Notes: generated by a model not told the origin, from the sequence alone. A stretch of DNA of 64,000 nucleotides from Actinomycetota bacterium (GCA_039028435.1 JBCCIC010000019.1:6053-70052), one strand, 5' to 3'; counted from the first letter of the stretch, positions 1 through 64,000 are shown. Translations and numbers: made by a program.

Positions 1-60
1 CAGGAGACGGGACCAGTGTGCCCAATCACCCAATAGGCAGCGGATCAAAAGGAACCAGCT

Positions 61-192
61 ATGGAACAACATGAGTTCGACGTGTCGTCGCCTCAGCCAT
101 GCGAAATCAAGGTTACCATGGGTGATGGCGAGAAGATCACGGCGTTTCGCATCCCCCTTCGCGAGGTGTACGACACGCCACAAGAGTGCTAG
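61..192 (+). CDS. small hypothetical protein (43 aa)
   Basis: ATG with AAAGGAAC Shine-Dalgarno-like motif about 8 nt upstream. ORF ends 24 nt before a strong intrinsic terminator. Read manually because it is below the ORF-track size cut-off. Confidence 0.35.
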   Translation: MEQHEFDVSSPQPCEIKVTMGDGEKITAFRIPLREVYDTPQEC

Positions 193-215
193 CGGGTAGC
201 CACCGCTAGGTCGAA

Positions 216-254
216 CGAGAGCCCGGGCCGCTGGCCCGGGCTCTCGTCGTTTTT
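216..254 (+). terminator. rho-independent terminator
   Basis: 14-bp perfect GC-rich stem (CGAGAGCCCGGGCC / GGCCCGGGCTCTCG) with a short loop, followed by TCGTTTTT. Confidence 0.8.
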
Positions 255-305
255 CGGTCAAATACAACTTGTAATTCAGACTGCAGTTCCCTACTGTTTG
301 CGCTC

Positions 306-992
306 GTGCCAGGATGGGACATAGGGGGAGAGCATCGATTTTCGGCATCCGCGAATCGCATCGCGGTGACCCGAATCGGGGGTCAACTCGAAGAGGGCCG
401 ACTCAGCTGGTCCGCCACAGCGTTCCCGATACTCGTTCGCGGTCGGCGGTACCTCGTAACGCCATCACACGTGCTCAATGGAGCGGAATCCTCAAGCCTC
501 ATGGGAGTCGGCAACTGGGTCGCCCACGACGACCTCGATACAAGCCTCAGCCTCGGCGACTGGGTTCATTCGGCCGACTACGATCTCGCGGCAATTGAGA
601 TCGACCATTCGGATATGCCCAACTGGGTCGGAACCGTGTGGGATTTTGATCGGCGGTACATCTTCCCCTCCGAATCAGGCAAGTACGCGCTCGGGCCGGC
701 GTCGGTGAGCGTCTTGCTGATGCCTCGCCCGCTGCCGGGAACTATGGTTCTGAACGCGCGCAGCGAGTCGGTGCTTGCAGATGGAACCCTCGAGTCCGAA
801 TTTCCTGGTGAGTTTTTCATCCTCGGGCTGGGCGGTGGTTACGGCGCAAGTGGCAGCCCGGTCTTCATCGAAGCAGCTGACGCAACACTCTTTGCCGGCA
901 TGATCACAGGCATGTCGAACATCCCTGGTGTCGGCCAGGCGATCGCCGTCTTGTCGGCCGAAGCCATCTTGAACCACTTCCTCGTGGTCTAG
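306..992 (+). CDS. cytoplasmic trypsin/chymotrypsin-fold serine protease (paralog A)
   Basis: His box YLVTPSHVL, Asp box DYDLAAIEI, Ser box GASGSPVF in canonical H-D-S order. No signal peptide. GTG start. About 45 percent identical by eye to the 6025-6855 product. Confidence 0.7.
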   Translation: MPGWDIGGEHRFSASANRIAVTRIGGQLEEGRLSWSATAFPILVRGRRYLVTPSHVLNGAESSSLMGVGNWVAHDDLDTSLSLGDWVHSADYDLAAIEIDHSDMPNWVGTVWDFDRRYIFPSESGKYALGPASVSVLLMPRPLPGTMVLNARSESVLADGTLESEFPGEFFILGLGGGYGASGSPVFIEAADATLFAGMITGMSNIPGVGQAIAVLSAEAILNHFLVV

Positions 993-1088
993 GGGCCGGA
1001 ACGCATCCACGCATCATCGAAGTCCGCACCGCGCCTGCTGCGCTACGTACCCAGTATGAGTGATTGGATCTCCCTCTAGGTTGCTTGT

Positions 1089-1385
1089 GTGGAAGTCGTG
1101 AACCAAGGTCGAGTTACACCGATGGAACTTGTCACCCTCGCAACGTATGTTCGAGAGTCCAACGGACAACCGCATCGGCGCCAGCGGCGACGGCGAGAGG
1201 GTGCGGCGGAGAAAGAGACCGCGGTGAACCCCCATGAACCAAACCCGGCCGACGACGAGCTGATCGCCACCGTGCTCGTCGAAATCGAAGACAGTATCGA
1301 CGCCCTGCGTCGAGCCCGGAACCTGCTCAGACCACCCACTTATCCACAGGCGGATCCACAGGGCGCAGAACGTGTACCCCAGTGA
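1089..1385 (+). CDS. hypothetical protein (doubtful)
   Basis: ORF-track entry only. The C-terminal half has gene-like codon usage (DDELIATVLVEIEDSIDALRRA). No recognisable motif. Confidence 0.25.
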   Translation: MEVVNQGRVTPMELVTLATYVRESNGQPHRRQRRRREGAAEKETAVNPHEPNPADDELIATVLVEIEDSIDALRRARNLLRPPTYPQADPQGAERVPQ

Positions 1386-2373
1386 GCACGGCGCATCGAA
1401 AGCAATCGACGCCGACTGCGGGACCCAAAGTCTCCATAGGCTTCGCCCACGCAACAAGCTGCGAGTAGCAGCCAGAGCGGTTGGTCGAGACGGGAACACG
1501 ATCGGCTGACCAGCGACACAGGCAAGCACAGGCGCGTGGCCTGGCGGAATCGCGGGACCGATCGCCGCCAGGCCACAGCCGCGAACGGTGGGACCCTCAT
1601 GGGACCGACAGGTGGCAGAGTGGTCCTACGCCTCATAGCCCTGGGGCTGGTTGGGCAACGACAAACTCGTTGTCAAGGTTGATGCGCCCGGCGGTCTAGC
1701 TGACTCCTTCCCGAACTCAGCTACCGCCGGGCGAATCAACACACAGGCTGCGTCAGCCGGTTGGTGTGGTCCTTGCTTCCCGTGATGTGCGGCGGCAAAC
1801 CCCAGCAGTGACCCCGGTTGACGCAACCTGTGGTTGACGGCGACGGATCGTCGCCTCAACCACAGTAGCTGCTGAAACACGCGTCTCAACCGCGACGCGA
1901 GCATCTCGAACAAGATGTGACACTCCCGAATACCAGACGCCCGGCGCCAAGTATCGACGCCTTGGAGCACCGAACCCGCAACCGCTAGTTTTGAGGTCCC
2001 GGTCGGCACCCTCGCCAAGGGGGCATCCAGGCATTGCCCTCGGAGTTGGAGCCGTCCGATCACGCCAGCGCAGACGGCGTGCCTACCTCCCTCCTGGGCG
2101 GATCCAGTGGTGGTCGCAACCCACCTCCCGTTGCGGCCACCACCCCCGCTGGCTGGCGTCGATCAGCCCTGGGCCGGTACGGTCGCGGCCACCGCGAAGG
2201 CGTCGGCGCGAGAGCCCGACCAGGGGCACCCCAAGTGCGGCGATCCTGAGCGGCTACGTCAACCTGGCGCGGCTCCCGCACCAGCTCCAGCGCGACTCCC
2301 AGTGTCAGTCGCAGCCCGAGCCGGGGTTGCGGCTGACACTGGCGACGATGCCCCAGCCTCGAGGGCTCGTCGG

Positions 2374-3003
2374 CTACCTTGCGCTGCCGGTGATACCGAT
2401 CTGGCTGAGCAGGCCATCAGGCGCCATCGCCGATGTTGTCACGCTCTCGTCGCCAAGCCATCGTTGCCCGTCCTCCAGGAGCTCGATCAGGACGTCGATG
2501 ATCGGGACGCCGGCTCGAAGTTCTTGCGCTTGCCGGACTGCGGTGATCGTTCCTTGCCAGTCGGCGCCGAGTGTCTCTTCTCCGTTGTTGACGAAGACGA
2601 GTGGTGCGAAGCCGTCTGAACCCGGTTCGATCTGGGTGACCGAATGGATACCGACGAGGAGTACATCTCCTGGTTGGACGTTGTCGTCGCTGAGGAAGTC
2701 CAGCCGGATTTCTGCCGGCCCGGACATCAGTTGCGCGCTGGTGTAGCCGCCGAGCGTCGATTGCGCGTCGGCGAGCCACTCGACACTCTGAACGGTCACG
2801 GCCGTGGTGTCGATCCCGCCGATACCGGACCGCCCGACCTCCTCGACACGCACCTCGACCAGTGCTGTTGTCGCGGCGAGCTGCAGCTGCTCCGCCCAGA
2901 TCACATCGATGCCGCCGCCAGAAACCGACTGCGTCGTGTCACCGCAGCTCAACGCCAGCATCAGCGAAGCTACGAGGCACGAGACAGCAAGTCGAGCTCT
3001 CAT
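2374..3003 (-). CDS. lipoprotein, unknown function
   Basis: Internal ATG at 3003 gives MRARLAVSCLVASLMLALSCGD, a signal peptide plus lipobox (LSC). Its start overlaps the stop of the upstream membrane gene. Confidence 0.65.
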   Translation of the reverse strand: MRARLAVSCLVASLMLALSCGDTTQSVSGGGIDVIWAEQLQLAATTALVEVRVEEVGRSGIGGIDTTAVTVQSVEWLADAQSTLGGYTSAQLMSGPAEIRLDFLSDDNVQPGDVLLVGIHSVTQIEPGSDGFAPLVFVNNGEETLGADWQGTITAVRQAQELRAGVPIIDVLIELLEDGQRWLGDESVTTSAMAPDGLLSQIGITGSAR

Positions 3004-3410
3004 GGTCGGATCGATGCAACCAGAAGCGCAAGGCCCGATAGGCCGAGCAACCACAAACCCCACGCAACGGTCGTCCCAGCCGCGACTCCGTTCGCTGCGT
3101 GATACCCCGCTACCCCAGCAAGGGTCACGCCGGCCAATCCACCACATACGCGGTCAATCCGGGCACCGATGGCTCCGGAACGGCGCAAGAGATTGGACAC
3201 CAGATAGGCGAACGCAACAATGACGACCGTTCGATCGGCGCCGGATTCCGAGCTCGAGACCAACTCACCCGCACGCCAGGGGCCGAGCGACCCAACTGCC
3301 GCGGCGGCCGCCAGCACGGCCCTCGCCGCCAGCCGCTCCGCTCCACCTGATGCGCCACAGGCGCAAGTTTCCTGGGCCACGGCTCCTGCGGATGGCGGCG
3401 CTCTTCCCAT
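3000..3410 (-). CDS. integral membrane protein (about 4 TM)
   Basis: Ala/Gly/Leu-rich hydrophobic segments. 4-nt overlap with the downstream lipoprotein gene. Divergent from the OLD-like gene. Confidence 0.5.
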   Translation of the reverse strand: MGRAPPSAGAVAQETCACGASGGAERLAARAVLAAAAAVGSLGPWRAGELVSSSESGADRTVVIVAFAYLVSNLLRRSGAIGARIDRVCGGLAGVTLAGVAGYHAANGVAAGTTVAWGLWLLGLSGLALLVASIRP

Positions 3411-3517
3411 CGTTCAGATGATCCCACGGCGGCGATCGAGCCCACTCGACGAGGGGGATACACCCGGGCAGATCGGGATTACCGGCTGTTCAGTAGTCCG
3501 CCCCGTGGGCGGTTCGC

Positions 3518-5368
3518 ATGCACGACACACAGTCCCCATGCGAACATTGTGAGATGGCGGCAACCCCCGACCGGGAGTCGAGTCCAACCGAGAACACACC
3601 GGAGTCGCTCCTTGAAGGATTTCGGGTCGCCGGGTTCCGAAGCATCTACGACACAGTCTCGCTCCACAAGCTGGATCGAATCAACCTGATAATTGGGCCG
3701 AACAACTCGGGCAAGTCCAACATCCTTCGTTTTGTCGAGCGTGTGCTGGCACGACACTCTCCGGGCGGATTCGAGTACAAAGGTCTGCCCGAGGATCGCC
3801 CGCTTGACGCAGTAGGCCTATTGTCCTTTGGACTACTGCTTCCGGGCGACTTCTGGTCGGGACCAAAGCCTCTCGACGATCACCAGAAGCGGGAAGCCGG
3901 GAAATGGACAGATGAAGTCGGCCTGACGGCCGATAACGGAGCTTTGATATGGATCGACTGGGAGTTGCAGGACACGCAGCGCATAACAGAGACCCTGCGG
4001 CCAAGTCGCAACCTGCCAGACAACCTGTGGGACGAGCTTCAAGTGGTGGGGAACGCCTACTACCAACGGTCTCTCCTCGAGACCTTCTTTGATGGCAGGC
4101 CTTCGGACTGGACGCTTCCTCCGATCGTTTCAATTCCTGCATCGCGGTGGATAGGGCCCGCCTCCGCTGACGAGGATCAGGACTGGGCGGGCGCGGGCCT
4201 ATTCGGGCGGCTCGCCGCACTACAGAATCCAGCTGCCCCCGAGACCGAGGAATACAAGCAGGCTCGGCAGGATTGGAGCAACTACCGCGACTTCGTCGCC
4301 AGCGTCCTTGAGGACGATCATCTAACGATCGAGGTTCCTCGCGCAGAGGACACGATCCACATCACTATGGACGGCCGCACCATGCGCGTTGAGGCTCTCG
4401 GCAGTGGCATCCATCAGTTGCTGATGATCGCAGCGGCATGTGTGCTGACCCGCGACTCTTTAATTCTGGTCGAGGAGCCCGAAGTCCACCTCCATCCGCT
4501 GCTACTCAGAAGGCTCGGAGCGTTCCTTCTTCAATCGACGACCAACCAGTACATCATCGCCACTCACTCTCCACATTTGATCGACATGCCCCACACGCGG
4601 GTCTTCAGGACGAGGCTTGAGAACGGAAGAACCGTAGTGGAATCGGTGGAACGCTCCGATGCGGTCCTTTCGGTTCTTGCAGACCTGGGCTATCGAGCCT
4701 CAGACGTGCTCCAGGCAAACTGCGTCGTCTGGGTTGAGGGCCCGAGTGACCGCGTCTACGTCAAACACTGGTTGGAGCGGGTCGATCCCGAGCTCCTGAT
4801 CGATGTGCACTACTCAATCATGTTCTATGGAGGCACGAACATCCGGAGCACGAGCGGGGCAGCCGATGAGGTCGAAGTACCGGCTGATCTCGTCAGGCTT
4901 AGGAAGGTCAATCAGTACTCGGTGCTCATTGCCGACTCTGATAAGCGCAACGAGACGGACAAGCTGAAACCCGACCTCGCCGCAGTTGTCAAGTCGTTCG
5001 AGGACGGCGGCATGTGCTGGATCACCGAAGGCCGAGAGGTCGAGAACTACGTCGACCCTGACGACATGCTCGCCGCAATCAAGTCCAAAAGCCCCAAGGC
5101 GAAGTGCCTCCAAGGCGATGGCGATCCCTTCGAGCGGAGATACTCGTATGTTGGCGGGCATGGCGCTGCCATCGTCGATCCTCCAGAGGGCAAACCGGCG
5201 CTGGCGCGCTCGGTCGTAGCGATAGAACCGAAGCTGGATGTGCTGGATCTCGAGGAGCGCCTCGTCGAGCTCTCGACATTCATCAGACGAGCGAACGGGC
5301 TGGCGCGACTGCAGATTGCGGCCGACGCGCCGTACCACTCTGACCGGCACTATCGCAGCGAGCGTTAG
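3518..5368 (+). CDS. OLD-family nuclease (ABC-type ATPase fused to TOPRIM), class-1-like stand-alone
   Basis: Walker A GPNNSGKSN, Walker B LILVEEPEVHLHP, ATHSPHLI motif. C-terminal TOPRIM Glu (VVWVEGPSDRVYV) and DxD (LIADSDKRN). No adjacent helicase. The start could instead be the in-frame ATG at 3554. Confidence 0.8.
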   Translation: MHDTQSPCEHCEMAATPDRESSPTENTPESLLEGFRVAGFRSIYDTVSLHKLDRINLIIGPNNSGKSNILRFVERVLARHSPGGFEYKGLPEDRPLDAVGLLSFGLLLPGDFWSGPKPLDDHQKREAGKWTDEVGLTADNGALIWIDWELQDTQRITETLRPSRNLPDNLWDELQVVGNAYYQRSLLETFFDGRPSDWTLPPIVSIPASRWIGPASADEDQDWAGAGLFGRLAALQNPAAPETEEYKQARQDWSNYRDFVASVLEDDHLTIEVPRAEDTIHITMDGRTMRVEALGSGIHQLLMIAAACVLTRDSLILVEEPEVHLHPLLLRRLGAFLLQSTTNQYIIATHSPHLIDMPHTRVFRTRLENGRTVVESVERSDAVLSVLADLGYRASDVLQANCVVWVEGPSDRVYVKHWLERVDPELLIDVHYSIMFYGGTNIRSTSGAADEVEVPADLVRLRKVNQYSVLIADSDKRNETDKLKPDLAAVVKSFEDGGMCWITEGREVENYVDPDDMLAAIKSKSPKAKCLQGDGDPFERRYSYVGGHGAAIVDPPEGKPALARSVVAIEPKLDVLDLEERLVELSTFIRRANGLARLQIAADAPYHSDRHYRSER

Positions 5369-5600
5369 GAGCTTGTCCAGATCGTGTGTTCTTCCACACG
5401 ACCGCTGCGCAGAAGCTGGTGAATTTTCGACAAGACTGCTGCTCGACCTAGTCGCGGATCCGGCAGGCTATGCGAGCCGTCCTGCGTGAACTACGGGACC
5501 GGCGTTGTGTGGTGGGAGCGGGCGCGTCGGTCACGCCTGGCACTCGGGCGCCCATGCTGAGGCGGGCCGGCACCGCATCTGCCCCGAATCGTGCCCTAGG

Positions 5601-5618
5601 CTTTTGCAATCGCAAAAG
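5601..5618. promoter_or_regulatory. operator-like palindrome upstream of the dehydrogenase fragment
   Basis: CTTTTGC-AATC-GCAAAAG perfect 7-bp inverted repeat directly before the AAAGGAGAGGG ribosome-binding site and GTG at 5630. Confidence 0.3.
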
Positions 5619-5629
5619 GAGAGGGAAAC

Positions 5630-5695
5630 GTGGAGATCACCAAGGTCGCCGTCATCGGCGGCGGATCGATGGGGTAGGGCATCGCCGAGGTCGAA
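5630..5695 (+). pseudogene. 5-prime remnant of a 3-hydroxyacyl-CoA dehydrogenase gene (in-frame stop, then truncation)
   Basis: Translates VEITKVAVIGGGSMG*GIAEV, the Rossmann GxGxxG N-terminus typical of 3HCDH_N. TAG at 5675-5677. Similarity is lost after about 5695. Confidence 0.6.
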
Positions 5696-5713
5696 GACCG
5701 CACAAAAGAAAAT

Positions 5714-5746
5714 GCCCTCCCGCAGAGGTCAAGTCTGCAGGAGGGC
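5714..5746 (-). terminator. rho-independent terminator of the minus-strand lysogeny operon
   Basis: 13-bp stem with 1 mismatch (GCCCTCCCGCAGA / TCTGCAGGAGGGC). On the minus strand it is followed by ATTTTCTTTTGTG. Confidence 0.6.
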
Positions 5747-5777
5747 GCAAGTAGATCCTCGAAGGGAAACTAACTCA

Positions 5778-5948
5778 ATGGTCATGGTACCAATCATCAG
5801 CGTCGTCATTGCTGCGCTCGGTCTGTTGATCGAGGTGGTCCGCCTCTACAGAGAGACCCGAGACCCCGACGAACAGCCTGAAGACCGGGTAGACGGCTCA
5901 GGAGGAGAACCGGAAGGCGAAGAACCCCCGAATCCTCCCCAGGTCTAG
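5778..5948 (+). CDS. small membrane protein (56 aa), doubtful
   Basis: ATG after GAAGGGAAAC. One TM segment (MVPIISVVIAALGLLIEVV) followed by an acidic tail. Confidence 0.35.
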   Translation: MVMVPIISVVIAALGLLIEVVRLYRETRDPDEQPEDRVDGSGGEPEGEEPPNPPQV

Positions 5949-6024
5949 ACCACACGCTGCTCCCGTGCGACCAAACGTTGCCGCGTCATCCGTCAAGGAC
6001 CTGCACGCGAGCCGCGCCGGGCCC

Positions 6025-6855
6025 TCAATGCCTAGACAATCGCTCTATGTGGTCGACGATCGCAGTAGCGGACACTGCCGTGACCGCTAGACCGCCTCCG
6101 ACGCGGGCGTAGCCGGTGGCCATGCCCGCAAAGGTTGTTGAGTGTCCAAGCTCGATGAACAGCGCGCTGCCTCTGACGTCCTCCTCAAGCACCAGCGAAT
6201 CCGCAGCGACTAGGAACGCTTGGCCGTGCTTGCCTCCAACGAACGCGGCTTCAGCGGTTCCGGCGACCCGAACGACAGTGCCAGGAAGAGGCGCAGGCAT
6301 GCGGACGATGAGCAGCCTTCCTACCTGGGGAAACTGCGACTTACTCACCGAAGGAACCACGTAGCTCTGCAGATCGATGTCCCAGGTTGTCCCGGCCCAG
6401 TTGGCGATCGCTGACCGGTCGATCTCGATGGCGGTCAGATCAAAGGCAGCGGAAGCATGCCATCTATTGAGACTCAGAGGCGCATCAAGATCTTCGTATA
6501 CCTCACCATTGCCGATACCCATCAAGCGGGCCGAGGCAGCGGCGGAGAGCAAATGTGCCGGGGCGACAAGGTAGGCGCGACCGCGATTCAGAACGGGTAG
6601 CGCAGTTGCGGACCAGGTCCGGTCGGATTCCTCGACTCGACCCCCGATACGCACGAGCGCAACGCGATCGGCGGGAAGCGATGGCTCTGGAAGACCGACG
6701 AGATCCCAGCCGCCACTCGGTCCTTGAAGCCGCGGCCCCGGTTCAAACGGATCGGGATAGGTCGGTCCTGGCTCTCCCTCCTCGTCGTCACCGTTGCCAT
6801 CCTCGTCGCTTCCGTTCTCATCCTCATCGCCATCCGGCGGGTCCTGCGGCTCCAC
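6025..6855 (-). CDS. trypsin-fold paralog B, probable pseudo-protease with acidic N-terminal extension
   Basis: Retains the His (LVAPAHLL) and Asp (AFDLTAIEI) boxes. The position aligned to GASGSPVF of paralog A reads VRGSALF, so the nucleophile Ser is replaced by Arg. 45-aa D/E/G-rich N-terminus, no signal peptide, GTG start. Confidence 0.65.
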   Translation of the reverse strand: MEPQDPPDGDEDENGSDEDGNGDDEEGEPGPTYPDPFEPGPRLQGPSGGWDLVGLPEPSLPADRVALVRIGGRVEESDRTWSATALPVLNRGRAYLVAPAHLLSAAASARLMGIGNGEVYEDLDAPLSLNRWHASAAFDLTAIEIDRSAIANWAGTTWDIDLQSYVVPSVSKSQFPQVGRLLIVRMPAPLPGTVVRVAGTAEAAFVGGKHGQAFLVAADSLVLEEDVRGSALFIELGHSTTFAGMATGYARVGGGLAVTAVSATAIVDHIERLSRH

Positions 6856-6857
6856 GG

Positions 6858-7376
6858 CTACGCGAGGCGCCAGAGCATGAGCACGAGCCAGGCGATGAGC
6901 GCAAGCGACGCGAGTGTCGCCGACCAGAACTGAGCGCGGGCTGCGACAAGTACGCTTTCGTTGTTGACGCGAGCCTTGTCGTAGTGGCCTGCCAGCGCCT
7001 TTACTGCCTCAACTGTGCCGTGATCGACATAGACGTTCATCGTTTCTGTCCGGACCTTCGTCGACCATGCTGGTACCACGCGCCACATCCGCACATGGAG
7101 CGTGAACATCCCGATGGCAAGCGCTGTAGCCACTATGGCGAAGAACCAGAACTCTGTACTGCGCGACGACGGTCCGACAGATCGGAGAATGGTGCCAAGA
7201 AGGAACGTTGCCAGAGCGCCAATCAGGCCGACCTGGCTATAGCTTCGGCTTCGGATGCGCTCTAGCTCGGCCCCCTGCTCGGCTAGCGTGCGAACAGCTT
7301 CGCTAACCACGAGCTTGGCGAGTTCGAACTGTCGAGCCTCGAGAACCTCACTGGTCAACGGTTCGCGATCGCTCAT
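6858..7376 (-). CDS. 3-TM membrane protein with N-terminal cytoplasmic helix
   Basis: TM segments VGLIGALATFLLGTIL, FWFFAIVATALAIGMFTL and FWSATLASLALIAWLVLMLW. Its stop lies 2 nt before the GTG of paralog B. Confidence 0.6.
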   Translation of the reverse strand: MSDREPLTSEVLEARQFELAKLVVSEAVRTLAEQGAELERIRSRSYSQVGLIGALATFLLGTILRSVGPSSRSTEFWFFAIVATALAIGMFTLHVRMWRVVPAWSTKVRTETMNVYVDHGTVEAVKALAGHYDKARVNNESVLVAARAQFWSATLASLALIAWLVLMLWRLA

Positions 7377-7558
7377 GGGATAAGCCTAGCGATCGATCTC
7401 GTCGAGGCTTGGTCGACCATCGGCTCCCATGGGGATGAAGTGTCCCACACCTTGAACGAACCACTCAAACCTGGCGCAGCGTCGGCCCCGGGTTGGGTCA
7501 CCGCGATCAGAAGAGCAGCGAGTCCACGAGCGACGAGTACGACGGCTGTCACTGCCAA
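7373..7558 (-). CDS. possible small TM/signal-peptide protein (61 aa)
   Basis: Hydrophobic N-terminus AVTAVVLVARGLAALLIAV. Its TGA overlaps the ATG of the next gene (ATGA). TTG start and mediocre third-position GC. Confidence 0.3.
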   Translation of the reverse strand: MAVTAVVLVARGLAALLIAVTQPGADAAPGLSGSFKVWDTSSPWEPMVDQASTRSIARLIP

Positions 7559-7914
7559 GGGATCTCGTTCGCCTCGATGAAATCGTAGAGCGCCGATTCA
7601 TCGGAGAGCATCGCGAGAATCAGGGCCTCGAAGTCGCGCATCCGCTCAAGGTTCTCCGCGGAGTAGGGCGTGACGCCGACGTACGAGCCAGCTTCGGGGT
7701 CTGGTTGCACGAGAGCTCCCAGACTCGGATCTTGCGCTTCGGCGTACGCGTGGATGAGGGCGGCCCAGTTGTAGCCGTTCATGTATGCGTGAGGCCATCG
7801 GGTGTTGATGCGTTCGCCTAGAGCGAGGACCTCGGTGTTGCCAACCTGCAGGACGACGGTGACTGCGTCGTACTCGGGCTGTTCGATGAGGCTCACCGCG
7901 TCGATGATTGGCAT
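7549..7914 (-). CDS. hypothetical cytoplasmic protein (121 aa)
   Basis: ATG at 7914 gives MPIIDAVSLIEQPEYDAV. The longer 332-aa ORF upstream is Pro/Arg-rich overlap with the Ltp gene and was rejected. Confidence 0.6.
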   Translation of the reverse strand: MPIIDAVSLIEQPEYDAVTVVLQVGNTEVLALGERINTRWPHAYMNGYNWAALIHAYAEAQDPSLGALVQPDPEAGSYVGVTPYSAENLERMRDFEALILAMLSDESALYDFIEANEIPWQ

Positions 7915-7933
7915 GTGCCTATTGTCCCCGGTT

Positions 7934-9121
7934 TCAGCAGAGTCTGACTGCGGACGCTCCGAACTGTGCTTGCGCCTGCGTGAACCCCTCGAAGACCAGT
8001 TGGTCGACGAGACCACTGCATGAGAACGACGTGAAGTCGAGGTAGGACTGTGCCGACCCTGCGGCTTGGGCATTCCAGTCGACGGTGATGTTGTCGACGG
8101 CGTATGTGGCGTCGGCGGTTGGGAAGCCTTCGAACTCGAGTTGGCCGATGAGGCCTTGTCTGGAGAAGTTGGTGAAGCGGAGGTATGAGCGGGCGGACTC
8201 GATCGCGTTCTGCTGGGACACCGTCTGCGATGGCGCAGCGGGCGCTGGTGCGGGTGTCGATGTAGGGGCCGGCGGCGCTGGGGCTGGTGTCGCAGTGGGG
8301 ACTGGTGTCGGCGTGGATGTCGCCTCAGGAGCGGGTGTGGACTCCGTCGGCGCGTCGCATGGCACCGGAAAGAACAACACTCGGTCGTCGACCACGAACA
8401 GGTGAGATTCACGCGTCTCGCCGCGCCTATCGGTGATCTCCACCGCGTATGTGCCGACCCCTGGTACGGATCCTCCGCCAGGTTGTCCACTCTCTGGCAC
8501 CTGCCAGCTGGGCGTTTCAACACCGAGCACGAACTCGACCATGCCAAGGCCGCGAAGTGTTGAGGCTGCGCAGTCGAGCGCGTTCATCGTCCACTCACCG
8601 GCTGGGTACGAGTGAGCGTCGAGCAGGTCGAGAAATCCGGCTTGGGTTGGGTCTTGGGTCAAGCCGTTGTGTTTCGCTTCGTAGATCGACAGCAGTTCGA
8701 CAGCTGCTTCACGTGCGCTGTCAGCCTCGCGCTGTTCCGGTCCGCCTTGCAGGTCGAGGACTCGATCGTTTGCTGCCTGAAGGAGCGCTCGAAGCCTCTC
8801 AGCCTCGGCTTCGGCGTCTTCACGGCCTTGATCCGCTCGCTCGAGGCGGGCTTGCAGGTCTTCGCTCTGCGCAAGGATCTCGGCGATTTCTTCCCGCGCA
8901 TCCCGAAGTGTCGCATCGACGTCTGTCTCGTCGAGCTCGGCTTGGAAGCCCTGTGCTTCCGCCTCAGCGACTTCGAGCGCGCTGGCCACTGTCTCGATCT
9001 GTTCGTTGGCTGCTGCGAGTTCATCCGCCACAGCGTCGACGTCGGCTTGGGTGACACCATCCGACGAACATGCCGACAGTGCTGCAAGTGCCGCGAACGC
9101 GCAAACCCAGGGTCGCTTCAT
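7934..9121 (-). CDS. Ltp-family (host cell surface-exposed lipoprotein) superinfection-exclusion-like lipoprotein
   Basis: Signal peptide plus lipobox (AALSAC). Coiled-coil region, Pro/Thr linker and two C-terminal Ltp repeats (NAIESARSYLRFTNFSRQGLIGQLEFEGF and AAGSAQSYLDFTSFSCSGLVDQLVFEGF). GGAGGA ribosome-binding site. Confidence 0.8.
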   Translation of the reverse strand: MKRPWVCAFAALAALSACSSDGVTQADVDAVADELAAANEQIETVASALEVAEAEAQGFQAELDETDVDATLRDAREEIAEILAQSEDLQARLERADQGREDAEAEAERLRALLQAANDRVLDLQGGPEQREADSAREAAVELLSIYEAKHNGLTQDPTQAGFLDLLDAHSYPAGEWTMNALDCAASTLRGLGMVEFVLGVETPSWQVPESGQPGGGSVPGVGTYAVEITDRRGETRESHLFVVDDRVLFFPVPCDAPTESTPAPEATSTPTPVPTATPAPAPPAPTSTPAPAPAAPSQTVSQQNAIESARSYLRFTNFSRQGLIGQLEFEGFPTADATYAVDNITVDWNAQAAGSAQSYLDFTSFSCSGLVDQLVFEGFTQAQAQFGASAVRLC

Positions 9122-9180
9122 TCTTCCTCCACCGTTTCTTCTCGAAGTTTGGACCAGCGATTCAACGATCGCAAGCTCCT

Positions 9181-9528
9181 CTACTCGAGTTCTGTGACCC
9201 GTGCCTCGAGGCGTTCCATGCGCCTCACCAGTTCTCGGACGATCTCTTTGAGTTCATCGTTCGATGCGGCAACCTGAGCGACGCGCTCCGGGAGTGTGGG
9301 GCTGACGGTTGGATCACCGCCCTCGAGTAGCGAGCGAACGGAGCCATGCTCCCAGTCGAGGGCGATCTCCACCTTGCGCCACAGGTGCTCTGAAATCGGC
9401 TGAGCATCATTCTCAAGCTTGAGCCACGTATTGGCCGACATGCCGGCGACGCTGATCGCCTGCCGCTTGGACAGCCCGAGCTCATTGCGCCTGCGTTCCA
9501 CGGCTTCGGCGAGTTTGCGCCATTTCAT
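9181..9528 (-). CDS. CI-like XRE-family HTH repressor
   Basis: HTH LGLSKRQAISVAGMSANTWLKLE with a C-terminal coiled coil. Divergent from a Cro-like gene. ATG at 9528. Confidence 0.8.
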   Translation of the reverse strand: MKWRKLAEAVERRRNELGLSKRQAISVAGMSANTWLKLENDAQPISEHLWRKVEIALDWEHGSVRSLLEGGDPTVSPTLPERVAQVAASNDELKEIVRELVRRMERLEARVTELE

Positions 9529-9717
9529 CAGGCTGGATTGTGACGCGACACAGTGCGACACACAAGCCAGCCGGTCGACGTGTCGCCTTTCTGAGCGGCC
9601 GGCGACGCTTGTAATTTGACGCTTTCGTTCCTTTGTAATTTGGCTTTTGACACGAATAGGAACATTTCCGTGTCGACGCACTTGACAGTGACACGTAATC
9701 GTGCGAATCTGTGTCAT
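9529..9717. promoter_or_regulatory. divergent immunity switch region with operator-like repeats
   Basis: TTGTAATTTG direct repeat at 9609-9618 and 9633-9642. GCGACAC-type half sites at 9545, 9555, 9580 (reverse complement) and 9670 (reverse complement), plus TGACAC at 9689. TTGACA boxes at 9647 and 9682. Confidence 0.6.
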
Positions 9718-10029
9718 ATGAGGTTGAACTTTGAAGCAGTTCGCAGGGAGCGCAAAGCGCAGGGTCGGACGGCGACCTGGGTAGCGGAGCAGCTCGGCAT
9801 CGACCGCGCTACCTACTCGTCGTACGAGACGGGTCGCCGTGAGTGCCCGGGACCGATCTACGCCAACCTCGTCCGACTCTTCAACGTTCACCCGATGGTG
9901 TTCATCGGCGCCGAGGACCCAGAGGCCGCGATCATCGAGGCCGCTGCCGCTCTTGGCATCGACCCGGCCCGGTTCGGTGAGCTGCATGCCGAGCGGTTCC
10001 CCGACTTCGCCGAAGAGGTTGCGGTCTGA
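9718..10029 (+). CDS. Cro-like XRE-family HTH regulator
   Basis: HTH TATWVAEQLGIDRATYSSYETG. ATG lies 7 nt after a possible -10 box, so the transcript may be leaderless. Confidence 0.75.
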   Translation: MRLNFEAVRRERKAQGRTATWVAEQLGIDRATYSSYETGRRECPGPIYANLVRLFNVHPMVFIGAEDPEAAIIEAAAALGIDPARFGELHAERFPDFAEEVAV

Positions 10030-10265
10030 TGGCTGCGACGATGACGCAGGCCCGTCGAACCTTCGAGGTCACGTACGACGTGTGGTGGACGAGCTCCAGG
10101 AAGGGTTCCTCCAGGAACACGGTCGAGTTGACGATCGCGACGGGCGGCGGCGACTCGCTCGAGGAGCTGCTGTGCGGCGCTGCGCTCGACTTCGAGAACG
10201 GGTTCGCCGACGACGCCGGCTACCCGTACGAGGTGTTCCTCGTCGAGTTCGAGGAGGTCGACTGA
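10029..10265 (+). CDS. hypothetical phage protein
   Basis: ATGA-type junction with the upstream gene. Gene-like codon usage. Confidence 0.55.
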   Translation: MAATMTQARRTFEVTYDVWWTSSRKGSSRNTVELTIATGGGDSLEELLCGAALDFENGFADDAGYPYEVFLVEFEEVD

Positions 10266-10607
10266 ATGACGGCGTTCGCCGAAATGGTCCGCGAGATCGT
10301 CGTCGAGACCGTCGCCGAACTCGACCGCCGCCGCAAAGCCACGCCGGCGCCCGAGACGTACACGACGAGCGAAGCCGCCGTGGTGCTCGGAGTCACCACC
10401 GACCACGTCGGCCGCCTCTGCCGCGAAGGCCTCATCCGCACACTCCCTCGCGACATCTCCAACAAGTACCTGATCCCCCGATCCGCGATCGATGACCTGC
10501 TGTCCGGTGCAGCGTCGACATCACCCGCCGTTTCCCCAACGGTCCTACCCCTCCACGCGGGTGATGTCGACGGTGCGACCGGACGACCAGTCGGTGCAGC
10601 TGTTTGA
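10266..10607 (+). CDS. excisionase-family / MerR-like HTH DNA-binding protein
   Basis: TTSEAAVVLGVTTDHVGRLCREGLIRTL ... YLIPRSAIDDLL, matching the HTH_17 excisionase pattern. Confidence 0.6.
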   Translation: MTAFAEMVREIVVETVAELDRRRKATPAPETYTTSEAAVVLGVTTDHVGRLCREGLIRTLPRDISNKYLIPRSAIDDLLSGAASTSPAVSPTVLPLHAGDVDGATGRPVGAAV

Positions 10608-10655
10608 CCGCAGTCGTTTCCGTCTGACCTACCCCGGCGTCCGGTCGCACCACAC

Positions 10656-10668
10656 CGAAACAACCAGC
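10656..10668 (+). repeat. CGAAACAACCAGC intergenic motif, copy 1
   Basis: Exact 13-mer in the gap before 10732. Confidence 0.7.
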
Positions 10669-10671
10669 ACC

Positions 10672-10684
10672 AGAAACAACCAGC
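10672..10684 (+). repeat. AGAAACAACCAGC intergenic motif, copy 2
   Basis: 12/13 match, 3 nt after copy 1. Followed by the GCCCGAAAGCGGGC hairpin. Confidence 0.7.
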
Positions 10685-10731
10685 CCGAAAGCGGGCCCAC
10701 CACCACACCCGACCCGGAAGGGAATCCAGTC

Positions 10732-11106
10732 ATGGCAACCAGCACGCTCACCGAGCCCGTCACGCTCGGCCGAGTCCGCACCTACCTCACCGACATCGGA
10801 TGCGTCGCCACCCAACGGCGACACATCAACCACACCCGAGACCGGTGCCCGATCCTCGCCGGCGGCTCCGGCAACGAGATCGTCATCGTCACCATCAACG
10901 ACCTCACCCGGTTCGAGAACGCCGAGTACCTGTGGGACGAATCACTCCCCCACGACCACCCTGGCTACGAGCTCTCTGACGCGAACCGGGTCGAGAAGAT
11001 CCTCGTCTACTCGGCGGTCACCGAGAACCTGGTCGTCGAGTTGTGCGCCGACTCGTGGCCCGCAGTGTCCGCAGTGCTCCTCGCGGCCGCCCAGCAGGCC
11101 TGGTGA
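10732..11106 (+). CDS. hypothetical phage protein
   Basis: ATG after GGAAGGGAA. 124 aa. Confidence 0.55.
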   Translation: MATSTLTEPVTLGRVRTYLTDIGCVATQRRHINHTRDRCPILAGGSGNEIVIVTINDLTRFENAEYLWDESLPHDHPGYELSDANRVEKILVYSAVTENLVVELCADSWPAVSAVLLAAAQQAW

Positions 11107-11111
11107 ACGCC

Positions 11112-11402
11112 ATGCCGAACACCAGCGTCCTCGACGCTCGCACCGCGCCGCCGAACATGCGAGCCGAACTCACGAAGATCCTCAACGGCATCGACGGCAT
11201 CACTGCCGAGGAGCACACGAACACGCTCGCCCGCATCGAGGCCCTCATCGCCAGCAACACCGTTTGGTGGACCGTCGAACCCGGATCGAACGGTCACAGC
11301 TCAGTGGTGACCAACACCAACCAACCCGGCGTGAAGAGGTTCCCCGACCGACAGTGGCGAGTCTGCGTCTGGGGCGACGGCTTCGAAGGCACCGAACGAT
11401 GA
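11112..11402 (+). CDS. hypothetical phage protein
   Basis: ATG at 11112. Its stop overlaps the next start (ATGA). Confidence 0.5.
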   Translation: MPNTSVLDARTAPPNMRAELTKILNGIDGITAEEHTNTLARIEALIASNTVWWTVEPGSNGHSSVVTNTNQPGVKRFPDRQWRVCVWGDGFEGTER

Positions 11403-12292
11403 CCGCCGTCGTACCCGTCGAAGAGACGGTCCGCTGGTACCCCAACGCCGACGTCGTGTTGAACCTCGAGTTCGCAGATGAACACGAACGACTCACCGTG
11501 CGCACCACCGGCATCGGTTCGTCCGACATCAACATCATCCTCGGCGACTCGCGGTGGCAGACCCCGCTCGAGTTGTGGGAGGTGAAGACCGGCCGCACGC
11601 CGATCGATACAACCACCAGCGAGGCCGCAGAGTGGGGCCAAGCCCTCGAACCGGTGATCGCCCGCAAGTTCTCGCAACGCCACGACTGCCGAATCGTGAA
11701 CCTGCCCTTCGTTCTCGCCCGACGGGACAAGCCCTGGCATCGTGCGTCACCCGACTCAGGCGTCGAGTTCTACGCACGGCCGACTCTCGTCGAGATCAAG
11801 TGCCGCGACCAGTACGGCTGGGACTCAATCGACCCGGCTGTCTACGACCAGGTGCAGTGGCAGCTCCACGTGACCGGCCTCGACGACGCCTACATCGTGG
11901 TGCTCTTCCGCGGCCGCGAGATGCCACCACCGTGGCCCGTGAGACGCGACCAGGAGCGCATCGACTACCTCATCGAGAAGGTCGACGAGTTCTGGGGCTA
12001 CGTCCAGCTCGACGAGCCGCCACCACCGATGCCGACGGACACGCGGCGCCTCACACCGGCCGATGGCCAGAAGGTCGCGGATAACGACATCCTGGCGAAG
12101 GTCACGGTCCTCGACGAGTGGAAGGAACTCGCCGACGCCGCCAAGGCCGTCGCCGACGAAGCGGCCGACGAGCTGCGCCTCTCGCTCGTCGACCACGACG
12201 AGCTCGTCGACGCCGACGGAAACCGCCTCTACACGTACCGCATGTCCGAGAAGACCGGACGTCGCACGCTTCGAAAGGTGGCGCGCCGATGA
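11399..12292 (+). CDS. YqaJ-like (lambda Exo-type) recombination exonuclease
   Basis: GIGSSDINIILG ... TPLELWEVKTG ... SPD ... VEIKC, a PD-(D/E)XK pattern. Directly upstream of RecT. Confidence 0.75.
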   Translation: MTAVVPVEETVRWYPNADVVLNLEFADEHERLTVRTTGIGSSDINIILGDSRWQTPLELWEVKTGRTPIDTTTSEAAEWGQALEPVIARKFSQRHDCRIVNLPFVLARRDKPWHRASPDSGVEFYARPTLVEIKCRDQYGWDSIDPAVYDQVQWQLHVTGLDDAYIVVLFRGREMPPPWPVRRDQERIDYLIEKVDEFWGYVQLDEPPPPMPTDTRRLTPADGQKVADNDILAKVTVLDEWKELADAAKAVADEAADELRLSLVDHDELVDADGNRLYTYRMSEKTGRRTLRKVARR

Positions 12293-13413
12293 CGATCACC
12301 GACAGCTCGACCGACCTAGTCATCGCCGCACCCGAGGGCGGAATCCTCACCTTCGACGACACACACCGTCGTCTCATCGCCGACCAGATCGCGCCCGGCG
12401 CGTCGCCCGCCGAGATCGAGACGTTCCTGTACGTCTGCGCTCACGTGCAGCTCGACCCGATGCGCAACCAAATCTGGCTCGTACCCCGATACGACTCGCA
12501 GCTCCGCCGCAAGGTCTTCAAGCCACAGACCGGCATCGACGGTCTCCGGCTGATCGCCGAACGCACTCGTCTCTACGGCGGATCCCTCGCGCCTCAGTGG
12601 TGCGGCCCTGACGGTGTTTGGCTCGACATCTGGGCCAACCCTGACCGGCCGCCGACCGCGGCCCGGTTCCAGGTCACCCGCAAGGACTGGGACCAGCCGG
12701 CCGTCGGTATCGCGACCTGGGAAGAGTTCGCCGTGACCGTCCCGCAGTACGAGAAACGCAACGGCAAGAACGTCAAGGTCGGCACGAAGCTCGCGCCGAT
12801 GTGGGAACAGATGGGCCCCCACATGCTCGCGAAGTGCGCTGAGGCGCAGGCGCTGCGCCGAGCGTTCCCGGCCGAGATGTCGGGCCTCTACACCGATGAC
12901 GAGATCGCAGCGGCGCTGGAACAGGAACGGGAGCAGGTCACCGTCATCGACGCATCATCTGTCGCGACCGCGAACGACGGGATCTCCGAGGACGAACGGC
13001 GAAGGGTGCAAGAAATCTTCGCTGAGCTCATGCCCCGGTTCCACCAAGTCGGCGACGTCAACGAGTTCAAGAAGCGGCTCAGGGCCGAAGCTGACGAGCG
13101 CGGGATCGGTCCGATCGATCGAGTCACTGGCAACGCGCTCACCCTCGCTCAGGCCGAACTGATGCGCGACCTCCATGCCGAAGTAGCCGGCGGCGACACC
13201 GAAGTGATCGAGGGCGAGCTCGTCGGACCGGGTGAACCGTGGACCGATTCTCCCGAGGGCGACACGACCGTTGCTGTGTCGATCTACGCCGCCCATGTCG
13301 GCGTGAAAGACGATACGCACACTCCAGTCGAGCGTCTGCAGGCGATCGCCGATCACCACGCATGCACACCCGAAGAAGCGCTCGACCGGGTGCGGGAATG
13401 GGCGGGGCTGTGA
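12289..13413 (+). CDS. recT: RecT-family single-strand annealing protein
   Basis: FLYVCAHVQLDPMRNQIWLVPR ... GIDGLRLIAERT ... MLAKCAEAQALRRAFP. ATGA overlap with the exonuclease gene. Confidence 0.8.
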   Translation: MTITDSSTDLVIAAPEGGILTFDDTHRRLIADQIAPGASPAEIETFLYVCAHVQLDPMRNQIWLVPRYDSQLRRKVFKPQTGIDGLRLIAERTRLYGGSLAPQWCGPDGVWLDIWANPDRPPTAARFQVTRKDWDQPAVGIATWEEFAVTVPQYEKRNGKNVKVGTKLAPMWEQMGPHMLAKCAEAQALRRAFPAEMSGLYTDDEIAAALEQEREQVTVIDASSVATANDGISEDERRRVQEIFAELMPRFHQVGDVNEFKKRLRAEADERGIGPIDRVTGNALTLAQAELMRDLHAEVAGGDTEVIEGELVGPGEPWTDSPEGDTTVAVSIYAAHVGVKDDTHTPVERLQAIADHHACTPEEALDRVREWAGL

Positions 13414-13577
13414 GCCAGACGTTGACCCCCGGCGATGACCGCACCTCGACGCAGATGCTGACCGACTCGCTCGCAGCGCTCGATTCGTGGCGCACCCACC
13501 AGGCCGACGCGCAACGCGCCCGAACCACCCGACCCTCCCGCCTACACCGAAAGGAGCACAACGATGGCGTTCGGTAA
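13410..13577 (+). CDS. possible small phage protein (55 aa)
   Basis: GTGA overlap with the recT stop. High third-position GC. Overlaps the ssb start by 14 nt. Confidence 0.3.
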   Translation: MSQTLTPGDDRTSTQMLTDSLAALDSWRTHQADAQRARTTRPSRLHRKEHNDGVR

Positions 13578-14013
13578 CACCGTCACGGTCGTTGGCAATC
13601 TGACCCGCGACCCCGAGCTGCGGTACACGCCGACCGGCGCGTCGGTCTGCAACTTCGGCGTCGCCTGGAACAAGCGCTACCAGCGCAACGGCGAACAGGT
13701 CGAGGAGGTCAACTACTTCGAGTGCACCTGCTTCGGCGACCTGGCCGAGAACGTCGCAGGCTCGCTCTCGAAAGGCACACGGGTCGTCATCGTTGGTGAA
13801 CTCCAGCAGCGTTCCTGGGAGACACCCAACGGCGAGCGTCGCTCAAAGGTCGAGGTCCGATGCGACGAGGTCTCCCCGTCGCTCAGGTGGGCCTCCGTCG
13901 AGGTGACCAGGAACGAGCGCACCGGCGCCCCGCAGACGCCCAGCTCGCCAGCGAATCAGCACCCCACACCGGCACCGGTGCCCGACTACAACTACGACGA
14001 GGAGCCGTTCTGA
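13564..14013 (+). CDS. ssb: single-stranded DNA-binding protein
   Basis: OB-fold N-terminus VTVVGNLTRDPELRYTPTGASVCNFGVAWN. Pro-rich linker and acidic tail DYNYDEEPF. Confidence 0.9.
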   Translation: MAFGNTVTVVGNLTRDPELRYTPTGASVCNFGVAWNKRYQRNGEQVEEVNYFECTCFGDLAENVAGSLSKGTRVVIVGELQQRSWETPNGERRSKVEVRCDEVSPSLRWASVEVTRNERTGAPQTPSSPANQHPTPAPVPDYNYDEEPF

Positions 14014-14111
14014 TGATCCTGGTCATCGGATTGCTGGCGGCAGTCGCGTCGTGCGTGATCGCCCGCGCCGACCGCGAACGACTCGCTCAATGCCAAGGGC
14101 CTGGGTCATGA
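14013..14111 (+). CDS. possible 32-aa membrane peptide
   Basis: MILVIGLLAAVASCVIA. Start and stop both overlap the neighbouring genes. Confidence 0.25.
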   Translation: MILVIGLLAAVASCVIARADRERLAQCQGPGS

Positions 14112-14431
14112 ACGGGCAGCTCACGCTCGATGACGCGCTCGCCCGCGTCGGCCACAACGCCGCCCCTGACTGGCGATCGCTCGCTCAACGCATCGTCGCC
14201 GAACTCGCAGCCGCCGGCGAATTCATCGCCGACGACGTCTGGGAACAGCTCAGCGAGCACGACGACATCCTTACTCACGAGCCTCGAGCACTCGGCGAGA
14301 TCATCACCACCGCCCAACGCTCAGGCCTGATCGTTCACACCGGCCGGTACGCCCGCTCCCGCCGCAGGCGTGCCCAGATCCCGGTGTGGACCGGGGCACC
14401 TGTCCAGACGGACACCGCCATGACTGGCTGA
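14108..14431 (+). CDS. hypothetical phage protein
   Basis: ATGA junction. 107 aa. Confidence 0.5.
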   Translation: MNGQLTLDDALARVGHNAAPDWRSLAQRIVAELAAAGEFIADDVWEQLSEHDDILTHEPRALGEIITTAQRSGLIVHTGRYARSRRRRAQIPVWTGAPVQTDTAMTG

Positions 14432-14446
14432 ACAGAGTGCCCTGAC

Positions 14447-14492
14447 GTCGCCCGGCCCGGCCTCTCCCGCCAAGTCGCCAGGGCCGGGCGAC
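14447..14492 (+). terminator. stem-loop between early genes
   Basis: Perfect 12-bp stem GTCGCCCGGCCC / GGGCCGGGCGAC, immediately upstream of motif copy 3. Confidence 0.45.
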
Positions 14493-14496
14493 ACCC

Positions 14497-14509
14497 CGAA
14501 ACAACCAGC
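14497..14509 (+). repeat. CGAAACAACCAGC intergenic motif, copy 3
   Basis: Exact 13-mer, 18 nt before the TTG start at 14528. Confidence 0.7.
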
Positions 14510-14527
14510 AGCAAAGGACCACGCACC

Positions 14528-15265
14528 TTGACCACTCTCGCCACACCCCACAACGCCGGGCTGCTCGCCCGCTCATGGCTCACAGCGTTCGCCGCGACCT
14601 CCACCAACGAAGACCAGTACACGCTGTTCCGCAGCCTCGAGGTCGAACACTTCATCGACCGAGGCCTCCGGGTCACGTCCACCGACTCCTATGTCCTCGC
14701 GTCGGTGTGGTGCCCGAGCGGCGACATCGAAGCGCCCCTCCCCGAGGAGCCGCCGGACGAGACGTTCGCGGTCTACGACGAGGACAAGCGCGGCGTCGCG
14801 TTCATGAAGCACGCCGCGAAGCTCGCGACCGCCGCCGCCAAGGACGAAGCCGCGCCGGTCCCCGTCATCACCGCCCTGGTGCGCAAGGCCCGCCCCTCGT
14901 CGCAGCTCACCCTGTTCGGTAGCGGCGAAGCCCGCGAGCTCGTCGTGTCGTTGAACGACGGCGACGAGACCGTCGCGATGGGCATCCGATCGGACGGGTA
15001 CCCGAACTGGCGGTCCGTGCTCGTCGGCACCGGGCTCGACATCAGCCCTCCGGACACACCTGACTTCGGTCTCTCCGCTCACACGCTGACCGTGATGGCG
15101 AACGTGTCGAAGTCCTTCGGTGACACTCACCCGATCGTCGCCCGACCGTCGTCTGATCACCCGCAGATGATCCGGTTCAACGCAGACGGTTTCGCCGGCG
15201 AGCCAGCGCTGCAGGGCGTGTTCACCCTCGCCACCCGCCCCGATGATCAGGACGGCGAAGGATGA
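14528..15265 (+). CDS. DNA polymerase III beta-clamp-like protein (short, two-domain size)
   Basis: LEVEHFIDRGLRVTSTDSYVLA and SDGYPNWRSVLV resemble the DnaN strand and the conserved (F/Y)P(D/N)(Y/W)xxV(I/L) linker. TTG start. Confidence 0.4.
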   Translation: MTTLATPHNAGLLARSWLTAFAATSTNEDQYTLFRSLEVEHFIDRGLRVTSTDSYVLASVWCPSGDIEAPLPEEPPDETFAVYDEDKRGVAFMKHAAKLATAAAKDEAAPVPVITALVRKARPSSQLTLFGSGEARELVVSLNDGDETVAMGIRSDGYPNWRSVLVGTGLDISPPDTPDFGLSAHTLTVMANVSKSFGDTHPIVARPSSDHPQMIRFNADGFAGEPALQGVFTLATRPDDQDGEG

Positions 15266-15873
15266 CCGGCACGACCCGCGTGTGGGTCATCGAAGACGAA
15301 GACGGCGAGCCGTCGTGGATGGCCGAGACCGAGAACGACCCGGCGACCGCTTCGCCCGACGTCTGCGTCGTCGACGTACCGACCGCCGTCTGGGAACGAT
15401 TCGACGAAGGGCGCCGCGCCATCAACAAGGCGATCGCCGAGGCACTCACGATCGCCGGCCGAGATCCCGAAACCGGCGAGCTGCCGCCCTGCGACCGCTA
15501 CCACGGCGAACCGCAGAGGATTGCGGCCCACCTCAACGCGGTCGCGAAGATCGATGGCCGGGAGTACCACTTTGCGCGATCGTCCGGTCTCGACGGCGAC
15601 GAGACCGCCATACATCAGCACGCCGCAAGACTCCGCTCAGCGATAGCGAACCGGTCCCTCGCGATGTTGGGATTCGGTGTCAAGGATCTGATCGAGCTCG
15701 ATCCCGACCGGGACACCATCACGGTCACCGACGTTCCCGAGAGCGAGCACTTCCCGTGGTCGTGTCGCCGTTGCGGCCGAACTCAGTCGGAGCACCTTCG
15801 CCGCGACGCGGAGACCGACACGCCGACCGAGCCCGTGCACACCGTGCACGAGAACCAGGGGGTGCTCGAATGA
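15262..15873 (+). CDS. hypothetical phage protein
   Basis: ATGA junctions on both sides. C-terminal CRRCG motif. Confidence 0.55.
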   Translation: MTGTTRVWVIEDEDGEPSWMAETENDPATASPDVCVVDVPTAVWERFDEGRRAINKAIAEALTIAGRDPETGELPPCDRYHGEPQRIAAHLNAVAKIDGREYHFARSSGLDGDETAIHQHAARLRSAIANRSLAMLGFGVKDLIELDPDRDTITVTDVPESEHFPWSCRRCGRTQSEHLRRDAETDTPTEPVHTVHENQGVLE

Positions 15874-16085
15874 TCGACGCGCTCGGCCCCACCGGGTCCC
15901 TGGATCTCGAACCGATCGGCTCCTCGAGCAACGACGGCAACGGGAAGCTCTACCGAGTCCGCACCCCCGATACGCGGCGACGCCTGGCCGACGGGACTCC
16001 GTCGACGAATGGCGAGTACCCACCAATCATCTTCATCACCGCATCCGCGCTCCGCCGCCGCGAGGCAGCCGAGGCCGCAGCATGA
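15870..16085 (+). CDS. hypothetical phage protein
   Basis: ATGA junction. 71 aa. Confidence 0.45.
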   Translation: MIDALGPTGSLDLEPIGSSSNDGNGKLYRVRTPDTRRRLADGTPSTNGEYPPIIFITASALRRREAAEAAA

Positions 16086-16717
16086 GCGAGAAGCCACCGG
16101 ATGTGATGCGGCGCGGTCCGTGGAACGACAACGCCGAGATGATCGCCGAGATCGGTCAACGCCTCGACCTGATCCGCGGGCCGGTGCTCGACCTCACCTA
16201 CGGCCACGGTGCGTTCTGGCGTCACTGGAGGCCGGATGAGCTCGTGACGAACGATCTTCACCCGGCGAAAGGTGACCACAGCCATGACGTCCGCGGGCGG
16301 CTGCCCGAGGAATGGCATCGCTCGTTCAAGTCGGTGTTCCTGGACGTGCCGTATCGCATGGCTGGCACCAAGGGAACCGGGGCGCGGTCCGGTGACGCCG
16401 ACTTCGACGAGGCCTACGGGCTCGACAACGTCCGCGACCGCGACGTCCCGTACCTGCTGTGTGGTGGTGTTGTGAACGCGATCGAGTGCGTCGCCCGCGC
16501 CGGCCGACTGTTCGTGAAGTGCCAGGACGGCCAGTGGTCCGGCGGCCTCTATCAGCAGACCCGCGCCGTCGAGGACGTCGCCCGGGCACTGTGGTTCGAG
16601 ACAACGAACCAGTTCGAGCTGCCATGCAATCCGCAGCCGCAGCCCGGCAAGCAGCGCAACGAGCGGTCGAACTCATCGATCCTGCTCGTCCTGAAGAAGC
16701 GGAGTCGCGTGAAGTGA
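16082..16717 (+). CDS. orphan DNA methyltransferase (amino-MTase type)
   Basis: Motif I-like VLDLTYGHGAFW precedes motif IV-like VFLDVPY (a DPPY variant). No restriction gene nearby. Confidence 0.55.
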   Translation: MSEKPPDVMRRGPWNDNAEMIAEIGQRLDLIRGPVLDLTYGHGAFWRHWRPDELVTNDLHPAKGDHSHDVRGRLPEEWHRSFKSVFLDVPYRMAGTKGTGARSGDADFDEAYGLDNVRDRDVPYLLCGGVVNAIECVARAGRLFVKCQDGQWSGGLYQQTRAVEDVARALWFETTNQFELPCNPQPQPGKQRNERSNSSILLVLKKRSRVK

Positions 16718-17250
16718 CCTGGCTCCGGACCGACGACGGCTACTACGACCATCCGAAGATCCGGGCACTCGACCTCGACGCGTACGTGCTTCACCACGGC
16801 GGTCAGATCCTCTCAGCGCGCCTCGAGACCGATGGGGTCGTCACGGAGGACCAGCTGTACGCGCTCTCGAGGAAGGGTCTGACGAACCCGAAGCGAGTCG
16901 TCAAGAAGCTTGAGGCCGCCGGCCTTTGGATCGCCGTGGATGGCGGATGGCGGATCCACGACTTCCTGGAGTACAACCCGTCACGCGCCCAGAAGAAGCA
17001 CGAACGCGCCGAAGGAGCGCGACGGCAGCGTGAGTCACGCGAGCGACGCAAACAGGAGTCACAGCCCAAGTCACGGCGTGACACTGGGGGTGACGTCACA
17101 CCGTCAGTCACAGCGACCCGACCCGACCCGACCCGACCCGACCCCCCTGTCAGTGACGTTCCAAGTTCAGAAACGCTTGTAGCGGCAGGCCTGGTTCTGG
17201 ACGAGGAACTCGAATCCGACGCATGGGCCGTCGAAGCCGACCAGCCATGA
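16714..17250 (+). CDS. hypothetical phage protein (possible replication organiser)
   Basis: GTGA junction. Basic central region. Contains the (CGACC)x5 repeat. Confidence 0.45.
   Translation: MTWLRTDDGYYDHPKIRALDLDAYVLHHGGQILSARLETDGVVTEDQLYALSRKGLTNPKRVVKKLEAAGLWIAVDGGWRIHDFLEYNPSRAQKKHERAEGARRQRESRERRKQESQPKSRRDTGGDVTPSVTATRPDPTRPDPPVSDVPSSETLVAAGLVLDEELESDAWAVEADQP
17114..17138 (+). repeat. (CGACC)x5 microsatellite inside a CDS
   Basis: Encodes TRPDPTRPDP. Copy-number change would shift the frame. Confidence 0.8.
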
Positions 17251-17735
17251 ACCGGGATCGTCGAGCCCGCAGGGTCGGCCTGCTGGCGCAGCTGTTCTAC
17301 GACGCCCAAGGCGCAGCGCTCGGCCGGGCACCGGCCACCGCGTCGGACCGGGACAACGACCGGATCCGAGACCTCGTCGTCGCCGAGGAAGCCACCTTCG
17401 CCGAGGTCAAAGCGATCATCGAGTGGTTGTGGTTCACCGCATCCGGCGGATGGTGGCGCGACCGGATCGCCGACATCGCCGGGTTCGTCAACGCCTACCC
17501 GACGCTGTGCGATCGCCACGACATGACGTTCTCGCACCGCATGGACGACACCGGCCGCAGCGACATCAACCTCGAGCTGACGACGCGGACCCTGACCGCC
17601 GACGACATCGCCCGTATCCACACCGCCGCCGAGGCCCACATCGAGCCCGACCCGCCCACCGCGGACGTCGTCGAGATCGGCGACTTCCAAGCGATCCGCG
17701 ACCGCATCCCGCCCCGCAAAGACATCGACGGATGA
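17247..17735 (+). CDS. hypothetical phage protein
   Basis: ATGA junction. 162 aa. Confidence 0.45.
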   Translation: MNRDRRARRVGLLAQLFYDAQGAALGRAPATASDRDNDRIRDLVVAEEATFAEVKAIIEWLWFTASGGWWRDRIADIAGFVNAYPTLCDRHDMTFSHRMDDTGRSDINLELTTRTLTADDIARIHTAAEAHIEPDPPTADVVEIGDFQAIRDRIPPRKDIDG

Positions 17736-17809
17736 GCCCCTCACCGCGTCCCAACGCCGCCCGACACGCTGCGGGACCGTGGGCGTTCCCCACCCCCGAA
17801 AGGAACACC

Positions 17810-18442
17810 ATGACACCTCGACCCCGCCTCCGAACCTCCCTCGCCGTTCTCCTCAACGCAGCGATCATCGCCGCATCGCTCTTCTTCCTCCCCGACGCCT
17901 CGGCCACGCCGACCGACATGCCGTACTGGGACCAGGAACCAGCGCCACTGTGCGGCTCCACGTTGCACACGATCACCGGCACCGAGTGCCAGGACCGTGA
18001 CCGCGCCGCCGTCATCACCATCGGCGACTGGGACTGCCCCGCCGGCCTGTCGCAATGGCGCCTCGACGGCAACCTCCACACCTTCGGCTACGCCGACGTC
18101 CAGACCGCGCAACTGCAGGGCCTCGACCCTGTGATCGAGATGAACTACGGCGCCTGGACCAACTGGTGCCTCCCGACCGACTCGCACGGCATCGACCTCG
18201 GCGACTGCGAATCGACCACCACCGAGATCGACGGCCAGACCGCGACGATCACGATCTGCGAGACCACCACCGATGACGATGCGGGCGCAGTCGACACCGA
18301 ACCCGCGATCCGTCTCGACTGCCCCGACGGTCACGTCGCCGCATCGCGGCTCGATCCCGACACCGGCGAAACGATCTACGAGTGCGACGAGCAGATCGCC
18401 GACGCGCCGACCGACGCCGCCACGCCAGCCTTCACCGGCTAG
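17810..18442 (+). CDS. secreted Cys-rich protein
   Basis: Signal peptide MTPRPRLRTSLAVLLNAAIIAASLFFLPDASA. 10 Cys in the mature part. GAAAGGAAC ribosome-binding site. Confidence 0.6.
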   Translation: MTPRPRLRTSLAVLLNAAIIAASLFFLPDASATPTDMPYWDQEPAPLCGSTLHTITGTECQDRDRAAVITIGDWDCPAGLSQWRLDGNLHTFGYADVQTAQLQGLDPVIEMNYGAWTNWCLPTDSHGIDLGDCESTTTEIDGQTATITICETTTDDDAGAVDTEPAIRLDCPDGHVAASRLDPDTGETIYECDEQIADAPTDAATPAFTG

Positions 18443-18449
18443 CGCCATT

Positions 18450-18462
18450 CGAAACAACCAGC
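18450..18462 (+). repeat. CGAAACAACCAGC intergenic motif, copy 4
   Basis: Exact 13-mer, followed by CGCTCTCTACC. Confidence 0.7.
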
Positions 18463-18519
18463 CCGCCCCGCTCTCTACCCCGACAACCCCGAACAGTCAC
18501 GCGAAGGACTCCACCACGC

Positions 18520-18822
18520 ATGTCCCAGCTCATCCACGCGCCCCCGTCCGTCACCATCGGCCGCTGCCGCACCTGCCGAGAACCGATCGTGTGGGGCGTC
18601 ACCAGCACCGGTGCCCACATCCCGATCGACGCCGACCGCACCTATCAGCCGACCCTCGTGCCCGTCGGCCAGGTCGTGCCCGTCGATCCCGACACGATCG
18701 GAACGGACCCGCCGGCGACACCCATACCGGTAGCGGTAGGCGCGCCGCCGAACCAGACCGAGACCCTGTTCGGCGGACCCGATCAGCGGCCCCGCTGGAA
18801 CCGTCACCGGTGCCGCCAGTGA
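18520..18822 (+). CDS. hypothetical protein with CxxC pair
   Basis: ATG at 18520. GRCRTCREPIVWG. Confidence 0.45.
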   Translation: MSQLIHAPPSVTIGRCRTCREPIVWGVTSTGAHIPIDADRTYQPTLVPVGQVVPVDPDTIGTDPPATPIPVAVGAPPNQTETLFGGPDQRPRWNRHRCRQ

Positions 18823-19301
18823 CCGCCGCCATCCCGCTCTCGGAAATCAAGACCGGCCCCAAGACCGGCCCGCAAGCTGACGCCATCGCTGCGCTCGCGT
18901 TCACCGCGAGCCTCGGAAGCAACGACGACTGGGCAGAGATCGCGGACGCTCTCGCAGGCCTCGACGGCAACGAGGCCGCGACCGTCGTCGCGCGCCGAGC
19001 ACGCGACCTCGCGAACCAAATCACCCCGTCGACCTACCTCGAGGTCGCCGCACGCATGTCGTCATTGACGATCGGAGACATCACCGGCCGCCGCCAGGAC
19101 CGCACCGCCGCCGAAGCCCGCCACGTCGCCGCCTGGCTCCTCCGAGAACGCACCACCCTCTCCTACCCGCAGATCGGCGCGATCCTGGGCCGCGACCACA
19201 CAACCGTCCACTCGTCGGTTGAGCGTGTCCGTGCCGAGATCGGAACCGACACGCCACTGGCGCGGCTCGCCCGCTACGCCGAGATGGAGCTCCGCGGATG
19301 A
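18819..19301 (+). CDS. DnaA C-terminal-domain-like HTH protein
   Basis: RRQDRTAAEARHVAAWLLRERTTLSYPQIGAILGRDHTTVHSSVERV matches the DnaA domain IV pattern. GTGA junction. Confidence 0.65.
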   Translation: MTAAIPLSEIKTGPKTGPQADAIAALAFTASLGSNDDWAEIADALAGLDGNEAATVVARRARDLANQITPSTYLEVAARMSSLTIGDITGRRQDRTAAEARHVAAWLLRERTTLSYPQIGAILGRDHTTVHSSVERVRAEIGTDTPLARLARYAEMELRG

Positions 19302-19642
19302 CCGCCCTGCTCCGAGACGCCGCTCGATGGGCGATCGCTTGCTACCAGATCATCCGCCACAACGACCGCGCAGCCAGGCACACCCGACCCGCGGCACAGA
19401 TCATGCCGCCCTCGTTCGCCGAGCACTCTGGCCGGCCAACGATCACCGACCTCGCGACCCCACGCCTCAACCAGGCGCGGCGCTGGTGGTGGCGGCAACG
19501 CCACGACGCCACGATCGCCGCGCTCACACTCACTGGCATCGCCGCAGTGGTATGGCCGGTCACCGGGAACCCGACAGCGTTCGTATGCGCCGTTGCCATC
19601 CTGGGCTGCTTCGTCGGCCTCAACCACCTGAGCCGGCCATGA
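19298..19642 (+). CDS. membrane protein
   Basis: C-terminal TM segments IAALTLTGIAAVVWPV and AFVCAVAILGCFVGL. Confidence 0.45.
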   Translation: MTALLRDAARWAIACYQIIRHNDRAARHTRPAAQIMPPSFAEHSGRPTITDLATPRLNQARRWWWRQRHDATIAALTLTGIAAVVWPVTGNPTAFVCAVAILGCFVGLNHLSRP

Positions 19643-20034
19643 GCCACCAGCTCGCACCCACAACGACCGGCCAATGCGCGACGTGCGGCGGCATCGGCAC
19701 CCACCAGCGCGGCTGCGATCACGGCAAGCTCCGCGGACACGGCGTCGGACAACGCCGCCCATCCCGCACAATCAGCGACCGGCAACGATGGGCACGCGCC
19801 AAAGCCGAGACCGTCCGGCGCCAGGCCGGCAAGTGCGCTTGGTGCGACCAGCCGTGGGTCGCGCCGCACCCGCACCACGTCGAAACCGTGCAACAGGTCT
19901 TCGCTCGAGGCGGCACGTGGGCCCACGCCGATACCTCGAGCAACTGCCGGATCGTGTGCGCCGAGTGCCACGACGAGATCCACGCCGGCATCAACCGGGA
20001 CACCGCGATCGCTCGCGGCTTCCTCCTCCCCTGA
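19639..20034 (+). CDS. HNH endonuclease
   Basis: CATCGG ... CAWC ... HHVETV ... CAECHDEIH. Confidence 0.75.
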   Translation: MSHQLAPTTTGQCATCGGIGTHQRGCDHGKLRGHGVGQRRPSRTISDRQRWARAKAETVRRQAGKCAWCDQPWVAPHPHHVETVQQVFARGGTWAHADTSSNCRIVCAECHDEIHAGINRDTAIARGFLLP

Positions 20035-20035
20035 T

Positions 20036-20048
20036 CGAAACAACCAAC
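20036..20048 (+). repeat. CGAAACAACCAAC intergenic motif, copy 5
   Basis: 12/13 match. Followed by GAAGGAACCAACC and the ATG at 20065. Confidence 0.7.
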
Positions 20049-20064
20049 CCCGAAGGAACCAACC

Positions 20065-20571
20065 ATGCACCGACGACGACATCAGTGGAAACCGCTCGAC
20101 CCGACCGCCCGGTGGGCTTGGATGCGCAAGTTCACCATCGGCGCTGCCGGCGACCCCTACATCGAACGATTCGTTCTCATCCGCACCCCGATCTGCTCGG
20201 TCATGGTGCACCGCCTGCACCGGCCCGACGCCGACCGAGACCTGCACAACCACCCGTGGAGCTTCGCCTCGGTCGTCATCTCAGGCGGCTACTGGGAGTC
20301 GTACGCCTCCGCCGGCAACCTCGCCGAACGCAACCGCGACCCAAGACGGCCACAGGGCGACCTCGCAGCGCACCCATCGCGGTTCGTGCGGCTCACGAAC
20401 CGCAAACGCGCCTGGGTCGACTACCACCGAATCACCCAAGTCCTGCCTGGAACCAGGACCCTCGTCCTTGCCGGGCCACGCCAGAACTCCTGGGGGTTCT
20501 GGCGCGAGACCGGCTACACGGAGGAACACATCGGCTGGCGCGAGTACCTCGACTCGAAGGCGGCCGCATGA
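20065..20571 (+). CDS. hypothetical phage protein (HNHPW motif)
   Basis: 167 aa. DRDLHNHPW ... HRI suggests a metal site. No family assigned. Confidence 0.5.
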   Translation: MHRRRHQWKPLDPTARWAWMRKFTIGAAGDPYIERFVLIRTPICSVMVHRLHRPDADRDLHNHPWSFASVVISGGYWESYASAGNLAERNRDPRRPQGDLAAHPSRFVRLTNRKRAWVDYHRITQVLPGTRTLVLAGPRQNSWGFWRETGYTEEHIGWREYLDSKAAA

Positions 20572-20885
20572 CCGTCACGATCGAAGAGAACGTCGACGAG
20601 GAGGGCGTCCTCACCGTCCAGTTCATCGCCGGCTCCGACGCCCAGCCGCACGCCGCTACCTACGCCGCGAACGCGTGGATCAAGGAACGAGGATGGTCTG
20701 CAGGGCCGTCGTGCAGATCCCGCTTCCGAGGCATCATCGCCAAGCCCGGCATCCGCATCGCAAAGTGGCGGAACCTCACCCTCGCCGAGCAACAGGCCTG
20801 CGACGGCGTGCTCGCAGGATCCGGCCGTGACGGGCCGCTCGCCCTCCGCATCCCCGCCAACCTCCGCGCCGAGGTCTCCCCATGA
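20568..20885 (+). CDS. hypothetical phage protein
   Basis: ATGA junction. 105 aa. Confidence 0.5.
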   Translation: MTVTIEENVDEEGVLTVQFIAGSDAQPHAATYAANAWIKERGWSAGPSCRSRFRGIIAKPGIRIAKWRNLTLAEQQACDGVLAGSGRDGPLALRIPANLRAEVSP

Positions 20886-20915
20886 GAGACCGATCACCGA
20901 CCGGTCCGGGCCCGC

Positions 20916-21125
20916 GTGTACGACGCGATCCGCACAGGCAACTTCTCGACCTACCGGGCTCTCGCTGACGCGGTCGATTGCTCCGTGTCGACCGCTCATC
21001 TCGCTGTCCAACAGCTCACCGAATCAGGCGATATCCGGTTGATCCCGGCCCGTTGGGTGACGGCGGATACCGACGAAACGTTGACTGGATTGCCACGATC
21101 TGCGTCGCGAAACGAGCTATTGTGA
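20916..21125 (+). CDS. small winged-helix-like DNA-binding protein
   Basis: YRALADAVDCSVSTAHLAVQQLTESGDIRLI. GTG start. Confidence 0.45.
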   Translation: MYDAIRTGNFSTYRALADAVDCSVSTAHLAVQQLTESGDIRLIPARWVTADTDETLTGLPRSASRNELL

Positions 21126-21171
21126 TTGGGCTGCGGTCAACAGCCGAACCGGCACCCCTTGGGAGGGTGCT

Positions 21172-21828
21172 GTGCGATCTCAAGGCTGGCGCAGCCAAGC
21201 CGCGTGCCTCGGGCATCCACCGGATTGGTGGATTCGTTCCGTCGATGTCGCCCCACCCGCGGCCGGCGCCGGGTTCGACGAGCTGATCGATTTCGTTGTC
21301 GAGCACGACGTGCCGGTCGAACCGACCGACGATCTCGACCTGCTGCGTGAAGCGATCGACGAGTGGATCGGCGGCGTTGACCAGAACCCGCACCCGTACG
21401 CCCGCACCTTGTGCACCGTGGTGTGCCCGGTCCGAGTCGAATGCGTTACTGCGTCGCTCGATTACCCGAGCGATGTCGGCATGTTCGGCGGGTTCGGCCA
21501 GAACACCCGCCGGCTGCTTCGCCGCCGCGTCGGACTCGTCCCAGACGCGCAGCGGTTGAGCGTCGTCGCCGGGTTCCTCGAGCACGAGGGACCGGTCGAC
21601 TCGAACGGCCCGGGCGCCACGTGCGGCCGCACCTCAACGTATGGCCGCGGGTGCCGCTGCCTGCCGTGCCGTCACGCCTCCGCGTTCGCTTGGCGGTCGT
21701 CGCTGCCTGAGAAGCCGGCACGCCCCGTCGTCGTGCAGGCGCGGCATCGGATCCGCTGCGAACACGTCGATGTCGGCGCTTGCACCGCGTGCCGCCACCG
21801 CACCGCCGCGACTCGAGTCGCGGCGTAA
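21172..21828 (+). CDS. WhiB-like Fe-S transcription factor with long insertion and C-terminal GCRC motif
   Basis: W-x3-AAC, then LCTVVCPVRVEC and GMFGGF as in WhiB. Extra ATCGRTSTYGRGCRCLPCR. GGGAGGG ribosome-binding site and GTG start. Confidence 0.55.
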   Translation: MRSQGWRSQAACLGHPPDWWIRSVDVAPPAAGAGFDELIDFVVEHDVPVEPTDDLDLLREAIDEWIGGVDQNPHPYARTLCTVVCPVRVECVTASLDYPSDVGMFGGFGQNTRRLLRRRVGLVPDAQRLSVVAGFLEHEGPVDSNGPGATCGRTSTYGRGCRCLPCRHASAFAWRSSLPEKPARPVVVQARHRIRCEHVDVGACTACRHRTAATRVAA

Positions 21829-21838
21829 CCCCCGAGAT

Positions 21839-21851
21839 CGAAACAACCACC
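21839..21851 (+). repeat. CGAAACAACCACC intergenic motif, copy 6
   Basis: 12/13 match. Preceded by the CCGCGACTCGAGTCGCGG palindrome and followed by GAAGGAACCAACC. Confidence 0.7.
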
Positions 21852-21933
21852 TGAAGGAACCAACCCCGATGCCCATCGATCACATCCCGCCCGATGCCTC
21901 TGTCGTAGGCGCCACCGGACGTAGGCCGCGCTG

Positions 21934-22749
21934 ATGACGAGCACGCATGAGCTCACATCGGCACTGGTCCGGTATCACGGTTCGAAGTCGAGACCACCGA
22001 TCGTGTGGGAGGAGATCGAGGCCGACTCGTCGCTTGGTCGATGCCGGTTCGATGTCCTCACGGCCGACGTGCTCGCCGGGCACCGGTTGCGTCTCCGGGC
22101 GTGGGAGGTGAAGGTCACGGCGCAGGATTTCTGGCGCGACGTCGAAGCCGAGAAGTCACGCAAGTACCTCGACGCCGGCGCATCGTGCGTCACCTACGTC
22201 GTCCCGCGAGGGCTTGTGTCGAAGTCCGACTGCCCCGAGTGGGCGGGGCTCATGACGTGGAACCCGGACACCGGAAGCTTCCGTACCACCCAGCGCGCGC
22301 CGGTCGAGATCCGGCCAATCAAGCCCGAGTTCATGGTTCGACTCATCCTGCGCTCGGAGGAGAAGAAGATCCGGCCGACCGAGACCCGATCCGAGCGTAT
22401 GGATCGATACCGCGCCGACATGCGGATGTCGTACTGGCTGAACATCGCAGCGTCACGGATGATCGAGAACGCCCGGTCGGCTGAAGACCGGGTGCAGTGG
22501 AAGATCGAGAACGCAGAGCGGGCGCAACGCCAGGCCGACGCGATGCTCGAACGTGCCCGCCAAGCCGGACCCGTCGCCTCTGCACTCTCGGACGTGCTGC
22601 GCCACGCATCGACCCTGTTGAGCCCCAGGCAAGGCTCCCTTTCGTCTGAGCCGACGAGGGGTCTCGACGAGTTCCTGGAGACCGCCGCGCTGATCGTCCC
22701 CGAGTCGTCACATCGCGAGCCGTGGCGGCCGACACCGGTGGCGTCGTGA
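21934..22749 (+). CDS. PD-(D/E)XK nuclease-like protein (MmcB-like)
   Basis: CRFDVLTAD ... AWEVKVT matches a D ... E-x-K nuclease core. C-terminal coiled coil. Confidence 0.45.
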   Translation: MTSTHELTSALVRYHGSKSRPPIVWEEIEADSSLGRCRFDVLTADVLAGHRLRLRAWEVKVTAQDFWRDVEAEKSRKYLDAGASCVTYVVPRGLVSKSDCPEWAGLMTWNPDTGSFRTTQRAPVEIRPIKPEFMVRLILRSEEKKIRPTETRSERMDRYRADMRMSYWLNIAASRMIENARSAEDRVQWKIENAERAQRQADAMLERARQAGPVASALSDVLRHASTLLSPRQGSLSSEPTRGLDEFLETAALIVPESSHREPWRPTPVAS

Positions 22750-22925
22750 ACGCGCCTGCTTGTCCGGCTGGGACGCCAGCGCACGTGTACGCGATGCGTC
22801 GCGCTCTCTCGGCGCTGCAGTCGATCACGGGCTCTCCGTCGATGCTTCATCGCCTCGTTCACCCGGTGTTCGATATCGAGGCTGAGTTGGTCGCGGCCGA
22901 GCTCGAGTGGGCGGGGTCGCGGTGA
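22746..22925 (+). CDS. hypothetical phage protein
   Basis: GTGA junction. 59 aa. Confidence 0.4.
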   Translation: MNAPACPAGTPAHVYAMRRALSALQSITGSPSMLHRLVHPVFDIEAELVAAELEWAGSR

Positions 22926-23371
22926 CGGCGCATGTCGATTACCGGCTCCCTGAGTCGACGGTCACGATCGGCGACCCGACCGATCCGGCGGTGTGGGCGT
23001 CCCACGCGTATGCGTTGCCGACGATCGCGGCTGGCGTGTTTTGGTGGCTCGGCGAGCTCATCTCGAACGCACCGGATCACGAGTCGTTCGTGGAGCTGCT
23101 CAACTCGGTGCCGGGTTTGGAGCCGGGCACGACCGCTCTGATGGAGTACGTAGACAAGCGGGTCCCGGTGGAGCGTCGACGCCCGGAGCTGTCGTGGCAG
23201 CATCACCGCGCCGTCGCTGGTCTCCCACCAGAGATCGCTGATGACATCCTCGACCAGGCGGCTGCGGGGAACCTGTCTGTCCAGGACGTCACGCAGGCGG
23301 TGACGGAGGCGACGTCGCAGCCTCGTGGCCCGGTGTCGGGCCCGTTGTTCGATCTCGAGGATCTGTCGTGA
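22922..23371 (+). CDS. hypothetical phage protein (ParB/HTH-like C-terminal segment)
   Basis: GTGA junction. LSWQHHRAVAGLPPEIADDILDQAAAGNLSVQDV. Confidence 0.45.
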   Translation: MTAHVDYRLPESTVTIGDPTDPAVWASHAYALPTIAAGVFWWLGELISNAPDHESFVELLNSVPGLEPGTTALMEYVDKRVPVERRRPELSWQHHRAVAGLPPEIADDILDQAAAGNLSVQDVTQAVTEATSQPRGPVSGPLFDLEDLS

Positions 23372-23763
23372 CCAGGCTTCGCAAGGTCGGCATCCCGGAT
23401 CTGTTGCCTGATCGTCCGATGTCGGACGGCGACTACGAGGAAGCGATCGCCACCGCGAAGACGGTCCTGGAGTTGGCGTCACGCGGGTCACGCCAACATC
23501 TCGGCATCGTGTACCGAGCGGTCCGGGTCGTGGCTCTCAACCGGCTCGGCGCACGCTGCGTACAGGCCGCCGATCTCGCGACCGAGCTCGGTCCGCATCC
23601 GTCGGTGTGGTCGCTGATGCGACGCGTCGAGGAAGCCTCTCGTGAGGTCACGGTGTTCGTGCTCACCGCGCGGCGTGGAGCTGATCGGGCGGTGTTCTGG
23701 CAGTGCGCTCAGCTCGATCTGACCGAGCGGATCCTCGCTGAGCAGACCGGCACACCTTCATGA
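23368..23763 (+). CDS. hypothetical phage protein
   Basis: GTGA junction. 131 aa. Confidence 0.45.
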   Translation: MTRLRKVGIPDLLPDRPMSDGDYEEAIATAKTVLELASRGSRQHLGIVYRAVRVVALNRLGARCVQAADLATELGPHPSVWSLMRRVEEASREVTVFVLTARRGADRAVFWQCAQLDLTERILAEQTGTPS

Positions 23764-23972
23764 CCAGCGGCTCGATGATCGACTACTCGGCTGTTGACGC
23801 CCTCAACGCGAAGAAACGACAAAGGATCCGGCGAGCTCACCAAGGCATCGGCAACGTCCTCAAGTCACCAAGCTGCCGGGCGATCTTGGCCGACGAGCAG
23901 CTGGCTGACTGGGCACAGATTCTGTACGACGAGCTCGGCAGAGCCCGCCAGCACCTCGGCGACTTCGCGTGA
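23760..23972 (+). CDS. hypothetical phage protein
   Basis: ATGA junction. 70 aa. Confidence 0.45.
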   Translation: MTSGSMIDYSAVDALNAKKRQRIRRAHQGIGNVLKSPSCRAILADEQLADWAQILYDELGRARQHLGDFA

Positions 23973-24568
23973 TCACGATGACGGTCGATCGCGCGCAAAC
24001 GGACACGAAGAAATGCGGCTACCCCACCAACCGCAAAACCCCCTGCCAAAACGACATCGGCATCGACGAAGAAGCCTGCAGCCGCCACAACGCCGCGGCC
24101 GAGAAAGACCGCCACGAGAAGATGGCCCGGTTCCTCGCCGAGTTCGACGGCACGTGGGGCGACGCCGAAGCCGCAGCGCAACGAGCCGGTGTCTCACGGT
24201 CGATTGTGTATCTGTGGCGTGACCGGTACCCGGAGTTCCGGGCCGACTGGGACCTGCTCCGTGTCGAGAACGCCCGCGCGTACAAGGAGGTGTTGGCGGA
24301 GCGGTTCTTCGTCGGCACTCGGGAGCCGGTGATTCATCAGGGCCGGATCACGGGCTGGTACCGGAAGGTCGATAACCGGATCGGCATGTTCATGTTGAAG
24401 GCGTTGGATCCGGCGTATTCGGATCGGGCGTCGGTGTCGGTGTCGTTGGAACGCGACGGTGACGCGGAGGCGGGGTTCGCTGGCGTGTTCGCTGCGGGCG
24501 GGTTCGCGGCGTTACAGGAGGCGATCGATGGGGTGCTCGAGGGCGAGATCGTCGAGGACGACCCGTGA
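23969..24568 (+). CDS. terminase small subunit
   Basis: HTH AAQRAGVSRSIVYLWRDRYPEFRADWD followed by an oligomerisation-like region. Located at the head of the late operon. Confidence 0.65.
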   Translation: MITMTVDRAQTDTKKCGYPTNRKTPCQNDIGIDEEACSRHNAAAEKDRHEKMARFLAEFDGTWGDAEAAAQRAGVSRSIVYLWRDRYPEFRADWDLLRVENARAYKEVLAERFFVGTREPVIHQGRITGWYRKVDNRIGMFMLKALDPAYSDRASVSVSLERDGDAEAGFAGVFAAGGFAALQEAIDGVLEGEIVEDDP

Positions 24569-24711
24569 TGCTCTAACAGGTGCTCGTCAGTAGCCGACCG
24601 ACTTGCCGTGCCCGAAGCCGGGCCTGATCGTCACCGGGCTGGGCGGAGAGTCCCGCAGGCGCTACGGGAGCCGACAAGAAACTCGAAAAGGAATCCACTA
24701 GTCTCAACGCT

Positions 24712-25017
24712 GTGGCCCGGGAGTTGAAACCGTGCGGCACCCTTGCCGCCTACCAAAGGCACTGGCGACGAGGCGAGCGTCCCTGCGAAGCCTGCAAAGA
24801 AGCGATGCGAGTCGCAGCCCGCAACCGACTCCGTCGCCGCGGCATACGGCCACGAGGACCGTTGAAACCTTGCGGAACGGTCGCTGCCTACCAACGACAC
24901 TGGATCAACGGCGAAGAACCCTGCGAGCTGTGCAAGGAAGCGATGCGTATCAGCGCCAGAGAACGCGGCCGCAAGAAACGCATGGCCAACCAAACAGCAC
25001 AGCAGACAGCCCGATGA
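24712..25017 (+). CDS. protein with two tandem C-x9-H-x7-C-x2-C zinc-like repeats
   Basis: KPCGTLAAYQRHWRRGERPCEACKEAM and KPCGTVAAYQRHWINGEEPCELCKEAM. GTG start. Confidence 0.55.
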   Translation: MARELKPCGTLAAYQRHWRRGERPCEACKEAMRVAARNRLRRRGIRPRGPLKPCGTVAAYQRHWINGEEPCELCKEAMRISARERGRKKRMANQTAQQTAR

Positions 25018-25170
25018 CCACGGTCAAGTGCACCACAGACGGCTCGGCGACGACTCGTCGGTTACAGATCCCGATTTTGGACTATCAAACACAATTGATG
25101 AGCGCATTTGCCCAACTACTGGCTTTCGATCTATTGTGCGGGCATTCGGTCCACACCTCGGGAGAATGTT

Positions 25171-25464
25171 ATGTTTGCAATGGTTCGCAACTCGATCGGC
25201 CGCTCGATAGCCATCGCCGCGGTCCTCGCAGGGCTACTGCTGGGACTGTCAGCCCTGTCGCCGATCGGACCGGAAGCCGACGCGGCGCCGGGGAACTGCT
25301 ACGGGCCACCACATGAGCACGGCGTACATCCGTCCATTGATACGCACGTGGGCACAGGTCAGATCACGAACTGGTGGGGCAACAACTACGAGCTGTGGAA
25401 CCAGTACAACAACCAGTACCCATACGGCGCAGGGCTCGGTTGGGCGTACTGCGGCTACTACTAG
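25171..25464 (+). CDS. small secreted Trp/Tyr/Asn-rich protein
   Basis: Signal peptide ending PEADA-AP. About 65-aa mature part with 2 Cys, ending WAYCGYY. GGGAGA ribosome-binding site. Visibly AT-richer upstream DNA. Confidence 0.6.
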   Translation: MFAMVRNSIGRSIAIAAVLAGLLLGLSALSPIGPEADAAPGNCYGPPHEHGVHPSIDTHVGTGQITNWWGNNYELWNQYNNQYPYGAGLGWAYCGYY

Positions 25465-25474
25465 GAGCTCGCCA

Positions 25475-26362
25475 ATGACGCGCTGGCTGGCGTGCGTAGC
25501 AGCGGCCCTGCTGCTCGCAGCCGCCTGCGCGTCAGAGGGCGACAGCTCCGCCTCGGAATCGACCAGCGCCCAGTCATCTGACCTGAAAGCGCTTCACGAG
25601 CTCGAACAGGACGCAATCGAACGGTGCATGCTCGACGCAGGTTTCGAGTTCGAACGATGGCCCTTCGTACCATTCGATGATCAGGCGGCAGCCCCAGAGG
25701 ACTTCCTGACGCTAAACACAGCAGACACGTTGGGTTACCGACTGTTGTTCTCCGCAATCCGCAACTACACGCCATCAGCGATCCCCCCGGAGTCCGCTCT
25801 GGCAAGCCAACAGACGTTCGACGAGTTCAGCGTCGCGCTATGGGGCCCGAACGACCATACACACGAACACGATCACGATCACGACGACACCCACACCCAC
25901 GGCGGCTGCGCTGCATCGGGTGCGCAAGTTCGTCGTGATGCCGATTCGATTGCCGGGTACGGCGATCGAATCGGCGAGGTGTTCGACTCAGTGCTTAGCG
26001 ACACCAGCTACGTCGAGTACTCATCGATGTGGGTCGAATGCCTGAAGGAGGCTGGTTTCGAGCCCCGAGCAGCGACACCCGATCGGCAAATCGTGTCGTA
26101 CCACATCGCCGAAGGACGATCGGTGCAAGCCGTTGTGACCGAGCTCTATGAGAACGAGGATGACGACGGTCCGATCCATGTCGCCGCAAGCCAGCGACTG
26201 CTGGATGAGGCCTGGCTCCTCTCCGTGACGAGCAACTACACGTCGCTTGCTGACCTACTTGACGCCGAGATTCTCGAAGCCCAGGCAGACCAGCGGTGCC
26301 GCGAAGAACACCGGGAGATCATCGCTCCTGTGGTCGAGCAGGCCTACGAGCTTCACTTCTAA
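25475..26362 (+). CDS. lipoprotein with His/Asp-rich metal-binding-like tract
   Basis: MTRWLACVAAALLLAAAC lipobox. HTHEHDHDHDDTHTHGG tract. Confidence 0.6.
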   Translation: MTRWLACVAAALLLAAACASEGDSSASESTSAQSSDLKALHELEQDAIERCMLDAGFEFERWPFVPFDDQAAAPEDFLTLNTADTLGYRLLFSAIRNYTPSAIPPESALASQQTFDEFSVALWGPNDHTHEHDHDHDDTHTHGGCAASGAQVRRDADSIAGYGDRIGEVFDSVLSDTSYVEYSSMWVECLKEAGFEPRAATPDRQIVSYHIAEGRSVQAVVTELYENEDDDGPIHVAASQRLLDEAWLLSVTSNYTSLADLLDAEILEAQADQRCREEHREIIAPVVEQAYELHF

Positions 26363-26530
26363 CCAGATCGTCGACGACGCAACTATGCGGCATTCCGCCG
26401 CGTCCCTGTGAGGGTCATCGCATCAGCTGACGTTCCCAGGCATGGTGCGCCTCGACCTCGCCTGGCCGGTATCGAGCCTCCTCGCCCGCCCCACACGCGA
26501 TGGCACGACACCCCGCGCAGCCCTCGTCTG

Positions 26531-26794
26531 ATGGCTCGGATCGAAGCACGCCGAACCGACACCCGCTGCCCGACCGGAAAGGTCCCGTACCGGTCAAAGG
26601 CGAAAGCCCGCCAGGCGATGATCCAGTGGAACTCGAAGCGAGGCCACGCGCCTCGAGGCGCGTTCCGGCCGCCGGATCAGCATCGGCTGTTGAACGTGTA
26701 CGAGTGCGGTCTGTGCGGTGATTGGCACACCACGAAGCAGGCGCCGGATGCGAGGTGCGGGAAGACCGGCCGGTGCGAATGCTGCGCTAGCTGA
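26531..26794 (+). CDS. small zinc-ribbon protein
   Basis: CPTGKVPYRSKAKARQAM ... YECGLCGDWHTT. Confidence 0.5.
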   Translation: MARIEARRTDTRCPTGKVPYRSKAKARQAMIQWNSKRGHAPRGAFRPPDQHRLLNVYECGLCGDWHTTKQAPDARCGKTGRCECCAS

Positions 26795-26795
26795 C

Positions 26796-28154
26796 TTAGG
26801 GCAGCATGGTCCAATAGCGGCCCACCAAATCAGCGACTGCTGATGCGTACCTCAGCACGACGTTGACCACGGTCCGGACGAAGTCTGTGTCTCGGATCGC
26901 GCGGTCATACAGGTGTCGACCAGCTGCCTGACCGATCCCCTGGGGCAGGCCCTTCGCCCACCGGACCAAGGCGCGTTCCGCGATACCAGACTCCGCGGGG
27001 CGCATTTGGCGTATGAACTCAAGGGCGACATCAACCTTCTTCTCGAGGGACTCCAAGCGCTCGGCAGTGCGTTGTCCAGAGAGGTTCGGCTCGCCGATCA
27101 ACTCCAATGCGTGAATCATTCCCATCACCCGCTCGGCCAGATCCAGTACAAATCCGGGCGGTTGGGCCCCGAGACCAGTAAGAACATCGCAGATGGTTTG
27201 TTGATCAAGGTCGCCGAGATCGATCATCAGTTCGCTGATGAGGCGCACTTGGCGTTCGATTGTGAATCGGTCCCCTACGTCGAGCCGGGTCTGAACGTTG
27301 ATCGTGTCGACGGCTGTGCGGAGCTGCACCTCAATGTCGCGCGGTATCGAGACCGTCTCGTCGGCGAGCATGCGCTCGAGGTCAGCATTTGGCCCTTCAA
27401 GCCGAGCGCGCGTCTGCGCTAGTGCCTCGCCAGACAGGGCTTCGACAGCGATTCTGCCCTCCTCGCTCCGGCCCGGGTCCGACCCAGATGGGATCTCGCG
27501 TTCGGTTTCGAGCGCTAGCGCAACGATCGCCGCCGCGTGCCAGAGGCTCACACGCACCCCAGCCCACACAAGACCGGCATGCACCCCAGCATCCGTAAAT
27601 GCCGCTATTTCCGCACCAGGACGGAGTGGGCCAAGTGGTCGATCGGCCGCGACGTAGTCACTGCTGAACGCGGCGGCGACGTCGTCGAACATGCCGCGTA
27701 GCCTCGCGATGAGGCCGAGCAGTTGGGCACCCCAGCCGCTCTGCCCCAACCGGCGGAAGAGCCGGTCTGAGCGAGCGAGGTGCGTGTCGTAGTCGCCGAG
27801 GCCGAGTGCGTAACCTACCGAGGCTCGAAGGGTGTGTTCAGGAAGGGTAAGTTCCGTTGTCCAACCGAGAGCCCGGTCCATCAAGCGGTCTATTGCGGCC
27901 TGAAACTGGTCGTTCAACGGTGGGTCGATCAGTGTCGAGCCTTCAAAGAACTTGATGATTTCCTGCAGCCGGTCGAGATCGCTGAGGCTTGCGCTCTGCA
28001 GCGCCCGCGCTGCGTTATTCACGTCGAACTGAGTGAGTTGACCGGCTCGCTCAAAGATCGTGAGCTCCAATTCCGGATCCACAGTCCCCAAGGTAGCCAA
28101 CAGATGACCTCGCGTCCGGGTGCTTCGAGGGCTGTACTTCAAGATCCGGGGCAT
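26796..28154 (-). CDS. orphan alpha-helical protein (about 430-452 aa), opposite strand to the late operon
   Basis: Long ORF with gene-like composition and no recognisable motif. Its stop is 1 nt from the convergent zinc-ribbon gene stop. Start uncertain: ATG at 28154 or GTG at 28082. Confidence 0.55.
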   Translation of the reverse strand: MPRILKYSPRSTRTRGHLLATLGTVDPELELTIFERAGQLTQFDVNNAARALQSASLSDLDRLQEIIKFFEGSTLIDPPLNDQFQAAIDRLMDRALGWTTELTLPEHTLRASVGYALGLGDYDTHLARSDRLFRRLGQSGWGAQLLGLIARLRGMFDDVAAAFSSDYVAADRPLGPLRPGAEIAAFTDAGVHAGLVWAGVRVSLWHAAAIVALALETEREIPSGSDPGRSEEGRIAVEALSGEALAQTRARLEGPNADLERMLADETVSIPRDIEVQLRTAVDTINVQTRLDVGDRFTIERQVRLISELMIDLGDLDQQTICDVLTGLGAQPPGFVLDLAERVMGMIHALELIGEPNLSGQRTAERLESLEKKVDVALEFIRQMRPAESGIAERALVRWAKGLPQGIGQAAGRHLYDRAIRDTDFVRTVVNVVLRYASAVADLVGRYWTMLP

Positions 28155-28494
28155 GGCGAACCCCGACATGCCAATGACCGCCCGCCGCGACGAGTTCCGC
28201 GACGCCCTCGAAGCGCTCTTCGCCGAGTACGCCGACATCATCTCGCCACTCGGCTCAGTCCGGTTCGACCAAGAAACCCACGAGATCGACCCGCTGGAAC
28301 AGGCCGAGCTCGAGGAAGAGATCCAGGCCCACCAGTACTTCGTGTCGAACTGGGTCCTTGCCATCGGACACGAACCTTTGGTCGACGACGAACGAGAACA
28401 CCCGTACATGCAGCAGATCCAGAAGCGCCAGCAATCGCCATGGGCGTCGAGCGGTCTGCTCGCCCACGCGCTCGGTGCCTACCAGCGGCGGTGA
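28153..28494 (+). CDS. hypothetical phage protein
   Basis: ATG at 28153, with alternatives at 28168 and 28174. Acidic, 113 aa. Confidence 0.5.
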   Translation: MANPDMPMTARRDEFRDALEALFAEYADIISPLGSVRFDQETHEIDPLEQAELEEEIQAHQYFVSNWVLAIGHEPLVDDEREHPYMQQIQKRQQSPWASSGLLAHALGAYQRR

Positions 28495-28498
28495 CGGT

Positions 28499-28771
28499 AT
28501 GGCCGACGAGCGCACCATGTCTGACCTGCTTGGCGCCGGGATCCAAGACGCGATCGCCGACACGCTCACCGACCAAGACGCCATTCCACTCGACTTCGTA
28601 GGCCTCGTCCGGTACATGCGGACCGGGCCCGACGGCGAGACGTTCCGGGCGTGGGCGATGGTCTCATCCGACGGGATCGACCCGTTCACCTACATGGGGA
28701 TGGTCCAGGCGATGCACACCCAGGCCGAGCTGACGGCCTGCCAGATCGTCGACCCCGACGACGACGGATGA
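28499..28771 (+). CDS. hypothetical phage protein
   Basis: ATG at 28499. Its stop overlaps the terL start. Confidence 0.5.
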   Translation: MADERTMSDLLGAGIQDAIADTLTDQDAIPLDFVGLVRYMRTGPDGETFRAWAMVSSDGIDPFTYMGMVQAMHTQAELTACQIVDPDDDG

Positions 28772-30414
28772 CCGGTTCGGCGGTGTACGCCGACCGCGCA
28801 ACCCCCGACATCCTCGCCGCCAAACTCGACCCCCGATTCAAACGGCACCCACACATCAAACTCATCGCCGTCGCGATCCTCGAAGCGATCTTCGACCCGA
28901 ACATCGACTGCGTCATCATCCGCACCCCGCCACGCGTCGGGAAGTCCACGATCGTGAACTGGGTGATCGTCTGGCTCCTCGACTGGTTCCCCGAGCTCCC
29001 GATCATCACCACCTCGTACGCGATCAGGCTCTCGAGGCGGAACAGCCGACGGATCCGCAACATCTTCGCCCGGTACGCATCGAAGCTCCGCACCGCGATC
29101 GGCGAAGACCAGACCGCCGCCGAACAGTGGGAAACCGACCAAGGCGGAGGCGTCCTCGCGTCGGCCGTGCGCGCCGCGCTGTCCGGATTCGATGCCGGCG
29201 TCGTGTTCGTCGACGACCCACACAAGTCGTGGGCCGAAGCGCAATCACCGGTGATCCGCGACGGCACGTGGGACTGGTTCGAGTCCGAGGCCGAGACCCG
29301 CGCCATGGAGTACACGTTCCTCGTCGGCGGCAAACCGGTCACGATCTACCCGACCTACGTGCTTGTTCACACGGCGTTCCACCCCGATGACCTGTCGCAC
29401 CGTGCCGAGAAGAAGTACTCCGCGATGGTCGACCCGGACACTGGGAAGGTCGAGAACCGGTGCAAGGTCGTCCACATCCCCGCCATCGCGGACCCGAACA
29501 TCGTCGACCCCGACCCGCTCGGCCGAGATCCGGGCGAGTCGATCTGCGAGGAGATGCATCCGGCCAAGCGGTACCGGAGGATCTTCGCTGCGACATCGAA
29601 GTTCATCGTCGCTGCGCTCTATCAGGGTGCGCCGTTGTCGACCGAGGACGAACTCGTCGAGCGCGCCTGGTGGTCGTGGGCCGACAAGCCACCGAAGCTC
29701 GAACGGCGGATCGCGACCTTCACGTCGTGGGATCTGACGTTCAAGCGCACCGGGAAGTCATGGGTCGTCGGCCAGCTCTGGACGATCACCCGATCGCTCA
29801 CCGAGCCCGACAAACTCGAGTTCTGGCTCCTCGACCAGATCCGACGCAAAGCCGGGTTCGTGGAACAGCGGCTCATCATCCGAGCGTTCGCAGAGAAACA
29901 CCCGGATGCGGATTGGCACCTGATCGAGGACGCAGCCAACGGTCCGGCGATCATCGACGACCTGCGACTGCCGTGGATCGACACGCAGGCGCATGGCGAT
30001 GACGGGACCCGCCGGCCGGCTGTCCGATCGGATCTGTACGGCGAGAAGCGATGGCCAGCCGTGGCCGGTGTGGTCGCAGTGCCTGCGGTCGGAACGAAAC
30101 CGGATCGGCTGGTCGGTGTGTCGCCGACGATCCGTGACGGCCGGTGCCATCTGCCTGCATGGTGGGAGCCGACATCGGAGCCGAGGTATCCCGGCGATCG
30201 GGGCGACATCGAGTCGATCGAGGAAGCGTGGGCGGGATTGATCAACGAGTGCGCCGACATGCCGAACGCGGCGAACGATGACCAGGCGGACTGTTTGTCG
30301 CAGGCGATCCGCTGGGGCATCGAACATGTGAACGGTGGATCGACGGGCGAGTCGTCGCAGTCGGTCGCGTTGCAGCATCCGCCGAAGGTGCGACGCCGAC
30401 GCCGGAAACGCTGA
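28768..30414 (+). CDS. terminase large subunit
   Basis: Walker A RTPPRVGKST and Walker B GVVFVDDPHK. C-terminal nuclease-size domain. Confidence 0.85.
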   Translation: MTGSAVYADRATPDILAAKLDPRFKRHPHIKLIAVAILEAIFDPNIDCVIIRTPPRVGKSTIVNWVIVWLLDWFPELPIITTSYAIRLSRRNSRRIRNIFARYASKLRTAIGEDQTAAEQWETDQGGGVLASAVRAALSGFDAGVVFVDDPHKSWAEAQSPVIRDGTWDWFESEAETRAMEYTFLVGGKPVTIYPTYVLVHTAFHPDDLSHRAEKKYSAMVDPDTGKVENRCKVVHIPAIADPNIVDPDPLGRDPGESICEEMHPAKRYRRIFAATSKFIVAALYQGAPLSTEDELVERAWWSWADKPPKLERRIATFTSWDLTFKRTGKSWVVGQLWTITRSLTEPDKLEFWLLDQIRRKAGFVEQRLIIRAFAEKHPDADWHLIEDAANGPAIIDDLRLPWIDTQAHGDDGTRRPAVRSDLYGEKRWPAVAGVVAVPAVGTKPDRLVGVSPTIRDGRCHLPAWWEPTSEPRYPGDRGDIESIEEAWAGLINECADMPNAANDDQADCLSQAIRWGIEHVNGGSTGESSQSVALQHPPKVRRRRRKR

Positions 30415-30459
30415 CCGCGTCCCCGACCATCACGCCGTGTCGGTGCATCGTCAGCGTCG

Positions 30460-32157
30460 ATGGAAGCCGAGCATCACCTCGACCAGTGGGCACCGCTCAA
30501 CCAATGGCTGACCGAGCCACGCAGCCTCGGCGACGGCCAATGGATCCCACGCGCCGACCAGCGGCGCCTCGCCGCCTACCACCTCCTGCGCGCCGTCGAG
30601 ACCAACAACCTCAAGGACATGCTCGAACCCGACGAGGACGGCAACCCGCCCGCGCTCGCCGAGTGGGGCGAAGCATCGATGTTCGTGTCCCGCGTCATCG
30701 CCGGGCTCCTGTCACGATCACTGACGTTCATCGTCGACGGCGCCGAACAGCCGCCACCGCCGATCGCGCCGATCCCGGACCCGATCCCCGAACCCGACCG
30801 GACAGACCAGGCCGCAGTCGACGCGTACGAAGCCGCCGTCGAGCTACGCACCGAAGCCGCGAACGAAGCGATCGAGAAGTGGCGGGAACGCCATGCCGCC
30901 TACAAGACCGCCGTCGCGTGGCAGACCTGGTGGGACGACTGGGCCGTCAAGGAGCAGTACCTCGCCAAGCTCGGCGAGAACGAACGGTCCTACGTTGGGC
31001 CGCTCGGCGACGGCGTCCTCGTGCACGGATGGGACCCGGAGCTTGGCCGGCCGTACGTGAACATCATCGACCCGGGCGAGTACTTCCCGGTGCTCGACGC
31101 TCACAAGCCGCGGTGGCCGGCCCGTGTGTACCGGGCGTGGGAGCACAACCACGAGAAGCCCGACGGCACCATCGAGGAGCGCCTCTACCGGGTCCGGTGG
31201 GACACCATCGATCTCGACGGGCCCCAACGGTTGCCGTGGAACACAGAGTCGACGACGAAGACCGTCCGACTCACCGAACACTGGTGGGATCGCGGCGACG
31301 CCGGCGACTGGCACGGCCTCGACGAGAACGAAGCCACAGAAGTGCGGGCCGTCGACGACATGGGCATCGACTTCGTGCCCGTCGTCCACATCCCCAACAC
31401 ACCAGAGACCGTCAACCACTACGGCCAATCGTTGCTGGCGCTCTACGTCGGTCTGTTCGCAGCGATCGCCCGCCAGAACGCCAACATCGTCGACGCCGCC
31501 GAGCTCGCGGCGACGCCGGCGTTCACCTCGAACGGGGTGGATGTTCCGAACGTGAACCTCGGACCCGGCGCGGTCCTCAATGTCCAGGACGGCGAACTCG
31601 ATCCGCTCGAACTCGGCCCGGCGCTCGAACCGTTGCTGAAGGTCGGCGATTGGCTGATGGACCGGTTCGCGACGAACACACAGGTCGGGAAAGCGATCCT
31701 CGGTATCACCACGGGCGAGAGCGGATCGTCCGGCATCAAGCTCCGTCTGCAGTTCGGGCCGTTCGAACAGCTCATCGAATGGATGCGCCCATCGCGGGCC
31801 GAGAAGTACGCGCTCTCTGCGAAGATGATCATGCGCCTCGCCCAATACGGCGGCGAAGACGTGCCTGAGGGGCCGCCGCCGAAGATGCGGGTCGAGTTCG
31901 GGTCGATCACGCCGGCCGACCTGCAGTCGGTGATCGAGGACATCAACAAGCTCGGCGACGTCATCTCGCCGGCGACGAAGCTTGCTGTGCTCAAGGCCGC
32001 GGGTTGGCCGATCGGCGACATCGAAGAGGAGCTGCGCCGCGCCGAGATGGCGAACTTTGAGAACGCCGCGCTGATCGTCGAGGCGACCGGGAACACCGAA
32101 GCGGCAGCGCGGTACCTCGGCATTCAGGGCGACGCCGCGTCCGATCAGGGCAGCTGA
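30460..32157 (+). CDS. portal protein
   Basis: 565 aa, between terL and the scaffold gene. N-terminal RLAAYHLLRAVETNN segment typical of actinophage portals. Confidence 0.75.
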   Translation: MEAEHHLDQWAPLNQWLTEPRSLGDGQWIPRADQRRLAAYHLLRAVETNNLKDMLEPDEDGNPPALAEWGEASMFVSRVIAGLLSRSLTFIVDGAEQPPPPIAPIPDPIPEPDRTDQAAVDAYEAAVELRTEAANEAIEKWRERHAAYKTAVAWQTWWDDWAVKEQYLAKLGENERSYVGPLGDGVLVHGWDPELGRPYVNIIDPGEYFPVLDAHKPRWPARVYRAWEHNHEKPDGTIEERLYRVRWDTIDLDGPQRLPWNTESTTKTVRLTEHWWDRGDAGDWHGLDENEATEVRAVDDMGIDFVPVVHIPNTPETVNHYGQSLLALYVGLFAAIARQNANIVDAAELAATPAFTSNGVDVPNVNLGPGAVLNVQDGELDPLELGPALEPLLKVGDWLMDRFATNTQVGKAILGITTGESGSSGIKLRLQFGPFEQLIEWMRPSRAEKYALSAKMIMRLAQYGGEDVPEGPPPKMRVEFGSITPADLQSVIEDINKLGDVISPATKLAVLKAAGWPIGDIEEELRRAEMANFENAALIVEATGNTEAAARYLGIQGDAASDQGS

Positions 32158-32195
32158 GCCGGTGCGACCGTGAACGGCATCAACCCCGACCCCCG

Positions 32196-32903
32196 ATGAA
32201 GGGACCTCAAGTCATGCGCCGGTTCGCTCGAATGCTCGGTTTCCACACCCGATTGCTCGCCTTGTTCGCGATGCTCACGCTCACCGGCGACGGCGGCGAC
32301 AGCGGCGGCGGGGACAGCAACAGCGGCAGCAGCAAGAACGATGACGGTGGCGGCGACGAAGCACACGCGCAGGCAATCGCACAGGCCGAGGCCGCCGCAG
32401 CAGCCAAGGCCAAGGCCGACGTCGAAGCGAGCGTCGCCGAGACCCTCGGCATGAGCCCCGCAGAAGCGAAGAAGATCCTCGACGCCAAGAACGCCGCCGA
32501 CCGCGAGGCAATGACCGAAGCCGAGCGGATCAAGGCCGAAGCCGAAGACAAGGCAGCGGCCGCCGACAAGGCGAAGAGCGAAGCCGAGACCGCGATCCAC
32601 AACGCCAACGTCACCGCCGCCCTCTCCGAAGCCGGCGTCACCGACAATCCCGGAGCGCTCGTCCCGCTCGTCGTCGTCGACACCGGCGCCGACGCTGCCG
32701 CCATCAAGGCCGCCGTCGACACGCTCCTCAAGGAACGACCCGGCCTCGTCGACAAGCCCGGCCCAGCCGACCACAGCATCGGCGGCCGAGGATCCGCCGG
32801 CCAGAACGGCGGCGACACCAGCACCGCCAAGGAACGCGCCAAGAAACGCGCCGACGACTACCGGTCCCGGAACCAGCGCCCCCGCCTCGAAGCCGTCAAC
32901 TAG
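32196..32903 (+). CDS. scaffolding protein
   Basis: Ala/Glu/Lys-rich coiled coil, located between the portal and capsid genes. Confidence 0.7.
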   Translation: MKGPQVMRRFARMLGFHTRLLALFAMLTLTGDGGDSGGGDSNSGSSKNDDGGGDEAHAQAIAQAEAAAAAKAKADVEASVAETLGMSPAEAKKILDAKNAADREAMTEAERIKAEAEDKAAAADKAKSEAETAIHNANVTAALSEAGVTDNPGALVPLVVVDTGADAAAIKAAVDTLLKERPGLVDKPGPADHSIGGRGSAGQNGGDTSTAKERAKKRADDYRSRNQRPRLEAVN

Positions 32904-32939
32904 CTCGACCCCGTCCCAGCAACCAAGGAGAAGAACCCA

Positions 32940-33314
32940 GTGACCGAACTGGCTCAGACCCAAACCACCGACATCAGCGGGGACGACATCAACCCGTTCC
33001 TGTCGAAGACCCGTGAGGGTTTCAGCGTCACGATCGATGCTGCGAACCTGACCGCCGCCGACGTCGGCGGATCGTTTCCCGGCGTGCTCCGCAAGGGGTT
33101 CCCGCTCGGTGTCGCCGCCGATGGCGTCACCTACGAGAAGAAGGACGACGCCGACCTCGAAGGGCTCCTGTCGGAGTCGCTCCGAGTGAAGTCGGCGACG
33201 TCCGTCGTCCACGCGGCCCTGTGCCTCGAGGCAGTCGTCGACGAGTCGCTTCTGCCCGTCGCGATCACCCAGCCCGGCAAGGACGCCGTGGCCGGCCGGA
33301 TCACCTTCCGCTAG
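32940..33314 (+). CDS. head decoration-like protein
   Basis: 124 aa, directly upstream of the major capsid gene. GTG start after AAGGAGAAG. Confidence 0.45.
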   Translation: MTELAQTQTTDISGDDINPFLSKTREGFSVTIDAANLTAADVGGSFPGVLRKGFPLGVAADGVTYEKKDDADLEGLLSESLRVKSATSVVHAALCLEAVVDESLLPVAITQPGKDAVAGRITFR

Positions 33315-33342
33315 CCCCGCACGACCAGAGAGGTAACTGATC

Positions 33343-34344
33343 ATGACCAACACCCCTTTCGATGACCTGCCGGCACCGGCCGAGACGTCGCTGTTCGCGC
33401 GTGAGCTGACGAACGCCGAAGAGGAATCCAACTTCCTCGCTCAGTGGTTCCCGCGGCTCCAGACCCGCGACAACCGGTACACCGTGCAGTCGCTCAACAC
33501 CCAGACCGCGCAGGTCGCCGCGGTGCGTGCATTCGACGCTCGCCCCAAGCAGCTGAGCCGTGCGTTCGGGAAGGCCGGCAAGGACGGCGAGATCCTGCCG
33601 ATCTCCGCCGAGATGGACATGGGCGAGCTCACGACCATCCTCGAGCGGGCCCACGCGTCCGACGACCTGGTGAGCCAGGCGTACGACGACGTGGCCACGA
33701 CCGCGACGTCGGTGTGGAATCGTGTCCGCCAGCTTCAGGCCGAAGCGATCCTCGAAGGCAAACTCACGTTCTCCGACGCCACCGACCCCGGCATCGTGTT
33801 GGAACTCGACTTCGGCGACACGCCCGGGCGACGCGGTGCCGCCGGAACCGCATGGTCCGACCCTGCCGCAGACGCGTTCACCGACTACGTCAACCACGCC
33901 GAAGCCGCCGCCGAGCTACGCAACGAAGAGTCCAGCTACGCGCTGTTCTCCCGCGCCGCGCTCTCCGCGTTCCGCAAGAACGACGAAGTCCGCACCAACG
34001 TCGGCACCACCCTCCCCCGGGCATCGGTCGCCGACGTCCAGGCGCTGCTGTCCGACGAAGGCCTCCCGCCGATCCGGCTCTACAACGAGACCGTCGCCGG
34101 CCAGCGCCTCTTCCCCGCCGCGACCGTGATGTTCATGCCGACCTCGCCGATGGGCAACCTCGTCGAAGGCACCACCGCCGAGGTCGCATCCGGACAGGTC
34201 CCACTGACCGGGAACGACCGCGCCGGCGTCATCTCGGTCGTCGAGGTCGAAACCCGCCCGACCCGGGTCATCACCTTCTCGAACGCTCTGTCGTTCCCGG
34301 TGTGCAACCCGGACGGCTTCTACCGGTTCGAGACCGGCATCTAG
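33343..34344 (+). CDS. major capsid protein (lambda E-like size and position)
   Basis: 333 aa after the scaffold and decoration genes, followed by a strong hairpin. Confidence 0.75.
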   Translation: MTNTPFDDLPAPAETSLFARELTNAEEESNFLAQWFPRLQTRDNRYTVQSLNTQTAQVAAVRAFDARPKQLSRAFGKAGKDGEILPISAEMDMGELTTILERAHASDDLVSQAYDDVATTATSVWNRVRQLQAEAILEGKLTFSDATDPGIVLELDFGDTPGRRGAAGTAWSDPAADAFTDYVNHAEAAAELRNEESSYALFSRAALSAFRKNDEVRTNVGTTLPRASVADVQALLSDEGLPPIRLYNETVAGQRLFPAATVMFMPTSPMGNLVEGTTAEVASGQVPLTGNDRAGVISVVEVETRPTRVITFSNALSFPVCNPDGFYRFETGI

Positions 34345-34376
34345 ACCCCGACTCGGGAGAGCCAGGGACAAGGAGC

Positions 34377-34409
34377 GGTGGGAAGGGCCAGTTGGTTCCC
34401 TCTCCCACC
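34377..34409 (+). terminator. stem-loop after the capsid gene
   Basis: GGTGGGAAGGG / CCCTCTCCCACC, an 11-12 bp stem with one bulge. No U tract. Confidence 0.45.
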
Positions 34410-34472
34410 GCCCCTTGACCCGGCAAACCCCACAGAACGGCACCACACCCACACTCGAGAGGAATCCCCGAA

Positions 34473-34901
34473 ATGGCCCGCCAACTGAAGAACCGAGTCT
34501 GCGTCAACGACACCTGGTACGAGGCGGGCACGACCCCGCCGGCCGCTGTCGCCGCGAAGATCACGAATCCCGCTGCATGGGGCGAGGAAGCCGAGGCGCC
34601 GATCGTCGCGCCAGGCGGTGACCTGCCGCCCGCGAACGCGAAGCTTGCCGAACTTCAGGCATTCGCGGAGGCGAACAGCATCGATCTCGACGGCGCAACG
34701 AAGAAGGACGACATCCGGACCGCCATCGACGCTTGGGCCGCCGGCGACGAGATCGAGATCCCCGGCCCGGAAGCGACGATCGACGAGCTCCGAGCTTTCG
34801 CCGAGACGCACGACATCGATCTCGGTGACGCCGATGATCAGCTCGCGATCCTGAGCATCATCGACGAGTGGGCTGACGACAACCTCGCACCCGAGGACTG
34901 A
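34473..34901 (+). CDS. protein with two HeH/Rho-N (SAP-like) motifs
   Basis: LAELQAFAEANSIDLDGATKKDDIRTAI and IDELRAFAETHDIDLGDADDQLAILSII. Confidence 0.6.
   Translation: MARQLKNRVCVNDTWYEAGTTPPAAVAAKITNPAAWGEEAEAPIVAPGGDLPPANAKLAELQAFAEANSIDLDGATKKDDIRTAIDAWAAGDEIEIPGPEATIDELRAFAETHDIDLGDADDQLAILSIIDEWADDNLAPED
34770..34832 (+). repeat. 63-nt intragenomic repeat, copy A
   Basis: 59/63 identical to 38235-38297. Encodes the HeH motif. Confidence 0.85.
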
Positions 34902-34907
34902 TCACCG

Positions 34908-35234
34908 ATGTCGCTCGGACCAGCTGAGATCGCGGTGATCCGCCGCCATGTCGGCGACCACCCCGAACTCTCCGAGCTCGAGGACATCAACGACCGGACA
35001 GGCGACCCGCTGAAGACCGCGCTCGAGATCCTCGAGATCCGCTACGCGAACATGGAAGCCGACGCCGCCAAGAACGCGCTGGCGGACGGCCCGTCCGAGG
35101 ACTGGACAGCGAACCTGAAGTCGCTCGCAGGACGCGTCGCTCAACTCCGAGCCGACATCGCCGCAGCCGACGCCGCGACCCAGACCGACACAAGCAACGT
35201 CGCCTACGTGACCGGCCACATCACCGTCCGCTGA
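34908..35234 (+). CDS. head-tail connector/adaptor-like protein
   Basis: Assigned by size and position only. Confidence 0.4.
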   Translation: MSLGPAEIAVIRRHVGDHPELSELEDINDRTGDPLKTALEILEIRYANMEADAAKNALADGPSEDWTANLKSLAGRVAQLRADIAAADAATQTDTSNVAYVTGHITVR

Positions 35235-35235
35235 T

Positions 35236-36168
35236 GTGACCCAGCCGGTCGAAGTCACCCAAGCCGTAGACGTCATCGTCGCCGCGTTCAGCACCGTCCA
35301 GGAACGGCTCGAAGCCGAGTACGCCGCGATCCTCACAAACCCTGCGAAGGCAGCGAGAGCACGCCGAATCCGAGGCGTCGCAGCGATGATCTCCCGACAG
35401 ATCCGAGGCCTCGAGGACACAGCCGGCCGATGGGTCGCCGACCAGGTACCCAAGGTCTACGAGCTCGGAGCGAACGCCACCGAACTCGGGTTCACATTCA
35501 CCCAGTTCCACCGGCAAGCCGTCCAGGTGCTCCAGGACGACATGTACGACGACGTCCTCGCCGCGACCCGGTTCATGTCGACCGACTCGAAACGGTGGAT
35601 CCGCGACGCCTCACGAATCCTCGCCGCAGAGGGTCACGTCGAGGGCGTCGCGCCCCGCGACCTAGCACGGCGCTTCGCTCGCATGTCGCCGAGGGCGATC
35701 GACCGCGCTGGTCTCCCGATGCCGATCACGGCCGCCCGCTACTCCGACGGGTCGATGCGCACGATCGACGACTACGCCGACATGCTGTTCCGCACCAAGA
35801 CCGCGGCCGCTCACAACGCAGGGACGATCAACAGATCCAGGGAACTCGGCATCGATCGATTCGAGATCCGCGACGGCCCCGGGTGCAAGCTCCGTGGCCA
35901 CGGCGAACCAGGCCCCGATGACGCGCACGGCAAGGCCGTCGACGCCGAAACCGCCGCCGCCTATCCGCTGAGTCACCCGAACTGCCGGCGAGTATTTTTG
36001 GCGCGCCCGGATCTGCCGAACGACTCGCCGACCGAACCCGTCCCCGAAGGAACGCCGCCGGGGCCGGTACCGCTTCCCGACCCTCCGACGTCCGAGTCGA
36101 CCCGCCGGCCCCGCGCTCAGCGTCAACAGCGCACGCTCCGCTCGCAGCGTCGATCTCGAGGCAACTGA
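35236..36168 (+). CDS. MuF/SPP1 gp7-like minor capsid protein
   Basis: GPGCKLRGHG ... YPLSHPNCRR signature. GTG start. Confidence 0.6.
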   Translation: MTQPVEVTQAVDVIVAAFSTVQERLEAEYAAILTNPAKAARARRIRGVAAMISRQIRGLEDTAGRWVADQVPKVYELGANATELGFTFTQFHRQAVQVLQDDMYDDVLAATRFMSTDSKRWIRDASRILAAEGHVEGVAPRDLARRFARMSPRAIDRAGLPMPITAARYSDGSMRTIDDYADMLFRTKTAAAHNAGTINRSRELGIDRFEIRDGPGCKLRGHGEPGPDDAHGKAVDAETAAAYPLSHPNCRRVFLARPDLPNDSPTEPVPEGTPPGPVPLPDPPTSESTRRPRAQRQQRTLRSQRRSRGN

Positions 36169-36214
36169 CGGGCCAACCCTCGACCCCCGGTCGTGGCGAC
36201 CGGAGGTCTCGGGC

Positions 36215-36227
36215 CGAAACAACCAGC
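36215..36227 (+). repeat. CGAAACAACCAGC intergenic motif, copy 7
   Basis: Exact 13-mer after the CCGGTCG-TGG-CGACCGG hairpin. Followed by CTGAAAGCGCCGCTCTCTAAC. Confidence 0.7.
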
Positions 36228-36331
36228 CTGAAAGCGCCGCTCTCTAACAGCACCCGGCCAGTCAACGACCGAGCATACGCCCCCTGTCCGCGTCCAACCA
36301 CGGCACGACACAGCGACGCATCATCGACGCC

Positions 36332-36745
36332 ATGTCGACACTCGCTGACCGGATCGCAGCCCGCGCCGAACGCGCCGCGAGGCGATGGCTCACCGACACC
36401 TGCCGCATCACCAGACCCGACATCAACATCCGCGACTGGGACACCGACCCAGTCACCCTCGCAGCGATCGAACCCGCCGACACCGTCATCCACGACGGCC
36501 GATGCGCAGCGACCAACCCGAGCGTCAGCGTCGACACCATCCGCGCCGGCGACACCGTCAACGCCACAACCTTCGATCTTCTCGTCGACGTCGCCACGGA
36601 CGCGCGGCCTGGCGACAAGGTGACTATCACCGCATCGATAAACCCGCAGCTCGTCGACGTCGCCGGCACCGTGAAGACAATCGACCGTCGCACCCACGTT
36701 GGGCTGCGCCGCTGCGAAGTGTCCATCCACGAACGGACCGTCTGA
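36332..36745 (+). CDS. head closure / head-tail adaptor-like protein
   Basis: Assigned by size and position only. Confidence 0.4.
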   Translation: MSTLADRIAARAERAARRWLTDTCRITRPDINIRDWDTDPVTLAAIEPADTVIHDGRCAATNPSVSVDTIRAGDTVNATTFDLLVDVATDARPGDKVTITASINPQLVDVAGTVKTIDRRTHVGLRRCEVSIHERTV

Positions 36746-37107
36746 TGACTCCTGACGAGTGGATCGCTCGCATGGAGAAGCACAGTCGAGCAGCGCCAGC
36801 GATGGCGCACGCCGCGACCCAGGTCACCGGGCAGGGCTACGCCGGCATGGCCGCACGCGACGCCCCGTACGACACCGGTCACCTCGCCGGGTCGATCAAC
36901 AGCCAAGACACCACGACCGACCCGATGCGCCCCGAGGCCACCGCCGGCACCAACGTCGAATACGCCGCCGTCCACGAACACGGCTACGCCGGCGTCGACG
37001 CAGCCGGCCGAGCCCGCAACGTCGAAGCCGTCGGCTACTTCGCTCGGAACCTCCGAGCAGGATTCCGGCTACTCGCCGCTGAGCTACGGAAACGGATGTG
37101 GCGATGA
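36745..37107 (+). CDS. HK97 gp10-like tail completion (neck) protein
   Basis: DTGHLAGSI ... NVEYAAVHEHG. Confidence 0.55.
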   Translation: MTPDEWIARMEKHSRAAPAMAHAATQVTGQGYAGMAARDAPYDTGHLAGSINSQDTTTDPMRPEATAGTNVEYAAVHEHGYAGVDAAGRARNVEAVGYFARNLRAGFRLLAAELRKRMWR

Positions 37108-37583
37108 GACGCACACGCGACGGGCACACCCGCGTCTTCTGGGTCACCGCCGAACTCGCCGATGTCGTGTCACTCGGCTGGCTCGAAAACGCGACCGCCG
37201 AACTCACCGGCGCCCTCGCGATGCCCGGCGCAATCAGAGGCTGGTCACCGATTCGGCGAACCGGCACGATCCGCGGAGTCGGCTCGTACTTCTCGACGAA
37301 CGACTACCGCGAGGGGACGCTCCGGTTCTACGACGACGACCAGACGATCGCCGGCCTGTTCCCGCCCGACGTCGCCACCTATGGCCAGGTCGTGTTCCTG
37401 TGGGACGCAGAACCAGGACCCGACGGCATCGCGGCGGGAGGCGCCGGCGGCCGTTACACCATCTACCGCACGTCGACACTCGGCCGGGTGTGGGACGGCC
37501 CGGCCGAGAACGCCGCAGCGACCTGGCACGCCGTGTTCGCGATCATCGGCCGTCCAGATCAGCGGGAAGGACTCGAGCCATGA
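37104..37583 (+). CDS. tail-associated structural protein
   Basis: ATGA junction. Assigned by position. Confidence 0.35.
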   Translation: MRRTRDGHTRVFWVTAELADVVSLGWLENATAELTGALAMPGAIRGWSPIRRTGTIRGVGSYFSTNDYREGTLRFYDDDQTIAGLFPPDVATYGQVVFLWDAEPGPDGIAAGGAGGRYTIYRTSTLGRVWDGPAENAAATWHAVFAIIGRPDQREGLEP

Positions 37584-37993
37584 TCCCGAACGCCGCGCTC
37601 GGCGCAGCAGTGGCCGCCTGGGCGACGTCCGAATCGTCTGTGCCGATCGGATGGCTCCTGCCACCCGAGCCGCCAGCGTGGCCACACGGGATCCTCGAAC
37701 CGTTCGGACAGACCCCCAACACGCGCACGCTCCTCGTCAGGTCCGGGCACGCCGTTCAAGACTGGCGGCTCACGATCGCGGCCCGCACGCCCGAGTCGCT
37801 CCACATGAGCCTCGACCGGGTCTCGCGGATCCTGGCCACCCGGATCCGCGAGATCGCCCCGGTTCCCTTCGAAGGCGACACGGTGCAGCTCACCCGGATG
37901 CAGCTCCGAGGCAGCGGGTACCAGCGAATCCCGTCCGACAGCGAGGTGTTCGCCGCTGCGGTTCTCCTCGAGTCGATGATCACCCTCACCTAG
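37580..37993 (+). CDS. tail terminator-like protein
   Basis: ATGA junction. Assigned by position before the major tail gene. Confidence 0.35.
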   Translation: MIPNAALGAAVAAWATSESSVPIGWLLPPEPPAWPHGILEPFGQTPNTRTLLVRSGHAVQDWRLTIAARTPESLHMSLDRVSRILATRIREIAPVPFEGDTVQLTRMQLRGSGYQRIPSDSEVFAAAVLLESMITLT

Positions 37994-38072
37994 CGCGCCG
38001 CGTCCAAGAACCCGCCGCGTGGTCGCGGGATCGTGGAGTCCTCACCCCGACGACCATCTTCCTGGGAGCGTC

Positions 38073-38360
38073 ATGACGGACAAGGTTCGACTCGAACACG
38101 ACAACGGCGACAGCCGAACCGTGTTCGATCTGCCCGGCGAAACGGACCCGTGGATCGAACGCGGCTACCGCATCGTCGACGAGTCCGACGACGACTCGAA
38201 CGACGGCGAACCAAACGGCTCGTCCGAGCTTGCCGAAGCGACGATCGACGAGCTCCGAGCGTTCGCCCAGACGCACAACATCGACCTCGGTGACGCCACC
38301 AGCGAAGACGAAATCCGAGCGGTCATCGACGCCGCACTCAACCAAGGAGACGACCGATGA
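38073..38360 (+). CDS. small acidic protein with one HeH motif
   Basis: IDELRAFAQTHNIDLGDATSEDEIRAVI. GGGAG ribosome-binding site. Confidence 0.55.
   Translation: MTDKVRLEHDNGDSRTVFDLPGETDPWIERGYRIVDESDDDSNDGEPNGSSELAEATIDELRAFAQTHNIDLGDATSEDEIRAVIDAALNQGDDR
38235..38297 (+). repeat. 63-nt intragenomic repeat, copy B
   Basis: 59/63 identical to 34770-34832. Confidence 0.85.
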
Positions 38361-38839
38361 ACCGAGAGAACCCTGCAGGCGTAGCCAAGCTCTACTACTT
38401 CACGCCCGCCCAGTGGGACGGGTTCGCCGATCTCGCCGCGCTGACGGTCGCCAACATCGAAAGCGGCACCGACATCACCGGTGCCGCCGAGACCGAAGAG
38501 CTCGCCGAGCGCAGCGGCTGGAAGCCCCAGGCCTCCACGGTCGACACGCCCGGCATGGCATCGAAGCCGATCAGCAACATCCCGGGCCGCTCCACCAAGG
38601 GCGTCGGCATGCTCCGCTACTACTCCGACCCGACAGAGACGACCATCCGGTCGCTCCTCAACGTCGGCAAGGACGGCGGCCTCGTCTACTGCCCGCACGG
38701 CGTGACCGTCGGCTACGGCTACGAAGCCACTTCGTTCGAAGTCATGACGAACACGTTCGATGAGGTCGGCGAGACCGCCGCCCAGACGTACACCGTCGAA
38801 TGCTCGCAGGGCCTGACGATCTCCGGGACCGTCGCCTAG
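38357..38839 (+). CDS. major tail protein
   Basis: 160 aa, immediately upstream of the frameshifting chaperone pair. Confidence 0.55.
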   Translation: MNRENPAGVAKLYYFTPAQWDGFADLAALTVANIESGTDITGAAETEELAERSGWKPQASTVDTPGMASKPISNIPGRSTKGVGMLRYYSDPTETTIRSLLNVGKDGGLVYCPHGVTVGYGYEATSFEVMTNTFDEVGETAAQTYTVECSQGLTISGTVA

Positions 38840-38955
38840 CCCAGCGGTCGTAGGGAGGTTCCGGTCTGTTCGGGGTGCCGGAGCCTCCCTCGAAACCACC
38901 ATCCACCCACGCTCTCCCAACCGCACCCGTCCGAGGGTGCAGAAAGCCCCGAACC

Positions 38956-39753
38956 ATGACCGACCTCACCCTGCCCGAGCTCCCGTCCGGGAGCCTCCGC
39001 GATCAACTGTCGAAGCGAGTCCGCCGGACCCAATCCGTGTGGCTTGCGAACGATCCGGCCGACGCCGACAAGCTCACCAAGGCGAGACAGAAGGCCGAGG
39101 AGGCTCAGCTTGGAGCCAAGTTGGCGCTCGACACGACTCGCCTCAACACTCTTGACGAGGTCAAGGCCGCGCTTGCCGGGTTGCCCGGGTGGGCCGCAGC
39201 TGACCTCGAGCCAGGCGAGGACGAAGAACGCCGCGAGACGAAGATGCGTCGCATCTCGCTCGAGGTCGCGATCGAGCTCGACGCCAAGGCCACCGACGCC
39301 AACGCGGCCGCGAACAAGATCCTCGACGACATCGATGTCTGGGAGTTCACGTTCCGGTCGATCGGGTTCAAGCGTCGCAAGGCACTCGAGGACGAAGCGC
39401 CGCCGACCGACGAAGAGATCGAAGAAGCGAAGGCGAACCAGCGAGCGATCGCCGAGCTCAACCGGAACATGCCCCGCGAACGCCAGATGACGGTGCCGCG
39501 ACTCCCCGTGATGAGCCTCGCCGACCTCGCGCTTCCGCTGATCGAGGAGTCGCTGCACCAGGTCCGCCGGTGGCCCGATGGCAAGACCGGCCAGCCCATC
39601 GAGTTCGCCGAGGCGCCCGACCGTGCACTCCTCGACACGATGTTCGACGAGTTCGGCTGGACCGCCGCCGACCAGGGCGCGCTCTTCGACGCAGCGTGGG
39701 ACGTCGACGTTCAAGGCCAGTCGGTCAGCTGGGAAGCGGTGGGAAAAGGCTGA
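38956..39753 (+). CDS. tail assembly chaperone (G-like, zero-frame product)
   Basis: Located between the major tail and tape measure genes. Ends 4 nt after the slippery heptamer. Confidence 0.7.
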   Translation: MTDLTLPELPSGSLRDQLSKRVRRTQSVWLANDPADADKLTKARQKAEEAQLGAKLALDTTRLNTLDEVKAALAGLPGWAAADLEPGEDEERRETKMRRISLEVAIELDAKATDANAAANKILDDIDVWEFTFRSIGFKRRKALEDEAPPTDEEIEEAKANQRAIAELNRNMPRERQMTVPRLPVMSLADLALPLIEESLHQVRRWPDGKTGQPIEFAEAPDRALLDTMFDEFGWTAADQGALFDAAWDVDVQGQSVSWEAVGKG

Positions 39754-40097
39754 TTCTCGACCCTGAGTTCGCTCTCGAGGTCTCGTACACCGCCAGCCGA
39801 GGCATCCCCCGCTCTGTCCTGTGGGACTGGTCCGAGCATGACCGGGTCGCGGCGTTGGTTTGGTGGCAGCGCGAGCTCGAGACGTGCAAGGGGTGCGGCA
39901 CCGTCTCTTCCGATTGGGTGCTGCCGAACGGACGGCGGAAGAAGGACGGCGACCCGACGCTGCCGTGGGTCAGTGTGATCGATATCTGCCACGGCTGCGC
40001 CGCGAAGGAAGCCGATCGCGAAGCGCAGTCGAAGAAGACGAGCCCGGTCTTTGGCCGGCTGTTCGGGTTCCGACGCAGGCGCGCTACTGACGCCTGA
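38956..40097 (+). CDS. tail assembly chaperone, frameshift-extended (G/T-like) isoform
   Basis: The -1 frame is open from the heptamer to the TGA at 40095-40097. The extension carries CKGCG ... CHGC. Confidence 0.6.
39741..39747 (+). other. -1 programmed ribosomal frameshift slippery heptamer G_GGA_AAA
   Basis: Zero frame reads GTG GGA AAA GGC TGA. A -1 slip reads GGG AAA AGG CTG, joining the open frame to 40097 (GKRLILDPEF...). Confidence 0.75.
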
Positions 40098-40128
40098 CGC
40101 TCGACCACAGCGCACGTACGGTGGGCAC

Positions 40129-40854
40129 ATGTCGAGCCCAAGACCAGAACGACCTGTTGCCCTTTCCGACGCCGAGATCCTCGAACTGCCGCTGGACGCA
40201 CTCGCGCTACGGCTCCTCTCCGGGCTTCACGAGCACGCGACCCGAGACCGGCACACCGTGGACGGAGCACTCAACGCCTGGCTCCACGCTGGTATCGGTT
40301 CCGATAGCGACCGCATGCAAGCACTGGTAGAGGGCTACCAGTGGCTTCAGAGGCACGGGCTCATCGCTAGTGGCCCATTTGCGCCATACAACGGTGTCAT
40401 TACGAGGCTGGGGCGTGCGGTGCTCAATGACGGGCCTCGGGTGCTTCACGCCCTCGAGCTACTGAGCGCCGAGCTTCACCCAGCGATTGCGAAAGTCCGT
40501 AGCCAGTTCTACCTCGGTGAGTACGAGCTCGGCGCATTCGCAGCGATGAAGGCCGTGGAGGTCCGGGTTCGTGAAGTCGGCGGATTCAGCGACTCGGACT
40601 TCGGCGTCCACCTGATGCGAGAGGCCTTCCGACCCGACTCTGAGAAGGCGAAGCCAATGGGCCCTCTCACAGATGAGAGTGCGGAGAGTGGCGAACGTCA
40701 AGGGTTGTCGAACCTCTTTGCGGGTGCTGTGGCCGTGTTCAAGAACCCCTCTAGCCATCGGAACGTCTCGTTCGATGATCCAGTGGAGGCGGCCGAGATC
40801 GTGAACTTCGCGAGTCTGCTGCTGCGCATCGTCGACCGCCGCTCACACCGCTAG
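40129..40854 (+). CDS. TIGR02391 (Hypoth_Ymh)-like protein with winged-helix-like N-terminus
   Basis: C-terminal GEYELGAFAAMKAVEVRVREV ... LFAGAVAVFKNPSSHR ... AEIVNFASLLLRIVD. Confidence 0.55.
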   Translation: MSSPRPERPVALSDAEILELPLDALALRLLSGLHEHATRDRHTVDGALNAWLHAGIGSDSDRMQALVEGYQWLQRHGLIASGPFAPYNGVITRLGRAVLNDGPRVLHALELLSAELHPAIAKVRSQFYLGEYELGAFAAMKAVEVRVREVGGFSDSDFGVHLMREAFRPDSEKAKPMGPLTDESAESGERQGLSNLFAGAVAVFKNPSSHRNVSFDDPVEAAEIVNFASLLLRIVDRRSHR

Positions 40855-40926
40855 GTCGCTCGACAACGAGCCGAGTCGGGACATACAGTGGGCCTTGAAG
40901 TCCACTTCCGCCAAGGTCGTGCCCTT

Positions 40927-41421
40927 ATGACGCAACGATTCGCTTGTTCGCGGTGCAAACAGACGTTGACCATCGAGCAGTGTCGACGCTGCGGAGGGCG
41001 CAAGACCGTCGGTGCAGTTAGGCCGCGATCCTGCGATCAGTGCAACGGCGAAGGAGCGGTTTATATCTGCAGTTGCTGCGAGCGCTGGGTGAATCCGACG
41101 CATGTCAAGGAGACCCCACCGTGTTCTGTATGCGGAGCGGCTCGTGAAGGGCAGCGCCGTATCGAGAAGCTGCCGATTCGCTCCCGTCCTGGACCTGGCA
41201 CGTCTCCATCGGCAGGTGGGTACGGCTTTACGCGGCGGGGATACGTGCCGAACGCTCCAGGTCGTCGACAGCGCCGGACAACACCTCAAATGTACGCCTC
41301 AACCACAACGATGTGGACTGAGCATTTCCCATGCCCGGTCTGCGTACCGAACGGCTCCACACGGGTGAGCGCAAGGAACCCATCTCGGCTCGAGACGTTC
41401 TTTTGGCGAGTGTTTTCCTGA
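40927..41421 (+). CDS. multi-CxxC (DnaJ-type CxxCxGxG) zinc-finger protein
   Basis: CSRC, CRRCGGRK, CDQCNGEG, CSCC, CSVC, CPVC. Confidence 0.5.
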   Translation: MTQRFACSRCKQTLTIEQCRRCGGRKTVGAVRPRSCDQCNGEGAVYICSCCERWVNPTHVKETPPCSVCGAAREGQRRIEKLPIRSRPGPGTSPSAGGYGFTRRGYVPNAPGRRQRRTTPQMYASTTTMWTEHFPCPVCVPNGSTRVSARNPSRLETFFWRVFS

Positions 41422-41464
41422 ACTGGAGCCCTCGGAGGAGTCCTAACTGGCAGAGGCTAGGAAC

Positions 41465-41728
41465 CTAGAGAGAGTCGTGGATTTGCGTGATCCTCATCAC
41501 CTTCATTGGCAGGCCCAGATGCACATCGATCAGGAGTCGCGCCTCGGTGACGATGATGCGACGCGTCAATGGGCTGCGCCCCGGAATCGGTGAGTGCGCG
41601 ACCAGATCGTCGAAGTTCTCGAGCGCTGCTATTACGGCATGCAGCATCGAGGCGCGACGCGCGTCACTTGGTTCGGCTGCGACCCAGGCATCGATGACGT
41701 CTTCGCTGTCCGCAAGCCGGGCCGCCAC
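41465..41728 (-). CDS. putative toxin partner of the Panacea protein (possible RelE/ParE-like)
   Basis: 87 aa, starting 6 nt downstream of the DUF4065 gene. PIPGRSPLTRRIIV ... LLIDVHLGLPMKVMRITQIHD loosely fits the RelE/ParE pattern. Confidence 0.4.
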   Translation of the reverse strand: MAARLADSEDVIDAWVAAEPSDARRASMLHAVIAALENFDDLVAHSPIPGRSPLTRRIIVTEARLLIDVHLGLPMKVMRITQIHDSL

Positions 41729-41734
41729 GGCTGA

Positions 41735-42241
41735 TCAGTTGAGGAGATGTGCGTATCGCTCGGCGAGTTCGGTAGAGACCATTCCCCGGTTCGGGTCCGC
41801 CCACAACGACTCCCGCCACGCACGTTCCTCGGCGAACTGCCGACCGTAGAAATCGCGGATCGATGACTCATCGATCCACTTACCGCCCGCACCCCACGCT
41901 TCGATCCATGGGCTCTCGCTGTGGGTCATCTCTACCAGCGCGTCTGCGCTGAAGCCGCCATAGATCGCAAGCGCTTCGTCCACTGCGCCAGCCGCCGAAG
42001 AGTCCGCGGGGTACGAGTCGCCGCGACCGTCGGAGGAACTCAGGTGGCGCCGACCCTTGAACCGGTTGAAAACCTCAGGACAGACCGGGCCGTTCTCGTA
42101 CGCTTTGAACTCCGCGAGGGGCTGACCGGTCTCGACCAGATGGATCGCGTTCGCGTAGAACATCAGTTTCTGGAGCTTGTACGCGGTGATTGGTTCCGTG
42201 ACGCGGCCGAGGATTTCATCGGCTAGACGCATGCCGGGCAT
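41735..42241 (-). CDS. Panacea-domain (DUF4065, SocA/GepA-like) antitoxin-type protein
   Basis: ITAYKLQKLMFYANAIHLVETGQPLAEFKAYENGPVCPEVF. AAGGAAC ribosome-binding site. Confidence 0.7.
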   Translation of the reverse strand: MPGMRLADEILGRVTEPITAYKLQKLMFYANAIHLVETGQPLAEFKAYENGPVCPEVFNRFKGRRHLSSSDGRGDSYPADSSAAGAVDEALAIYGGFSADALVEMTHSESPWIEAWGAGGKWIDESSIRDFYGRQFAEERAWRESLWADPNRGMVSTELAERYAHLLN

Positions 42242-42369
42242 AGGGGTTCCTTGGGTGACGACAACACCACTATACGCGACGGGTATGACTGCCTAGACCG
42301 CTGTTGTGAGCGCTGCGGGGAGTTGCCGCGTCCCAAACCGGTCACCGAGTCCGGCGGACTCTGGCCGAT

Positions 42370-45300
42370 GTGGACGGTCAGCTCACCGACTCGTACGTAG
42401 TCTCGACGAAGTTCCAGACCGACGTCACCGGCCACGTCCGCAACGTCGATCGAGCCTCCCGCTCGATGAAGGGCTTCAGCGACGAGTCCCGCCGCGCCGA
42501 GACCCGCACGACCGGCCTCGGCCGCACCTCTGGACAAGCCGCCGCCGGCGTCGACAAGATCGACCGCGCCGCCACCAAGTCGGCTCGGTCGATCGGTCGA
42601 GCGTCCGACTCGGCGAAGAAGTTCGGTCGATCCATCACCGTCCTTGCAACCGGGATTGTCGGAGCCGGGTTCGGGCTCGCGAAGCTCGGAGGCGACTACG
42701 AGCGCGAGTTCTCGAAGATCACCGGCCTCGTAGGCATCGCTCGCGAAGAGGTCGAGCTGATGCAGGCGTCGACGCTCGCGCTCGCTGGCCGGACCGCTCA
42801 GGGGCCGCAGAATCTCGCCCGGGCGATGTTCACGCTCCAATCGGCTGGGCTCCGCGGCGAGGCCGCGATGTCGGCGCTGGAGCAGTCGGCGCAGCTTGCT
42901 GCCGGTGGCATGGGCGACGTCGGAACGATTGCGCAGGCGACGACATCGATTCTGGATCAGTACGCGTCGAAGGGCGTCGACGCTGCCGATGCTGCGGACT
43001 TCCTCGCGTCGACGGCACGTGCCGGCAACTTCGAATCGTCACAGCTGGCCGGGTCGCTCGGCAAGGTCCTGCCGGTCGCGTCGCAGCTTGGTATTTCGCT
43101 CGGCGACGTCGGCGGCGCGGTGGCGTTGCTGACTCGAGGAAACGGCAACGCGTCAGAGTCGATCACGCAGGTGGCGGCTGCGATGCGGGTGCTGATGGCG
43201 CCGTCGCAGGAGGCGATCGACACGCTCGACGACGCGAACCTGACGATGCAGGACATCAAGGACACCGCCGCGGGTCCTGGTGGTCTGGTCGCGGCGCTGC
43301 AGCAGATGTACGACGCGACAGGCCGGAACGACGAGCAGTTCGCTCGGATGCTCGGATCGTCTGAGGCCGTGAATGCTGCGTTCCAGATCCTGAACGCGTC
43401 GAACGAGGCCCTCGATGGGACGTTCGGGGCGGTCGCCGATCGGGCGGGTGTCGCCGCGGAGGTGTTCGACGCTGCGTCTGAGACTTCGTCGTTCAAGTAT
43501 GAGCAGGCGATGACCCGGATCCGGGTTGCGGCCACAGATGTCGGTGGCGAGTTGGCTCCGATCTTCGCTGGGATCGCGGAGCAGACGGCGACGTCGATCG
43601 GCGAAGCGATCGAGTGGTGGCGTCAGCTCCCGGAGCCGGTGCAGGACGCAGCGAAGGGCATCGGCGCTGTGGTCGCGGTGTCGGGGCCGGCTGCGATCGG
43701 GATCGGGAAGCTCGGCGGCGCAGCGAAGGTTGCCGGTCCGTTGCTGAGCAGGTTGTCGCTCGGGTCGACGTTGAAGAACGTCGCCGTCTGGGGCCCCGTC
43801 GGTCTCGCTGCGGCCGGGGCGATTGGGCTGGTCGGTAAGGCTTGGTTCGACGCTGCGAAGGAGAAGCAGGCAGCGGCGGAACGCGCTGAGATTCTGACGG
43901 ACTGGCTCCGTCAGCAAGGCGATGCGGCCGTGAACTCCGTCGACGAATTCGGCGCGCTGATCGAGGAGCTTCGAGAACTACGCGCCGTGTCGGGCGATCT
44001 GGCTGACGGCGGTGATCTGACGGACTTCGTCGGACCTGAGGCGATCTTCTCGCAGTTCACCAAGGGCGCCGAGTCGGCTCGCAGCGCGTTGTACGACCTG
44101 GGCCTGAACTTCGATGATGTCGTGTCAATCGTCCGCGGCGGCACTGACGCATTCCACGACTTCGAGTTCGACGCCTTCGGCGGACTCAGCAAGTTCCAGA
44201 AGAAGCTCGACTCGGCCGAGCCGAGTGTCCGCGCGTTCGGGGAATCGCTGATCGAAGCCCACGAGAGCGGCAGGCTCTCGCGGGACGCGATGGAGCTGTT
44301 GGTACGTGCGCTCGATGAGACTGCTGATGGCTTCGACGACTCACGACGAACCATCGAAGCCGAAGCCGAAGCAAAGATCGAGAACGCCGTCCTCAATGGC
44401 GAGCTCTCCCGCTCGCAAGCAGACCTCGCTCTCGCCATCGCACGTCGGGCCGGCGAAACCGAGGTCTACACCGCTGCGCTCAAGAACCTGAATCCGCATA
44501 TCGAGCTCGCGATCCAGCGAGAAGAGCAGCGGCTCGCGCTCATCGAGACGAACACCGCCGCATACTCCGCAGCCGACGCCGCGCTGATCGGCGGCATCAC
44601 CACCCTCACCGGCCACGGCGACGCGGCACTCTACGCCGACGGCGCATACAGCGACTTCGGTGACGCTGCCGAGGACCTCACCGAGGAACTCACGCCCGTT
44701 CAGGAAGCGCTGAGTCGTGTCTCCGACGAGCTGCGCGCCCAGTACGACGCCGCGATCAGCGCGGCCAGCGCCGTTGACGACCTACGCCAAGCCTCCTCAG
44801 CACTGCACGGCCCGCAGCAGCGGCTCGACTCCGCCACTCGACGCACCGACAAGTCGCTCGACCAGTTCAAGGATGCCGCCGCCGACGCCAAAGAGGCGCT
44901 CGACGAGATGAACGAAGCCATCGACAATCACGGCAAGGACAGCAAGGCAGCAGAGAAGGCGACCGCTAAGTACGAGGAAGCACTGCTCGAGGCGACAATC
45001 GCTGGCGAGGAGTTCGGGACCAGCGTCCATGAACAGATGCTCGCCATGATCGAGACCGGCGCCACCGTCGAAGAGGTCGCCCGGTTCCAGGAGGAGTACT
45101 CCGAACAGCTCCGTGTCACCGGCACCGAGGCCGGCATCACCTCAGACCGCGTCGCTCACCTCATCGCGAACTACCTCGGTCTGCCGAAGGAACTCATCAC
45201 CGAGTTCGTCGCCCAGGTGAAGGCCGGATCGATCGCCGCGACCGCTCAGGAGTTCACCGATCTCACCACCCAGGGTTGGATCATCGGCGTCCAAAGCTCG

Positions 45301-45879
45301 GTGCACACCCCGTCGAAGGAAGCCGCCAAGCAGGAGCTGGAGTCGACGTTCACGCAACGCGGCTGGCAGGCGAGCATCAACGTTGTCCTCGACCAGTTCG
45401 CGGCTGATCAGGTCGAACGCGACCTCAGCTACATCGCCCGCAACCGGGCCGCCCAAATCTCGCCCACCTACGGTGCGGCCGACCACGGGACCGTTGGCGG
45501 CAGCGCCGGCGGACAGACGACCAACGATCCGTACGGGCCGAACCTGCCGGTCTACTACCACGATGGTGGCGTGGTCGGGCACTACGACAACCGCTCGTAT
45601 CGCGGCGGTCCGCTCGCCTACGACGAAGTCCCAGCGGTGCTCCAAACCGGTGAACGCGTCCTGTCTCGCGCCGACAACGCCTGGTTCGAGCGGGCGTTCT
45701 TCACCCACACCAGCCACAACCCGAGCCCCAGCGGACCCGCTGTCACGGTCGAGCGAGGCGCGATCTCGATCGACGCACGCGGATCCACGCTCACCGGCGC
45801 TGACGTGCAACGGATCGTCGACCGAGGCATCGACGCGCTGTCCCGAGACATCACCGACCACCTCTCCACTCTGCAATGA
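42370..45879 (+). CDS. tape measure protein
   Basis: 1169 aa. Conserved TMP core (AMFTLQSAGLRGEAAMSALEQSAQLAAGGMGD ...), TM-like central segments and long coiled coils. GTG start. Confidence 0.9.
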   Translation: MDGQLTDSYVVSTKFQTDVTGHVRNVDRASRSMKGFSDESRRAETRTTGLGRTSGQAAAGVDKIDRAATKSARSIGRASDSAKKFGRSITVLATGIVGAGFGLAKLGGDYEREFSKITGLVGIAREEVELMQASTLALAGRTAQGPQNLARAMFTLQSAGLRGEAAMSALEQSAQLAAGGMGDVGTIAQATTSILDQYASKGVDAADAADFLASTARAGNFESSQLAGSLGKVLPVASQLGISLGDVGGAVALLTRGNGNASESITQVAAAMRVLMAPSQEAIDTLDDANLTMQDIKDTAAGPGGLVAALQQMYDATGRNDEQFARMLGSSEAVNAAFQILNASNEALDGTFGAVADRAGVAAEVFDAASETSSFKYEQAMTRIRVAATDVGGELAPIFAGIAEQTATSIGEAIEWWRQLPEPVQDAAKGIGAVVAVSGPAAIGIGKLGGAAKVAGPLLSRLSLGSTLKNVAVWGPVGLAAAGAIGLVGKAWFDAAKEKQAAAERAEILTDWLRQQGDAAVNSVDEFGALIEELRELRAVSGDLADGGDLTDFVGPEAIFSQFTKGAESARSALYDLGLNFDDVVSIVRGGTDAFHDFEFDAFGGLSKFQKKLDSAEPSVRAFGESLIEAHESGRLSRDAMELLVRALDETADGFDDSRRTIEAEAEAKIENAVLNGELSRSQADLALAIARRAGETEVYTAALKNLNPHIELAIQREEQRLALIETNTAAYSAADAALIGGITTLTGHGDAALYADGAYSDFGDAAEDLTEELTPVQEALSRVSDELRAQYDAAISAASAVDDLRQASSALHGPQQRLDSATRRTDKSLDQFKDAAADAKEALDEMNEAIDNHGKDSKAAEKATAKYEEALLEATIAGEEFGTSVHEQMLAMIETGATVEEVARFQEEYSEQLRVTGTEAGITSDRVAHLIANYLGLPKELITEFVAQVKAGSIAATAQEFTDLTTQGWIIGVQSSVHTPSKEAAKQELESTFTQRGWQASINVVLDQFAADQVERDLSYIARNRAAQISPTYGAADHGTVGGSAGGQTTNDPYGPNLPVYYHDGGVVGHYDNRSYRGGPLAYDEVPAVLQTGERVLSRADNAWFERAFFTHTSHNPSPSGPAVTVERGAISIDARGSTLTGADVQRIVDRGIDALSRDITDHLSTLQ

Positions 45880-47369
45880 GCATCACCTCCACGCCGTTCA
45901 CGATCACCGCCATCTCCGACCCCGCCCACTTCTCCACCGGCGGCGTAGGCACCCTGCTCGACGGGTTGAACTCGCTCGTCTGCACGACCGGGCTCGTCAT
46001 GCCGTTCGAAGACGGCGACGCCTGGTTCGAAGCCGAAGCCGACCTCCCGGCTGGCGCCGCGTGGATCTCGCTGAACACCGAGCAACGAGGCCAGAGCGAC
46101 GACCTGACCGGCTACTTCGATATCGCTCACGTCGACCTGTTCAACATCGCATGGAACTCCGTCTCCGGAGTCATGCCACATAGAGCGATCAACCACGTCC
46201 CGATCGACGAGTTCGCCTGGTGGAACACCTACCTCCCCCGCTACGCACGAACCATCGCCGGCGACGCCGTATGGACCCTCGAAGACGCCGCCCCGTCCGG
46301 GTTGAAGGTCAGGGTCCGCGTGAACGTCAACGTCGGCCTCGACACCAACCTGGGCGACAGCCCCCACTGCGAGATCCGCACCCTCGGCCTCGAGACCGTC
46401 ACCCGACCAGCCGATCCGGTCGCGATCCTGACCGTCGCGACCCCGACCCTGGCGCTTCAGGCAACCCCGCCCGTCGATGGGCCGGATCCCAGAGCGATGA
46501 AGTTCACGATCGTCGACGACACCACCGGCGAGACGTGGGCGGAAGGCCTGACCGTCGACCGGAACGCGGTCGGGAACCTCGAGTACCAGCCCGACCGGCT
46601 CCCCGTCGCCGGCACGTACCGGATCACAGTGTCGATGCTGTTCGATGACTTCGCGACGCTCCCCGTCACCTACGACACCGAAATCGTCCGGACCATCGGC
46701 GAAGTCGGCAGCCCCGGCGACCTGATCGTCGAGGCGGAAGACGACGGCTACCGGGTTCTCTACGACCAGAACCAGGGCAGCGTCGAACGCGCCGCAGCGT
46801 GGGACGCCGACGGCACCATCGTCGCATGGGTGCCGGTTCACGAAGGCGTCACCGGTGCCGGCGGACTCGATGTCCTGGACTATCCGCCGTTCAACCACCC
46901 GGTCACGTACCGGGCCCGTCGAGCGGCCGGGAACGATGTGACGCCGCACGCGGAGCGTGTCGTGTCCACCGATGGAGTCGACCGGTGGGTCCTCACCGAC
47001 GCCGCCACTGGCGAGTCGATCTGGTTGCCGTTCGACTCGGTGAAGCCGAGTCGCGATGTCACCACGACCGTCGTGAAGAACGACATCGGGAACACCGTCT
47101 TCCCGGGAGTCGTGCTGCTACCCGACTGGGATGTCAGCTCGACGATCACGAACAGCGCCGAGTTCGACCGTTTCGAACGGATCATCGCTTCTCACGAGCT
47201 GGTGTGGCGCGGCCCGTTCGGTCAACGCCACGACGTCGCCGTCGTAGGTCGGATCCGGTACGACTACGAGCAGGCCCACACCGGCGTCGACGAGGCCGGC
47301 TTCGTCGGACAGCAGGGCCCGCTCGAGGTGATCGCGTCGATCGATTTCCGGCTCACCGTCCGCTCATGA
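45876..47369 (+). CDS. distal tail (Dit-like) minor tail protein
   Basis: ATGA junction after the TMP gene. 497 aa. Confidence 0.5.
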   Translation: MSITSTPFTITAISDPAHFSTGGVGTLLDGLNSLVCTTGLVMPFEDGDAWFEAEADLPAGAAWISLNTEQRGQSDDLTGYFDIAHVDLFNIAWNSVSGVMPHRAINHVPIDEFAWWNTYLPRYARTIAGDAVWTLEDAAPSGLKVRVRVNVNVGLDTNLGDSPHCEIRTLGLETVTRPADPVAILTVATPTLALQATPPVDGPDPRAMKFTIVDDTTGETWAEGLTVDRNAVGNLEYQPDRLPVAGTYRITVSMLFDDFATLPVTYDTEIVRTIGEVGSPGDLIVEAEDDGYRVLYDQNQGSVERAAAWDADGTIVAWVPVHEGVTGAGGLDVLDYPPFNHPVTYRARRAAGNDVTPHAERVVSTDGVDRWVLTDAATGESIWLPFDSVKPSRDVTTTVVKNDIGNTVFPGVVLLPDWDVSSTITNSAEFDRFERIIASHELVWRGPFGQRHDVAVVGRIRYDYEQAHTGVDEAGFVGQQGPLEVIASIDFRLTVRS

Positions 47370-48613
47370 TCGGGATCGATATCTCCCGCGGCGGCATGAT
47401 CGTCGCATCGACCCGCAGCGTCACCACCGACACTCGGCTCCGGGTGACCGGTCCGGGACGGATCGAGCACACCGCAGTCGACCACACCCAAACCGGGTGG
47501 ACCGCGTCGATCGACATCTCCACCCCGAACAGCGGGGCGCTTCGCTGGTTCGACGAACGCGACCCGTGCGACATCCGCATCTACGACACCGACACTGGTG
47601 AACCTCTCGGCACCGTCGTGTCCGCCAACGCGCCTTCGCAGGCATCGACGCCGAATCGTTGGACGATCACCGCACGCGGCCTCGAGGCGCCGCTGCAGGG
47701 CCGCACGATGCCGACGCGCCGGTTCGTGAAGAAGGGCCAGTGGAACCTGGCGTTCCAGTTCGACACGATCGAGATGATGTTCCACCTCGCCGCTTTGGAG
47801 CGGCGCCGATACTTGGAGGCGCAGCCGACGAGCAGCTGGGGCATGTCGTCGAACACCCGATTCCGGGCCGACGTCACCCCGCCGGCTGACCCTTCGAAGA
47901 CCACGGACACTGCGACAGCGAACGGCGAACAAGTCGGCCGTGCGAACAGTGTCGGCGGCTATCACTACCTGTGGCACTGGCGGATCGATGGCGGCGCCAC
48001 CCTCTGGGCAGAGATCCAACGTCTCGCAGGGCATCTCGCGGTGATCCCGACGTTCGACCGGTACGGCAACTTCGACGTGTGGTGGCCCGTGCCGCGCAGG
48101 GTGCCTGCCGAGTTCGTCACCGAGGTCTTCACCGACGACACCGCCGCGGGTTACCCGACCGTCGATCGGCAAGGAACCCGCGTGTCCGGCGCGTTCATCT
48201 ACGCCGACGTCGACGGCACCGAGTTCTCGGCGTTCGCTGGCCCGAACCGAGTGACGTCGATCGCCCCTGATCACATCGACCTTCGCGACCCGCTCCACGT
48301 GCCCTCTGCGCGACCGACCACGATCGATATCTCCCGCGTCTCGGCGCTCCCCTCCACCGGCTACACGACGCATCACGTCTGCGATGTCACCCGGCTCGCC
48401 GCCCAAGCGTGGGGCCACTCGGTCGACACGCCGGGCCGGATCCTGATGGATCTCGACCGGTTCGACCCGACGATGACGCCCGGCAAGATCGGCTACGCAT
48501 CGCTGCCCGGCCGGGCCCGCGGATTGCATCGCGTCACGTCCGTACGCCACACGTGGGAGACCGGCGGTCACACGGCGCGCACCTCCGTCACCGCGCAGGA
48601 GCTCGCGCCATGA
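47366..48613 (+). CDS. minor tail / tail-tip protein
   Basis: ATGA junction. 415 aa. Confidence 0.5.
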   Translation: MIGIDISRGGMIVASTRSVTTDTRLRVTGPGRIEHTAVDHTQTGWTASIDISTPNSGALRWFDERDPCDIRIYDTDTGEPLGTVVSANAPSQASTPNRWTITARGLEAPLQGRTMPTRRFVKKGQWNLAFQFDTIEMMFHLAALERRRYLEAQPTSSWGMSSNTRFRADVTPPADPSKTTDTATANGEQVGRANSVGGYHYLWHWRIDGGATLWAEIQRLAGHLAVIPTFDRYGNFDVWWPVPRRVPAEFVTEVFTDDTAAGYPTVDRQGTRVSGAFIYADVDGTEFSAFAGPNRVTSIAPDHIDLRDPLHVPSARPTTIDISRVSALPSTGYTTHHVCDVTRLAAQAWGHSVDTPGRILMDLDRFDPTMTPGKIGYASLPGRARGLHRVTSVRHTWETGGHTARTSVTAQELAP

Positions 48614-49059
48614 GGCCGGACGAACTGTCACGGCAAATCCGCACCGGTCACGCGACCCGTCCGACACTCCGCCTCGCCAAGGTCAAGTCGGTCAGCATCG
48701 TTGAACGGACCATCGACTTCGGCGACCACCAGGGCATCCCGTACCTCGACTCGTACGCGCCGCACGTCGGTGACACGATCCTGTGGACCATCGAGCAGGC
48801 CCGCGTGATCGTGCTCGGCCGGCTCCTCACCGGCCGGGACCCGTCGTTCCTCAACGGCACCCACACACGCACGGTCACCGGCGTTGAGACGGTGCCCTTC
48901 TACGGCGACTTCGACCAGGCACCCACCACCGTCATCGTCACCGCCTCGGCCGGGACGCCCGTGGTTACGAACAAGACCACCGCCGGGTTCGACGTCGACG
49001 TCCTCGACCACGCCGGCGCGTCGGTCCTCGGCCAGATCGACTGGGCCGCATGGCGGTGA
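48610..49059 (+). CDS. minor tail protein
   Basis: ATGA junction. Confidence 0.45.
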   Translation: MRPDELSRQIRTGHATRPTLRLAKVKSVSIVERTIDFGDHQGIPYLDSYAPHVGDTILWTIEQARVIVLGRLLTGRDPSFLNGTHTRTVTGVETVPFYGDFDQAPTTVIVTASAGTPVVTNKTTAGFDVDVLDHAGASVLGQIDWAAWR

Positions 49060-49083
49060 AGCCGCGTCCAACCTGACCGCTAC

Positions 49084-49455
49084 GTGCGGGGTTGGACTGG
49101 GCGGGTGAACGTTCCGACCGGCCGACACGTCCCAGCCAGATACGACATCCTCTGGCACCAGGGCGACACGTACACCGAGGACTTCAAGCTCACTATCAAC
49201 GGCGCCGCTCTCCCACTGACCGGCATGACTCTCGCCGCGCAGATCAAACCCGCGACCGGCGATCTGATCGACCTCAACGTCAACATCACTGACACCGACG
49301 AAGGCGAGTTCACCCTCACCGCCACCGGTGCCACCCTCGAACCGTGCGCGCCGGGCGCGGCGCACTACTGGGAACTCCGCGATGACGCCGTAGACGAGAC
49401 GATCCTCGCCGGGACGTGGACCACCCAAACCGATCGGGTAGGCGAGCCCGTATGA
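49084..49455 (+). CDS. minor tail protein (Ig-like size)
   Basis: GTG start. Assigned by position. Confidence 0.4.
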   Translation: MRGWTGRVNVPTGRHVPARYDILWHQGDTYTEDFKLTINGAALPLTGMTLAAQIKPATGDLIDLNVNITDTDEGEFTLTATGATLEPCAPGAAHYWELRDDAVDETILAGTWTTQTDRVGEPV

Positions 49456-50114
49456 CGACGGTCATCGACTTCATCACCGCCGACAACACGATCGTCGACT
49501 TCCGCCGCGCCGAACGCACCGAGATCCGCTTCGACAGCGAACGAGGCCCCCGAGGCCTCAAAGGCGAGAAGGGCGACCAGGGCGACCCCGGAGCAGACGG
49601 CGACGTCACCGCCGCGCAACTACACGCCGCAGTCCACGACCCAGACCCTGCCGCCGCGGGCGACCATGTCACCGTCGGCACGTACTACAACAACGGACCT
49701 GTCCTCGGCGGAGCGGTGCGACGCATTCGCTATCACCTCGAGCTCACCTCGTGGGGCACGAACCACATGGGATTGGTCAAGGTGGAGGGCTACTGCACGC
49801 CCGGTAGCGGAGTCGCCTCGCACCCAGACACGATGATCATCGACATCCTCGCCGGCTTCTACCGAGCCGCAGCGGCGCTCTACCAGATGAGAGGCCCCAT
49901 CGACCGCTCCGAGGACGACGAGCCGCTCGACACCGAGGCCGCCATCTACCTCTCACCTTCTGGTCACCCGACGATCGCATTCAACGCCACCAATCGCTTC
50001 GCTTCGTTCCGGGTGAGCGCAGTCCGACAGGGCTTCTCCGCCGGCGCATCCGCCGGCCAGGACCCCGGACTCCAGGTCACACCGACCGAGACCAGCACCG
50101 TGGAGCTGACATGA
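49452..50114 (+). CDS. tail fibre protein with collagen-like Gly-X-Y repeats
   Basis: GPRGLKGEKGDQGDPGADG. Confidence 0.65.
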   Translation: MTTVIDFITADNTIVDFRRAERTEIRFDSERGPRGLKGEKGDQGDPGADGDVTAAQLHAAVHDPDPAAAGDHVTVGTYYNNGPVLGGAVRRIRYHLELTSWGTNHMGLVKVEGYCTPGSGVASHPDTMIIDILAGFYRAAAALYQMRGPIDRSEDDEPLDTEAAIYLSPSGHPTIAFNATNRFASFRVSAVRQGFSAGASAGQDPGLQVTPTETSTVELT

Positions 50115-50662
50115 CCAACTGGACCCGCTGGCTGATGGACCAGCTGCCGAAGTACCGGCTCCGCCAACCTGCCGCATCGGGCGAGCCGATGATCATCTAC
50201 TCGGGCAACCCATTCCGCGACGAACACAACGACGACGGCAACACAAGCTTCTTCGGCCATGACGTCGTCGGCTCCGCGGCCGTGCGCGTGAACATGGTCT
50301 GTCGAGGATGGAGCGCCCTGGAGGAGAACCTCTGGAGGGTCAAGGTGTCCGGCCTCTTCGGCGTCAACTATCGGTCACTATCCGAGATCACGTTCGGCGT
50401 GTACCACTACCCAGGCAACCTGAATGAGCCTCACGCAGCGACATTCCTGGTCAACGCCAACGACGCAGGGTCGATCACGGCGACAGGCGCCGACTACGCC
50501 GGCGACGGCTCCACCGTCCTCTGGTGGGAGCAGCCCACCAACTACTTCTGCCCGAACGCTGTCACCGTCGAAGCAACCCCAGGGATCATCGATGGCGCCG
50601 GCATCGCCGTTGTGCCGACGGTCGAATGGCACGCCACCGCTGTAGGAACGGACTTCACATGA
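50111..50662 (+). CDS. tail fibre-associated / receptor-binding candidate
   Basis: ATGA junction. 183 aa. Confidence 0.4.
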   Translation: MTNWTRWLMDQLPKYRLRQPAASGEPMIIYSGNPFRDEHNDDGNTSFFGHDVVGSAAVRVNMVCRGWSALEENLWRVKVSGLFGVNYRSLSEITFGVYHYPGNLNEPHAATFLVNANDAGSITATGADYAGDGSTVLWWEQPTNYFCPNAVTVEATPGIIDGAGIAVVPTVEWHATAVGTDFT

Positions 50663-51003
50663 CCGAGGAACTCGTCAACGCTGCCAGAGCCGCACTCGCC
50701 GACGGCCGCCCATCCGTCGCGCTCGCCAACCCCGGGCACGTGGCCATCTACGAGTCGCGTCGCAAGACCGCGAACCTGCTGGGCGAGATCACCATCGAGG
50801 ACTGGACCGGCCTGCTCGAGGAGCGCCTCAACCTCACCCGTCACGAAGGCGGAGCACTCGAAGCCGACGGCTCGATCTCACCGACCGTCCGCGACATCGA
50901 CTCGGCCAAGGAACGGCGACTCCGTGAGCGGAAGGAGCGGCTCGAGGCTCGCATCGCCGCAGACACCGCAAGGCTCGCCGAACTCGACGCGCAACTGTCC
51001 TAG
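50659..51003 (+). CDS. hypothetical protein with C-terminal coiled coil
   Basis: ATGA junction. KERRLRERKERLEARIAADTARLAELDAQL. Confidence 0.45.
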   Translation: MTEELVNAARAALADGRPSVALANPGHVAIYESRRKTANLLGEITIEDWTGLLEERLNLTRHEGGALEADGSISPTVRDIDSAKERRLRERKERLEARIAADTARLAELDAQLS

Positions 51004-51035
51004 GTGCTGCGCCGCGTCCGGAGACAAGATTGAGA

Positions 51036-51060
51036 CTCATGGCTCAATGAGAGCCATGAG
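51036..51060 (+). promoter_or_regulatory. perfect 10-bp hairpin enclosing both candidate start codons of the next gene
   Basis: CTCATGGCTC-AATGA-GAGCCATGAG. ATG at 51047 is in the loop and ATG at 51056 is in the 3-prime arm. Confidence 0.6.
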
Positions 51061-51277
51061 CAACTACCTCCCGAAACTCAGCCGGATCCGCAACGAAGTC
51101 GTCTTCTACCTCGGCGTCTTCTCCACGATCGCAGCAGCGGTCGGCGCAGTCATCGCTGACGCCGACCTCACCTCGCCAACCGGCATTCTCATCGCGCTCC
51201 CCGCCATCACCGGGGCAATCAGCCGGAACTTCGCGTTCGGTCCCGAGACCGTCGAGGCGATGAAGAACCGGCGCTAA
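51047..51277 (+). CDS. holin-like 2-TM membrane protein
   Basis: VVFYLGVFSTIAAAVGAVIA and GILIALPAITGAI. Immediately upstream of the endolysin gene. Confidence 0.5.
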   Translation: MRAMSNYLPKLSRIRNEVVFYLGVFSTIAAAVGAVIADADLTSPTGILIALPAITGAISRNFAFGPETVEAMKNRR

Positions 51278-51281
51278 GCCG

Positions 51282-52214
51282 ATGCGCGCCGCATGGTGCC
51301 CGTTCGCTGAGCGGCACGAATACGCCCAATGGCCGACGGGCCCGCTCCGCGACACTGAGCATCGCAAAGCGGTCTGGCACACCACCCAAGGCGGCGACGG
51401 AGTGCTGAGCTGGTACCCGGTGTCGGGCGGGATCCCGCACTTCACGATCATGCTCAACGGCGCGATCAAGCAGCACTACTCGTGTCTCAACTTCTCGAGG
51501 GCCCTACGGAACCTTCGCGGCGGCGTCGAGACAAACACCGACGGCGCAATCCAGATCGAGATCGTCGGCTACGCCGGCAAGGACCACACTCCTCGGCAAC
51601 GGGCCTCGATCACACGCCTCACCGCATGGTTCACGGCAGAGAGCCATGTCGCTCCGTTGCTTCCGATGGGCCGGCTCTCGAAGCCGTACCGGCGCGCGAC
51701 GTTCGCCGAGTGGGATCACGGTGTCGGGCACTTCGGGCACGGCAACGTCCCCGAGCAGGACCATCACGATCCGGACATGACGGACTCGACGCACGCGGCG
51801 CTCGTCGCAGGCCTCGGCATCGACGACGACCCCCCGCCGACGCCTGCGGAACCGGCGCCGGCGCCCGCCGGGTCGCAGCGTTCCGGGAACCGTGTCGCGC
51901 CAGACGGGCTGATCCGGCCAGGCGATCATGGCCCTGGCGTCGAGCTGTTCCAACGACGCCTCTCCGACATCGTGGCGATGATGGGGCTGCGCAGGTCGTG
52001 GCGGATCCGCCAGCACGTCCCTTGGGACCTCCGACTCGGGCGCATGGGGCCGGCCGTGACCGGCGTCCATGACGTGCAATCGGTCGAATGGTGCCGTGCC
52101 CTGCAGACCTGGGCCGGGATCGAGGTCGACGGTGTCGTCGGGACCAGCGAGACCCACCCGGCAATGGTCGACGCTCTCGCCGCCCTCGGCGAGCCATGGG
52201 CCACCGACCAGTAG
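51282..52214 (+). CDS. endolysin (amidase-type N-terminus, PG_binding_1-like C-terminus)
   Basis: C-terminal GPGVELFQRRL ... VDGVVGTSETHPAMVDAL. His-rich catalytic-like GHFGHGNVPEQDHHDPD. Confidence 0.7.
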   Translation: MRAAWCPFAERHEYAQWPTGPLRDTEHRKAVWHTTQGGDGVLSWYPVSGGIPHFTIMLNGAIKQHYSCLNFSRALRNLRGGVETNTDGAIQIEIVGYAGKDHTPRQRASITRLTAWFTAESHVAPLLPMGRLSKPYRRATFAEWDHGVGHFGHGNVPEQDHHDPDMTDSTHAALVAGLGIDDDPPPTPAEPAPAPAGSQRSGNRVAPDGLIRPGDHGPGVELFQRRLSDIVAMMGLRRSWRIRQHVPWDLRLGRMGPAVTGVHDVQSVEWCRALQTWAGIEVDGVVGTSETHPAMVDALAALGEPWATDQ

Positions 52215-52229
52215 CAGCAGGAGATCACC

Positions 52230-52529
52230 ATGGCCGTACCCGTTGTACCGACGCTAGCGACGCTCGGAGCGTCCGCAGCAACGTTCTTCATCGCACAGGC
52301 GACCGCGGTCGGCGGTGACACGACGATCGTGGCGATCCTCGGAGCCGCCGTCACAGGTCTGGCGGGTCTGGTCGGTTGGATGGTCCGCCAGCTGATGTCG
52401 GGCAACTGGGTTCGCTCCGAGACGGCCGACCTCGTGAAACAGCACGAGGCCGCGACGGAGGCGCTCGCCAAGTCGAACGAGCTGTCACAGCGGTTGATCG
52501 ATGTCGCGTTCGGGTCGATGGATGGATGA
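52230..52529 (+). CDS. holin (2 TM plus charged C-terminus)
   Basis: LGASAATFFIAQATAV and VAILGAAVTGLAGLVGWMV. Confidence 0.6.
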   Translation: MAVPVVPTLATLGASAATFFIAQATAVGGDTTIVAILGAAVTGLAGLVGWMVRQLMSGNWVRSETADLVKQHEAATEALAKSNELSQRLIDVAFGSMDG

Positions 52530-53007
52530 CAACCGGCCGCTCTCGAGGCGCGCCCTGCTGACGATCGTCGCGGTCCTGGTGTTGTCCGCCGGCGCAGTGA
52601 TCGGGTCGGTTGTCGCTACAGCGAGGGCTGAGCGACCCTGGGACCCACTCGGCAGCTTCCCTGAGCAGGCCGTCATCGGTATCGCAGCTGACAGCGTCAC
52701 AGTGGTCGGAACGAAGTGCTACGACGAGCCCGTCGACATCGTTGGATCGTGGTGGTGGCAGACCGTCGAACCGCCCGGCTCGGCCGTCGCACCCCTGAGC
52801 GGCTCAACGACCCGAGCAGCCGGATGTCACGAGTCGACATTCGTGAACCTGGTGCCACCCGAAGTGCGTTCGATCGACACGCAATTGGGCGGAGCGACCT
52901 GGATCGTGACCGGCGTCGAGACACCGATCGATGAGCAGTCTGGCCGCGAGGGAGTCCCGCACACGTGGCGCACCGAACCGTTCGAGCTCCCACCTTCTGA
53001 GGACTAG
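52522..53007 (+). CDS. membrane-anchored protein (lysis accessory or exclusion candidate)
   Basis: N-terminal anchor ALLTIVAVLVLSAGAVIGSVV. The start could be 52501. Confidence 0.5.
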   Translation: MDDNRPLSRRALLTIVAVLVLSAGAVIGSVVATARAERPWDPLGSFPEQAVIGIAADSVTVVGTKCYDEPVDIVGSWWWQTVEPPGSAVAPLSGSTTRAAGCHESTFVNLVPPEVRSIDTQLGGATWIVTGVETPIDEQSGREGVPHTWRTEPFELPPSED

Positions 53008-53059
53008 GCTGGCGTTCCCTGCTCGACCTGGCGATGGCCCAACGTGTTCTCGAGGCAGA

Positions 53060-53075
53060 GGGGTGCATGCACCCC
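53060..53075. terminator. palindrome after the last phage gene
   Basis: GGGGTGCATGCACCCC, a perfect 16-nt palindrome with no U tract. Confidence 0.3.
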
Positions 53076-53168
53076 CGACTTGCACACGATCCGCATGATT
53101 ACGCCGAACGCGATGCAGGGTTGAACGTGCAACTTCGTTGAAATTATGCGGATCTTTGCTGTTTTGGG

Positions 53169-53204
53169 AGCAGGGGGTCGCAGGTTCGAATCCTGCCAGC
53201 CCGA
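53169..53204 (+). tRNA. tRNA 3-prime fragment (T arm plus acceptor 3-prime strand); putative att core
   Basis: GCAGG-TTCGAAT-CCTGC T arm followed by CAGCCCG-A. No matching 5-prime acceptor strand, D arm or anticodon arm upstream. Confidence 0.65.
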
Positions 53205-53216
53205 CGTCGGAACACT
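53197..53216 (+). repeat. direct repeat copy 1 (tRNA end plus flank)
   Basis: CAGCCCGACGTCGGAACACT. Confidence 0.8.
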
Positions 53217-53295
53217 TCGTGTTCCTTACGGAGTTTCGCCTGGCGGCGAAACATCCATGTGCTCACGCGTACACATGGTTCAAGAGCTGTCCGAT

Positions 53296-53315
53296 CAGCC
53301 TGACGTCGGAACACT
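53296..53315 (+). repeat. direct repeat copy 2
   Basis: CAGCCTGACGTCGGAACACT (19/20). A third partial copy, CCCGACGTCG, lies at 53327-53336. Confidence 0.8.
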
Positions 53316-53350
53316 CCGGAGTACGGCCCGACGTCGTCTGCCTTCGGGCC

Positions 53351-54373
53351 TCAGGTGGCTAGTCGGAGGATGCCGCCGTCGGCGCGGCCGACGAGCAGGC
53401 TGCGTTCGTCGATCCAGGCGAGCCGGCTCGTCTCGGCACCCGCCGAGATCGCCGTTGTGGGTTTCAACGTGCCACCCGTCTTCGTGGGGGCTCCCCACAC
53501 CACCGTGCGCCGGTCATCACCGCCCGTCGCGATGGAAGTCCCACTGGGGTTCCATGCCAGGGCGTCGATCTGACGGTCGTGGGCATCCACCGATGCCGGT
53601 GCCGTCCCCTCAGGACCTTTGCCGCCGAAGTCCCACAAGCTCAGCTGACCTCGACAGGCGACGGCCAGCCAGCGACCTTGCGGGTCGAAAACCGTCCGTT
53701 CGATCTTCGACGGATACCCCGACATCGACAGCTCGCGTCCGCTCCAGAGTTTCCACGACTGGACGAATCCGTCCTGCGCTCCAGCGCACGCCCACTTCCC
53801 GTCGGGCGAGATCGCCAACGACAGCAACGAGCCGTGCCAGTCGAACCGCACGCGCTTTCCCGCGCGTTCGCCGACGACATCGTGCCAACCGATGCCGCCA
53901 TAGGCCGATACACCGACCCGCTCGCCATCGGGCGACCACGCGATGTCGGTGACGGTCGAAGGCTGGTCGTCGAAGTCGTCGAGCACCGAGCCATCGTCAT
54001 CGACGATCAGCAGATGACGCCCCACACCGACGGCGAGGACAGGCGCCGCTGACGACCACGCCATTGCGGTGACCCAGGTCGCGCACTCCACCGTGGCTGC
54101 CATCACGCCAGCCCGGTCGTACAGACGCACCATGCCGTCTTGTCCGCCGACGGCGAACCGTGTGCCGTCGGCTGACCAAGCTGCGCTCAGCACGCCCATC
54201 TCATGGTTCGCCAGAACGACCGTTGCGCCGTTGTCGGTTTGCACGAGTGCTGCCTCGCCGCCGAGCGAGCCGACGACCGCGAGGCTTCGATCCGGGCTTG
54301 GCTCGACCACATGCACGTAGTCATCGAGGTCGATGCGCCAGCGAACAGGCGACGCAGCGCCCACCTCGCTCAT
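53351..54373 (-). CDS. WD40 repeat protein
   Basis: Repeated AWSxDG / GGxDG / SPDG blocks (AAWSADGTRFAVGGQDGMVRLYD, IAWSPDGERVGV, LAISPDGKWACAGAQDGFV, LAWNPSGTSIATGGDD). Confidence 0.85.
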   Translation of the reverse strand: MSEVGAASPVRWRIDLDDYVHVVEPSPDRSLAVVGSLGGEAALVQTDNGATVVLANHEMGVLSAAWSADGTRFAVGGQDGMVRLYDRAGVMAATVECATWVTAMAWSSAAPVLAVGVGRHLLIVDDDGSVLDDFDDQPSTVTDIAWSPDGERVGVSAYGGIGWHDVVGERAGKRVRFDWHGSLLSLAISPDGKWACAGAQDGFVQSWKLWSGRELSMSGYPSKIERTVFDPQGRWLAVACRGQLSLWDFGGKGPEGTAPASVDAHDRQIDALAWNPSGTSIATGGDDRRTVVWGAPTKTGGTLKPTTAISAGAETSRLAWIDERSLLVGRADGGILRLAT

Positions 54374-55353
54374 ACGAGACAGGCTCGGAAGCTCGACTCG
54401 AGCTCCTCTCGGTCAAGGTTGCGACCGATGAACACCAGTCGATTCCGGCGTTCCTCACCCTCGCCCCAGGAACCGAGGGCTTCGGCGTCGAGCAGCATGT
54501 GCACGCCCTGGAACACGTAGCGCTCGTCCCAGCCTTCGATCGCCAAGATGCCCTTGGAGCGGAAGATGTCAACGCCCTTGGTCTGCAGCAGGTTGCTGAG
54601 CCATTCGTTGAGGCGCTCGACGTTGAGGTCGCCGACCGCCTCGATGCCGACGGACGTGACGGTCTCGTCGTGCTGATGCTCGGCGTCGGGATCGAGAAAC
54701 TCGGGGTCGTCCGCGAGGACACGATCGAGGGAGAACGCGCCTACTTCGAGAATGGCATCGAGGTCGACCTTGCCGTGCTGGGTACGGATGATCGGAGCCA
54801 GCTTGTTGAAGTCGCGGATGCGGGCCTCGACCGTGTCGAGCTCGGCTCCGTCGACCAGATCGATCTTGTTCAACATGATGCGATCAGCAAACGCGAGCTG
54901 CTCGACGGCCTCGTTCTCGATGCCCTCGGGCTTCTCCTCCTCGAGATGCGGCAGGAGGTGCTTGGCGTCGACCACGGTCACAATCGCATCGAGGCGCAGC
55001 TGAGCGGCCATCTCGTCGTCGACGAAGAACGTCTGGGCGACCGGTGCCGGATCGGCGAGCCCCGTGGTCTCGATCAGGATCTGATCGAACTTGTCCTTGC
55101 GCCGCATCAGATTGCCGAGAATGCGGATCAGGTCGCCACGAACGGTGCAGCAGATGCAGCCGTTGTTCATCTCGAAGATCTCTTCTTCGGCATCGAGCAC
55201 GATCGCATCGTCGATGCCGATCTCACCGAACTCGTTCTCGATCACGGCGATGCGCTTGCCGTGCTGCTCGGTGAGGATGTGATTCAGCAGGGTCGTCTTG
55301 CCGGCTCCAAGGAAGCCAGTCAACACCGTCACCGGAACTCGTTCGTCAGTCAT
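54370..55353 (-). CDS. COG0523 (CobW/YeiR/ZigA-type) G3E metallochaperone GTPase
   Basis: GFLGAGKTTLLN P-loop and CICCTVRGD metal motif. ATGA coupling to the WD40 gene. ATG at 55353. Confidence 0.9.
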   Translation of the reverse strand: MTDERVPVTVLTGFLGAGKTTLLNHILTEQHGKRIAVIENEFGEIGIDDAIVLDAEEEIFEMNNGCICCTVRGDLIRILGNLMRRKDKFDQILIETTGLADPAPVAQTFFVDDEMAAQLRLDAIVTVVDAKHLLPHLEEEKPEGIENEAVEQLAFADRIMLNKIDLVDGAELDTVEARIRDFNKLAPIIRTQHGKVDLDAILEVGAFSLDRVLADDPEFLDPDAEHQHDETVTSVGIEAVGDLNVERLNEWLSNLLQTKGVDIFRSKGILAIEGWDERYVFQGVHMLLDAEALGSWGEGEERRNRLVFIGRNLDREELESSFRACLV

Positions 55354-55357
55354 GGTC

Positions 55358-55372
55358 GAATGATAATGATTC
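55358..55372. promoter_or_regulatory. Zur-box-like AT-rich 7-1-7 palindrome
   Basis: GAATGATAATGATTC (one mismatch from perfect), 5 nt upstream of the COG0523 start codon. Confidence 0.5.
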
Positions 55373-55537
55373 CCAGTAGGCCGTGCAGATTCGGGCGTCA
55401 CCGCTGCTCATCCGTCGCTCATCCGGGGCCGCGTCACCCGGAGAGGGCACGGTCCGAGTCACCCGAATCGGTGAACGTTCTCGACCCGAGCGTTCCTTGA
55501 GATTCGCTTCATGACGGGCTGATCCAGGTCGCCCACG

Positions 55538-56950
55538 ATGCGGGCCATGGACCACAACAAGTACTTCTCGACCGTCGTTCTGACGGCACTCCTTCTGGTG
55601 GCGGCATTGCTGGCCGCCGCTCCCGCTGCCCACGCGCAGACCGCAGGTGACACCGACGGCGACGGCGTTCCCGACGTCGAGGAGATGAACAGCTATGCGC
55701 TGCTCATCAACGCCAGCTTCGAGGACGGCGTCGACCCGGGCGTTGCGACGAATCGTTGGGGCTCGGCTCCTCGCCAGGCTCTCCAGTTCTGGGAGACGCA
55801 GATCCCGGGTTGGAGCACCACCGAGGGACCCAATCGGATCGAGATCTGGCAGAGCGGCTTCAACAGCACACCGTCACAGCACGGCTCGAACCACGCCGAA
55901 ATCAATGCGAACGAGCACGCCACGCTGTACCAGGACATCCGCACCCAGCCCGGCACCACGCTCGAGTGGAGCATCTGGCACCGAGGCCGCGCCGGGACCG
56001 ACCATGCGGTCGCCCTCGTCGGCGATGCCTCCGGCCCGCTGAGCGAGCTCCCGGTCGAGGTCTACATGTCGACGGGCAACACGGCCTGGGTGCAGTACTC
56101 GGGCACCTATGTGGTGCCGGCCGGCCAGACCCGGACCCGTCTCGCCTTCCGGTCGATCAGCACCGCGACCGGCAACCTCTCGGTGGGCAACTTCATCGAC
56201 AACCTCGAGGTCAATGTGCTGGTCGCCCGTGACAGCGACGGCGACGGCGCCCCCGACCACCTCGACACCGACAGCGACAACGACGGCATCAGCGACGGCG
56301 ACGAGGCCAAGGAAGACCGACCCGACGAGGTCACCTTCAACATCCCCGATGCCGGGATACCCGTCGGCGACTCCTGCGGTTTCGCTCTGGACAGCGACCG
56401 CCTTCCCCGCCAGGCCGTTGCGGTCGGCAACTGGGCACCCGGCGCAACCGTGCTCTCGACCGGCTTCGACGGTTCGTACGAATGGATGCAGCTCTCCGGC
56501 TCGTGGGAGCAGCGCGGCAGCGCACTCCGCCAGCTCCGCAACTGCGGCTACGACCACACCGCACTGCTCGACACGGCACCGATCGCCGACTTCACCTTCG
56601 AGGTCTCGGTCCGGGCCGTCGACGGCACCAACGGCGGCGGCATCGTGTTCAACCAGTCGAGCCCGGACACCCGCTCCGGTGCGATGGTTGTCCACCTGAT
56701 CCGGGATGGCGCCGTGCTCGCGTGGGGTCGCTACGACCATGCCGGCTACTACCGGAGCCTCGGCCGGACACCGGTCAGCAGCGGCGGCACCGACACCATC
56801 GCCGTCACCCAGCAGGCCGGCTCGGTCGAGATCTCGTTCAACGGTGAGGTCGTCGGGACCACGACCGCCTCCAACCCCGGCGGCTACGTCGGCTTCATGA
56901 GCTCGCTCTCGAGCGTCGCCTTCGATCATGCGGCGTTGACCGCAGCCTGA
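55538..56950 (+). CDS. secreted protein with thrombospondin type-3-like Ca-binding repeats and LamG/DUF1080-like C-terminal domain
   Basis: Signal peptide ending AHAQT. DTDGDGVPD and DSDGDGAPDHLDTDSDNDGISDGDE. Jelly-roll-like terminal domains. Confidence 0.7.
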   Translation: MRAMDHNKYFSTVVLTALLLVAALLAAAPAAHAQTAGDTDGDGVPDVEEMNSYALLINASFEDGVDPGVATNRWGSAPRQALQFWETQIPGWSTTEGPNRIEIWQSGFNSTPSQHGSNHAEINANEHATLYQDIRTQPGTTLEWSIWHRGRAGTDHAVALVGDASGPLSELPVEVYMSTGNTAWVQYSGTYVVPAGQTRTRLAFRSISTATGNLSVGNFIDNLEVNVLVARDSDGDGAPDHLDTDSDNDGISDGDEAKEDRPDEVTFNIPDAGIPVGDSCGFALDSDRLPRQAVAVGNWAPGATVLSTGFDGSYEWMQLSGSWEQRGSALRQLRNCGYDHTALLDTAPIADFTFEVSVRAVDGTNGGGIVFNQSSPDTRSGAMVVHLIRDGAVLAWGRYDHAGYYRSLGRTPVSSGGTDTIAVTQQAGSVEISFNGEVVGTTTASNPGGYVGFMSSLSSVAFDHAALTAA

Positions 56951-57035
56951 GCGGGCAGCTCACCCGCACCGTCCCCAGTCCCCCATTCGCAGTGGCGCTC
57001 CCTCGGTCCATGGGAGCGCCACTGGCGCGTCCGGG

Positions 57036-59498
57036 CTACTCCTCTTCTTCGCGAACGGCGATCTCGAGGCCGCCGAGGTGGACCGCACGCCAATCGTGGT
57101 AGGCAGCCCAGATCACGAGCATCGGGGGCAGGACCACGATCGCTGCGACCAACGAGTAGCCGACGGTGATGGCCGTGAGGAGGCCGAACTGACCCATCGG
57201 TGGCACCGGAGCGAAGACGAGCACCAGGAACCCGAGGGCTGTGGTGAGCGCGCTCCCGATCAGCGCGCCGCCGGTCGTGCGCATGACCTTCGCCAACGCC
57301 TCGGCCAGCGTGTGCGACCCATGCTCGCGTTCTTCGAGGAAGCGGTGCGTGACGTGGATGGTGTAGTCGACACCGATGCCGATCGACAGTGCGGTGATCA
57401 TCGCGGTGATCACGTTGTAGGAGTAACCGAGAATCGCCATCGTCCCGAGCACCCACACCAGCACCAAGCCGATCGGGAGCACCGACAGAACGGCGAGCAT
57501 CGGGCGGAACTCGGTCGCCCAGAAGAAGAGCACCAGGACGATCAACGCCGCGAGCACGGTCAGCACGATCGAGTTGCCTTGGCTCTCGGTCAAGCTGTCC
57601 GACACCTCGAGGCCGATGATCTGACCGGAGATCGCCGTGACCTCCTCGTCGGGCCCGAGCCACAGTCCGTCGACCTCCTCGATCAGCGAACGCGTGGCTT
57701 CGAGATCACCGCTGAACGCATCGAACTGGACGAGCATCCGGTCGACGTCGTCACCCGCGCCGTACGCGACCACCGATGCGAACGCCGCCGGGTCTGCTCC
57801 TTCGATGATGTCCAGCGCCTCTTCGATCACCGCGGACTCGACAACGAAGGGGTTGTCCGCGCCGAAGTCGAGCGTGTTGAGCTCAGCCTGAGCATCCAGC
57901 GGAAGGTTGCTGGCGACGACACCGAGCGACGAGGTCACCGGACCGGCGACGGCATCGGGTTTCTGCACCGGGTCCTCCAAGCCCTCCGAGAGGTCGAGCA
58001 GGTTTCGGAGTGTCCGGTCGCTCGTGACATCGGACTCGATGAGGACCGTGACCGGTTCGGTGTTGCCGCCGAGGAACTCGTCGATGAAACGAATGTCCTC
58101 GGCAGAGTCAGAACCCTGGGTCACGAAGTCGGCCTGGTCGAACTCGGACTCGACTTGCGTGGCGAGGCCGGCCATCACGAGCGTGAAAACGCCTGTCAAC
58201 GCAAGGATCGCGCCGGGCTTGGCCACGCTGGCGGCACTCAACCGCTCGACCAGCGGTCCGGCGCCGGGGATGGCGTCGTTCATCAACCGCGAGAACGGCT
58301 CGCGTCCGCGGGCCTCGTTGCGTCGGTCGAGCAGCACGCGAGCAGCGGGCACACCGGTGAGGAAGACGATCAGACCGCTGGCCACACCAACGCCAGCGAC
58401 AACACCGAAGTCCGCCATGCCATCGATGTCGCCGGCCAGGTTCGTCAGGAAGCTGATGATCGTGGTTCCGCCGGCCAGGCCCAGCGGAAGCATCACGTGC
58501 GACACCGCGTCGGAGACTCCTTCGCGAGCCGCTTCGCCCTCGACGACGGTCTCCCGATAACGCGATGTGACCTGGATCCCATAGTCCACGCACAGGCCGA
58601 TCAGGATGATCGGCACCATCTGGGCCATAACGCTGGGTGCGCCGATGACCCCAAGGCCGTCCGGACCGAGGAGGCCCTGGAAGCCAAGCGCCCAGACGAT
58701 CGTCAGGATCAAACCGCCGAGGCTGAGAAACACGTCGCTCAATTGGCGATAGAAGACGAACAGCAGGATCCCGATCACGACGAAAGCGACCAGCATCAGC
58801 ACCGCGAACGCCGCCGCAGCGTCGGAGTCGGCGGTCAGCTTGCCGGGCGAGAAGGTCCGGGCGGCGTCGACGGCCGCCAACGGCACCGCCTGCACGGCCT
58901 CGTCGGCGGCGAGTTGCGCGTCGACGACCTCCTGCTCTGAGCCGACGGCATTGACGACGATCACGCCGATGCCGCCAACGATCGCGCCATCGCCGTCGCG
59001 GGCGATGAACGACTCGAGCGTCTCGGCCAGCCCGGCGTTCGCGGGATCGGCGATCGCAGCATCGATGTCGGCCTGGCTGAGCGTCGCGGGATCAACCGAT
59101 CGCGGATCGCCACCGGGTCCCGCGACCATTGCGAGCACCAGACCACCGATGGACACGGGCGGGCGCTCGTCGATCAACATCGGCGCGAGCTCGGGGGTCT
59201 CGACCACCGCACGGTTGGTCATGAGCGAGTCGACGACACCGCCAGGGGTGAGGACCGGTCCCCGAAGCACGACCTGAATCGATTCGAGCGCAGCGAACTG
59301 GGGGAAGCTCTCGTCGAGTGCGCCTTGTGCCGCGACGAGTTCGCTGCCACTCGGCAGGAATGACTCCTCGGGATCGGCCTGCGGCGCCGTGACCGACAAG
59401 CCGACGATCGCGACGATGGTGATCGCGAGGACGAGCGCCAACGCAATCCAGGGGCGACGGCTGACGAAACCGCCGTACACATCGAACAATCGCTTCAT
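57036..59498 (-). CDS. MMPL-family RND transporter
   Basis: MKRLFDVYGGFVSRRPWIALALVLAITIVAIVG start with GGGAGG ribosome-binding site. Two 6-TM bundles with large loops. Confidence 0.9.
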   Translation of the reverse strand: MKRLFDVYGGFVSRRPWIALALVLAITIVAIVGLSVTAPQADPEESFLPSGSELVAAQGALDESFPQFAALESIQVVLRGPVLTPGGVVDSLMTNRAVVETPELAPMLIDERPPVSIGGLVLAMVAGPGGDPRSVDPATLSQADIDAAIADPANAGLAETLESFIARDGDGAIVGGIGVIVVNAVGSEQEVVDAQLAADEAVQAVPLAAVDAARTFSPGKLTADSDAAAAFAVLMLVAFVVIGILLFVFYRQLSDVFLSLGGLILTIVWALGFQGLLGPDGLGVIGAPSVMAQMVPIILIGLCVDYGIQVTSRYRETVVEGEAAREGVSDAVSHVMLPLGLAGGTTIISFLTNLAGDIDGMADFGVVAGVGVASGLIVFLTGVPAARVLLDRRNEARGREPFSRLMNDAIPGAGPLVERLSAASVAKPGAILALTGVFTLVMAGLATQVESEFDQADFVTQGSDSAEDIRFIDEFLGGNTEPVTVLIESDVTSDRTLRNLLDLSEGLEDPVQKPDAVAGPVTSSLGVVASNLPLDAQAELNTLDFGADNPFVVESAVIEEALDIIEGADPAAFASVVAYGAGDDVDRMLVQFDAFSGDLEATRSLIEEVDGLWLGPDEEVTAISGQIIGLEVSDSLTESQGNSIVLTVLAALIVLVLFFWATEFRPMLAVLSVLPIGLVLVWVLGTMAILGYSYNVITAMITALSIGIGVDYTIHVTHRFLEEREHGSHTLAEALAKVMRTTGGALIGSALTTALGFLVLVFAPVPPMGQFGLLTAITVGYSLVAAIVVLPPMLVIWAAYHDWRAVHLGGLEIAVREEEE

Positions 59499-59622
59499 GG
59501 CAATCCTCCCGAATCGGCTGCCCCGAACCGACCCGGCGAGCAACCTAGTCGCCGAACGGCGCATGGGTCCTGGGATACGACCGGATCGGCACGCGTCGCC
59601 CTCACTGACTACCGTCGCTCGC

Positions 59623-60795
59623 ATGCCGCAATGGAGCAACTGGTCGGGCCGCCACACCGCCAACCCGACCACCCTGCACTTCGCCCGCAACGAAGATGCC
59701 CTCGCCGCCCTGGTCAGCACGATCAGCGAGGCGCAGTCGATCCGGGTCGCCGCGTCAGGACACAGCCACATGCCGCTGATCCCGAACGATGACTGCATCA
59801 TCGACATGACGGGGCTCACCGGTGTCATCGGCACCGACTCGGCGGCGGGTACGGCCCGGGTCTGGGCGGGCACGACGATCGCCGCGCTGGGTCGTCCGTT
59901 GCACGAGGCCGGCCTCGCACTGCACAACCAGGGCGACATCGATCGCCAGCAGATCGGCGGTGCCATCGCGACCGGCACCCACGGCACCGGCAAGACACTC
60001 AGCAACCTCTCGGCGGCGGTGACCGGCGCACGCGTGGTCTTGGCGAGCGGGGACATCGTCGAGTGCTCGGAAGTCGACAACCCGGAGCTGTTTCAGGCGC
60101 TTCGGCTCAACATCGGCGGCGTCGGCGTCGTCACGCAACTCGAGATCCAGTGCGTCGATGCGTTCCGGCTTCGCGAACGCGGCTGGGAAGCGCCGATCGA
60201 CGAGCTCCGCCCGCAGCTCGAGACGCTGGCCGAAGAGCACCGCCACTTCGAGTTCTTCTGGTACCCGGGCATCGATCGAGCAGCCGCGAAGGCGATCGAC
60301 ACGACCGACGACGCACCCGAATACCCGCTCGCCGAGGAAGGCGCCCGATGCGGGTGGAACTACGAGGTGCTCCCCAACCATCGTCCGCACCTGCACACCG
60401 AGATGGAGTTCAGCGTGCCCCTCGAGCAGGGACCGGCCTGTCTCGACGCGATCGTGCACCTCTTGCGCACCGAATTCACCGACGTGCGCTGGCCGGTCGA
60501 GTACCGAACGCTCGCGGCCGACGACGTGTGGCTCTCCACCGCCGGCAGTGGGCCGGTGGCGACGATCTCGGTCCACCAGGGCATCGACCACGACGAAGAG
60601 CCGTTCTACCGCTCCTGCGAGGAGATCTTCCGCAGCTTCGACGGGCGTCCGCACTGGGGCAAGGTCAACTGGTTCAGCCACGACGACTTCGCGGCGACCT
60701 ACGACCGCTGGGACGACTGGTGGCAGGTGCGAGACGAACACGACCCCAACCGAGCATTCCTCGGGCCCTGGCTCGGTTCGGTGGCGCCCGGCTGA
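59623..60795 (+). CDS. FAD-linked oxidase, D-arabinono-1,4-lactone / gulonolactone oxidase family
   Basis: SGHSH FAD-binding region and C-terminal GRPHWGK motif. Confidence 0.8.
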   Translation: MPQWSNWSGRHTANPTTLHFARNEDALAALVSTISEAQSIRVAASGHSHMPLIPNDDCIIDMTGLTGVIGTDSAAGTARVWAGTTIAALGRPLHEAGLALHNQGDIDRQQIGGAIATGTHGTGKTLSNLSAAVTGARVVLASGDIVECSEVDNPELFQALRLNIGGVGVVTQLEIQCVDAFRLRERGWEAPIDELRPQLETLAEEHRHFEFFWYPGIDRAAAKAIDTTDDAPEYPLAEEGARCGWNYEVLPNHRPHLHTEMEFSVPLEQGPACLDAIVHLLRTEFTDVRWPVEYRTLAADDVWLSTAGSGPVATISVHQGIDHDEEPFYRSCEEIFRSFDGRPHWGKVNWFSHDDFAATYDRWDDWWQVRDEHDPNRAFLGPWLGSVAPG

Positions 60796-60846
60796 TCCGG
60801 GAAACCCGACTGGCGACGGCGGCATCGCGCCATGCGAGGATGACGC

Positions 60847-61185
60847 ATGGACGATTCACACATCGATGAGCGCTTCCGCATCGGCGACACGCTGATCTTC
60901 GAGAACGATCGAGTCCGGGTCTGGGAACTCGCACTCGATCCTGGCGAGGAGTCACACGCGCACGAACACGCGAACGACTACGTGATGATCTGCATCGAGG
61001 GCGACAAGGTTGCCGGCAAGGCGACGCCAGGTCAGGACGACCCGTACGGGAGGTTCGGCGACTTCGTCGACATTCCGACCGGTCCCGGACACACCCTCTA
61101 CGTCGAGGGTGGCGTGCACGAGACGGCGGTGAACACCGGATCGAGCCGCTACCGCAACATCCTCGTCGAACTACTCGACGGTTAG
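60847..61185 (+). CDS. cupin-domain protein
   Basis: GEESHAHEHANDYVMICIEG ... GGVHETAVN. Confidence 0.65.
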   Translation: MDDSHIDERFRIGDTLIFENDRVRVWELALDPGEESHAHEHANDYVMICIEGDKVAGKATPGQDDPYGRFGDFVDIPTGPGHTLYVEGGVHETAVNTGSSRYRNILVELLDG

Positions 61186-61194
61186 GGTCGGGCC

Positions 61195-61992
61195 ATGACC
61201 GACGAGCTGCTCTACGACGTCAGCGACCGCATCGCCACGATCACGTTCAACCGCCCCGATCGGATGAACACGATCACCCACCGCATGCTCAACGGGCTGA
61301 GCGAACTCCTGCTCCAAGCCGACCGCGACCGCGAGGTTCGGGCGATCATCATCACCGGGGCCGGCAAGGCGTGGTGTGCCGGTCTGGACATGGCGGCAGC
61401 GATGGCCGGCGACGCATTCGACTCCGAAGGCCAGGAACGACCCGCTCCGGGCGAGTTCGACCTGCGCGACGCTCCCCCGATCGTGCTCAACAAGATCGAC
61501 ACGCCGACGATCGCCGCGCTCAACGGCGGCGCCGCCGGCTACGGCATGGACATTGCCCTCGGCTGCGACCTCCGGATCGCGTCAACCAAGGCCAAGTTGT
61601 CGGCCGCGTACACCGCACGGAACCTCGTGCCCGAGAGCGGGGGCACCTGGCTGTTGCCTCGCATCGTTGGCTGGTCGAAAGCCTCCGAGCTGTTGTTCAC
61701 CGCTCGCACGCTCACCGCGGACCAGGCACTCGAGTTCGGCCTCGTGAGCGAGGTCGTCGATCCCGAGGCGCTTACCGACGCGGCCCGCAACCTTGCCGGC
61801 GAGATCGCCGCCAACGCGCCGCTCGCCGTCCGGGCCGCGAAGCGCATGATGCGTCACGCCATGACGGAGGACTTCGAGGACCACGTGCAGCGCGAGTACT
61901 TGGCGCTGCTGCAGCTCTTCTCCACGAAGGACTTCCGAGAAGGCATCGCCGCCTTCATGGAGAAGCGCCAGGCCGACTTCACCGGCGAATAG
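61195..61992 (+). CDS. enoyl-CoA hydratase/isomerase (crotonase) family protein
   Basis: ITFNRPDRMNT ... ITGAGKAWCAGLD ... IAALNGGAAGYGMDIALGCD. Confidence 0.9.
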   Translation: MTDELLYDVSDRIATITFNRPDRMNTITHRMLNGLSELLLQADRDREVRAIIITGAGKAWCAGLDMAAAMAGDAFDSEGQERPAPGEFDLRDAPPIVLNKIDTPTIAALNGGAAGYGMDIALGCDLRIASTKAKLSAAYTARNLVPESGGTWLLPRIVGWSKASELLFTARTLTADQALEFGLVSEVVDPEALTDAARNLAGEIAANAPLAVRAAKRMMRHAMTEDFEDHVQREYLALLQLFSTKDFREGIAAFMEKRQADFTGE

Positions 61993-62079
61993 GGCCCGCG
62001 CCGGTCCAGAGGTCCCGCAGACCCCGCCGTTCGCCGAATCGTTGGAACGCGTGGGCTGCTGTCGGCCTACCATGCTGCC

Positions 62080-63096
62080 ATGGCAAGTGCAGATCCCTTC
62101 AGCGAACCGTTCGGCACCCTCTTCGGCGACCAGATCACCGTGGCCCGGGGCGGCCCTGACGGCTACGTGTATTCGGGCTCTGCCGAACCGCTCACCGACT
62201 TCTCGCTGCACCCCGGAACCCACGTGCTGCACTACGGCAGCGCATGCTTCGAAGGCCTCAAGGCGCACAAGCAGGCCGATGGATCCGTGGCGATCTTCCG
62301 ACTCGATGACCACGTCCAACGCTTCATCAACTCGATCACGCTGCTCCGGCTGCCGGTCCCCGACGCCGACCTCCTCCGCCGGATGATGCTCGATGCTGCC
62401 GCGGCCAACATCCATCACACGCCCGATCAGCCCGGTTCGCTTTACCTGCGTCCGACGATCATCGGCACCGACCCGAACATCGGCGCCGCCGCAGCCCCGT
62501 CACAGCATGCGCTGCTCTACATCCTCACGAGCCCGGTCGGCGACTACTTCGCCGGCGGCATTCGCCCTCTGAGCCTGCTGCTCGAAACGAAGACCCCGCG
62601 CACGACGCCGCAGTTCGGATCGATCAAGAGCGGCGCCAACTACGTGATGGCCCTCGGCCCGACACTCGACGCCAAAGCCGATCACGGGGTCGATCAGGTC
62701 CTGTTCGCGACCGACGGCGACGCGACCGAGACTGGTGCCGCCAACTTCTTCATGATCAACGACACCAGCTTGATCACCCGGAATCTCGACAACTCGTTCC
62801 TGCACGGTGTGACCCGCGCCTCGATCATCCAGGTCGCCAGCGACCTCGGGTACTCGGTCGAAGAACGCACCGTGCCGGCATCGGAGATCATCGACGCAAC
62901 CGACGACACCGAGATGTTCCTGTCCGGCACGGCGGCCGTGATCGCACCGGTTGGCAACCTGATCCACGAGGGCGAGACCCTGCAGGTTCGCGACGGTCAG
63001 CCGGGCCCGAACACGCTGCGACTGCGCGAGGCACTGGTTGCTGTCCAGAGCGGCGCAGCCGAGGACACCCACGGCTGGCGCACCACCGTCGGCTGA
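62080..63096 (+). CDS. ilvE: branched-chain amino acid aminotransferase (fold type IV)
   Basis: HYGSACFEGLKA ... YLRPT ... GANY ... GVTR ... LSGTAAVIAPV. Confidence 0.85.
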   Translation: MASADPFSEPFGTLFGDQITVARGGPDGYVYSGSAEPLTDFSLHPGTHVLHYGSACFEGLKAHKQADGSVAIFRLDDHVQRFINSITLLRLPVPDADLLRRMMLDAAAANIHHTPDQPGSLYLRPTIIGTDPNIGAAAAPSQHALLYILTSPVGDYFAGGIRPLSLLLETKTPRTTPQFGSIKSGANYVMALGPTLDAKADHGVDQVLFATDGDATETGAANFFMINDTSLITRNLDNSFLHGVTRASIIQVASDLGYSVEERTVPASEIIDATDDTEMFLSGTAAVIAPVGNLIHEGETLQVRDGQPGPNTLRLREALVAVQSGAAEDTHGWRTTVG

Positions 63097-63108
63097 CCTC
63101 TACTGCAG

Positions 63109-63615
63109 CTAGGTCGCCAAAGCGGTCACGACCGCGACGGTGTTGCTCGCCATGATCGTGGCGGCCCACCGATTCATCGAGGAGCGAAGCTCCGAACGCA
63201 TGTCCGACATCTCGGCGCGCAACTCGCCGGCCAGACCCGTGATGCGTCCGTCGAGTGCTACAAGACGCCCATCGACCACGGCGAATCGTTCGTTGACCTC
63301 GGAGCGGAACTTTGACATCTCCAGGCGCAGATCGGCCATGTCCGCCTTCAACTCGGTTCGCAGCTCGGCCATGTCCGTCTTCAACTCGGTTCGCAGCTCG
63401 GACATCTCCGTCTTCAACTCGGTCCGGAGGTCGGCCATGTCCGCGGCGACCTCGGAGCGGTTGGCACCCATCTCGCGCTGAAACCAGGGGATCGTGACCA
63501 GCTGGTCAGAGGGTTCGTTGGGCAAGAGATCCATCAGCGTGTCCGCTGACTGTTGTCCGAGCGTCTCGCTGAGCGAGTCGTAGAGGTCTCGACGATCGCG
63601 TTCGGTCGTGGCCAT
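63109..63615 (-). CDS. coiled-coil protein with 11-residue repeats and C-terminal TM anchor
   Basis: ELRTELKTEMSELRTELKTDMAELRTELKADMADLRLEM. C-terminal WAATIMASNTVAVVTALA. Confidence 0.7.
   Translation of the reverse strand: MATTERDRRDLYDSLSETLGQQSADTLMDLLPNEPSDQLVTIPWFQREMGANRSEVAADMADLRTELKTEMSELRTELKTDMAELRTELKADMADLRLEMSKFRSEVNERFAVVDGRLVALDGRITGLAGELRAEMSDMRSELRSSMNRWAATIMASNTVAVVTALAT
63337..63445. repeat. 33-bp tandem repeat, about 3.3 copies, in-frame
   Basis: Units at 63337, 63370 and 63403 (CATGTCCGYCTTCAACTCGGTTCGCAGCTCGGM). Confidence 0.85.
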
Positions 63616-63727
63616 GGGTCTTCATTCCAGTCCTGGAAGCACATGTGCACGGGAGGAAGTCCTGAACGCGGGTCTTCGAACGCAACGATCACGGTAGCGG
63701 TGCAGTGGGATGCTGTCGAACGAGCGA

Positions 63728-64000
63728 CTAGCCCGGCGGATCACCGTCGGTCGCCCAGGCGCTCAGCCGCCGATAGCCGAGCAGCCGGCCCACCGCCACC
63801 GCCGAGGTCTCACGCACGTAGTCGTTGGTCGTCGCACCAATCGACGTCGGCGACACGTAGGCCTCGAGCCCGAGGTCATCGGCGATCGAACGCAGCCGGT
63901 AGCTGTGGTAGCCCTCGGAGACCAGGAGCGCCGAGGTCAGGTTCCGCTCGTCCATCTGCGCGACGGTCGCGGAAAGCTGCTGGTAGGTGTCGGCGCCATC
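63728..64000 (-). CDS. DUF218/YdcF-like protein, C-terminal part (5-prime end beyond the window)
   Basis: Frame is open to position 64000. LLVSEGYHSYRLRSIADDLGLEAY. Confidence 0.6.
   Translation of the reverse strand, partial: DGADTYQQLSATVAQMDERNLTSALLVSEGYHSYRLRSIADDLGLEAYVSPTSIGATTNDYVRETSAVAVGRLLGYRRLSAWATDGDPPG

Follow-up and report, generated by a model that had tools for sequence, protein, structure and literature searches.

A 13-nt oriented motif in the intergenic gaps of an actinobacterial prophage, a putative regulatory punctuation mark

Oriented gap motifs in actinobacterial phages

Oriented gap motifs thought to affect translation or expression are known from several actinobacterial phages, namely the SAS of Cluster K mycobacteriophages and Cluster EF Microbacterium phages (GGGATAGGAGCCC and GGGAAAGGACCCC, respectively) and an 18-bp motif (TAGaCTATaGGTgTaAgC) upstream of the ribosome-binding site (RBS) in Cluster EC Microbacterium phages (PMC3203893, PMC7302621, PMC11373665). 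The SAS are 13 nt long, asymmetric, phage-specific and related to the Shine-Dalgarno (SD) region; they occur in one orientation, mostly before non-structural genes, in about 10-19 copies, and are absent from the host (PMC3203893, PMC7302621, PMC11373665). The Cluster EC motif is likewise asymmetric and found in one orientation, with approximately 12 copies in small gaps among the non-structural genes and in a few structural-gene gaps, one of them beside a MuF-like gene (PMC7302621). Two further systems share part of this form. The stoperators of Cluster A phages, e.g. the L5 gp71 sites, are asymmetric sites of 13-14 bp, dispersed over short intergenic regions and oriented with transcription; 20-30 of them occur per genome, they are bound by the immunity repressor, and their sequence is shared with the operator of the early lytic promoter (PMC9283540, PMC6550527). 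The lambda nut and rrn signals combine a boxB hairpin with a boxA (CGCUCUUA and UGCUCUUUA, respectively), i.e. a hairpin with single-stranded boxes in the transcript (PMC2724277).

We analyzed a stretch of 64,000 nucleotides from the metagenome-assembled genome of an uncultured Actinomycetota bacterium (GCA_039028435.1, JBCCIC010000019.1:6053-70052; hereafter the window), in which a prophage carries a 13-nt motif in eight copies. With the SAS it shares length, asymmetry, single orientation, placement mostly before non-structural genes and SD kinship. The SAS contain the SD core and lie 3-9 bp from the start codon, whereas the motif described here is GG-less and has a separate SD downstream of it, and its link to the stop codon or hairpin before it is closer than that to the start codon after it. 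The Cluster EC motif is longer and unrelated in sequence, it keeps a fixed 21-30 bp to the start codon (16-104 nt here), and no association with upstream hairpins, as seen here, is reported for it (PMC7302621); the Cluster EC phages are furthermore lytic and encode a sigma factor, whereas the prophage shows none. Unlike the stoperators, the motif has no copy in the immunity switch, and its eight copies compare with their 20-30. A boxA-like box (CGCUCUCUAAC) and a tandem copy with a small hairpin downstream of a cro-like gene recall lambda nut, but the copies are many, the elements come in a different order, the core 13-mer has no nut counterpart and no N-like protein was found. The non-random, gap-restricted copies and the retention of the motif in a relative support a phage-specific, oriented cis-acting signal like the dispersed motifs of actinobacteriophages. 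The motif is a putative regulatory "punctuation mark", a type of element for which these phages already offer examples.

Motif copies and their surroundings

The 13-mer CGAAACAACCANC was found in six exact copies, at 10656, 14497, 18450, 20036, 21839 and 36215, all on the plus strand, against a chance expectation of 0.01; none of 100 shuffles reached six copies. Two one-mismatch copies, at 10672 (AGAAACAACCAGC) and 38891 (CGAAACCACCATC), bring the total in the prophage to eight, every one on the plus strand. All eight also lie in non-coding gaps, which make up approximately 12% of the prophage span, and the chance of this is about 0.12^8. Another one-mismatch match, at 11605, was left out of the count because it lies inside a RecE-like gene and has no comparable context. 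The copies are thus highly non-random, gap-restricted and oriented. The initial annotation had listed seven copies, placing all of them on the plus strand, in gaps and 16-104 nt upstream of a start codon; strand, gap location and distance range were reproduced for the full set, while the copy at 10672 turned out to carry one mismatch to the consensus given there and the one at 38891 had been overlooked. The features of the sites are as follows.

10656..10668, plus strand: motif copy A1 (CGAAACAACCAGC), first of a tandem pair, with the stop codon of an HTH_17 gene 48 nt upstream
10672..10684, plus strand: motif copy A2 (AGAAACAACCAGC), one mismatch, 16 nt from A1 start-to-start
10683..10696, plus strand: small hairpin (GCCCGAAAGCGGGC), overlapping the end of A2
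14447..14492, plus strand: very stable hairpin without U-tract, -36 kcal/mol over 50 nt (lowest percentile), 4 nt before copy B
14497..14509, plus strand: motif copy B, with an AAAGGA Shine-Dalgarno 5 nt downstream and a TTG start at 14528
18450..18462, plus strand: motif copy C, with the stop codon of a secreted-protein gene 7 nt upstream
18469..18479, plus strand: BoxA-like extension (CGCTCTCTACC), 6 nt past copy C
20036..20048, plus strand: motif copy D, with the stop codon of an HNH gene 1 nt upstream
20051..20064, plus strand: Shine-Dalgarno and spacer (CGAAGGAACCAACC) abutting the ATG at 20065, identical in 12/14 positions to the upstream motif 14-mer CGAAACAACCAACC
21804..21825, plus strand: hairpin (CGCCGCGACTCGAGTCGCGGCG) ending at the stop codon of a WhiB-like gene, 4th percentile
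21839..21851, plus strand: motif copy E, followed by GAAGGAACCAACC at +1
36177..36213, plus strand: hairpin after a MuF-like head gene, 1st percentile, inner stem CCGGTCG...CGACCGG
36215..36227, plus strand: motif copy F; the homologous gap of the related phage L162 has TGAAACGACCACC
36238..36248, plus strand: BoxA-like extension (CGCTCTCTAAC), 10 nt past copy F
38852..38890, plus strand: hairpin after the major tail protein gene, lowest percentile, loop and stem partly conserved in L162
38891..38903, plus strand: degenerate motif copy G (CGAAACCACCATC), abutting the hairpin and missed by the initial annotation
38910..38921, plus strand: BoxA-like extension (CGCTCTCCCAAC), 6 nt past copy G

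The motif lies 0-15 nt downstream of a stop codon (1 nt at 20036, 7 nt at 18450 and 10 nt at 21839) or of an exceptional hairpin (0 nt at 38891, 4 nt at 14497 and 10 nt at 36215), a linkage tighter than that to the downstream start. Hairpins before several copies had been reported earlier, and those at 14447-14492, 21804-21825 and 36177-36213 were confirmed, with a further one at 38852-38890; the 50-nt folding energies of all four fall in the lowest 0-4% of the prophage, and the remaining sites show only ordinary structure. On the downstream side, the motif begins 29-31 nt before the start codon at 14497, 20036 and 21839, each time followed by an SD, and 60-117 nt before it at the other five. 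The gene proper downstream of the tandem pair starts at 10732 and is preceded by GGAAGGGA. A Logan gene call with an open reading frame running through 10656 and 10672 was rejected, as the codon-position GC is 0.56/0.63/0.73 there vs 0.63/0.46/0.90 in the gene proper.

Six of the eight copies belong to the early region and two to the 25-kb late region, which is dominated by a different motif. No copy was found at any of the many 4-nt gene overlaps or in five other inter-block gaps (13414, 14014, 15874, 17736 and 20886). The absence from the immunity switch and the host flanks noted earlier holds for the switch and for the approximately 18 kb of flanks in the window, which is too little host DNA to call the motif host-absent.

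A boxA-like CGCTCTC box follows the motif at three of the eight sites (18450, 36215 and 38891), with 0.04 expected. It is confined to longer gaps (77, 116 and 163 nt), and its spacing to the motif varies between 6 and 10 nt. The related extension previously assigned to three copies, CGCTCTCTA(A/C)C, is present after 18450 and 36215, and also after 38891, but not after 10672.

Conservation, which the initial annotation had raised as a check, could be followed in one usable relative, L162, whose portal protein is 59% identical. Its gap homologous to that at 36215 keeps the hairpin together with TGAAACGACCACC and CGCTCTCCAACA; 10 of the 13 motif bases and the CGCTCTC box are retained in a gap that has otherwise diverged, the box (CGCTCTCCAAC, homologous to 36238..36248) lying 7 nt past the motif. 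This retention, in the single informative relative on which the conservation argument rests, and the strict regularities of strand and context point to selection on the motif. Searches of Streptomyces relatives, 50,697 sequenced phages, IMG/VR, GTDB genomes and JGI metagenomes returned no occurrence; by this sampling, the motif is lineage-specific.

Kinship with the Shine-Dalgarno region and a possible leader element

The RBS consensus of the phage is CCGAA(A)GGAAC, and the motif looks like a GG-less paralogue of the phage's own SD and spacer, as judged by sequence likeness. At 20036, CGAAACAACCAACC and CGAAGGAACCAACC-ATG stand in tandem and differ in 2/14 positions, a layout repeated at 21839, and these two sites have a stretch of approximately 30 nt in common. 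GAAGGA(A/C)C ribosome-binding sites were earlier described as following three copies at fixed spacing; the spacing is only approximate, at +3 nt for GAAGGAAC at 20036, +1 nt at 21839, and +5 nt for AAAGGACC at 14497. In L162, the scaffold gene has CGAAAGCACCAGCCC-ATG as its RBS, and CGAAACCACCAACC leads a run of SD-like units ahead of the decoration gene. The motif is found solely ahead of genes requiring de novo initiation, i.e. the first gene of each coupled block.

The 13-mer has neither dyad symmetry nor any T. At each of the eight sites, the motif is predicted to be unpaired with a probability of 0.71-0.95, compared with 0.37 +/- 0.14 in random 13-nt windows, of which 0/150 reached at least 0.8. 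The motif would stay single-stranded because it is A/C-rich, and the predicted unpairedness is partly a by-product of this composition; its exact conservation over 11-13 nt, however, exceeds what being unstructured would need and implies a specific binder. The missing dyad symmetry and the missing partner in a fixed register fit single-stranded recognition. A search of the whole window with the Rfam covariance models gave no match at the gathering score, and the sub-threshold matches in 36100-36400 were of chance quality.

The explanation that we favor, though only tentatively, is a single-stranded RNA leader element at the boundaries of cistron blocks, with a role in ribosome loading or processing. 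The 13-mer would be a sense-strand element of the polycistronic mRNA, marking where the untranslated leader between translationally coupled blocks begins. It may offer an unstructured docking (standby) site to the 30S subunit or to a sequence-specific factor, which would wait beside the folded 3' end of the cistron upstream before being passed on to the true RBS of the gene that opens the next block; the GAAA of the motif could base-pair with UUUC at the end of the 16S rRNA. Where gaps are longer, the pyrimidine-rich box CGCUCUCUAAC joins the motif and may protect the untranslated stretch. We infer action at the RNA level, with binding of a ribosome or factor and an effect on expression. Against a standby site speak the four copies situated 47-104 nt from the next start codon, which is far for such a site, and the mere 4-5 bp that GAAAC gives to the anti-SD. 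The five inter-block gaps that carry no copy count against this explanation as well.

A second gap motif of the same phage, CCGCGTCC, provides an internal control. It has the geometry of a promoter, i.e. N23, nAnnnT, N7 and a start codon, with T at +37 in 9/9 copies, A at +33 in 7/9 and start codons at +43 to +45. The gene downstream of 36215 appears to have such a promoter-like element of its own (CCGCGTCC-N23-CATCAT-N7-ATG, with no SD), so the 13-mer would not lie in the leader of that gene, yet it is conserved there in L162.

Processing, protein binding, antitermination and promoter activity

Cleavage of the mRNA is a somewhat less likely reading, in which an RNase E-type enzyme or a sequence-specific phage endonuclease would cleave an exposed A/C-rich 13-mer just 3' of a protective hairpin and so segment the long early transcript into pieces of differing stability. 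This would account for the site at 36215 without its downstream gene and for the tighter upstream linkage. The hairpins lack U-tracts, which mycobacterial RNA polymerase needs for intrinsic termination, and are therefore unlikely to be intrinsic terminators. Actinobacterial RNase E sites are single-stranded and C-rich, with the cut 5' of C (RN|CNU); two AA|C contexts occur in the motif, whose bases are predicted to be unpaired, but the uridine is missing, with no U at +3, and the weak specificity of the enzyme beyond the +1 C would not keep an exact 13-mer (PMC10641625). Searches of the prophage genes identified no phage endoribonuclease, and cleavage explains neither the kinship to SD and spacer nor why the motif and the true SD are phased in tandem.

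Recognition in DNA is a weaker candidate still, the motif then being the site of a monomeric phage protein that acts as roadblock or regulator, stoperator-like but apart from the CI-type repressor. Such a protein could be the Bac_DnaA_C-domain protein (18819-19301) or the HTH_17 protein (10266-10607). In favor, the phage does encode a DnaA domain IV protein (E = 4.6e-15), domain IV being known to bind asymmetric 9-mers as a monomer, canonical DnaA boxes to which it could bind are not enriched in the phage, and a tandem pair stands at the entry of the early operon. On the other hand, the motif is unlike a DnaA box. Being 13 bp, asymmetric, in one orientation and in short gaps of both early and late regions, the copies have the form of stoperators (PMC9283540, PMC3203893). 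To this extent the stoperator-like site suggested in the initial annotation stands, but the link to an immunity operator falls away: no copy with up to two mismatches was found in the switch (9150-10060), which has its own repeats (TTGTAATTTG twice and GACAC/GTGTC), and the immunity repressor, a 115-aa HTH_31 protein, has different candidate operators. Moreover, the late region holds merely two copies in 25 kb, and a DNA site gives no reason for the RNA hairpins, the stop codons, the SD-like phasing or a second, single-strand-type box at variable spacing.

Antitermination, also proposed earlier, appears improbable. Here the motif, hairpin and CGCUCUCUAAC would recruit a Nus-type host factor or a phage factor for processive antitermination or protection from Rho, letting RNA polymerase cross long untranslated gaps and hairpins. 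The box CGCUCUCUAAC resembles the boxA of lambda (CGCUCUUA) and of rrn (UGCUCUUUA) (PMC2724277), an E. coli/lambda reference that may not be that of the host; it is conserved in L162, and its enrichment and restriction to the longer gaps, where Rho would have access, would agree with such a role. The tandem motif and the GCCCGAAAGCGGGC hairpin, downstream of the cro-like and HTH_17 genes, occupy the position of lambda nutR, and BoxA protects other untranslated RNAs (PMC7665894). What survives of the proposal is the boxA-like box after three copies. Eight copies are more than the one per operon that such a signal would call for, and five of them have no box; the order hairpin, motif, box is unlike lambda, and Rfam finds nothing. 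PHROGs, Pfam and PDB searches turned up no N, Q, NusG or RfaH-like gene, and the boxA consensus varies among phyla (PMC7665894), with the rrn leader of the host outside the window.

A promoter for a phage-modified or alternative RNA polymerase holoenzyme, with transcripts from the motif or just after it, is more improbable again, and this part of the initial annotation was not borne out. Single-element promoters are known in other phages, e.g. the T4 late promoters. The conserved, oriented motif follows hairpins and stands ahead of gene blocks, and the predominance of early copies, with a different motif dominating the late region, looks like temporal classes. No column outside the 13-mer is conserved at a fixed register, however, whereas the CCGCGTCC class has its fixed partner element. 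The motif is T-free, as are the sites at 20036 and 21839 up to the ATG, which leaves no room for a -10 element if the SD is kept; an SD-preserving transcription start would fall inside the motif itself. Neither a phage RNA polymerase nor a sigma factor gene was detected among the prophage genes.

Least credible of all is a non-functional relic, i.e. duplicated RBS-spacer segments or linkers from gene-cassette recombination, for although the motif is a near-copy of RBS and spacer and site pairs share more than the 13-mer (20036/21839, as above, and 10672/36215, which both carry GAAACAACCAGCC[CT]GAAAGCG), six copies share an identical 11-mer core with none reverted to GG, L162 retains its site in a diverged gap, and the regularities of strand and context point to selection.

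Two minor elements accompany the copies. A 21-codon upstream ORF (21869-21934) follows copy E and overlaps the start of the next gene, and the GCCCGAAAGCGGGC hairpin at the tandem pair, when read on the minus strand, is a terminator-like hairpin with a U-rich tract.

The prophage and its oriented 13-mer

The window comes from a metagenome-assembled 'Actinomycetota bacterium' with SRR22824298 as source run, has a G+C content of 61-70% and contains a siphovirus-type prophage at about 9.1-53 kb, in which transcription is rightward almost throughout. Neither an integrase nor an att direct repeat was found in the window (the stretches noted being 1-9200 and 52500-55400), and the prophage may extend past its left edge.

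Genes of the prophage and its flanks (window coordinates)
3518-5368, left side: AbiEii-type AAA_21 ATPase
7549-7914, left side: Imm51
7934-9121, left side: Ltp-like superinfection-exclusion lipoprotein
Early/immunity, regulators: HTH_31 repressor (leftward), HTH_31 cro-like gene (rightward), HTH_17 protein
Early, recombination and replication: RecE/YqaJ, RecT, SSB, methyltransferase, replication initiator
Early, further: Bac_DnaA_C-domain protein, HNH nuclease, WhiB-like protein
Late, packaging and head: small terminase subunit, low-GC3 insert, large terminase subunit, portal, scaffold, decoration protein, major head protein
Late, rest: MuF-like protein, connector proteins, major tail protein, tape measure protein, distal tail proteins, endolysin
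Right flank: MMPL, CobW, WD40

PDB sequence searches with four early proteins had the confirmation of the WhiB fold as their sole outcome. The prophage genes yielded no phage RNA polymerase or sigma factor, and no NusG paralogue or N/Q-type protein either. The interval of ca. 3.5 kb between the terminase subunit genes (24569-28120) has a lower G+C and a weak GC3 and resembles inserted foreign DNA (a moron region). Its ORFs are a lipoprotein-like one, a small one rich in Tyr/Asn and a Cys-rich one without family matches; the long minus-strand ORF at 26796-28409 looks like an antisense artefact.

The initial annotation had described a repeated plus-strand motif (CGAAACAACCAGC) in the prophage, and this was confirmed: the 13-mer CGAAACAACCANC has six exact copies, all on the plus strand, against 0.01 expected. 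Six of the seven copies listed at the time were exact; the one at 10672 has a mismatch, and a further one-mismatch copy at 38891 had been overlooked. Both of these lie in contexts like those of the exact copies. Another match, AACAACCA at 25408, was dropped as a copy, as it sits in a coding-like Tyr/Asn-rich ORF.

Copies of the 13-mer (start position, strand, description)
10656, plus: exact, first of a tandem pair
10672, plus: AGAAACAACCAGC, one mismatch, second of the tandem pair
14497, plus: exact, 4 nt after an exceptional hairpin
18450, plus: exact, 7 nt after a stop codon, CGCTCTC-type box downstream
20036, plus: exact, 1 nt after a stop codon
21839, plus: exact, 10 nt after a stop codon
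36215, plus: exact, 10 nt after an exceptional hairpin, CGCTCTC-type box downstream
38891, plus: CGAAACCACCATC, one mismatch, 0 nt after an exceptional hairpin, CGCTCTC-type box downstream

Confinement to gaps also held, with all eight copies being non-coding in a prophage of which gaps make up ca. 12%. The public gene call extends an ORF across the tandem pair, but this stretch is non-coding by codon-position composition, and the gene starts at 10732 with a good Shine-Dalgarno (SD) sequence ahead. The hairpins reported before several copies are real; with that before 38891 included, their 50-nt folding energies rank within the lowest 0-4% for the prophage. Another strong hairpin, CGGTGGGAAGGG...CCCTCTCCCACCG, lies at 34345-34472, 3' of the major head protein gene; neither gap motif follows it, so hairpins and 13-mer are separable. 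For the 13-mer as RNA, the predicted unpaired probability is 0.71-0.95, compared to a background of 0.37.

Distances to the next start codon are 16-104 nt, as noted earlier, and the 13-mer is found only ahead of the first gene in translationally coupled blocks. The 'fixed spacing' to ribosome-binding sites (RBSs) holds only loosely, the actual offset varying between +1 and +5 nt. When the eight sites were aligned on the motif, no column outside the 13-mer was conserved between -45 and +60; the unit is thus asymmetric, has a length of ca. 12-13 nt and lacks a fixed-register partner. What does recur is a pyrimidine-rich box, CGCTCTC(T/C)(A/C)AC (the CGCUCUCUAAC box), located 6-10 nt after three copies, against 0.04 expected. 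Such an extension had been claimed for three copies; it is present at 18450, 36215 and 38891 and absent from 10672.

The strong RBSs of this phage read CCGAA(A)GGAAC, and the 13-mer is a close, GG-less paralogue of this ribosome-binding region. At site 20036, CGAAACAACCAACC and CGAAGGAACCAACC-ATG stand in tandem and differ at two of 14 positions. The same layout is repeated at site 21839, before an upstream ORF of 21 codons (21869-21934, MPIDHIPPDASVVGATGRRPR) whose strong SD directly follows the 13-mer. The stop codon of this ORF overlaps the ATG of a 271-aa gene (TGATG), suggesting translational coupling.

A second gap motif and the relatives of the prophage

By counting k-mers in the prophage gaps, we found CCGCGTCC to be the most widespread word. 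Its nine copies in the window are all on the plus strand, and eight of them lie in gaps, mostly in the late region and usually 0-11 nt 3' of a stop codon.

Copies of CCGCGTCC (start positions)
Window, plus strand: 17744, 26398, 30415, 32135, 36288, 37998, 42326, 49062, 51012
Relative L162 (portal 59% identical): 451, 7432, 9156, 11212
Relative L163: 1499, 3237

The architecture is rigid, i.e. motif, 23 nt, the hexamer nAnnnT, 7 nt and start codon, with T at +37 in nine out of nine copies (T being 15% of the strand) and A at +33 in seven. A start codon is found at +43 to +45 in six cases; the genes concerned, including those for the portal, a connector and the tape measure protein, lack an SD. 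The spacing of 44-45 nt to the portal and tape measure starts is kept in both L162 and L163. By this geometry, CCGCGTCC probably marks a class of late promoters for leaderless transcripts, where it would be an upstream activator-type site, given its position around -44 to -37. We infer the WhiB-like protein as a candidate partner. Since CCGCGTCC has the look of a promoter class in this phage and the 13-mer looks otherwise, the former is useful as an internal control.

The phage lineage is a rare one. Among 50,697 sequenced phages, megablast with 9-33 kb of the window gave no DNA match, and tblastn with the portal retrieved only Streptomyces phage ZL12 (28%). Only two portals in a collection of 5.8 billion proteins reach 59% identity, and one RecT 63%; each of them lies on a short Logan contig, built from public reads, and runs DRR496536 and SRR23287133 hold such relatives. 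L162, which spans the structural genes, is one of these contigs. In its counterpart of gap 36169-36331, a hairpin, TGAAACGACCACC, CGCTCTCCAACA 7 nt later and CCGCGTCC follow each other in unchanged order, while the remainder of the gap has diverged. The scaffold-to-decoration gap of L162, which is non-homologous, carries CGAAACCACCAACC, and the RBS of its scaffold gene is CGAAAGCACCAGCC. The match CGAAACAACCGGC at another locus (L166) was set aside as uninformative, probably being in a coding region.

In wider collections, the 13-mer was absent from 39 RecT-anchored IMG/VR loci (at most 45% identity), and the 14-mer CGAAACAACCAGCC gave only single chance matches in IMG/VR. The composite GAAACNACCANC-N5-12-CGCTCTCYAAC gave nothing in IMG/VR, one chance match in GTDB genomes (Agarivorans) and three matches in JGI metagenomes, all in coding sequence and two within a histidine-kinase-like gene. 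Scanning JGI metagenomes and IMG/VR by portal alignment yielded nothing useful, and blastn of the leader at site 20036 against phages chance matches only. A Streptomyces sp. prophage (portal 30% identical) lacks both window motifs and has a gap motif of its own, AGGCGCGGGGCCTG, in three gaps (ca. 7700, 9960 and 11895) in the terminase and portal region. Having gap motifs specific to the lineage may consequently be typical of these phages. Conservation of the 13-mer, proposed initially as a check, was hence found in the homologous gap of L162, but not in the other collections or the Streptomyces prophage. The 13-mer appears to be under selection yet lineage-specific, which, on the thin basis of one relative, would make a specific partner more plausible than a universal host signal.

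Possible modes of action of the 13-mer

Whatever goes beyond the sequence regularities of the 13-mer we infer from them. These regularities appear to favour action in the transcript, given the restriction to the sense strand, the predicted single-strandedness, the adjacency to stop codons or RNA hairpins, the SD kinship and phasing, and the second single-strand-type box at variable spacing. Our preferred, if tentative, reading is a leader element that would mark the boundaries of cistron blocks and at which the ribosome, or a specific factor, would dock or stand by before reaching the next RBS. An antisense RNA partner was dropped, as no complementary copy exists on either strand.

The closest rival, which we consider rather unlikely, is a processing or 3'-end site adjoining a protective hairpin. 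It fits the hairpins without U-tracts and is the better fit to site 36215. It also fits the preference of mycobacterial RNase E, which cuts 5' of cytidines in single-stranded, C-rich RNA in intergenic regions (PMC10641625). However, it leaves both the exact 13-mer and its SD kinship unexplained.

Binding at the DNA level seems less likely still. The proposed likeness to stoperators holds for the form of the motif, but the immunity switch (9529-9717) has no copy of the 13-mer and has its own repeats, so the link to the repressor's operator fails. This switch is richer in A+T. Its direct repeat of TTGTAATTTG (two copies, 24 nt apart) and several inverted repeats of the GACAC/GTGTC type, arranged around TTGACA-like hexamers, are likely to be the HTH_31 pair's operators and promoters. 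Another protein that binds DNA as a monomer is possible. One candidate is the 160-aa protein (gene at 18819-19301) with DnaA domain IV (Bac_DnaA_C, E = 4.6e-15) and a kept DHTTV segment, as canonical DnaA boxes for it to bind are not enriched in the phage, being at chance level. The 13-mer as such a box was rejected, bearing no resemblance to TTNTCCACA.

Antitermination is doubtful. Together with the CGCUCUCUAAC box, the 13-mer would form a repeated boxA/nut-like RNA signal that recruits a host Nus-type or phage factor at every long untranslated gap and shields operons from Rho and U-tract-less hairpins, a version that we find equally doubtful. The box is restricted to longer gaps and resembles the boxA of lambda and of E. 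coli rrn (PMC2724277), and the tandem pair with its small hairpin is placed where lambda has nutR. On the other hand, five of the eight copies lack the box, no antiterminator gene was seen in the prophage, and boxA varies by phylum (PMC7665894). If true, the boxA/nut-like reading would mean a distributed form of antitermination that is not known from actinobacteriophages.

The promoter reading of the initial annotation was not supported and is very improbable: the motif has no partner element and no T, and no polymerase or sigma gene was found. At two sites there is no T from motif to ATG, so a start site that keeps the SD would fall inside the motif. An ECF-type -35/-10 arrangement (GAAAC ... 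CGTC) was dropped, as the downstream sequence is not conserved and the spacing to CGCTCTC varies between 13 and 17 nt. That the copies are non-functional relics is the least credible reading of all.

Known gap motifs and further elements

Actinobacterial phages commonly carry dispersed, oriented gap motifs, of which, to our knowledge, only stoperators have a proven function. Documented examples are stoperators (PMC9283540), the Start-Associated Sequences (SAS) and ESAS of Cluster K (PMC3203893, PMC11373665), SAS-like motifs in Cluster EF and an 18-bp motif of Cluster EC, located in small gaps upstream of the RBS (PMC7302621). The 13-mer fails the defining tests of both stoperators and SAS. The Cluster EC motif is closest in placement, but the 13-mer is distinct in sequence and in being tied to hairpins and stop codons upstream.

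The 13-mer is a solid, real feature, if an unsurprising one to a phage genomicist, and it adds an example from a poorly sampled phage lineage in an uncultured actinobacterium. Three features make it useful: it is linked to the end of the gene before it (3' hairpin or stop codon) and not to the next start; it copies the ribosome-binding region of the phage itself, minus the GG; and a second class, with clear promoter-like geometry, can be contrasted with it inside one genome. Jointly, these offer a compact two-motif test bed for RNA action (ribosome loading or processing) versus DNA action. The practical value is modest, i.e. better regulatory annotation of phages and expression-control parts for high-GC hosts.

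Another repeated element is the 8-mer ACGTTGAC, which contains TTGAC and has four plus-strand copies (13419, 21078, 26860 and 40963), at least two of them in gaps without the other motifs; none of the copies showed a convincing -10 partner. Lastly, a minus-strand hairpin, GGCCCGCTTTCGGGCT (10682-10697), is followed by GGTTGTTTCT...GGTTGTTTCG, i.e. the complement of the tandem motif. A minus-strand terminator was rejected for the 13-mer in general, as only this hairpin fits and the U-rich complement precedes the hairpin elsewhere. The arrangement at 10682-10697 contains the TTNTTT pattern, a NusG-dependent pause motif, and is terminator-like; it could halt leftward transcription toward the immunity region.

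Follow-up and report, generated by a model that had tools for sequence, protein, structure and literature searches.

Morons, as Hendrix and colleagues use the term, are accessory genes located between conserved phage genes, with an atypical composition and with a promoter and terminator of their own. The defence genes of actinobacteriophages are usually situated near the immunity/integration cassette, and those that act from prophages were reportedly treated by Dedrick et al. in Nat Microbiol 2017. In Pseudomonas phage JBD26 the moron Tab, which has its own promoter, is encoded on the minus strand between the genes for the small and large terminase subunits (terS and terL); it blocks tail assembly of superinfecting phages, and a plus-strand gene that is transcribed together with the late operon supplies its antidote, anti-Tab (Patel et al., Nat Commun 2024; PMC10884400). 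In the literature that we compared, Tab of Pseudomonas phages is the only experimentally shown defence moron between terS and terL.

Here we describe an island of approximately 3.6 kb (24569-28152) between terS and the DUF7213 / 90-aa gene / terL block of an integrated temperate actinobacterial siphovirus-like prophage, the host of which is uncultured; the window, i.e. the whole stretch of DNA that was analysed, comprises 64,000 nucleotides. Judged by its layout, Tab/anti-Tab is the closest precedent, and the resemblance is architectural only. In both cases a temperate phage carries accessory genes in its late operon, between terS and terL, and a minus-strand gene is convergent with a small plus-strand gene and adjoins the next late gene at its 5' end. 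The two loci differ in that gp30 (+) and gp31 (-) of JBD26 overlap at their 3' ends, with Tab starting 30 nt from terL, whereas the stops in the prophage are 1 nt apart; Tab has 83 aa but the minus-strand protein here 428-452 aa; and anti-Tab overlaps terS by 1 bp, compared to 143 nt from terS to the next ORF here. Moreover, the island has three extra genes. Comparing Tab and anti-Tab with the window genes using blastp and phmmer gave chance-level matches only (lowest E 0.1).

Viral add-ons with this kind of layout are already known. Like phage morons, the island genes are absent from relatives, have an atypical composition and are bordered by conserved flanks, with one gene facing the opposite way and a candidate promoter of their own; the island differs in having no clear promoter-terminator pair and in being a multi-gene slot that is also present, with other contents, in the nearest relative. 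With the actinobacteriophage defence genes it shares the host phylum, the temperate prophage setting and accessory genes of unknown families, and one homologue of the minus-strand gene lies beside an integrase, where such genes are usually found; however, the island lies in the packaging module and no sequence relationship was found.

Results

The slot and its flanking genes

Both terminase genes were identified with PHROG profiles, and five ORFs intervene between them, in agreement with the separation noted in the sequence-only reading. On the PHROG annotation the left flank, 23969-24568 (plus strand; phrog_4044 'terminase small subunit', E=4.8e-15), is predicted to be terS; its PGAP start is ATG 23978 (196 aa, protein MEM7096173), its GC content at third codon positions (GC3) is core-like (0.84), and no Pfam terS family was matched in the Pfam search. 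The right flank is a plus-strand gene encoding a DUF7213 protein (28153-28494; Pfam DUF7213, E=1.4e-8, 35.2 bits with the cutoff at 27; PGAP AAF567_24440; GC3 0.82, core-like), followed on the same strand by a 90-aa gene (28499-28771; PGAP AAF567_24445; GC3 0.89, core-like), the stop of which overlaps the start of terL (ATGA). The terL gene (28768-30414, plus strand; phrog_38, E=9.2e-55) has homologues that are 58-38% identical and is followed by the portal gene, which starts at 30460. Since the DUF7213 and 90-aa genes also sit between the minus-strand gene and terL, the full terS-terL gap is 4.2 kb.

That the island splits genes that are normally adjacent was an overstatement. In the nearest relative, L001 (terL 58% identical), terS of the same family (6098-6772; phrog_4044, E=4.7e-26) and terL, at 10001, are also ~3.2 kb apart. 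The L001 slot holds six genes (encoding a metallophosphoesterase, a 175-aa protein, an HNH-like protein, a 58-aa protein, a dGTP pyrophosphohydrolase-like protein and a phrog_1389 member), which are all on the plus strand, not distinct in composition and unrelated to the island genes. The same gap with different genes marks an older, lineage-level slot for variable cargo rather than a one-off insertion, and because the L001 genes look like ordinary lytic-cycle enzymes the slot is not intrinsically a defence locus. More distant relatives carry DNA-modification cassettes, with counter-defence functions, upstream of terL.

The proposed comparison with related phages, looking for conserved packaging or structural genes, revealed no island gene in the terL relatives L001-L005 or L013-L015. 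Except for a widespread Cys motif (see below), the island genes are also absent from 50,697 phage records and from the plasmid collection, and no island protein matches a virion or packaging family in Pfam or PHROG. The GC3 of the island genes is 0.72 vs 0.83 in 43 core prophage genes (Mann-Whitney p=5e-4) and 0.84 in the host. Two other accessory regions of the prophage have low GC3: the lysogeny/defence-like left arm (0.69), where an HTH repressor-like gene on the minus strand and an Ltp-type lipoprotein lie, and a toxin-antitoxin-like island among the tail genes (0.735); deviating GC3 cleanly marks all three accessory regions. Host genes begin at 53351 and a tRNA 3' fragment is located at 53180-53196. 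Given this temperate setting, expression of the island in the lysogen is possible.

Plus-strand genes of the island

The ORF closest to terS (24712-25017; GC3 0.65) encodes two copies of LKPCGTxAAYQRHWxxGExPCExCKEAMR, which are identical at 24 of 29 aa and differ by 9 synonymous vs 5 non-synonymous codon changes. In PHROG the match is to the C-terminal motif of phrog_22267 and phrog_12112 ('WhiB-like'; E=7e-15 and 1.7e-14, respectively). A WhiB transcription factor (PF02467) was considered and rejected, as there was no Pfam Whib match at E<=0.1. The Cys motif is also present in gp1 of the Arthrobacter phage BaileyBlu and in ArV2 gp38, and early-region proteins of ArV2 and L014 have it as well; in BaileyBlu it forms the N-terminus of gp1, the gene of which lies at the terS position, directly upstream of and overlapping terL. 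This suggests that the Cys-repeat gene, at least, could serve the phage itself. Judged from its sequence, the product is likely to bind DNA as a small basic zinc-finger protein, and it may be related to packaging or regulation rather than being cargo.

Downstream follows an AT-rich non-coding spacer (25018-25170, plus strand). The AT-richness pointed out for 25080-25170 was borne out: this segment has 48% GC compared to the window mean of 65.5%, which ranks among the lowest 0.23% of all 91-nt windows. Reading by hand gave a candidate promoter (TTGCCC at 25108-25113, an 18-nt spacer and TATTGT at 25132-25137), whereas a consensus sigma-70 scan gave no site at threshold. A Shine-Dalgarno sequence (GGGAGA, 25160-25165) precedes the gene for a small secreted peptide (25171-25464, plus strand; PGAP AAF567_24425, 94 aa), which has a GC3 of 0.78 when counted from the corrected start at 25171. 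Its translation has a Sec-type signal peptide with probable cleavage after ADA, leaving a mature peptide of ~59 aa with two Cys and rich in Gly, Asn and aromatic residues; no match was detected in Pfam, PHROG, PADLOC, NCBIfam or the phage records. The next gene (25475-26362, plus strand; PGAP AAF567_24430; GC3 0.71) is probably co-transcribed with it and encodes, by translation, a His-rich lipoprotein, with an N-terminus, MTRWLACVAAALLLAAAC, that reads by eye as a signal-plus-lipobox-like sequence, the tract HTHEHDHDHDDTHTH and two CxxxAGFE repeats; at the DNA level it contains the internal repeat D6. It had no match in Pfam, PHROG, PADLOC, NCBIfam or the phage and plasmid records.

The last plus-strand ORF encodes a Zn-ribbon protein and ends at 26794. 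Its longest version begins with GTG 26408 and the ATG version, of 87 aa, at 26531; the third-position GC signal in this frame begins at ~26530. It matches phrog_3424, of unknown function (E=9e-6). No exact protein was found in the collection, and the consecutive PGAP accessions skip the gene. Both the Cys-repeat and the Zn-ribbon ORFs are absent from the public annotation, yet both look real from their sequences, i.e. two small Cys-rich genes of atypical codon usage escaped the automatic annotation. The Zn-ribbon stop (TGA, 26792-26794) and the convergent minus-strand stop (TTA on the plus strand, 26796-26798) are separated by 1 nt, as had been read. A hairpin at these stops does not exceed shuffled sequence in stability, and no plus-strand intrinsic terminator blocks read-through of the island.

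The minus-strand gene: start and reading frame

The minus-strand gene (26796-28154) was called by two independent gene callers and has three candidate starts: ATG 28154 (452 aa), TTG 28100 (434 aa; as called in a Logan assembly, with GAGG 7 nt upstream) and GTG 28082 (428 aa; as in the public PGAP annotation). The CATG tetranucleotide proposed to be shared with the start of the DUF7213 gene is indeed present, at 28152-28155, but the sharing of start codons is doubtful because the minus-strand start is uncertain: starting at TTG 28100 or GTG 28082 leaves no overlap and instead gives a divergent spacer of 52-70 nt (28083-28152 in the case of the GTG). The overlap is probably an artefact of picking the longest ATG ORF. 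On the minus strand of this spacer we read by hand a -10-like hexamer, TACCTT (28095-28090), 7 nt upstream of the GTG, which would be compatible with a leaderless transcript. The promoter claimed for this gene was not recovered by the sigma-70 scan, and the TANNNT-type -10 candidate is the only one visible; no intrinsic terminator was found around the gene.

GC1 and GC3 are equal in this gene (both 0.70), for which reason the frame plot by itself does not reveal the strand, and a 169-aa ORF is present on the opposite strand. The sense frame is the only one open in all four loci of the family.

The minus-strand gene: homologues, fold and context

Described earlier as an orphan, the minus-strand protein is not a strict one: an exhaustive HMMER search of 1.84 billion representative proteins gave, its own public record aside, four distant homologues (E=8.7e-16, 1.6e-12, 3.8e-09 and 1.1e-04), and the family comprises five known sequences including the query. 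Their alignment (A1) has 17 invariant columns. The earlier observation that it has no recognisable motif holds, with no match in Pfam, PHROG, NCBIfam, PADLOC or the PDB. The protein (428-452 aa) is all-helical and acidic with a conserved core at residues ~225-345, and AlphaFold2 gave a mean pLDDT of 40-45 (62-85 in the core); structure prediction and PDB comparison gave no fold assignment. The highest Kyte-Doolittle 19-residue window is 1.63, hence there is no clear transmembrane segment and the protein is probably cytoplasmic. Taken together, the ORF is a genuine gene of a very rare family that appears helical and non-enzymatic.

Two homologues have informative contexts (a third contig is 1.9 kb). 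One (P0030) has LeoA/LeoBC-like dynamins on one side and a type II restriction-modification system on the other, with VapC and transposases nearby, and the other (P0031) lies at the border of an integrated element and converges with an integrase; the defence-type island and the integrase neighbourhood are consistent with defence or moron cargo. The homologues share no co-occurring partner gene, which argues against an obligatory two-gene system. The suggested PADLOC check (PADLOC-DB v2) matched no defence family: seven window proteins, P0030 and P0032 gave no match and P0031 gave only noise at E>0.01.

Discussion

The foreign GC3, the absence of the genes from relatives and the lack of virion or packaging family matches make it well supported that the island is moron-type cargo, as first proposed, and a putative defence function is plausible. 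We assign a probability of roughly 0.55 to the reading as a whole, i.e. that 24569-28152 is a moron slot in the packaging/late operon, including the proposed defence expressed in the lysogen. The slot would then hold at least three independently acquired modules: the tandem zinc-finger DNA-binding protein; the AT-rich promoter region driving the secreted peptide and the His-rich lipoprotein, whose role at the envelope would be superinfection exclusion or another kind of lysogenic conversion; and the zinc-ribbon protein convergent with the minus-strand gene. In the repressed prophage the latter would be transcribed from a promoter of its own, at the DUF7213-proximal end, and its product would shield the lysogen from superinfecting phages not by catalysis but by binding a phage component. 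On induction, plus-strand late read-through, antisense to the minus-strand gene, would shut it off, and a late-expressed island protein may also neutralise the minus-strand protein, as anti-Tab does Tab in JBD26. Going further, the minus-strand protein could represent a new single-gene, prophage-expressed Tab-like defence family that binds and blocks a packaging or assembly component of superinfecting phages and is switched off in the lytic cycle of its own phage via antisense transcription and/or an antidote (the convergent zinc-ribbon or the Cys-repeat protein, expressed late, may be candidates), with the terS-terL slot as a recurrent docking site for defence morons that Pseudomonas and actinobacterial phages have in common; this extension is speculative and we give it little credence.

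Alternatively, the genes might act in the lytic cycle, with the zinc-binding proteins aiding packaging or late transcription and the minus-strand gene being an early/middle regulator or an anti-defence factor. BaileyBlu gp1 at the terS position and the early-region proteins of ArV2 and L014 that share the Cys motif agree with this, as do the nucleotide-metabolism and HNH-type genes in the L001 slot, which are typical of lytic functions, and the counter-defence DNA-modification cassettes of the more distant relatives. We nevertheless consider a lytic-cycle role somewhat unlikely, since the low GC3 resembles lysogeny/accessory regions and not the lytic core, no island gene is conserved in relatives, the secreted peptide and the lipoprotein have no obvious packaging role, and the minus-strand homologues are found in bacterial chromosomal islands or beside an integrase and not in phage lytic modules.

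Lysogenic conversion unrelated to defence would instead make, for example, the peptide bacteriocin-like and the lipoprotein its immunity protein, or provide a metal-scavenging factor, leaving the minus-strand gene as unrelated cargo. The signal peptide, the aromatic/Gly/Asn-rich two-Cys composition, the adjacent lipoprotein with its long His/Asp tract and the candidate promoter in the spacer are in keeping with such roles, but neither protein resembles a bacteriocin, immunity or metal-binding family (a sub-threshold match of the His tract to UreE, E=0.028, is the only one) and no homologues were retrieved for either, and we regard this reading as distinctly unlikely. That the minus-strand ORF is an antisense accident in GC-rich DNA or a decaying remnant, in an island that is mostly filler, is highly improbable: the equal GC1 and GC3, the opposite 169-aa ORF, the low AlphaFold2 confidence and the finding of four homologues only among ~15 billion proteins would fit it, but independent contigs supply homologues (E=8.7e-16 to 3.8e-09) that share 17 invariant residues, and both the open sense frame and the agreement of the gene callers speak against chance.

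Prophage accessory slots are productive places for finding new defence and lysogenic-conversion genes. The comparable layout in a Pseudomonas phage and in a prophage of an uncultured actinobacterium suggests that the terS-terL junction may serve as a docking site more generally, and the minus-strand family is a very rare candidate, with two of its five sequences in defence- or integration-associated contexts. Ltp-type superinfection-exclusion lipoproteins (PF07553) are known from phage TP-J34 (PMC3952083) and are, like the His-rich lipoprotein predicted here, prophage-encoded and exposed outside the membrane; the His-rich lipoprotein differs in having neither an Ltp domain nor a family match, and the true Ltp-domain protein of this prophage is encoded at 7934-9121.

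Accessory genes between terS and terL

We report that the segment separating terS and terL of this prophage (24569-28152), hereafter the island, is well supported as accessory cargo (probability about 0.8), as the sequence-only reading had proposed; the support comes from its deviating GC content at third codon positions (GC3) together with the lack of its genes in eight loci having terL relatives. Specifically, GC3 of the island genes averages 0.72 (range 0.65-0.78) compared to 0.83 ± 0.04 for the 43 core prophage genes and 0.84 for the host genes (Mann-Whitney p=5e-4 for the island contrast). No island protein was detected in the eight loci, where the terL identity varies between 58 and 38%, or in the phage and plasmid collections with the exception of a widespread Cys motif. 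Moreover, megablast of 22000-33000 against the phage collection gave no match, tblastn against phages returned nothing for the minus-strand gene product, the Zn-ribbon protein, DUF7213, the lipoprotein, the secreted peptide or terS, and a plasmid search nothing for the minus-strand gene product or the lipoprotein. Morons in a late-operon slot are already known as a kind of feature, and the gene families found here are new and uncharacterised.

A second internal island with low GC3 (0.735) is present among the tail genes at 40051-42241, shortly before a 1169-aa gene (42370-45879). It carries a plus-strand gene for a Hypoth_Ymh protein (PF09509, 1.4e-25, with weak PADLOC matches of PD-Lambda-3_B and HEPN type), a Cys-rich CxxC ORF (approximately 40930-41330) and two minus-strand genes, the first with a SocA/Panacea antitoxin domain (41735-42241) and the next encoding 87 aa (41465-41728); it looks like a toxin-antitoxin or abortive-infection moron. 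Low GC3 is thus common to this island, the terS-terL island and the left arm of the prophage (1-9987, uniformly 0.69), and delineates the accessory complement of the prophage.

The prophage and its boundaries

The 64-kb window (65.5% GC) is part of a contig of 97 kb in an NCBI metagenome-assembled genome that carries the label 'Actinomycetota bacterium'. The prophage in it is integrated: its plus-strand genes for early functions, packaging, head, tail and lysis extend from approximately 10000 to 53000, and host-type genes (WD40, CobW, MMPL, aminotransferase) from 53351 onwards. Between the lysis and host genes, a tRNA T-arm/3' fragment was detected at 53180-53196 (element 53172-53215; T-arm GCAGGTTCGAATCCTGC), while ARAGORN predicted no complete tRNA within the window. 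A lone 3' fragment of this type is the signature of an att site duplicating the 3' end of a tRNA; the element probably represents attR of an attachment site that overlaps a tRNA. The left arm is a lysogeny/accessory arm, including an HTH repressor-like gene (9181-9987) and a gene for a surface lipoprotein with an Ltp domain (superinfection-exclusion type; 7934-9121), both on the minus strand, and a gene for an OLD/GajA/AriA-like ABC-type ATPase (3518-5368); a stretch with 41% GC is also located in this arm (9609-9699). Since no integrase gene was found within the window, the prophage probably reaches past its left edge. Integration and a lysogeny arm with a repressor-like gene indicate that the phage is temperate, which is the precondition for the suggestion that island genes are expressed in the lysogen.

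Gene content of the terS-terL interval

The identities of terS (23969-24568; phrog_4044, 4.8e-15) and terL (28768-30414; phrog_38, 9.2e-55) were confirmed, and the five ORFs reported between them are all present. Two more plus-strand genes stand ahead of terL, a DUF7213 gene (28153-28494) and a 90-aa gene (28499-28771), both with core-like composition.

The first island ORF (24712-25017) has strong PHROG matches (7e-15) and encodes a Cys-repeat protein with two copies of C-x11-H-x8-C-x2-C. The copies share 24 of 29 amino acids and differ by nine synonymous and five non-synonymous codon changes. Gp1 of Arthrobacter phage BaileyBlu, encoded at the terS position and overlapping terL, begins with this motif; ArV2 gp38 has it in two copies, and an early gene of the terL-relative locus L014 in one. 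The protein did not match Pfam WhiB and showed nothing significant against PDB sequences. Most likely, it binds DNA as a small zinc-finger protein, and it may be either cargo or related to packaging.

An AT-rich spacer follows, and the previously noted AT-rich segment, 25080-25170, has 48% GC, which places it in the lowest 0.23% of 91-nt windows, with only three such windows in the prophage body. Ahead of the secreted-peptide gene (25171-25464) the spacer includes a promoter candidate read by hand (TTGCCC-18-TATTGT) and a good Shine-Dalgarno sequence. The signal-peptide protein is followed 10 nt downstream by a lipoprotein gene (25475-26362) with a HTHEHDHDHDDTHTH tract. No homologue or family was found for either protein and, only from their localisation signals, we infer that they may have an envelope role in exclusion or conversion. 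The Zn-ribbon ORF (26408/26531-26794) matches an uncharacterised family, phrog_3424, at 9e-6, and its third-position GC signal begins at approximately 26530.

The public PGAP annotation lacks the Cys-repeat and Zn-ribbon ORFs, which the consecutive accessions MEM7096173-178 skip. Both look coding in spite of this, and a likely reason for their omission is a codon usage (GC3 0.65-0.78) unlike that of the genome. No RNA elements were predicted in the island using Rfam. The 12-mer CAGATCGTCGAC is present just past the lipoprotein stop (26364-26375) and, a second time, near the end of the 90-aa gene ahead of terL (28742-28753); terS has a related sequence at its 3' end (24545-24556). We considered these as insertion scars and rejected them as unproven: the seven near-matches in the window (1.9 expected) are all on the coding strand and encode Q-I-V-D in favoured codons, and the recurrence is thus probably due to codon bias and not to recombination.

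The minus-strand gene (26796-28154; locus tag AAF567_24435, with terL being AAF567_24450) and the Zn-ribbon ORF have convergent stops, 26796-26798 and 26792-26794, separated by 1 nt as described. The CATG tetranucleotide at 28152-28155 is likewise present. The start-codon overlap read from it, with ATG at 28154, is doubtful, since the start is ambiguous and the N-termini of homologues align closer to shorter versions: PGAP places it at GTG 28082 (428 aa), and the gene call in a Logan assembly gives a 434-aa product corresponding to TTG 28100, with GAGG 7 nt upstream.

The terminase neighbourhood in related loci

Separation of terS and terL had been regarded as the splitting of a normally adjacent pair. 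The separation is real, and comparison with the nearest relative, L001 (terL 58% identical), shows that it predates the present island and is not a recent break. In L001, terS (6098-6772; same PHROG family, E=4.7e-26; tblastn against the terS of the window, 6.7e-5) directly follows a conserved homologue of the window gene at 22907-23371, and terL starts at 10001. The 3.2 kb gap is occupied by six plus-strand genes unrelated to those of the island (metallophosphoesterase, 175-aa, HNH-like, 58-aa, dGTP pyrophosphohydrolase-like and phrog_1389), and the gap is therefore a variable slot in the sub-lineage of the window and L001. Scans of viral and genome contigs gave no close terL relatives.

In more distant relatives a conserved 150-179-aa gene abuts terL (L002, L004, L013 and L015), and its 185-aa homologue in L014 is located 0.75 kb upstream of terL. 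Large and differing DNA-modification cassettes are present upstream of terL in L002, L004/L005, L013, L014 and L015, and include QueC/QueD/QueE/FolE-type 7-deazaguanine genes, PAPS reductase with ParB-like genes, DegT/inositol-phosphate synthase/methyltransferase and TAGT; several kb of small genes, including ArdA, separate terL and the portal gene in distant relatives. Across the clade of this phage, the region around the terminase genes as a whole is a hotspot for cargo, and what is special to the slot of the window is its content and the reversed gene.

An N-terminal C-x8-10-C-x10-11-C-x2-H motif is common to terS of the window (23969-24120), terS of L001 (6098-6290) and the ParB-like gene of L002 (5350-5520), which suggests a common zinc-finger DNA-recognition module fronting different packaging or partition proteins.

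A rare protein family

The minus-strand gene had been described as an orphan. Among 1.84 billion representative proteins, however, an exhaustive search with HMMER identified, besides its own record, four distant homologues (E=8.7e-16, 1.6e-12, 3.8e-09 and 1.1e-04). The family core has 17 invariant residues (E..YLR.Q.DT...QL.....DRF..ER...LI...G......L..LG..P), and the sense frame is the sole open frame in all four loci; the gene thus represents a real, very rare family. A word-indexed search with the single sequence returned only its own public record, a corresponding profile search with the family alignment only two members of the query (the own record and P0032), and scans of viral, genome and metagenome contigs no relatives.

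The protein is acidic, has a predicted all-helical structure and lacks any catalytic or nucleotide-binding motif. It has no match in Pfam, PHROG, NCBIfam, PADLOC or the PDB, and the family profile gave nothing significant against PDB sequences. AlphaFold2 models have a mean pLDDT of 40 (single sequence) or 44.6 (5-sequence alignment), with the core alone reaching 62-85, and in a Foldseek search no PDB structure scored below E=0.5 and no significant fold emerged. The helical lid of DnaK recurred among the Foldseek matches (probability 0.8-0.95, E>1), which drew attention because one homologue, P0030, adjoins a gene for a 756-aa Hsp70-type protein (L006, 7424-9694, upstream of P0030). This membrane-anchored protein combines a nucleotide-binding domain of Hsp70 type with a long low-complexity linker, a single transmembrane helix and an extracellular domain. 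It was not related to the family by hhalign, and the likeness was rejected as generic helical-bundle similarity. A membrane effector was also rejected, as no convincing transmembrane segment was seen: the top 19-residue hydropathy window (1.63) contains Arg and is not conserved as such a segment. One of the three AT-rich windows in the prophage body (27177-27267, 48% GC) lies inside this CDS, at approximately residues 296-326 in the 452-aa reading, just downstream of the conserved core or inside it if the core covers approximately 225-345.

A possible role in defence or exclusion, and the Tab/anti-Tab precedent

A defence or exclusion role for the minus-strand gene is plausible but unproven, and we hold it tentatively. 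P0030 is flanked by a LeoA/LeoBC-like dynamin pair on one side and a type II restriction-modification system on the other, and VapC and transposases are encoded close by. P0031 converges with a tyrosine integrase where an integrated element meets housekeeping genes; P0032, on a 1.9-kb contig, is context-free. None of the homologue loci (L006-L008) encodes any other island protein. The two informative contexts would fit a stand-alone defence or exclusion gene.

The best-matching precedent, with respect to architecture only, is Tab of Pseudomonas phage JBD26. The gene for this defence moron lies on the minus strand between terS and terL and has its own promoter, and the gene for its antidote, anti-Tab, is on the plus strand and transcribed together with the late genes (PMC10884400). 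We confirmed this gene layout in JBD26. However, there is no sequence similarity to the island, Tab has 83 aa compared to 428-452 aa, and, unlike in the Tab/anti-Tab system, no island gene overlaps terS. The locus is therefore not a member of the Tab/anti-Tab family, and an analogous defence/antidote pair in the island appears improbable.

Candidate expression signals

In the most likely scenario, the minus-strand gene would be transcribed from its own weak promoter in the lysogen, and the secreted-peptide/lipoprotein pair probably likewise from its own. Upon induction, late transcription from upstream of terS would read through to terL, so that the plus-strand island proteins are made, and the same read-through, being antisense across the minus-strand gene, would silence it. 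The scan detected no plus-strand terminator between island genes, the sole plus-strand site being inside the lipoprotein gene, and a bidirectional terminator at the convergent stops was rejected (hairpin z-score approximately 0). Finally, the only TANNNT hexamer upstream of the short starts of the minus-strand gene is TACCTT, 7 nt before GTG 28082, a candidate element compatible with a leaderless transcript; such transcripts are common in actinobacteria.
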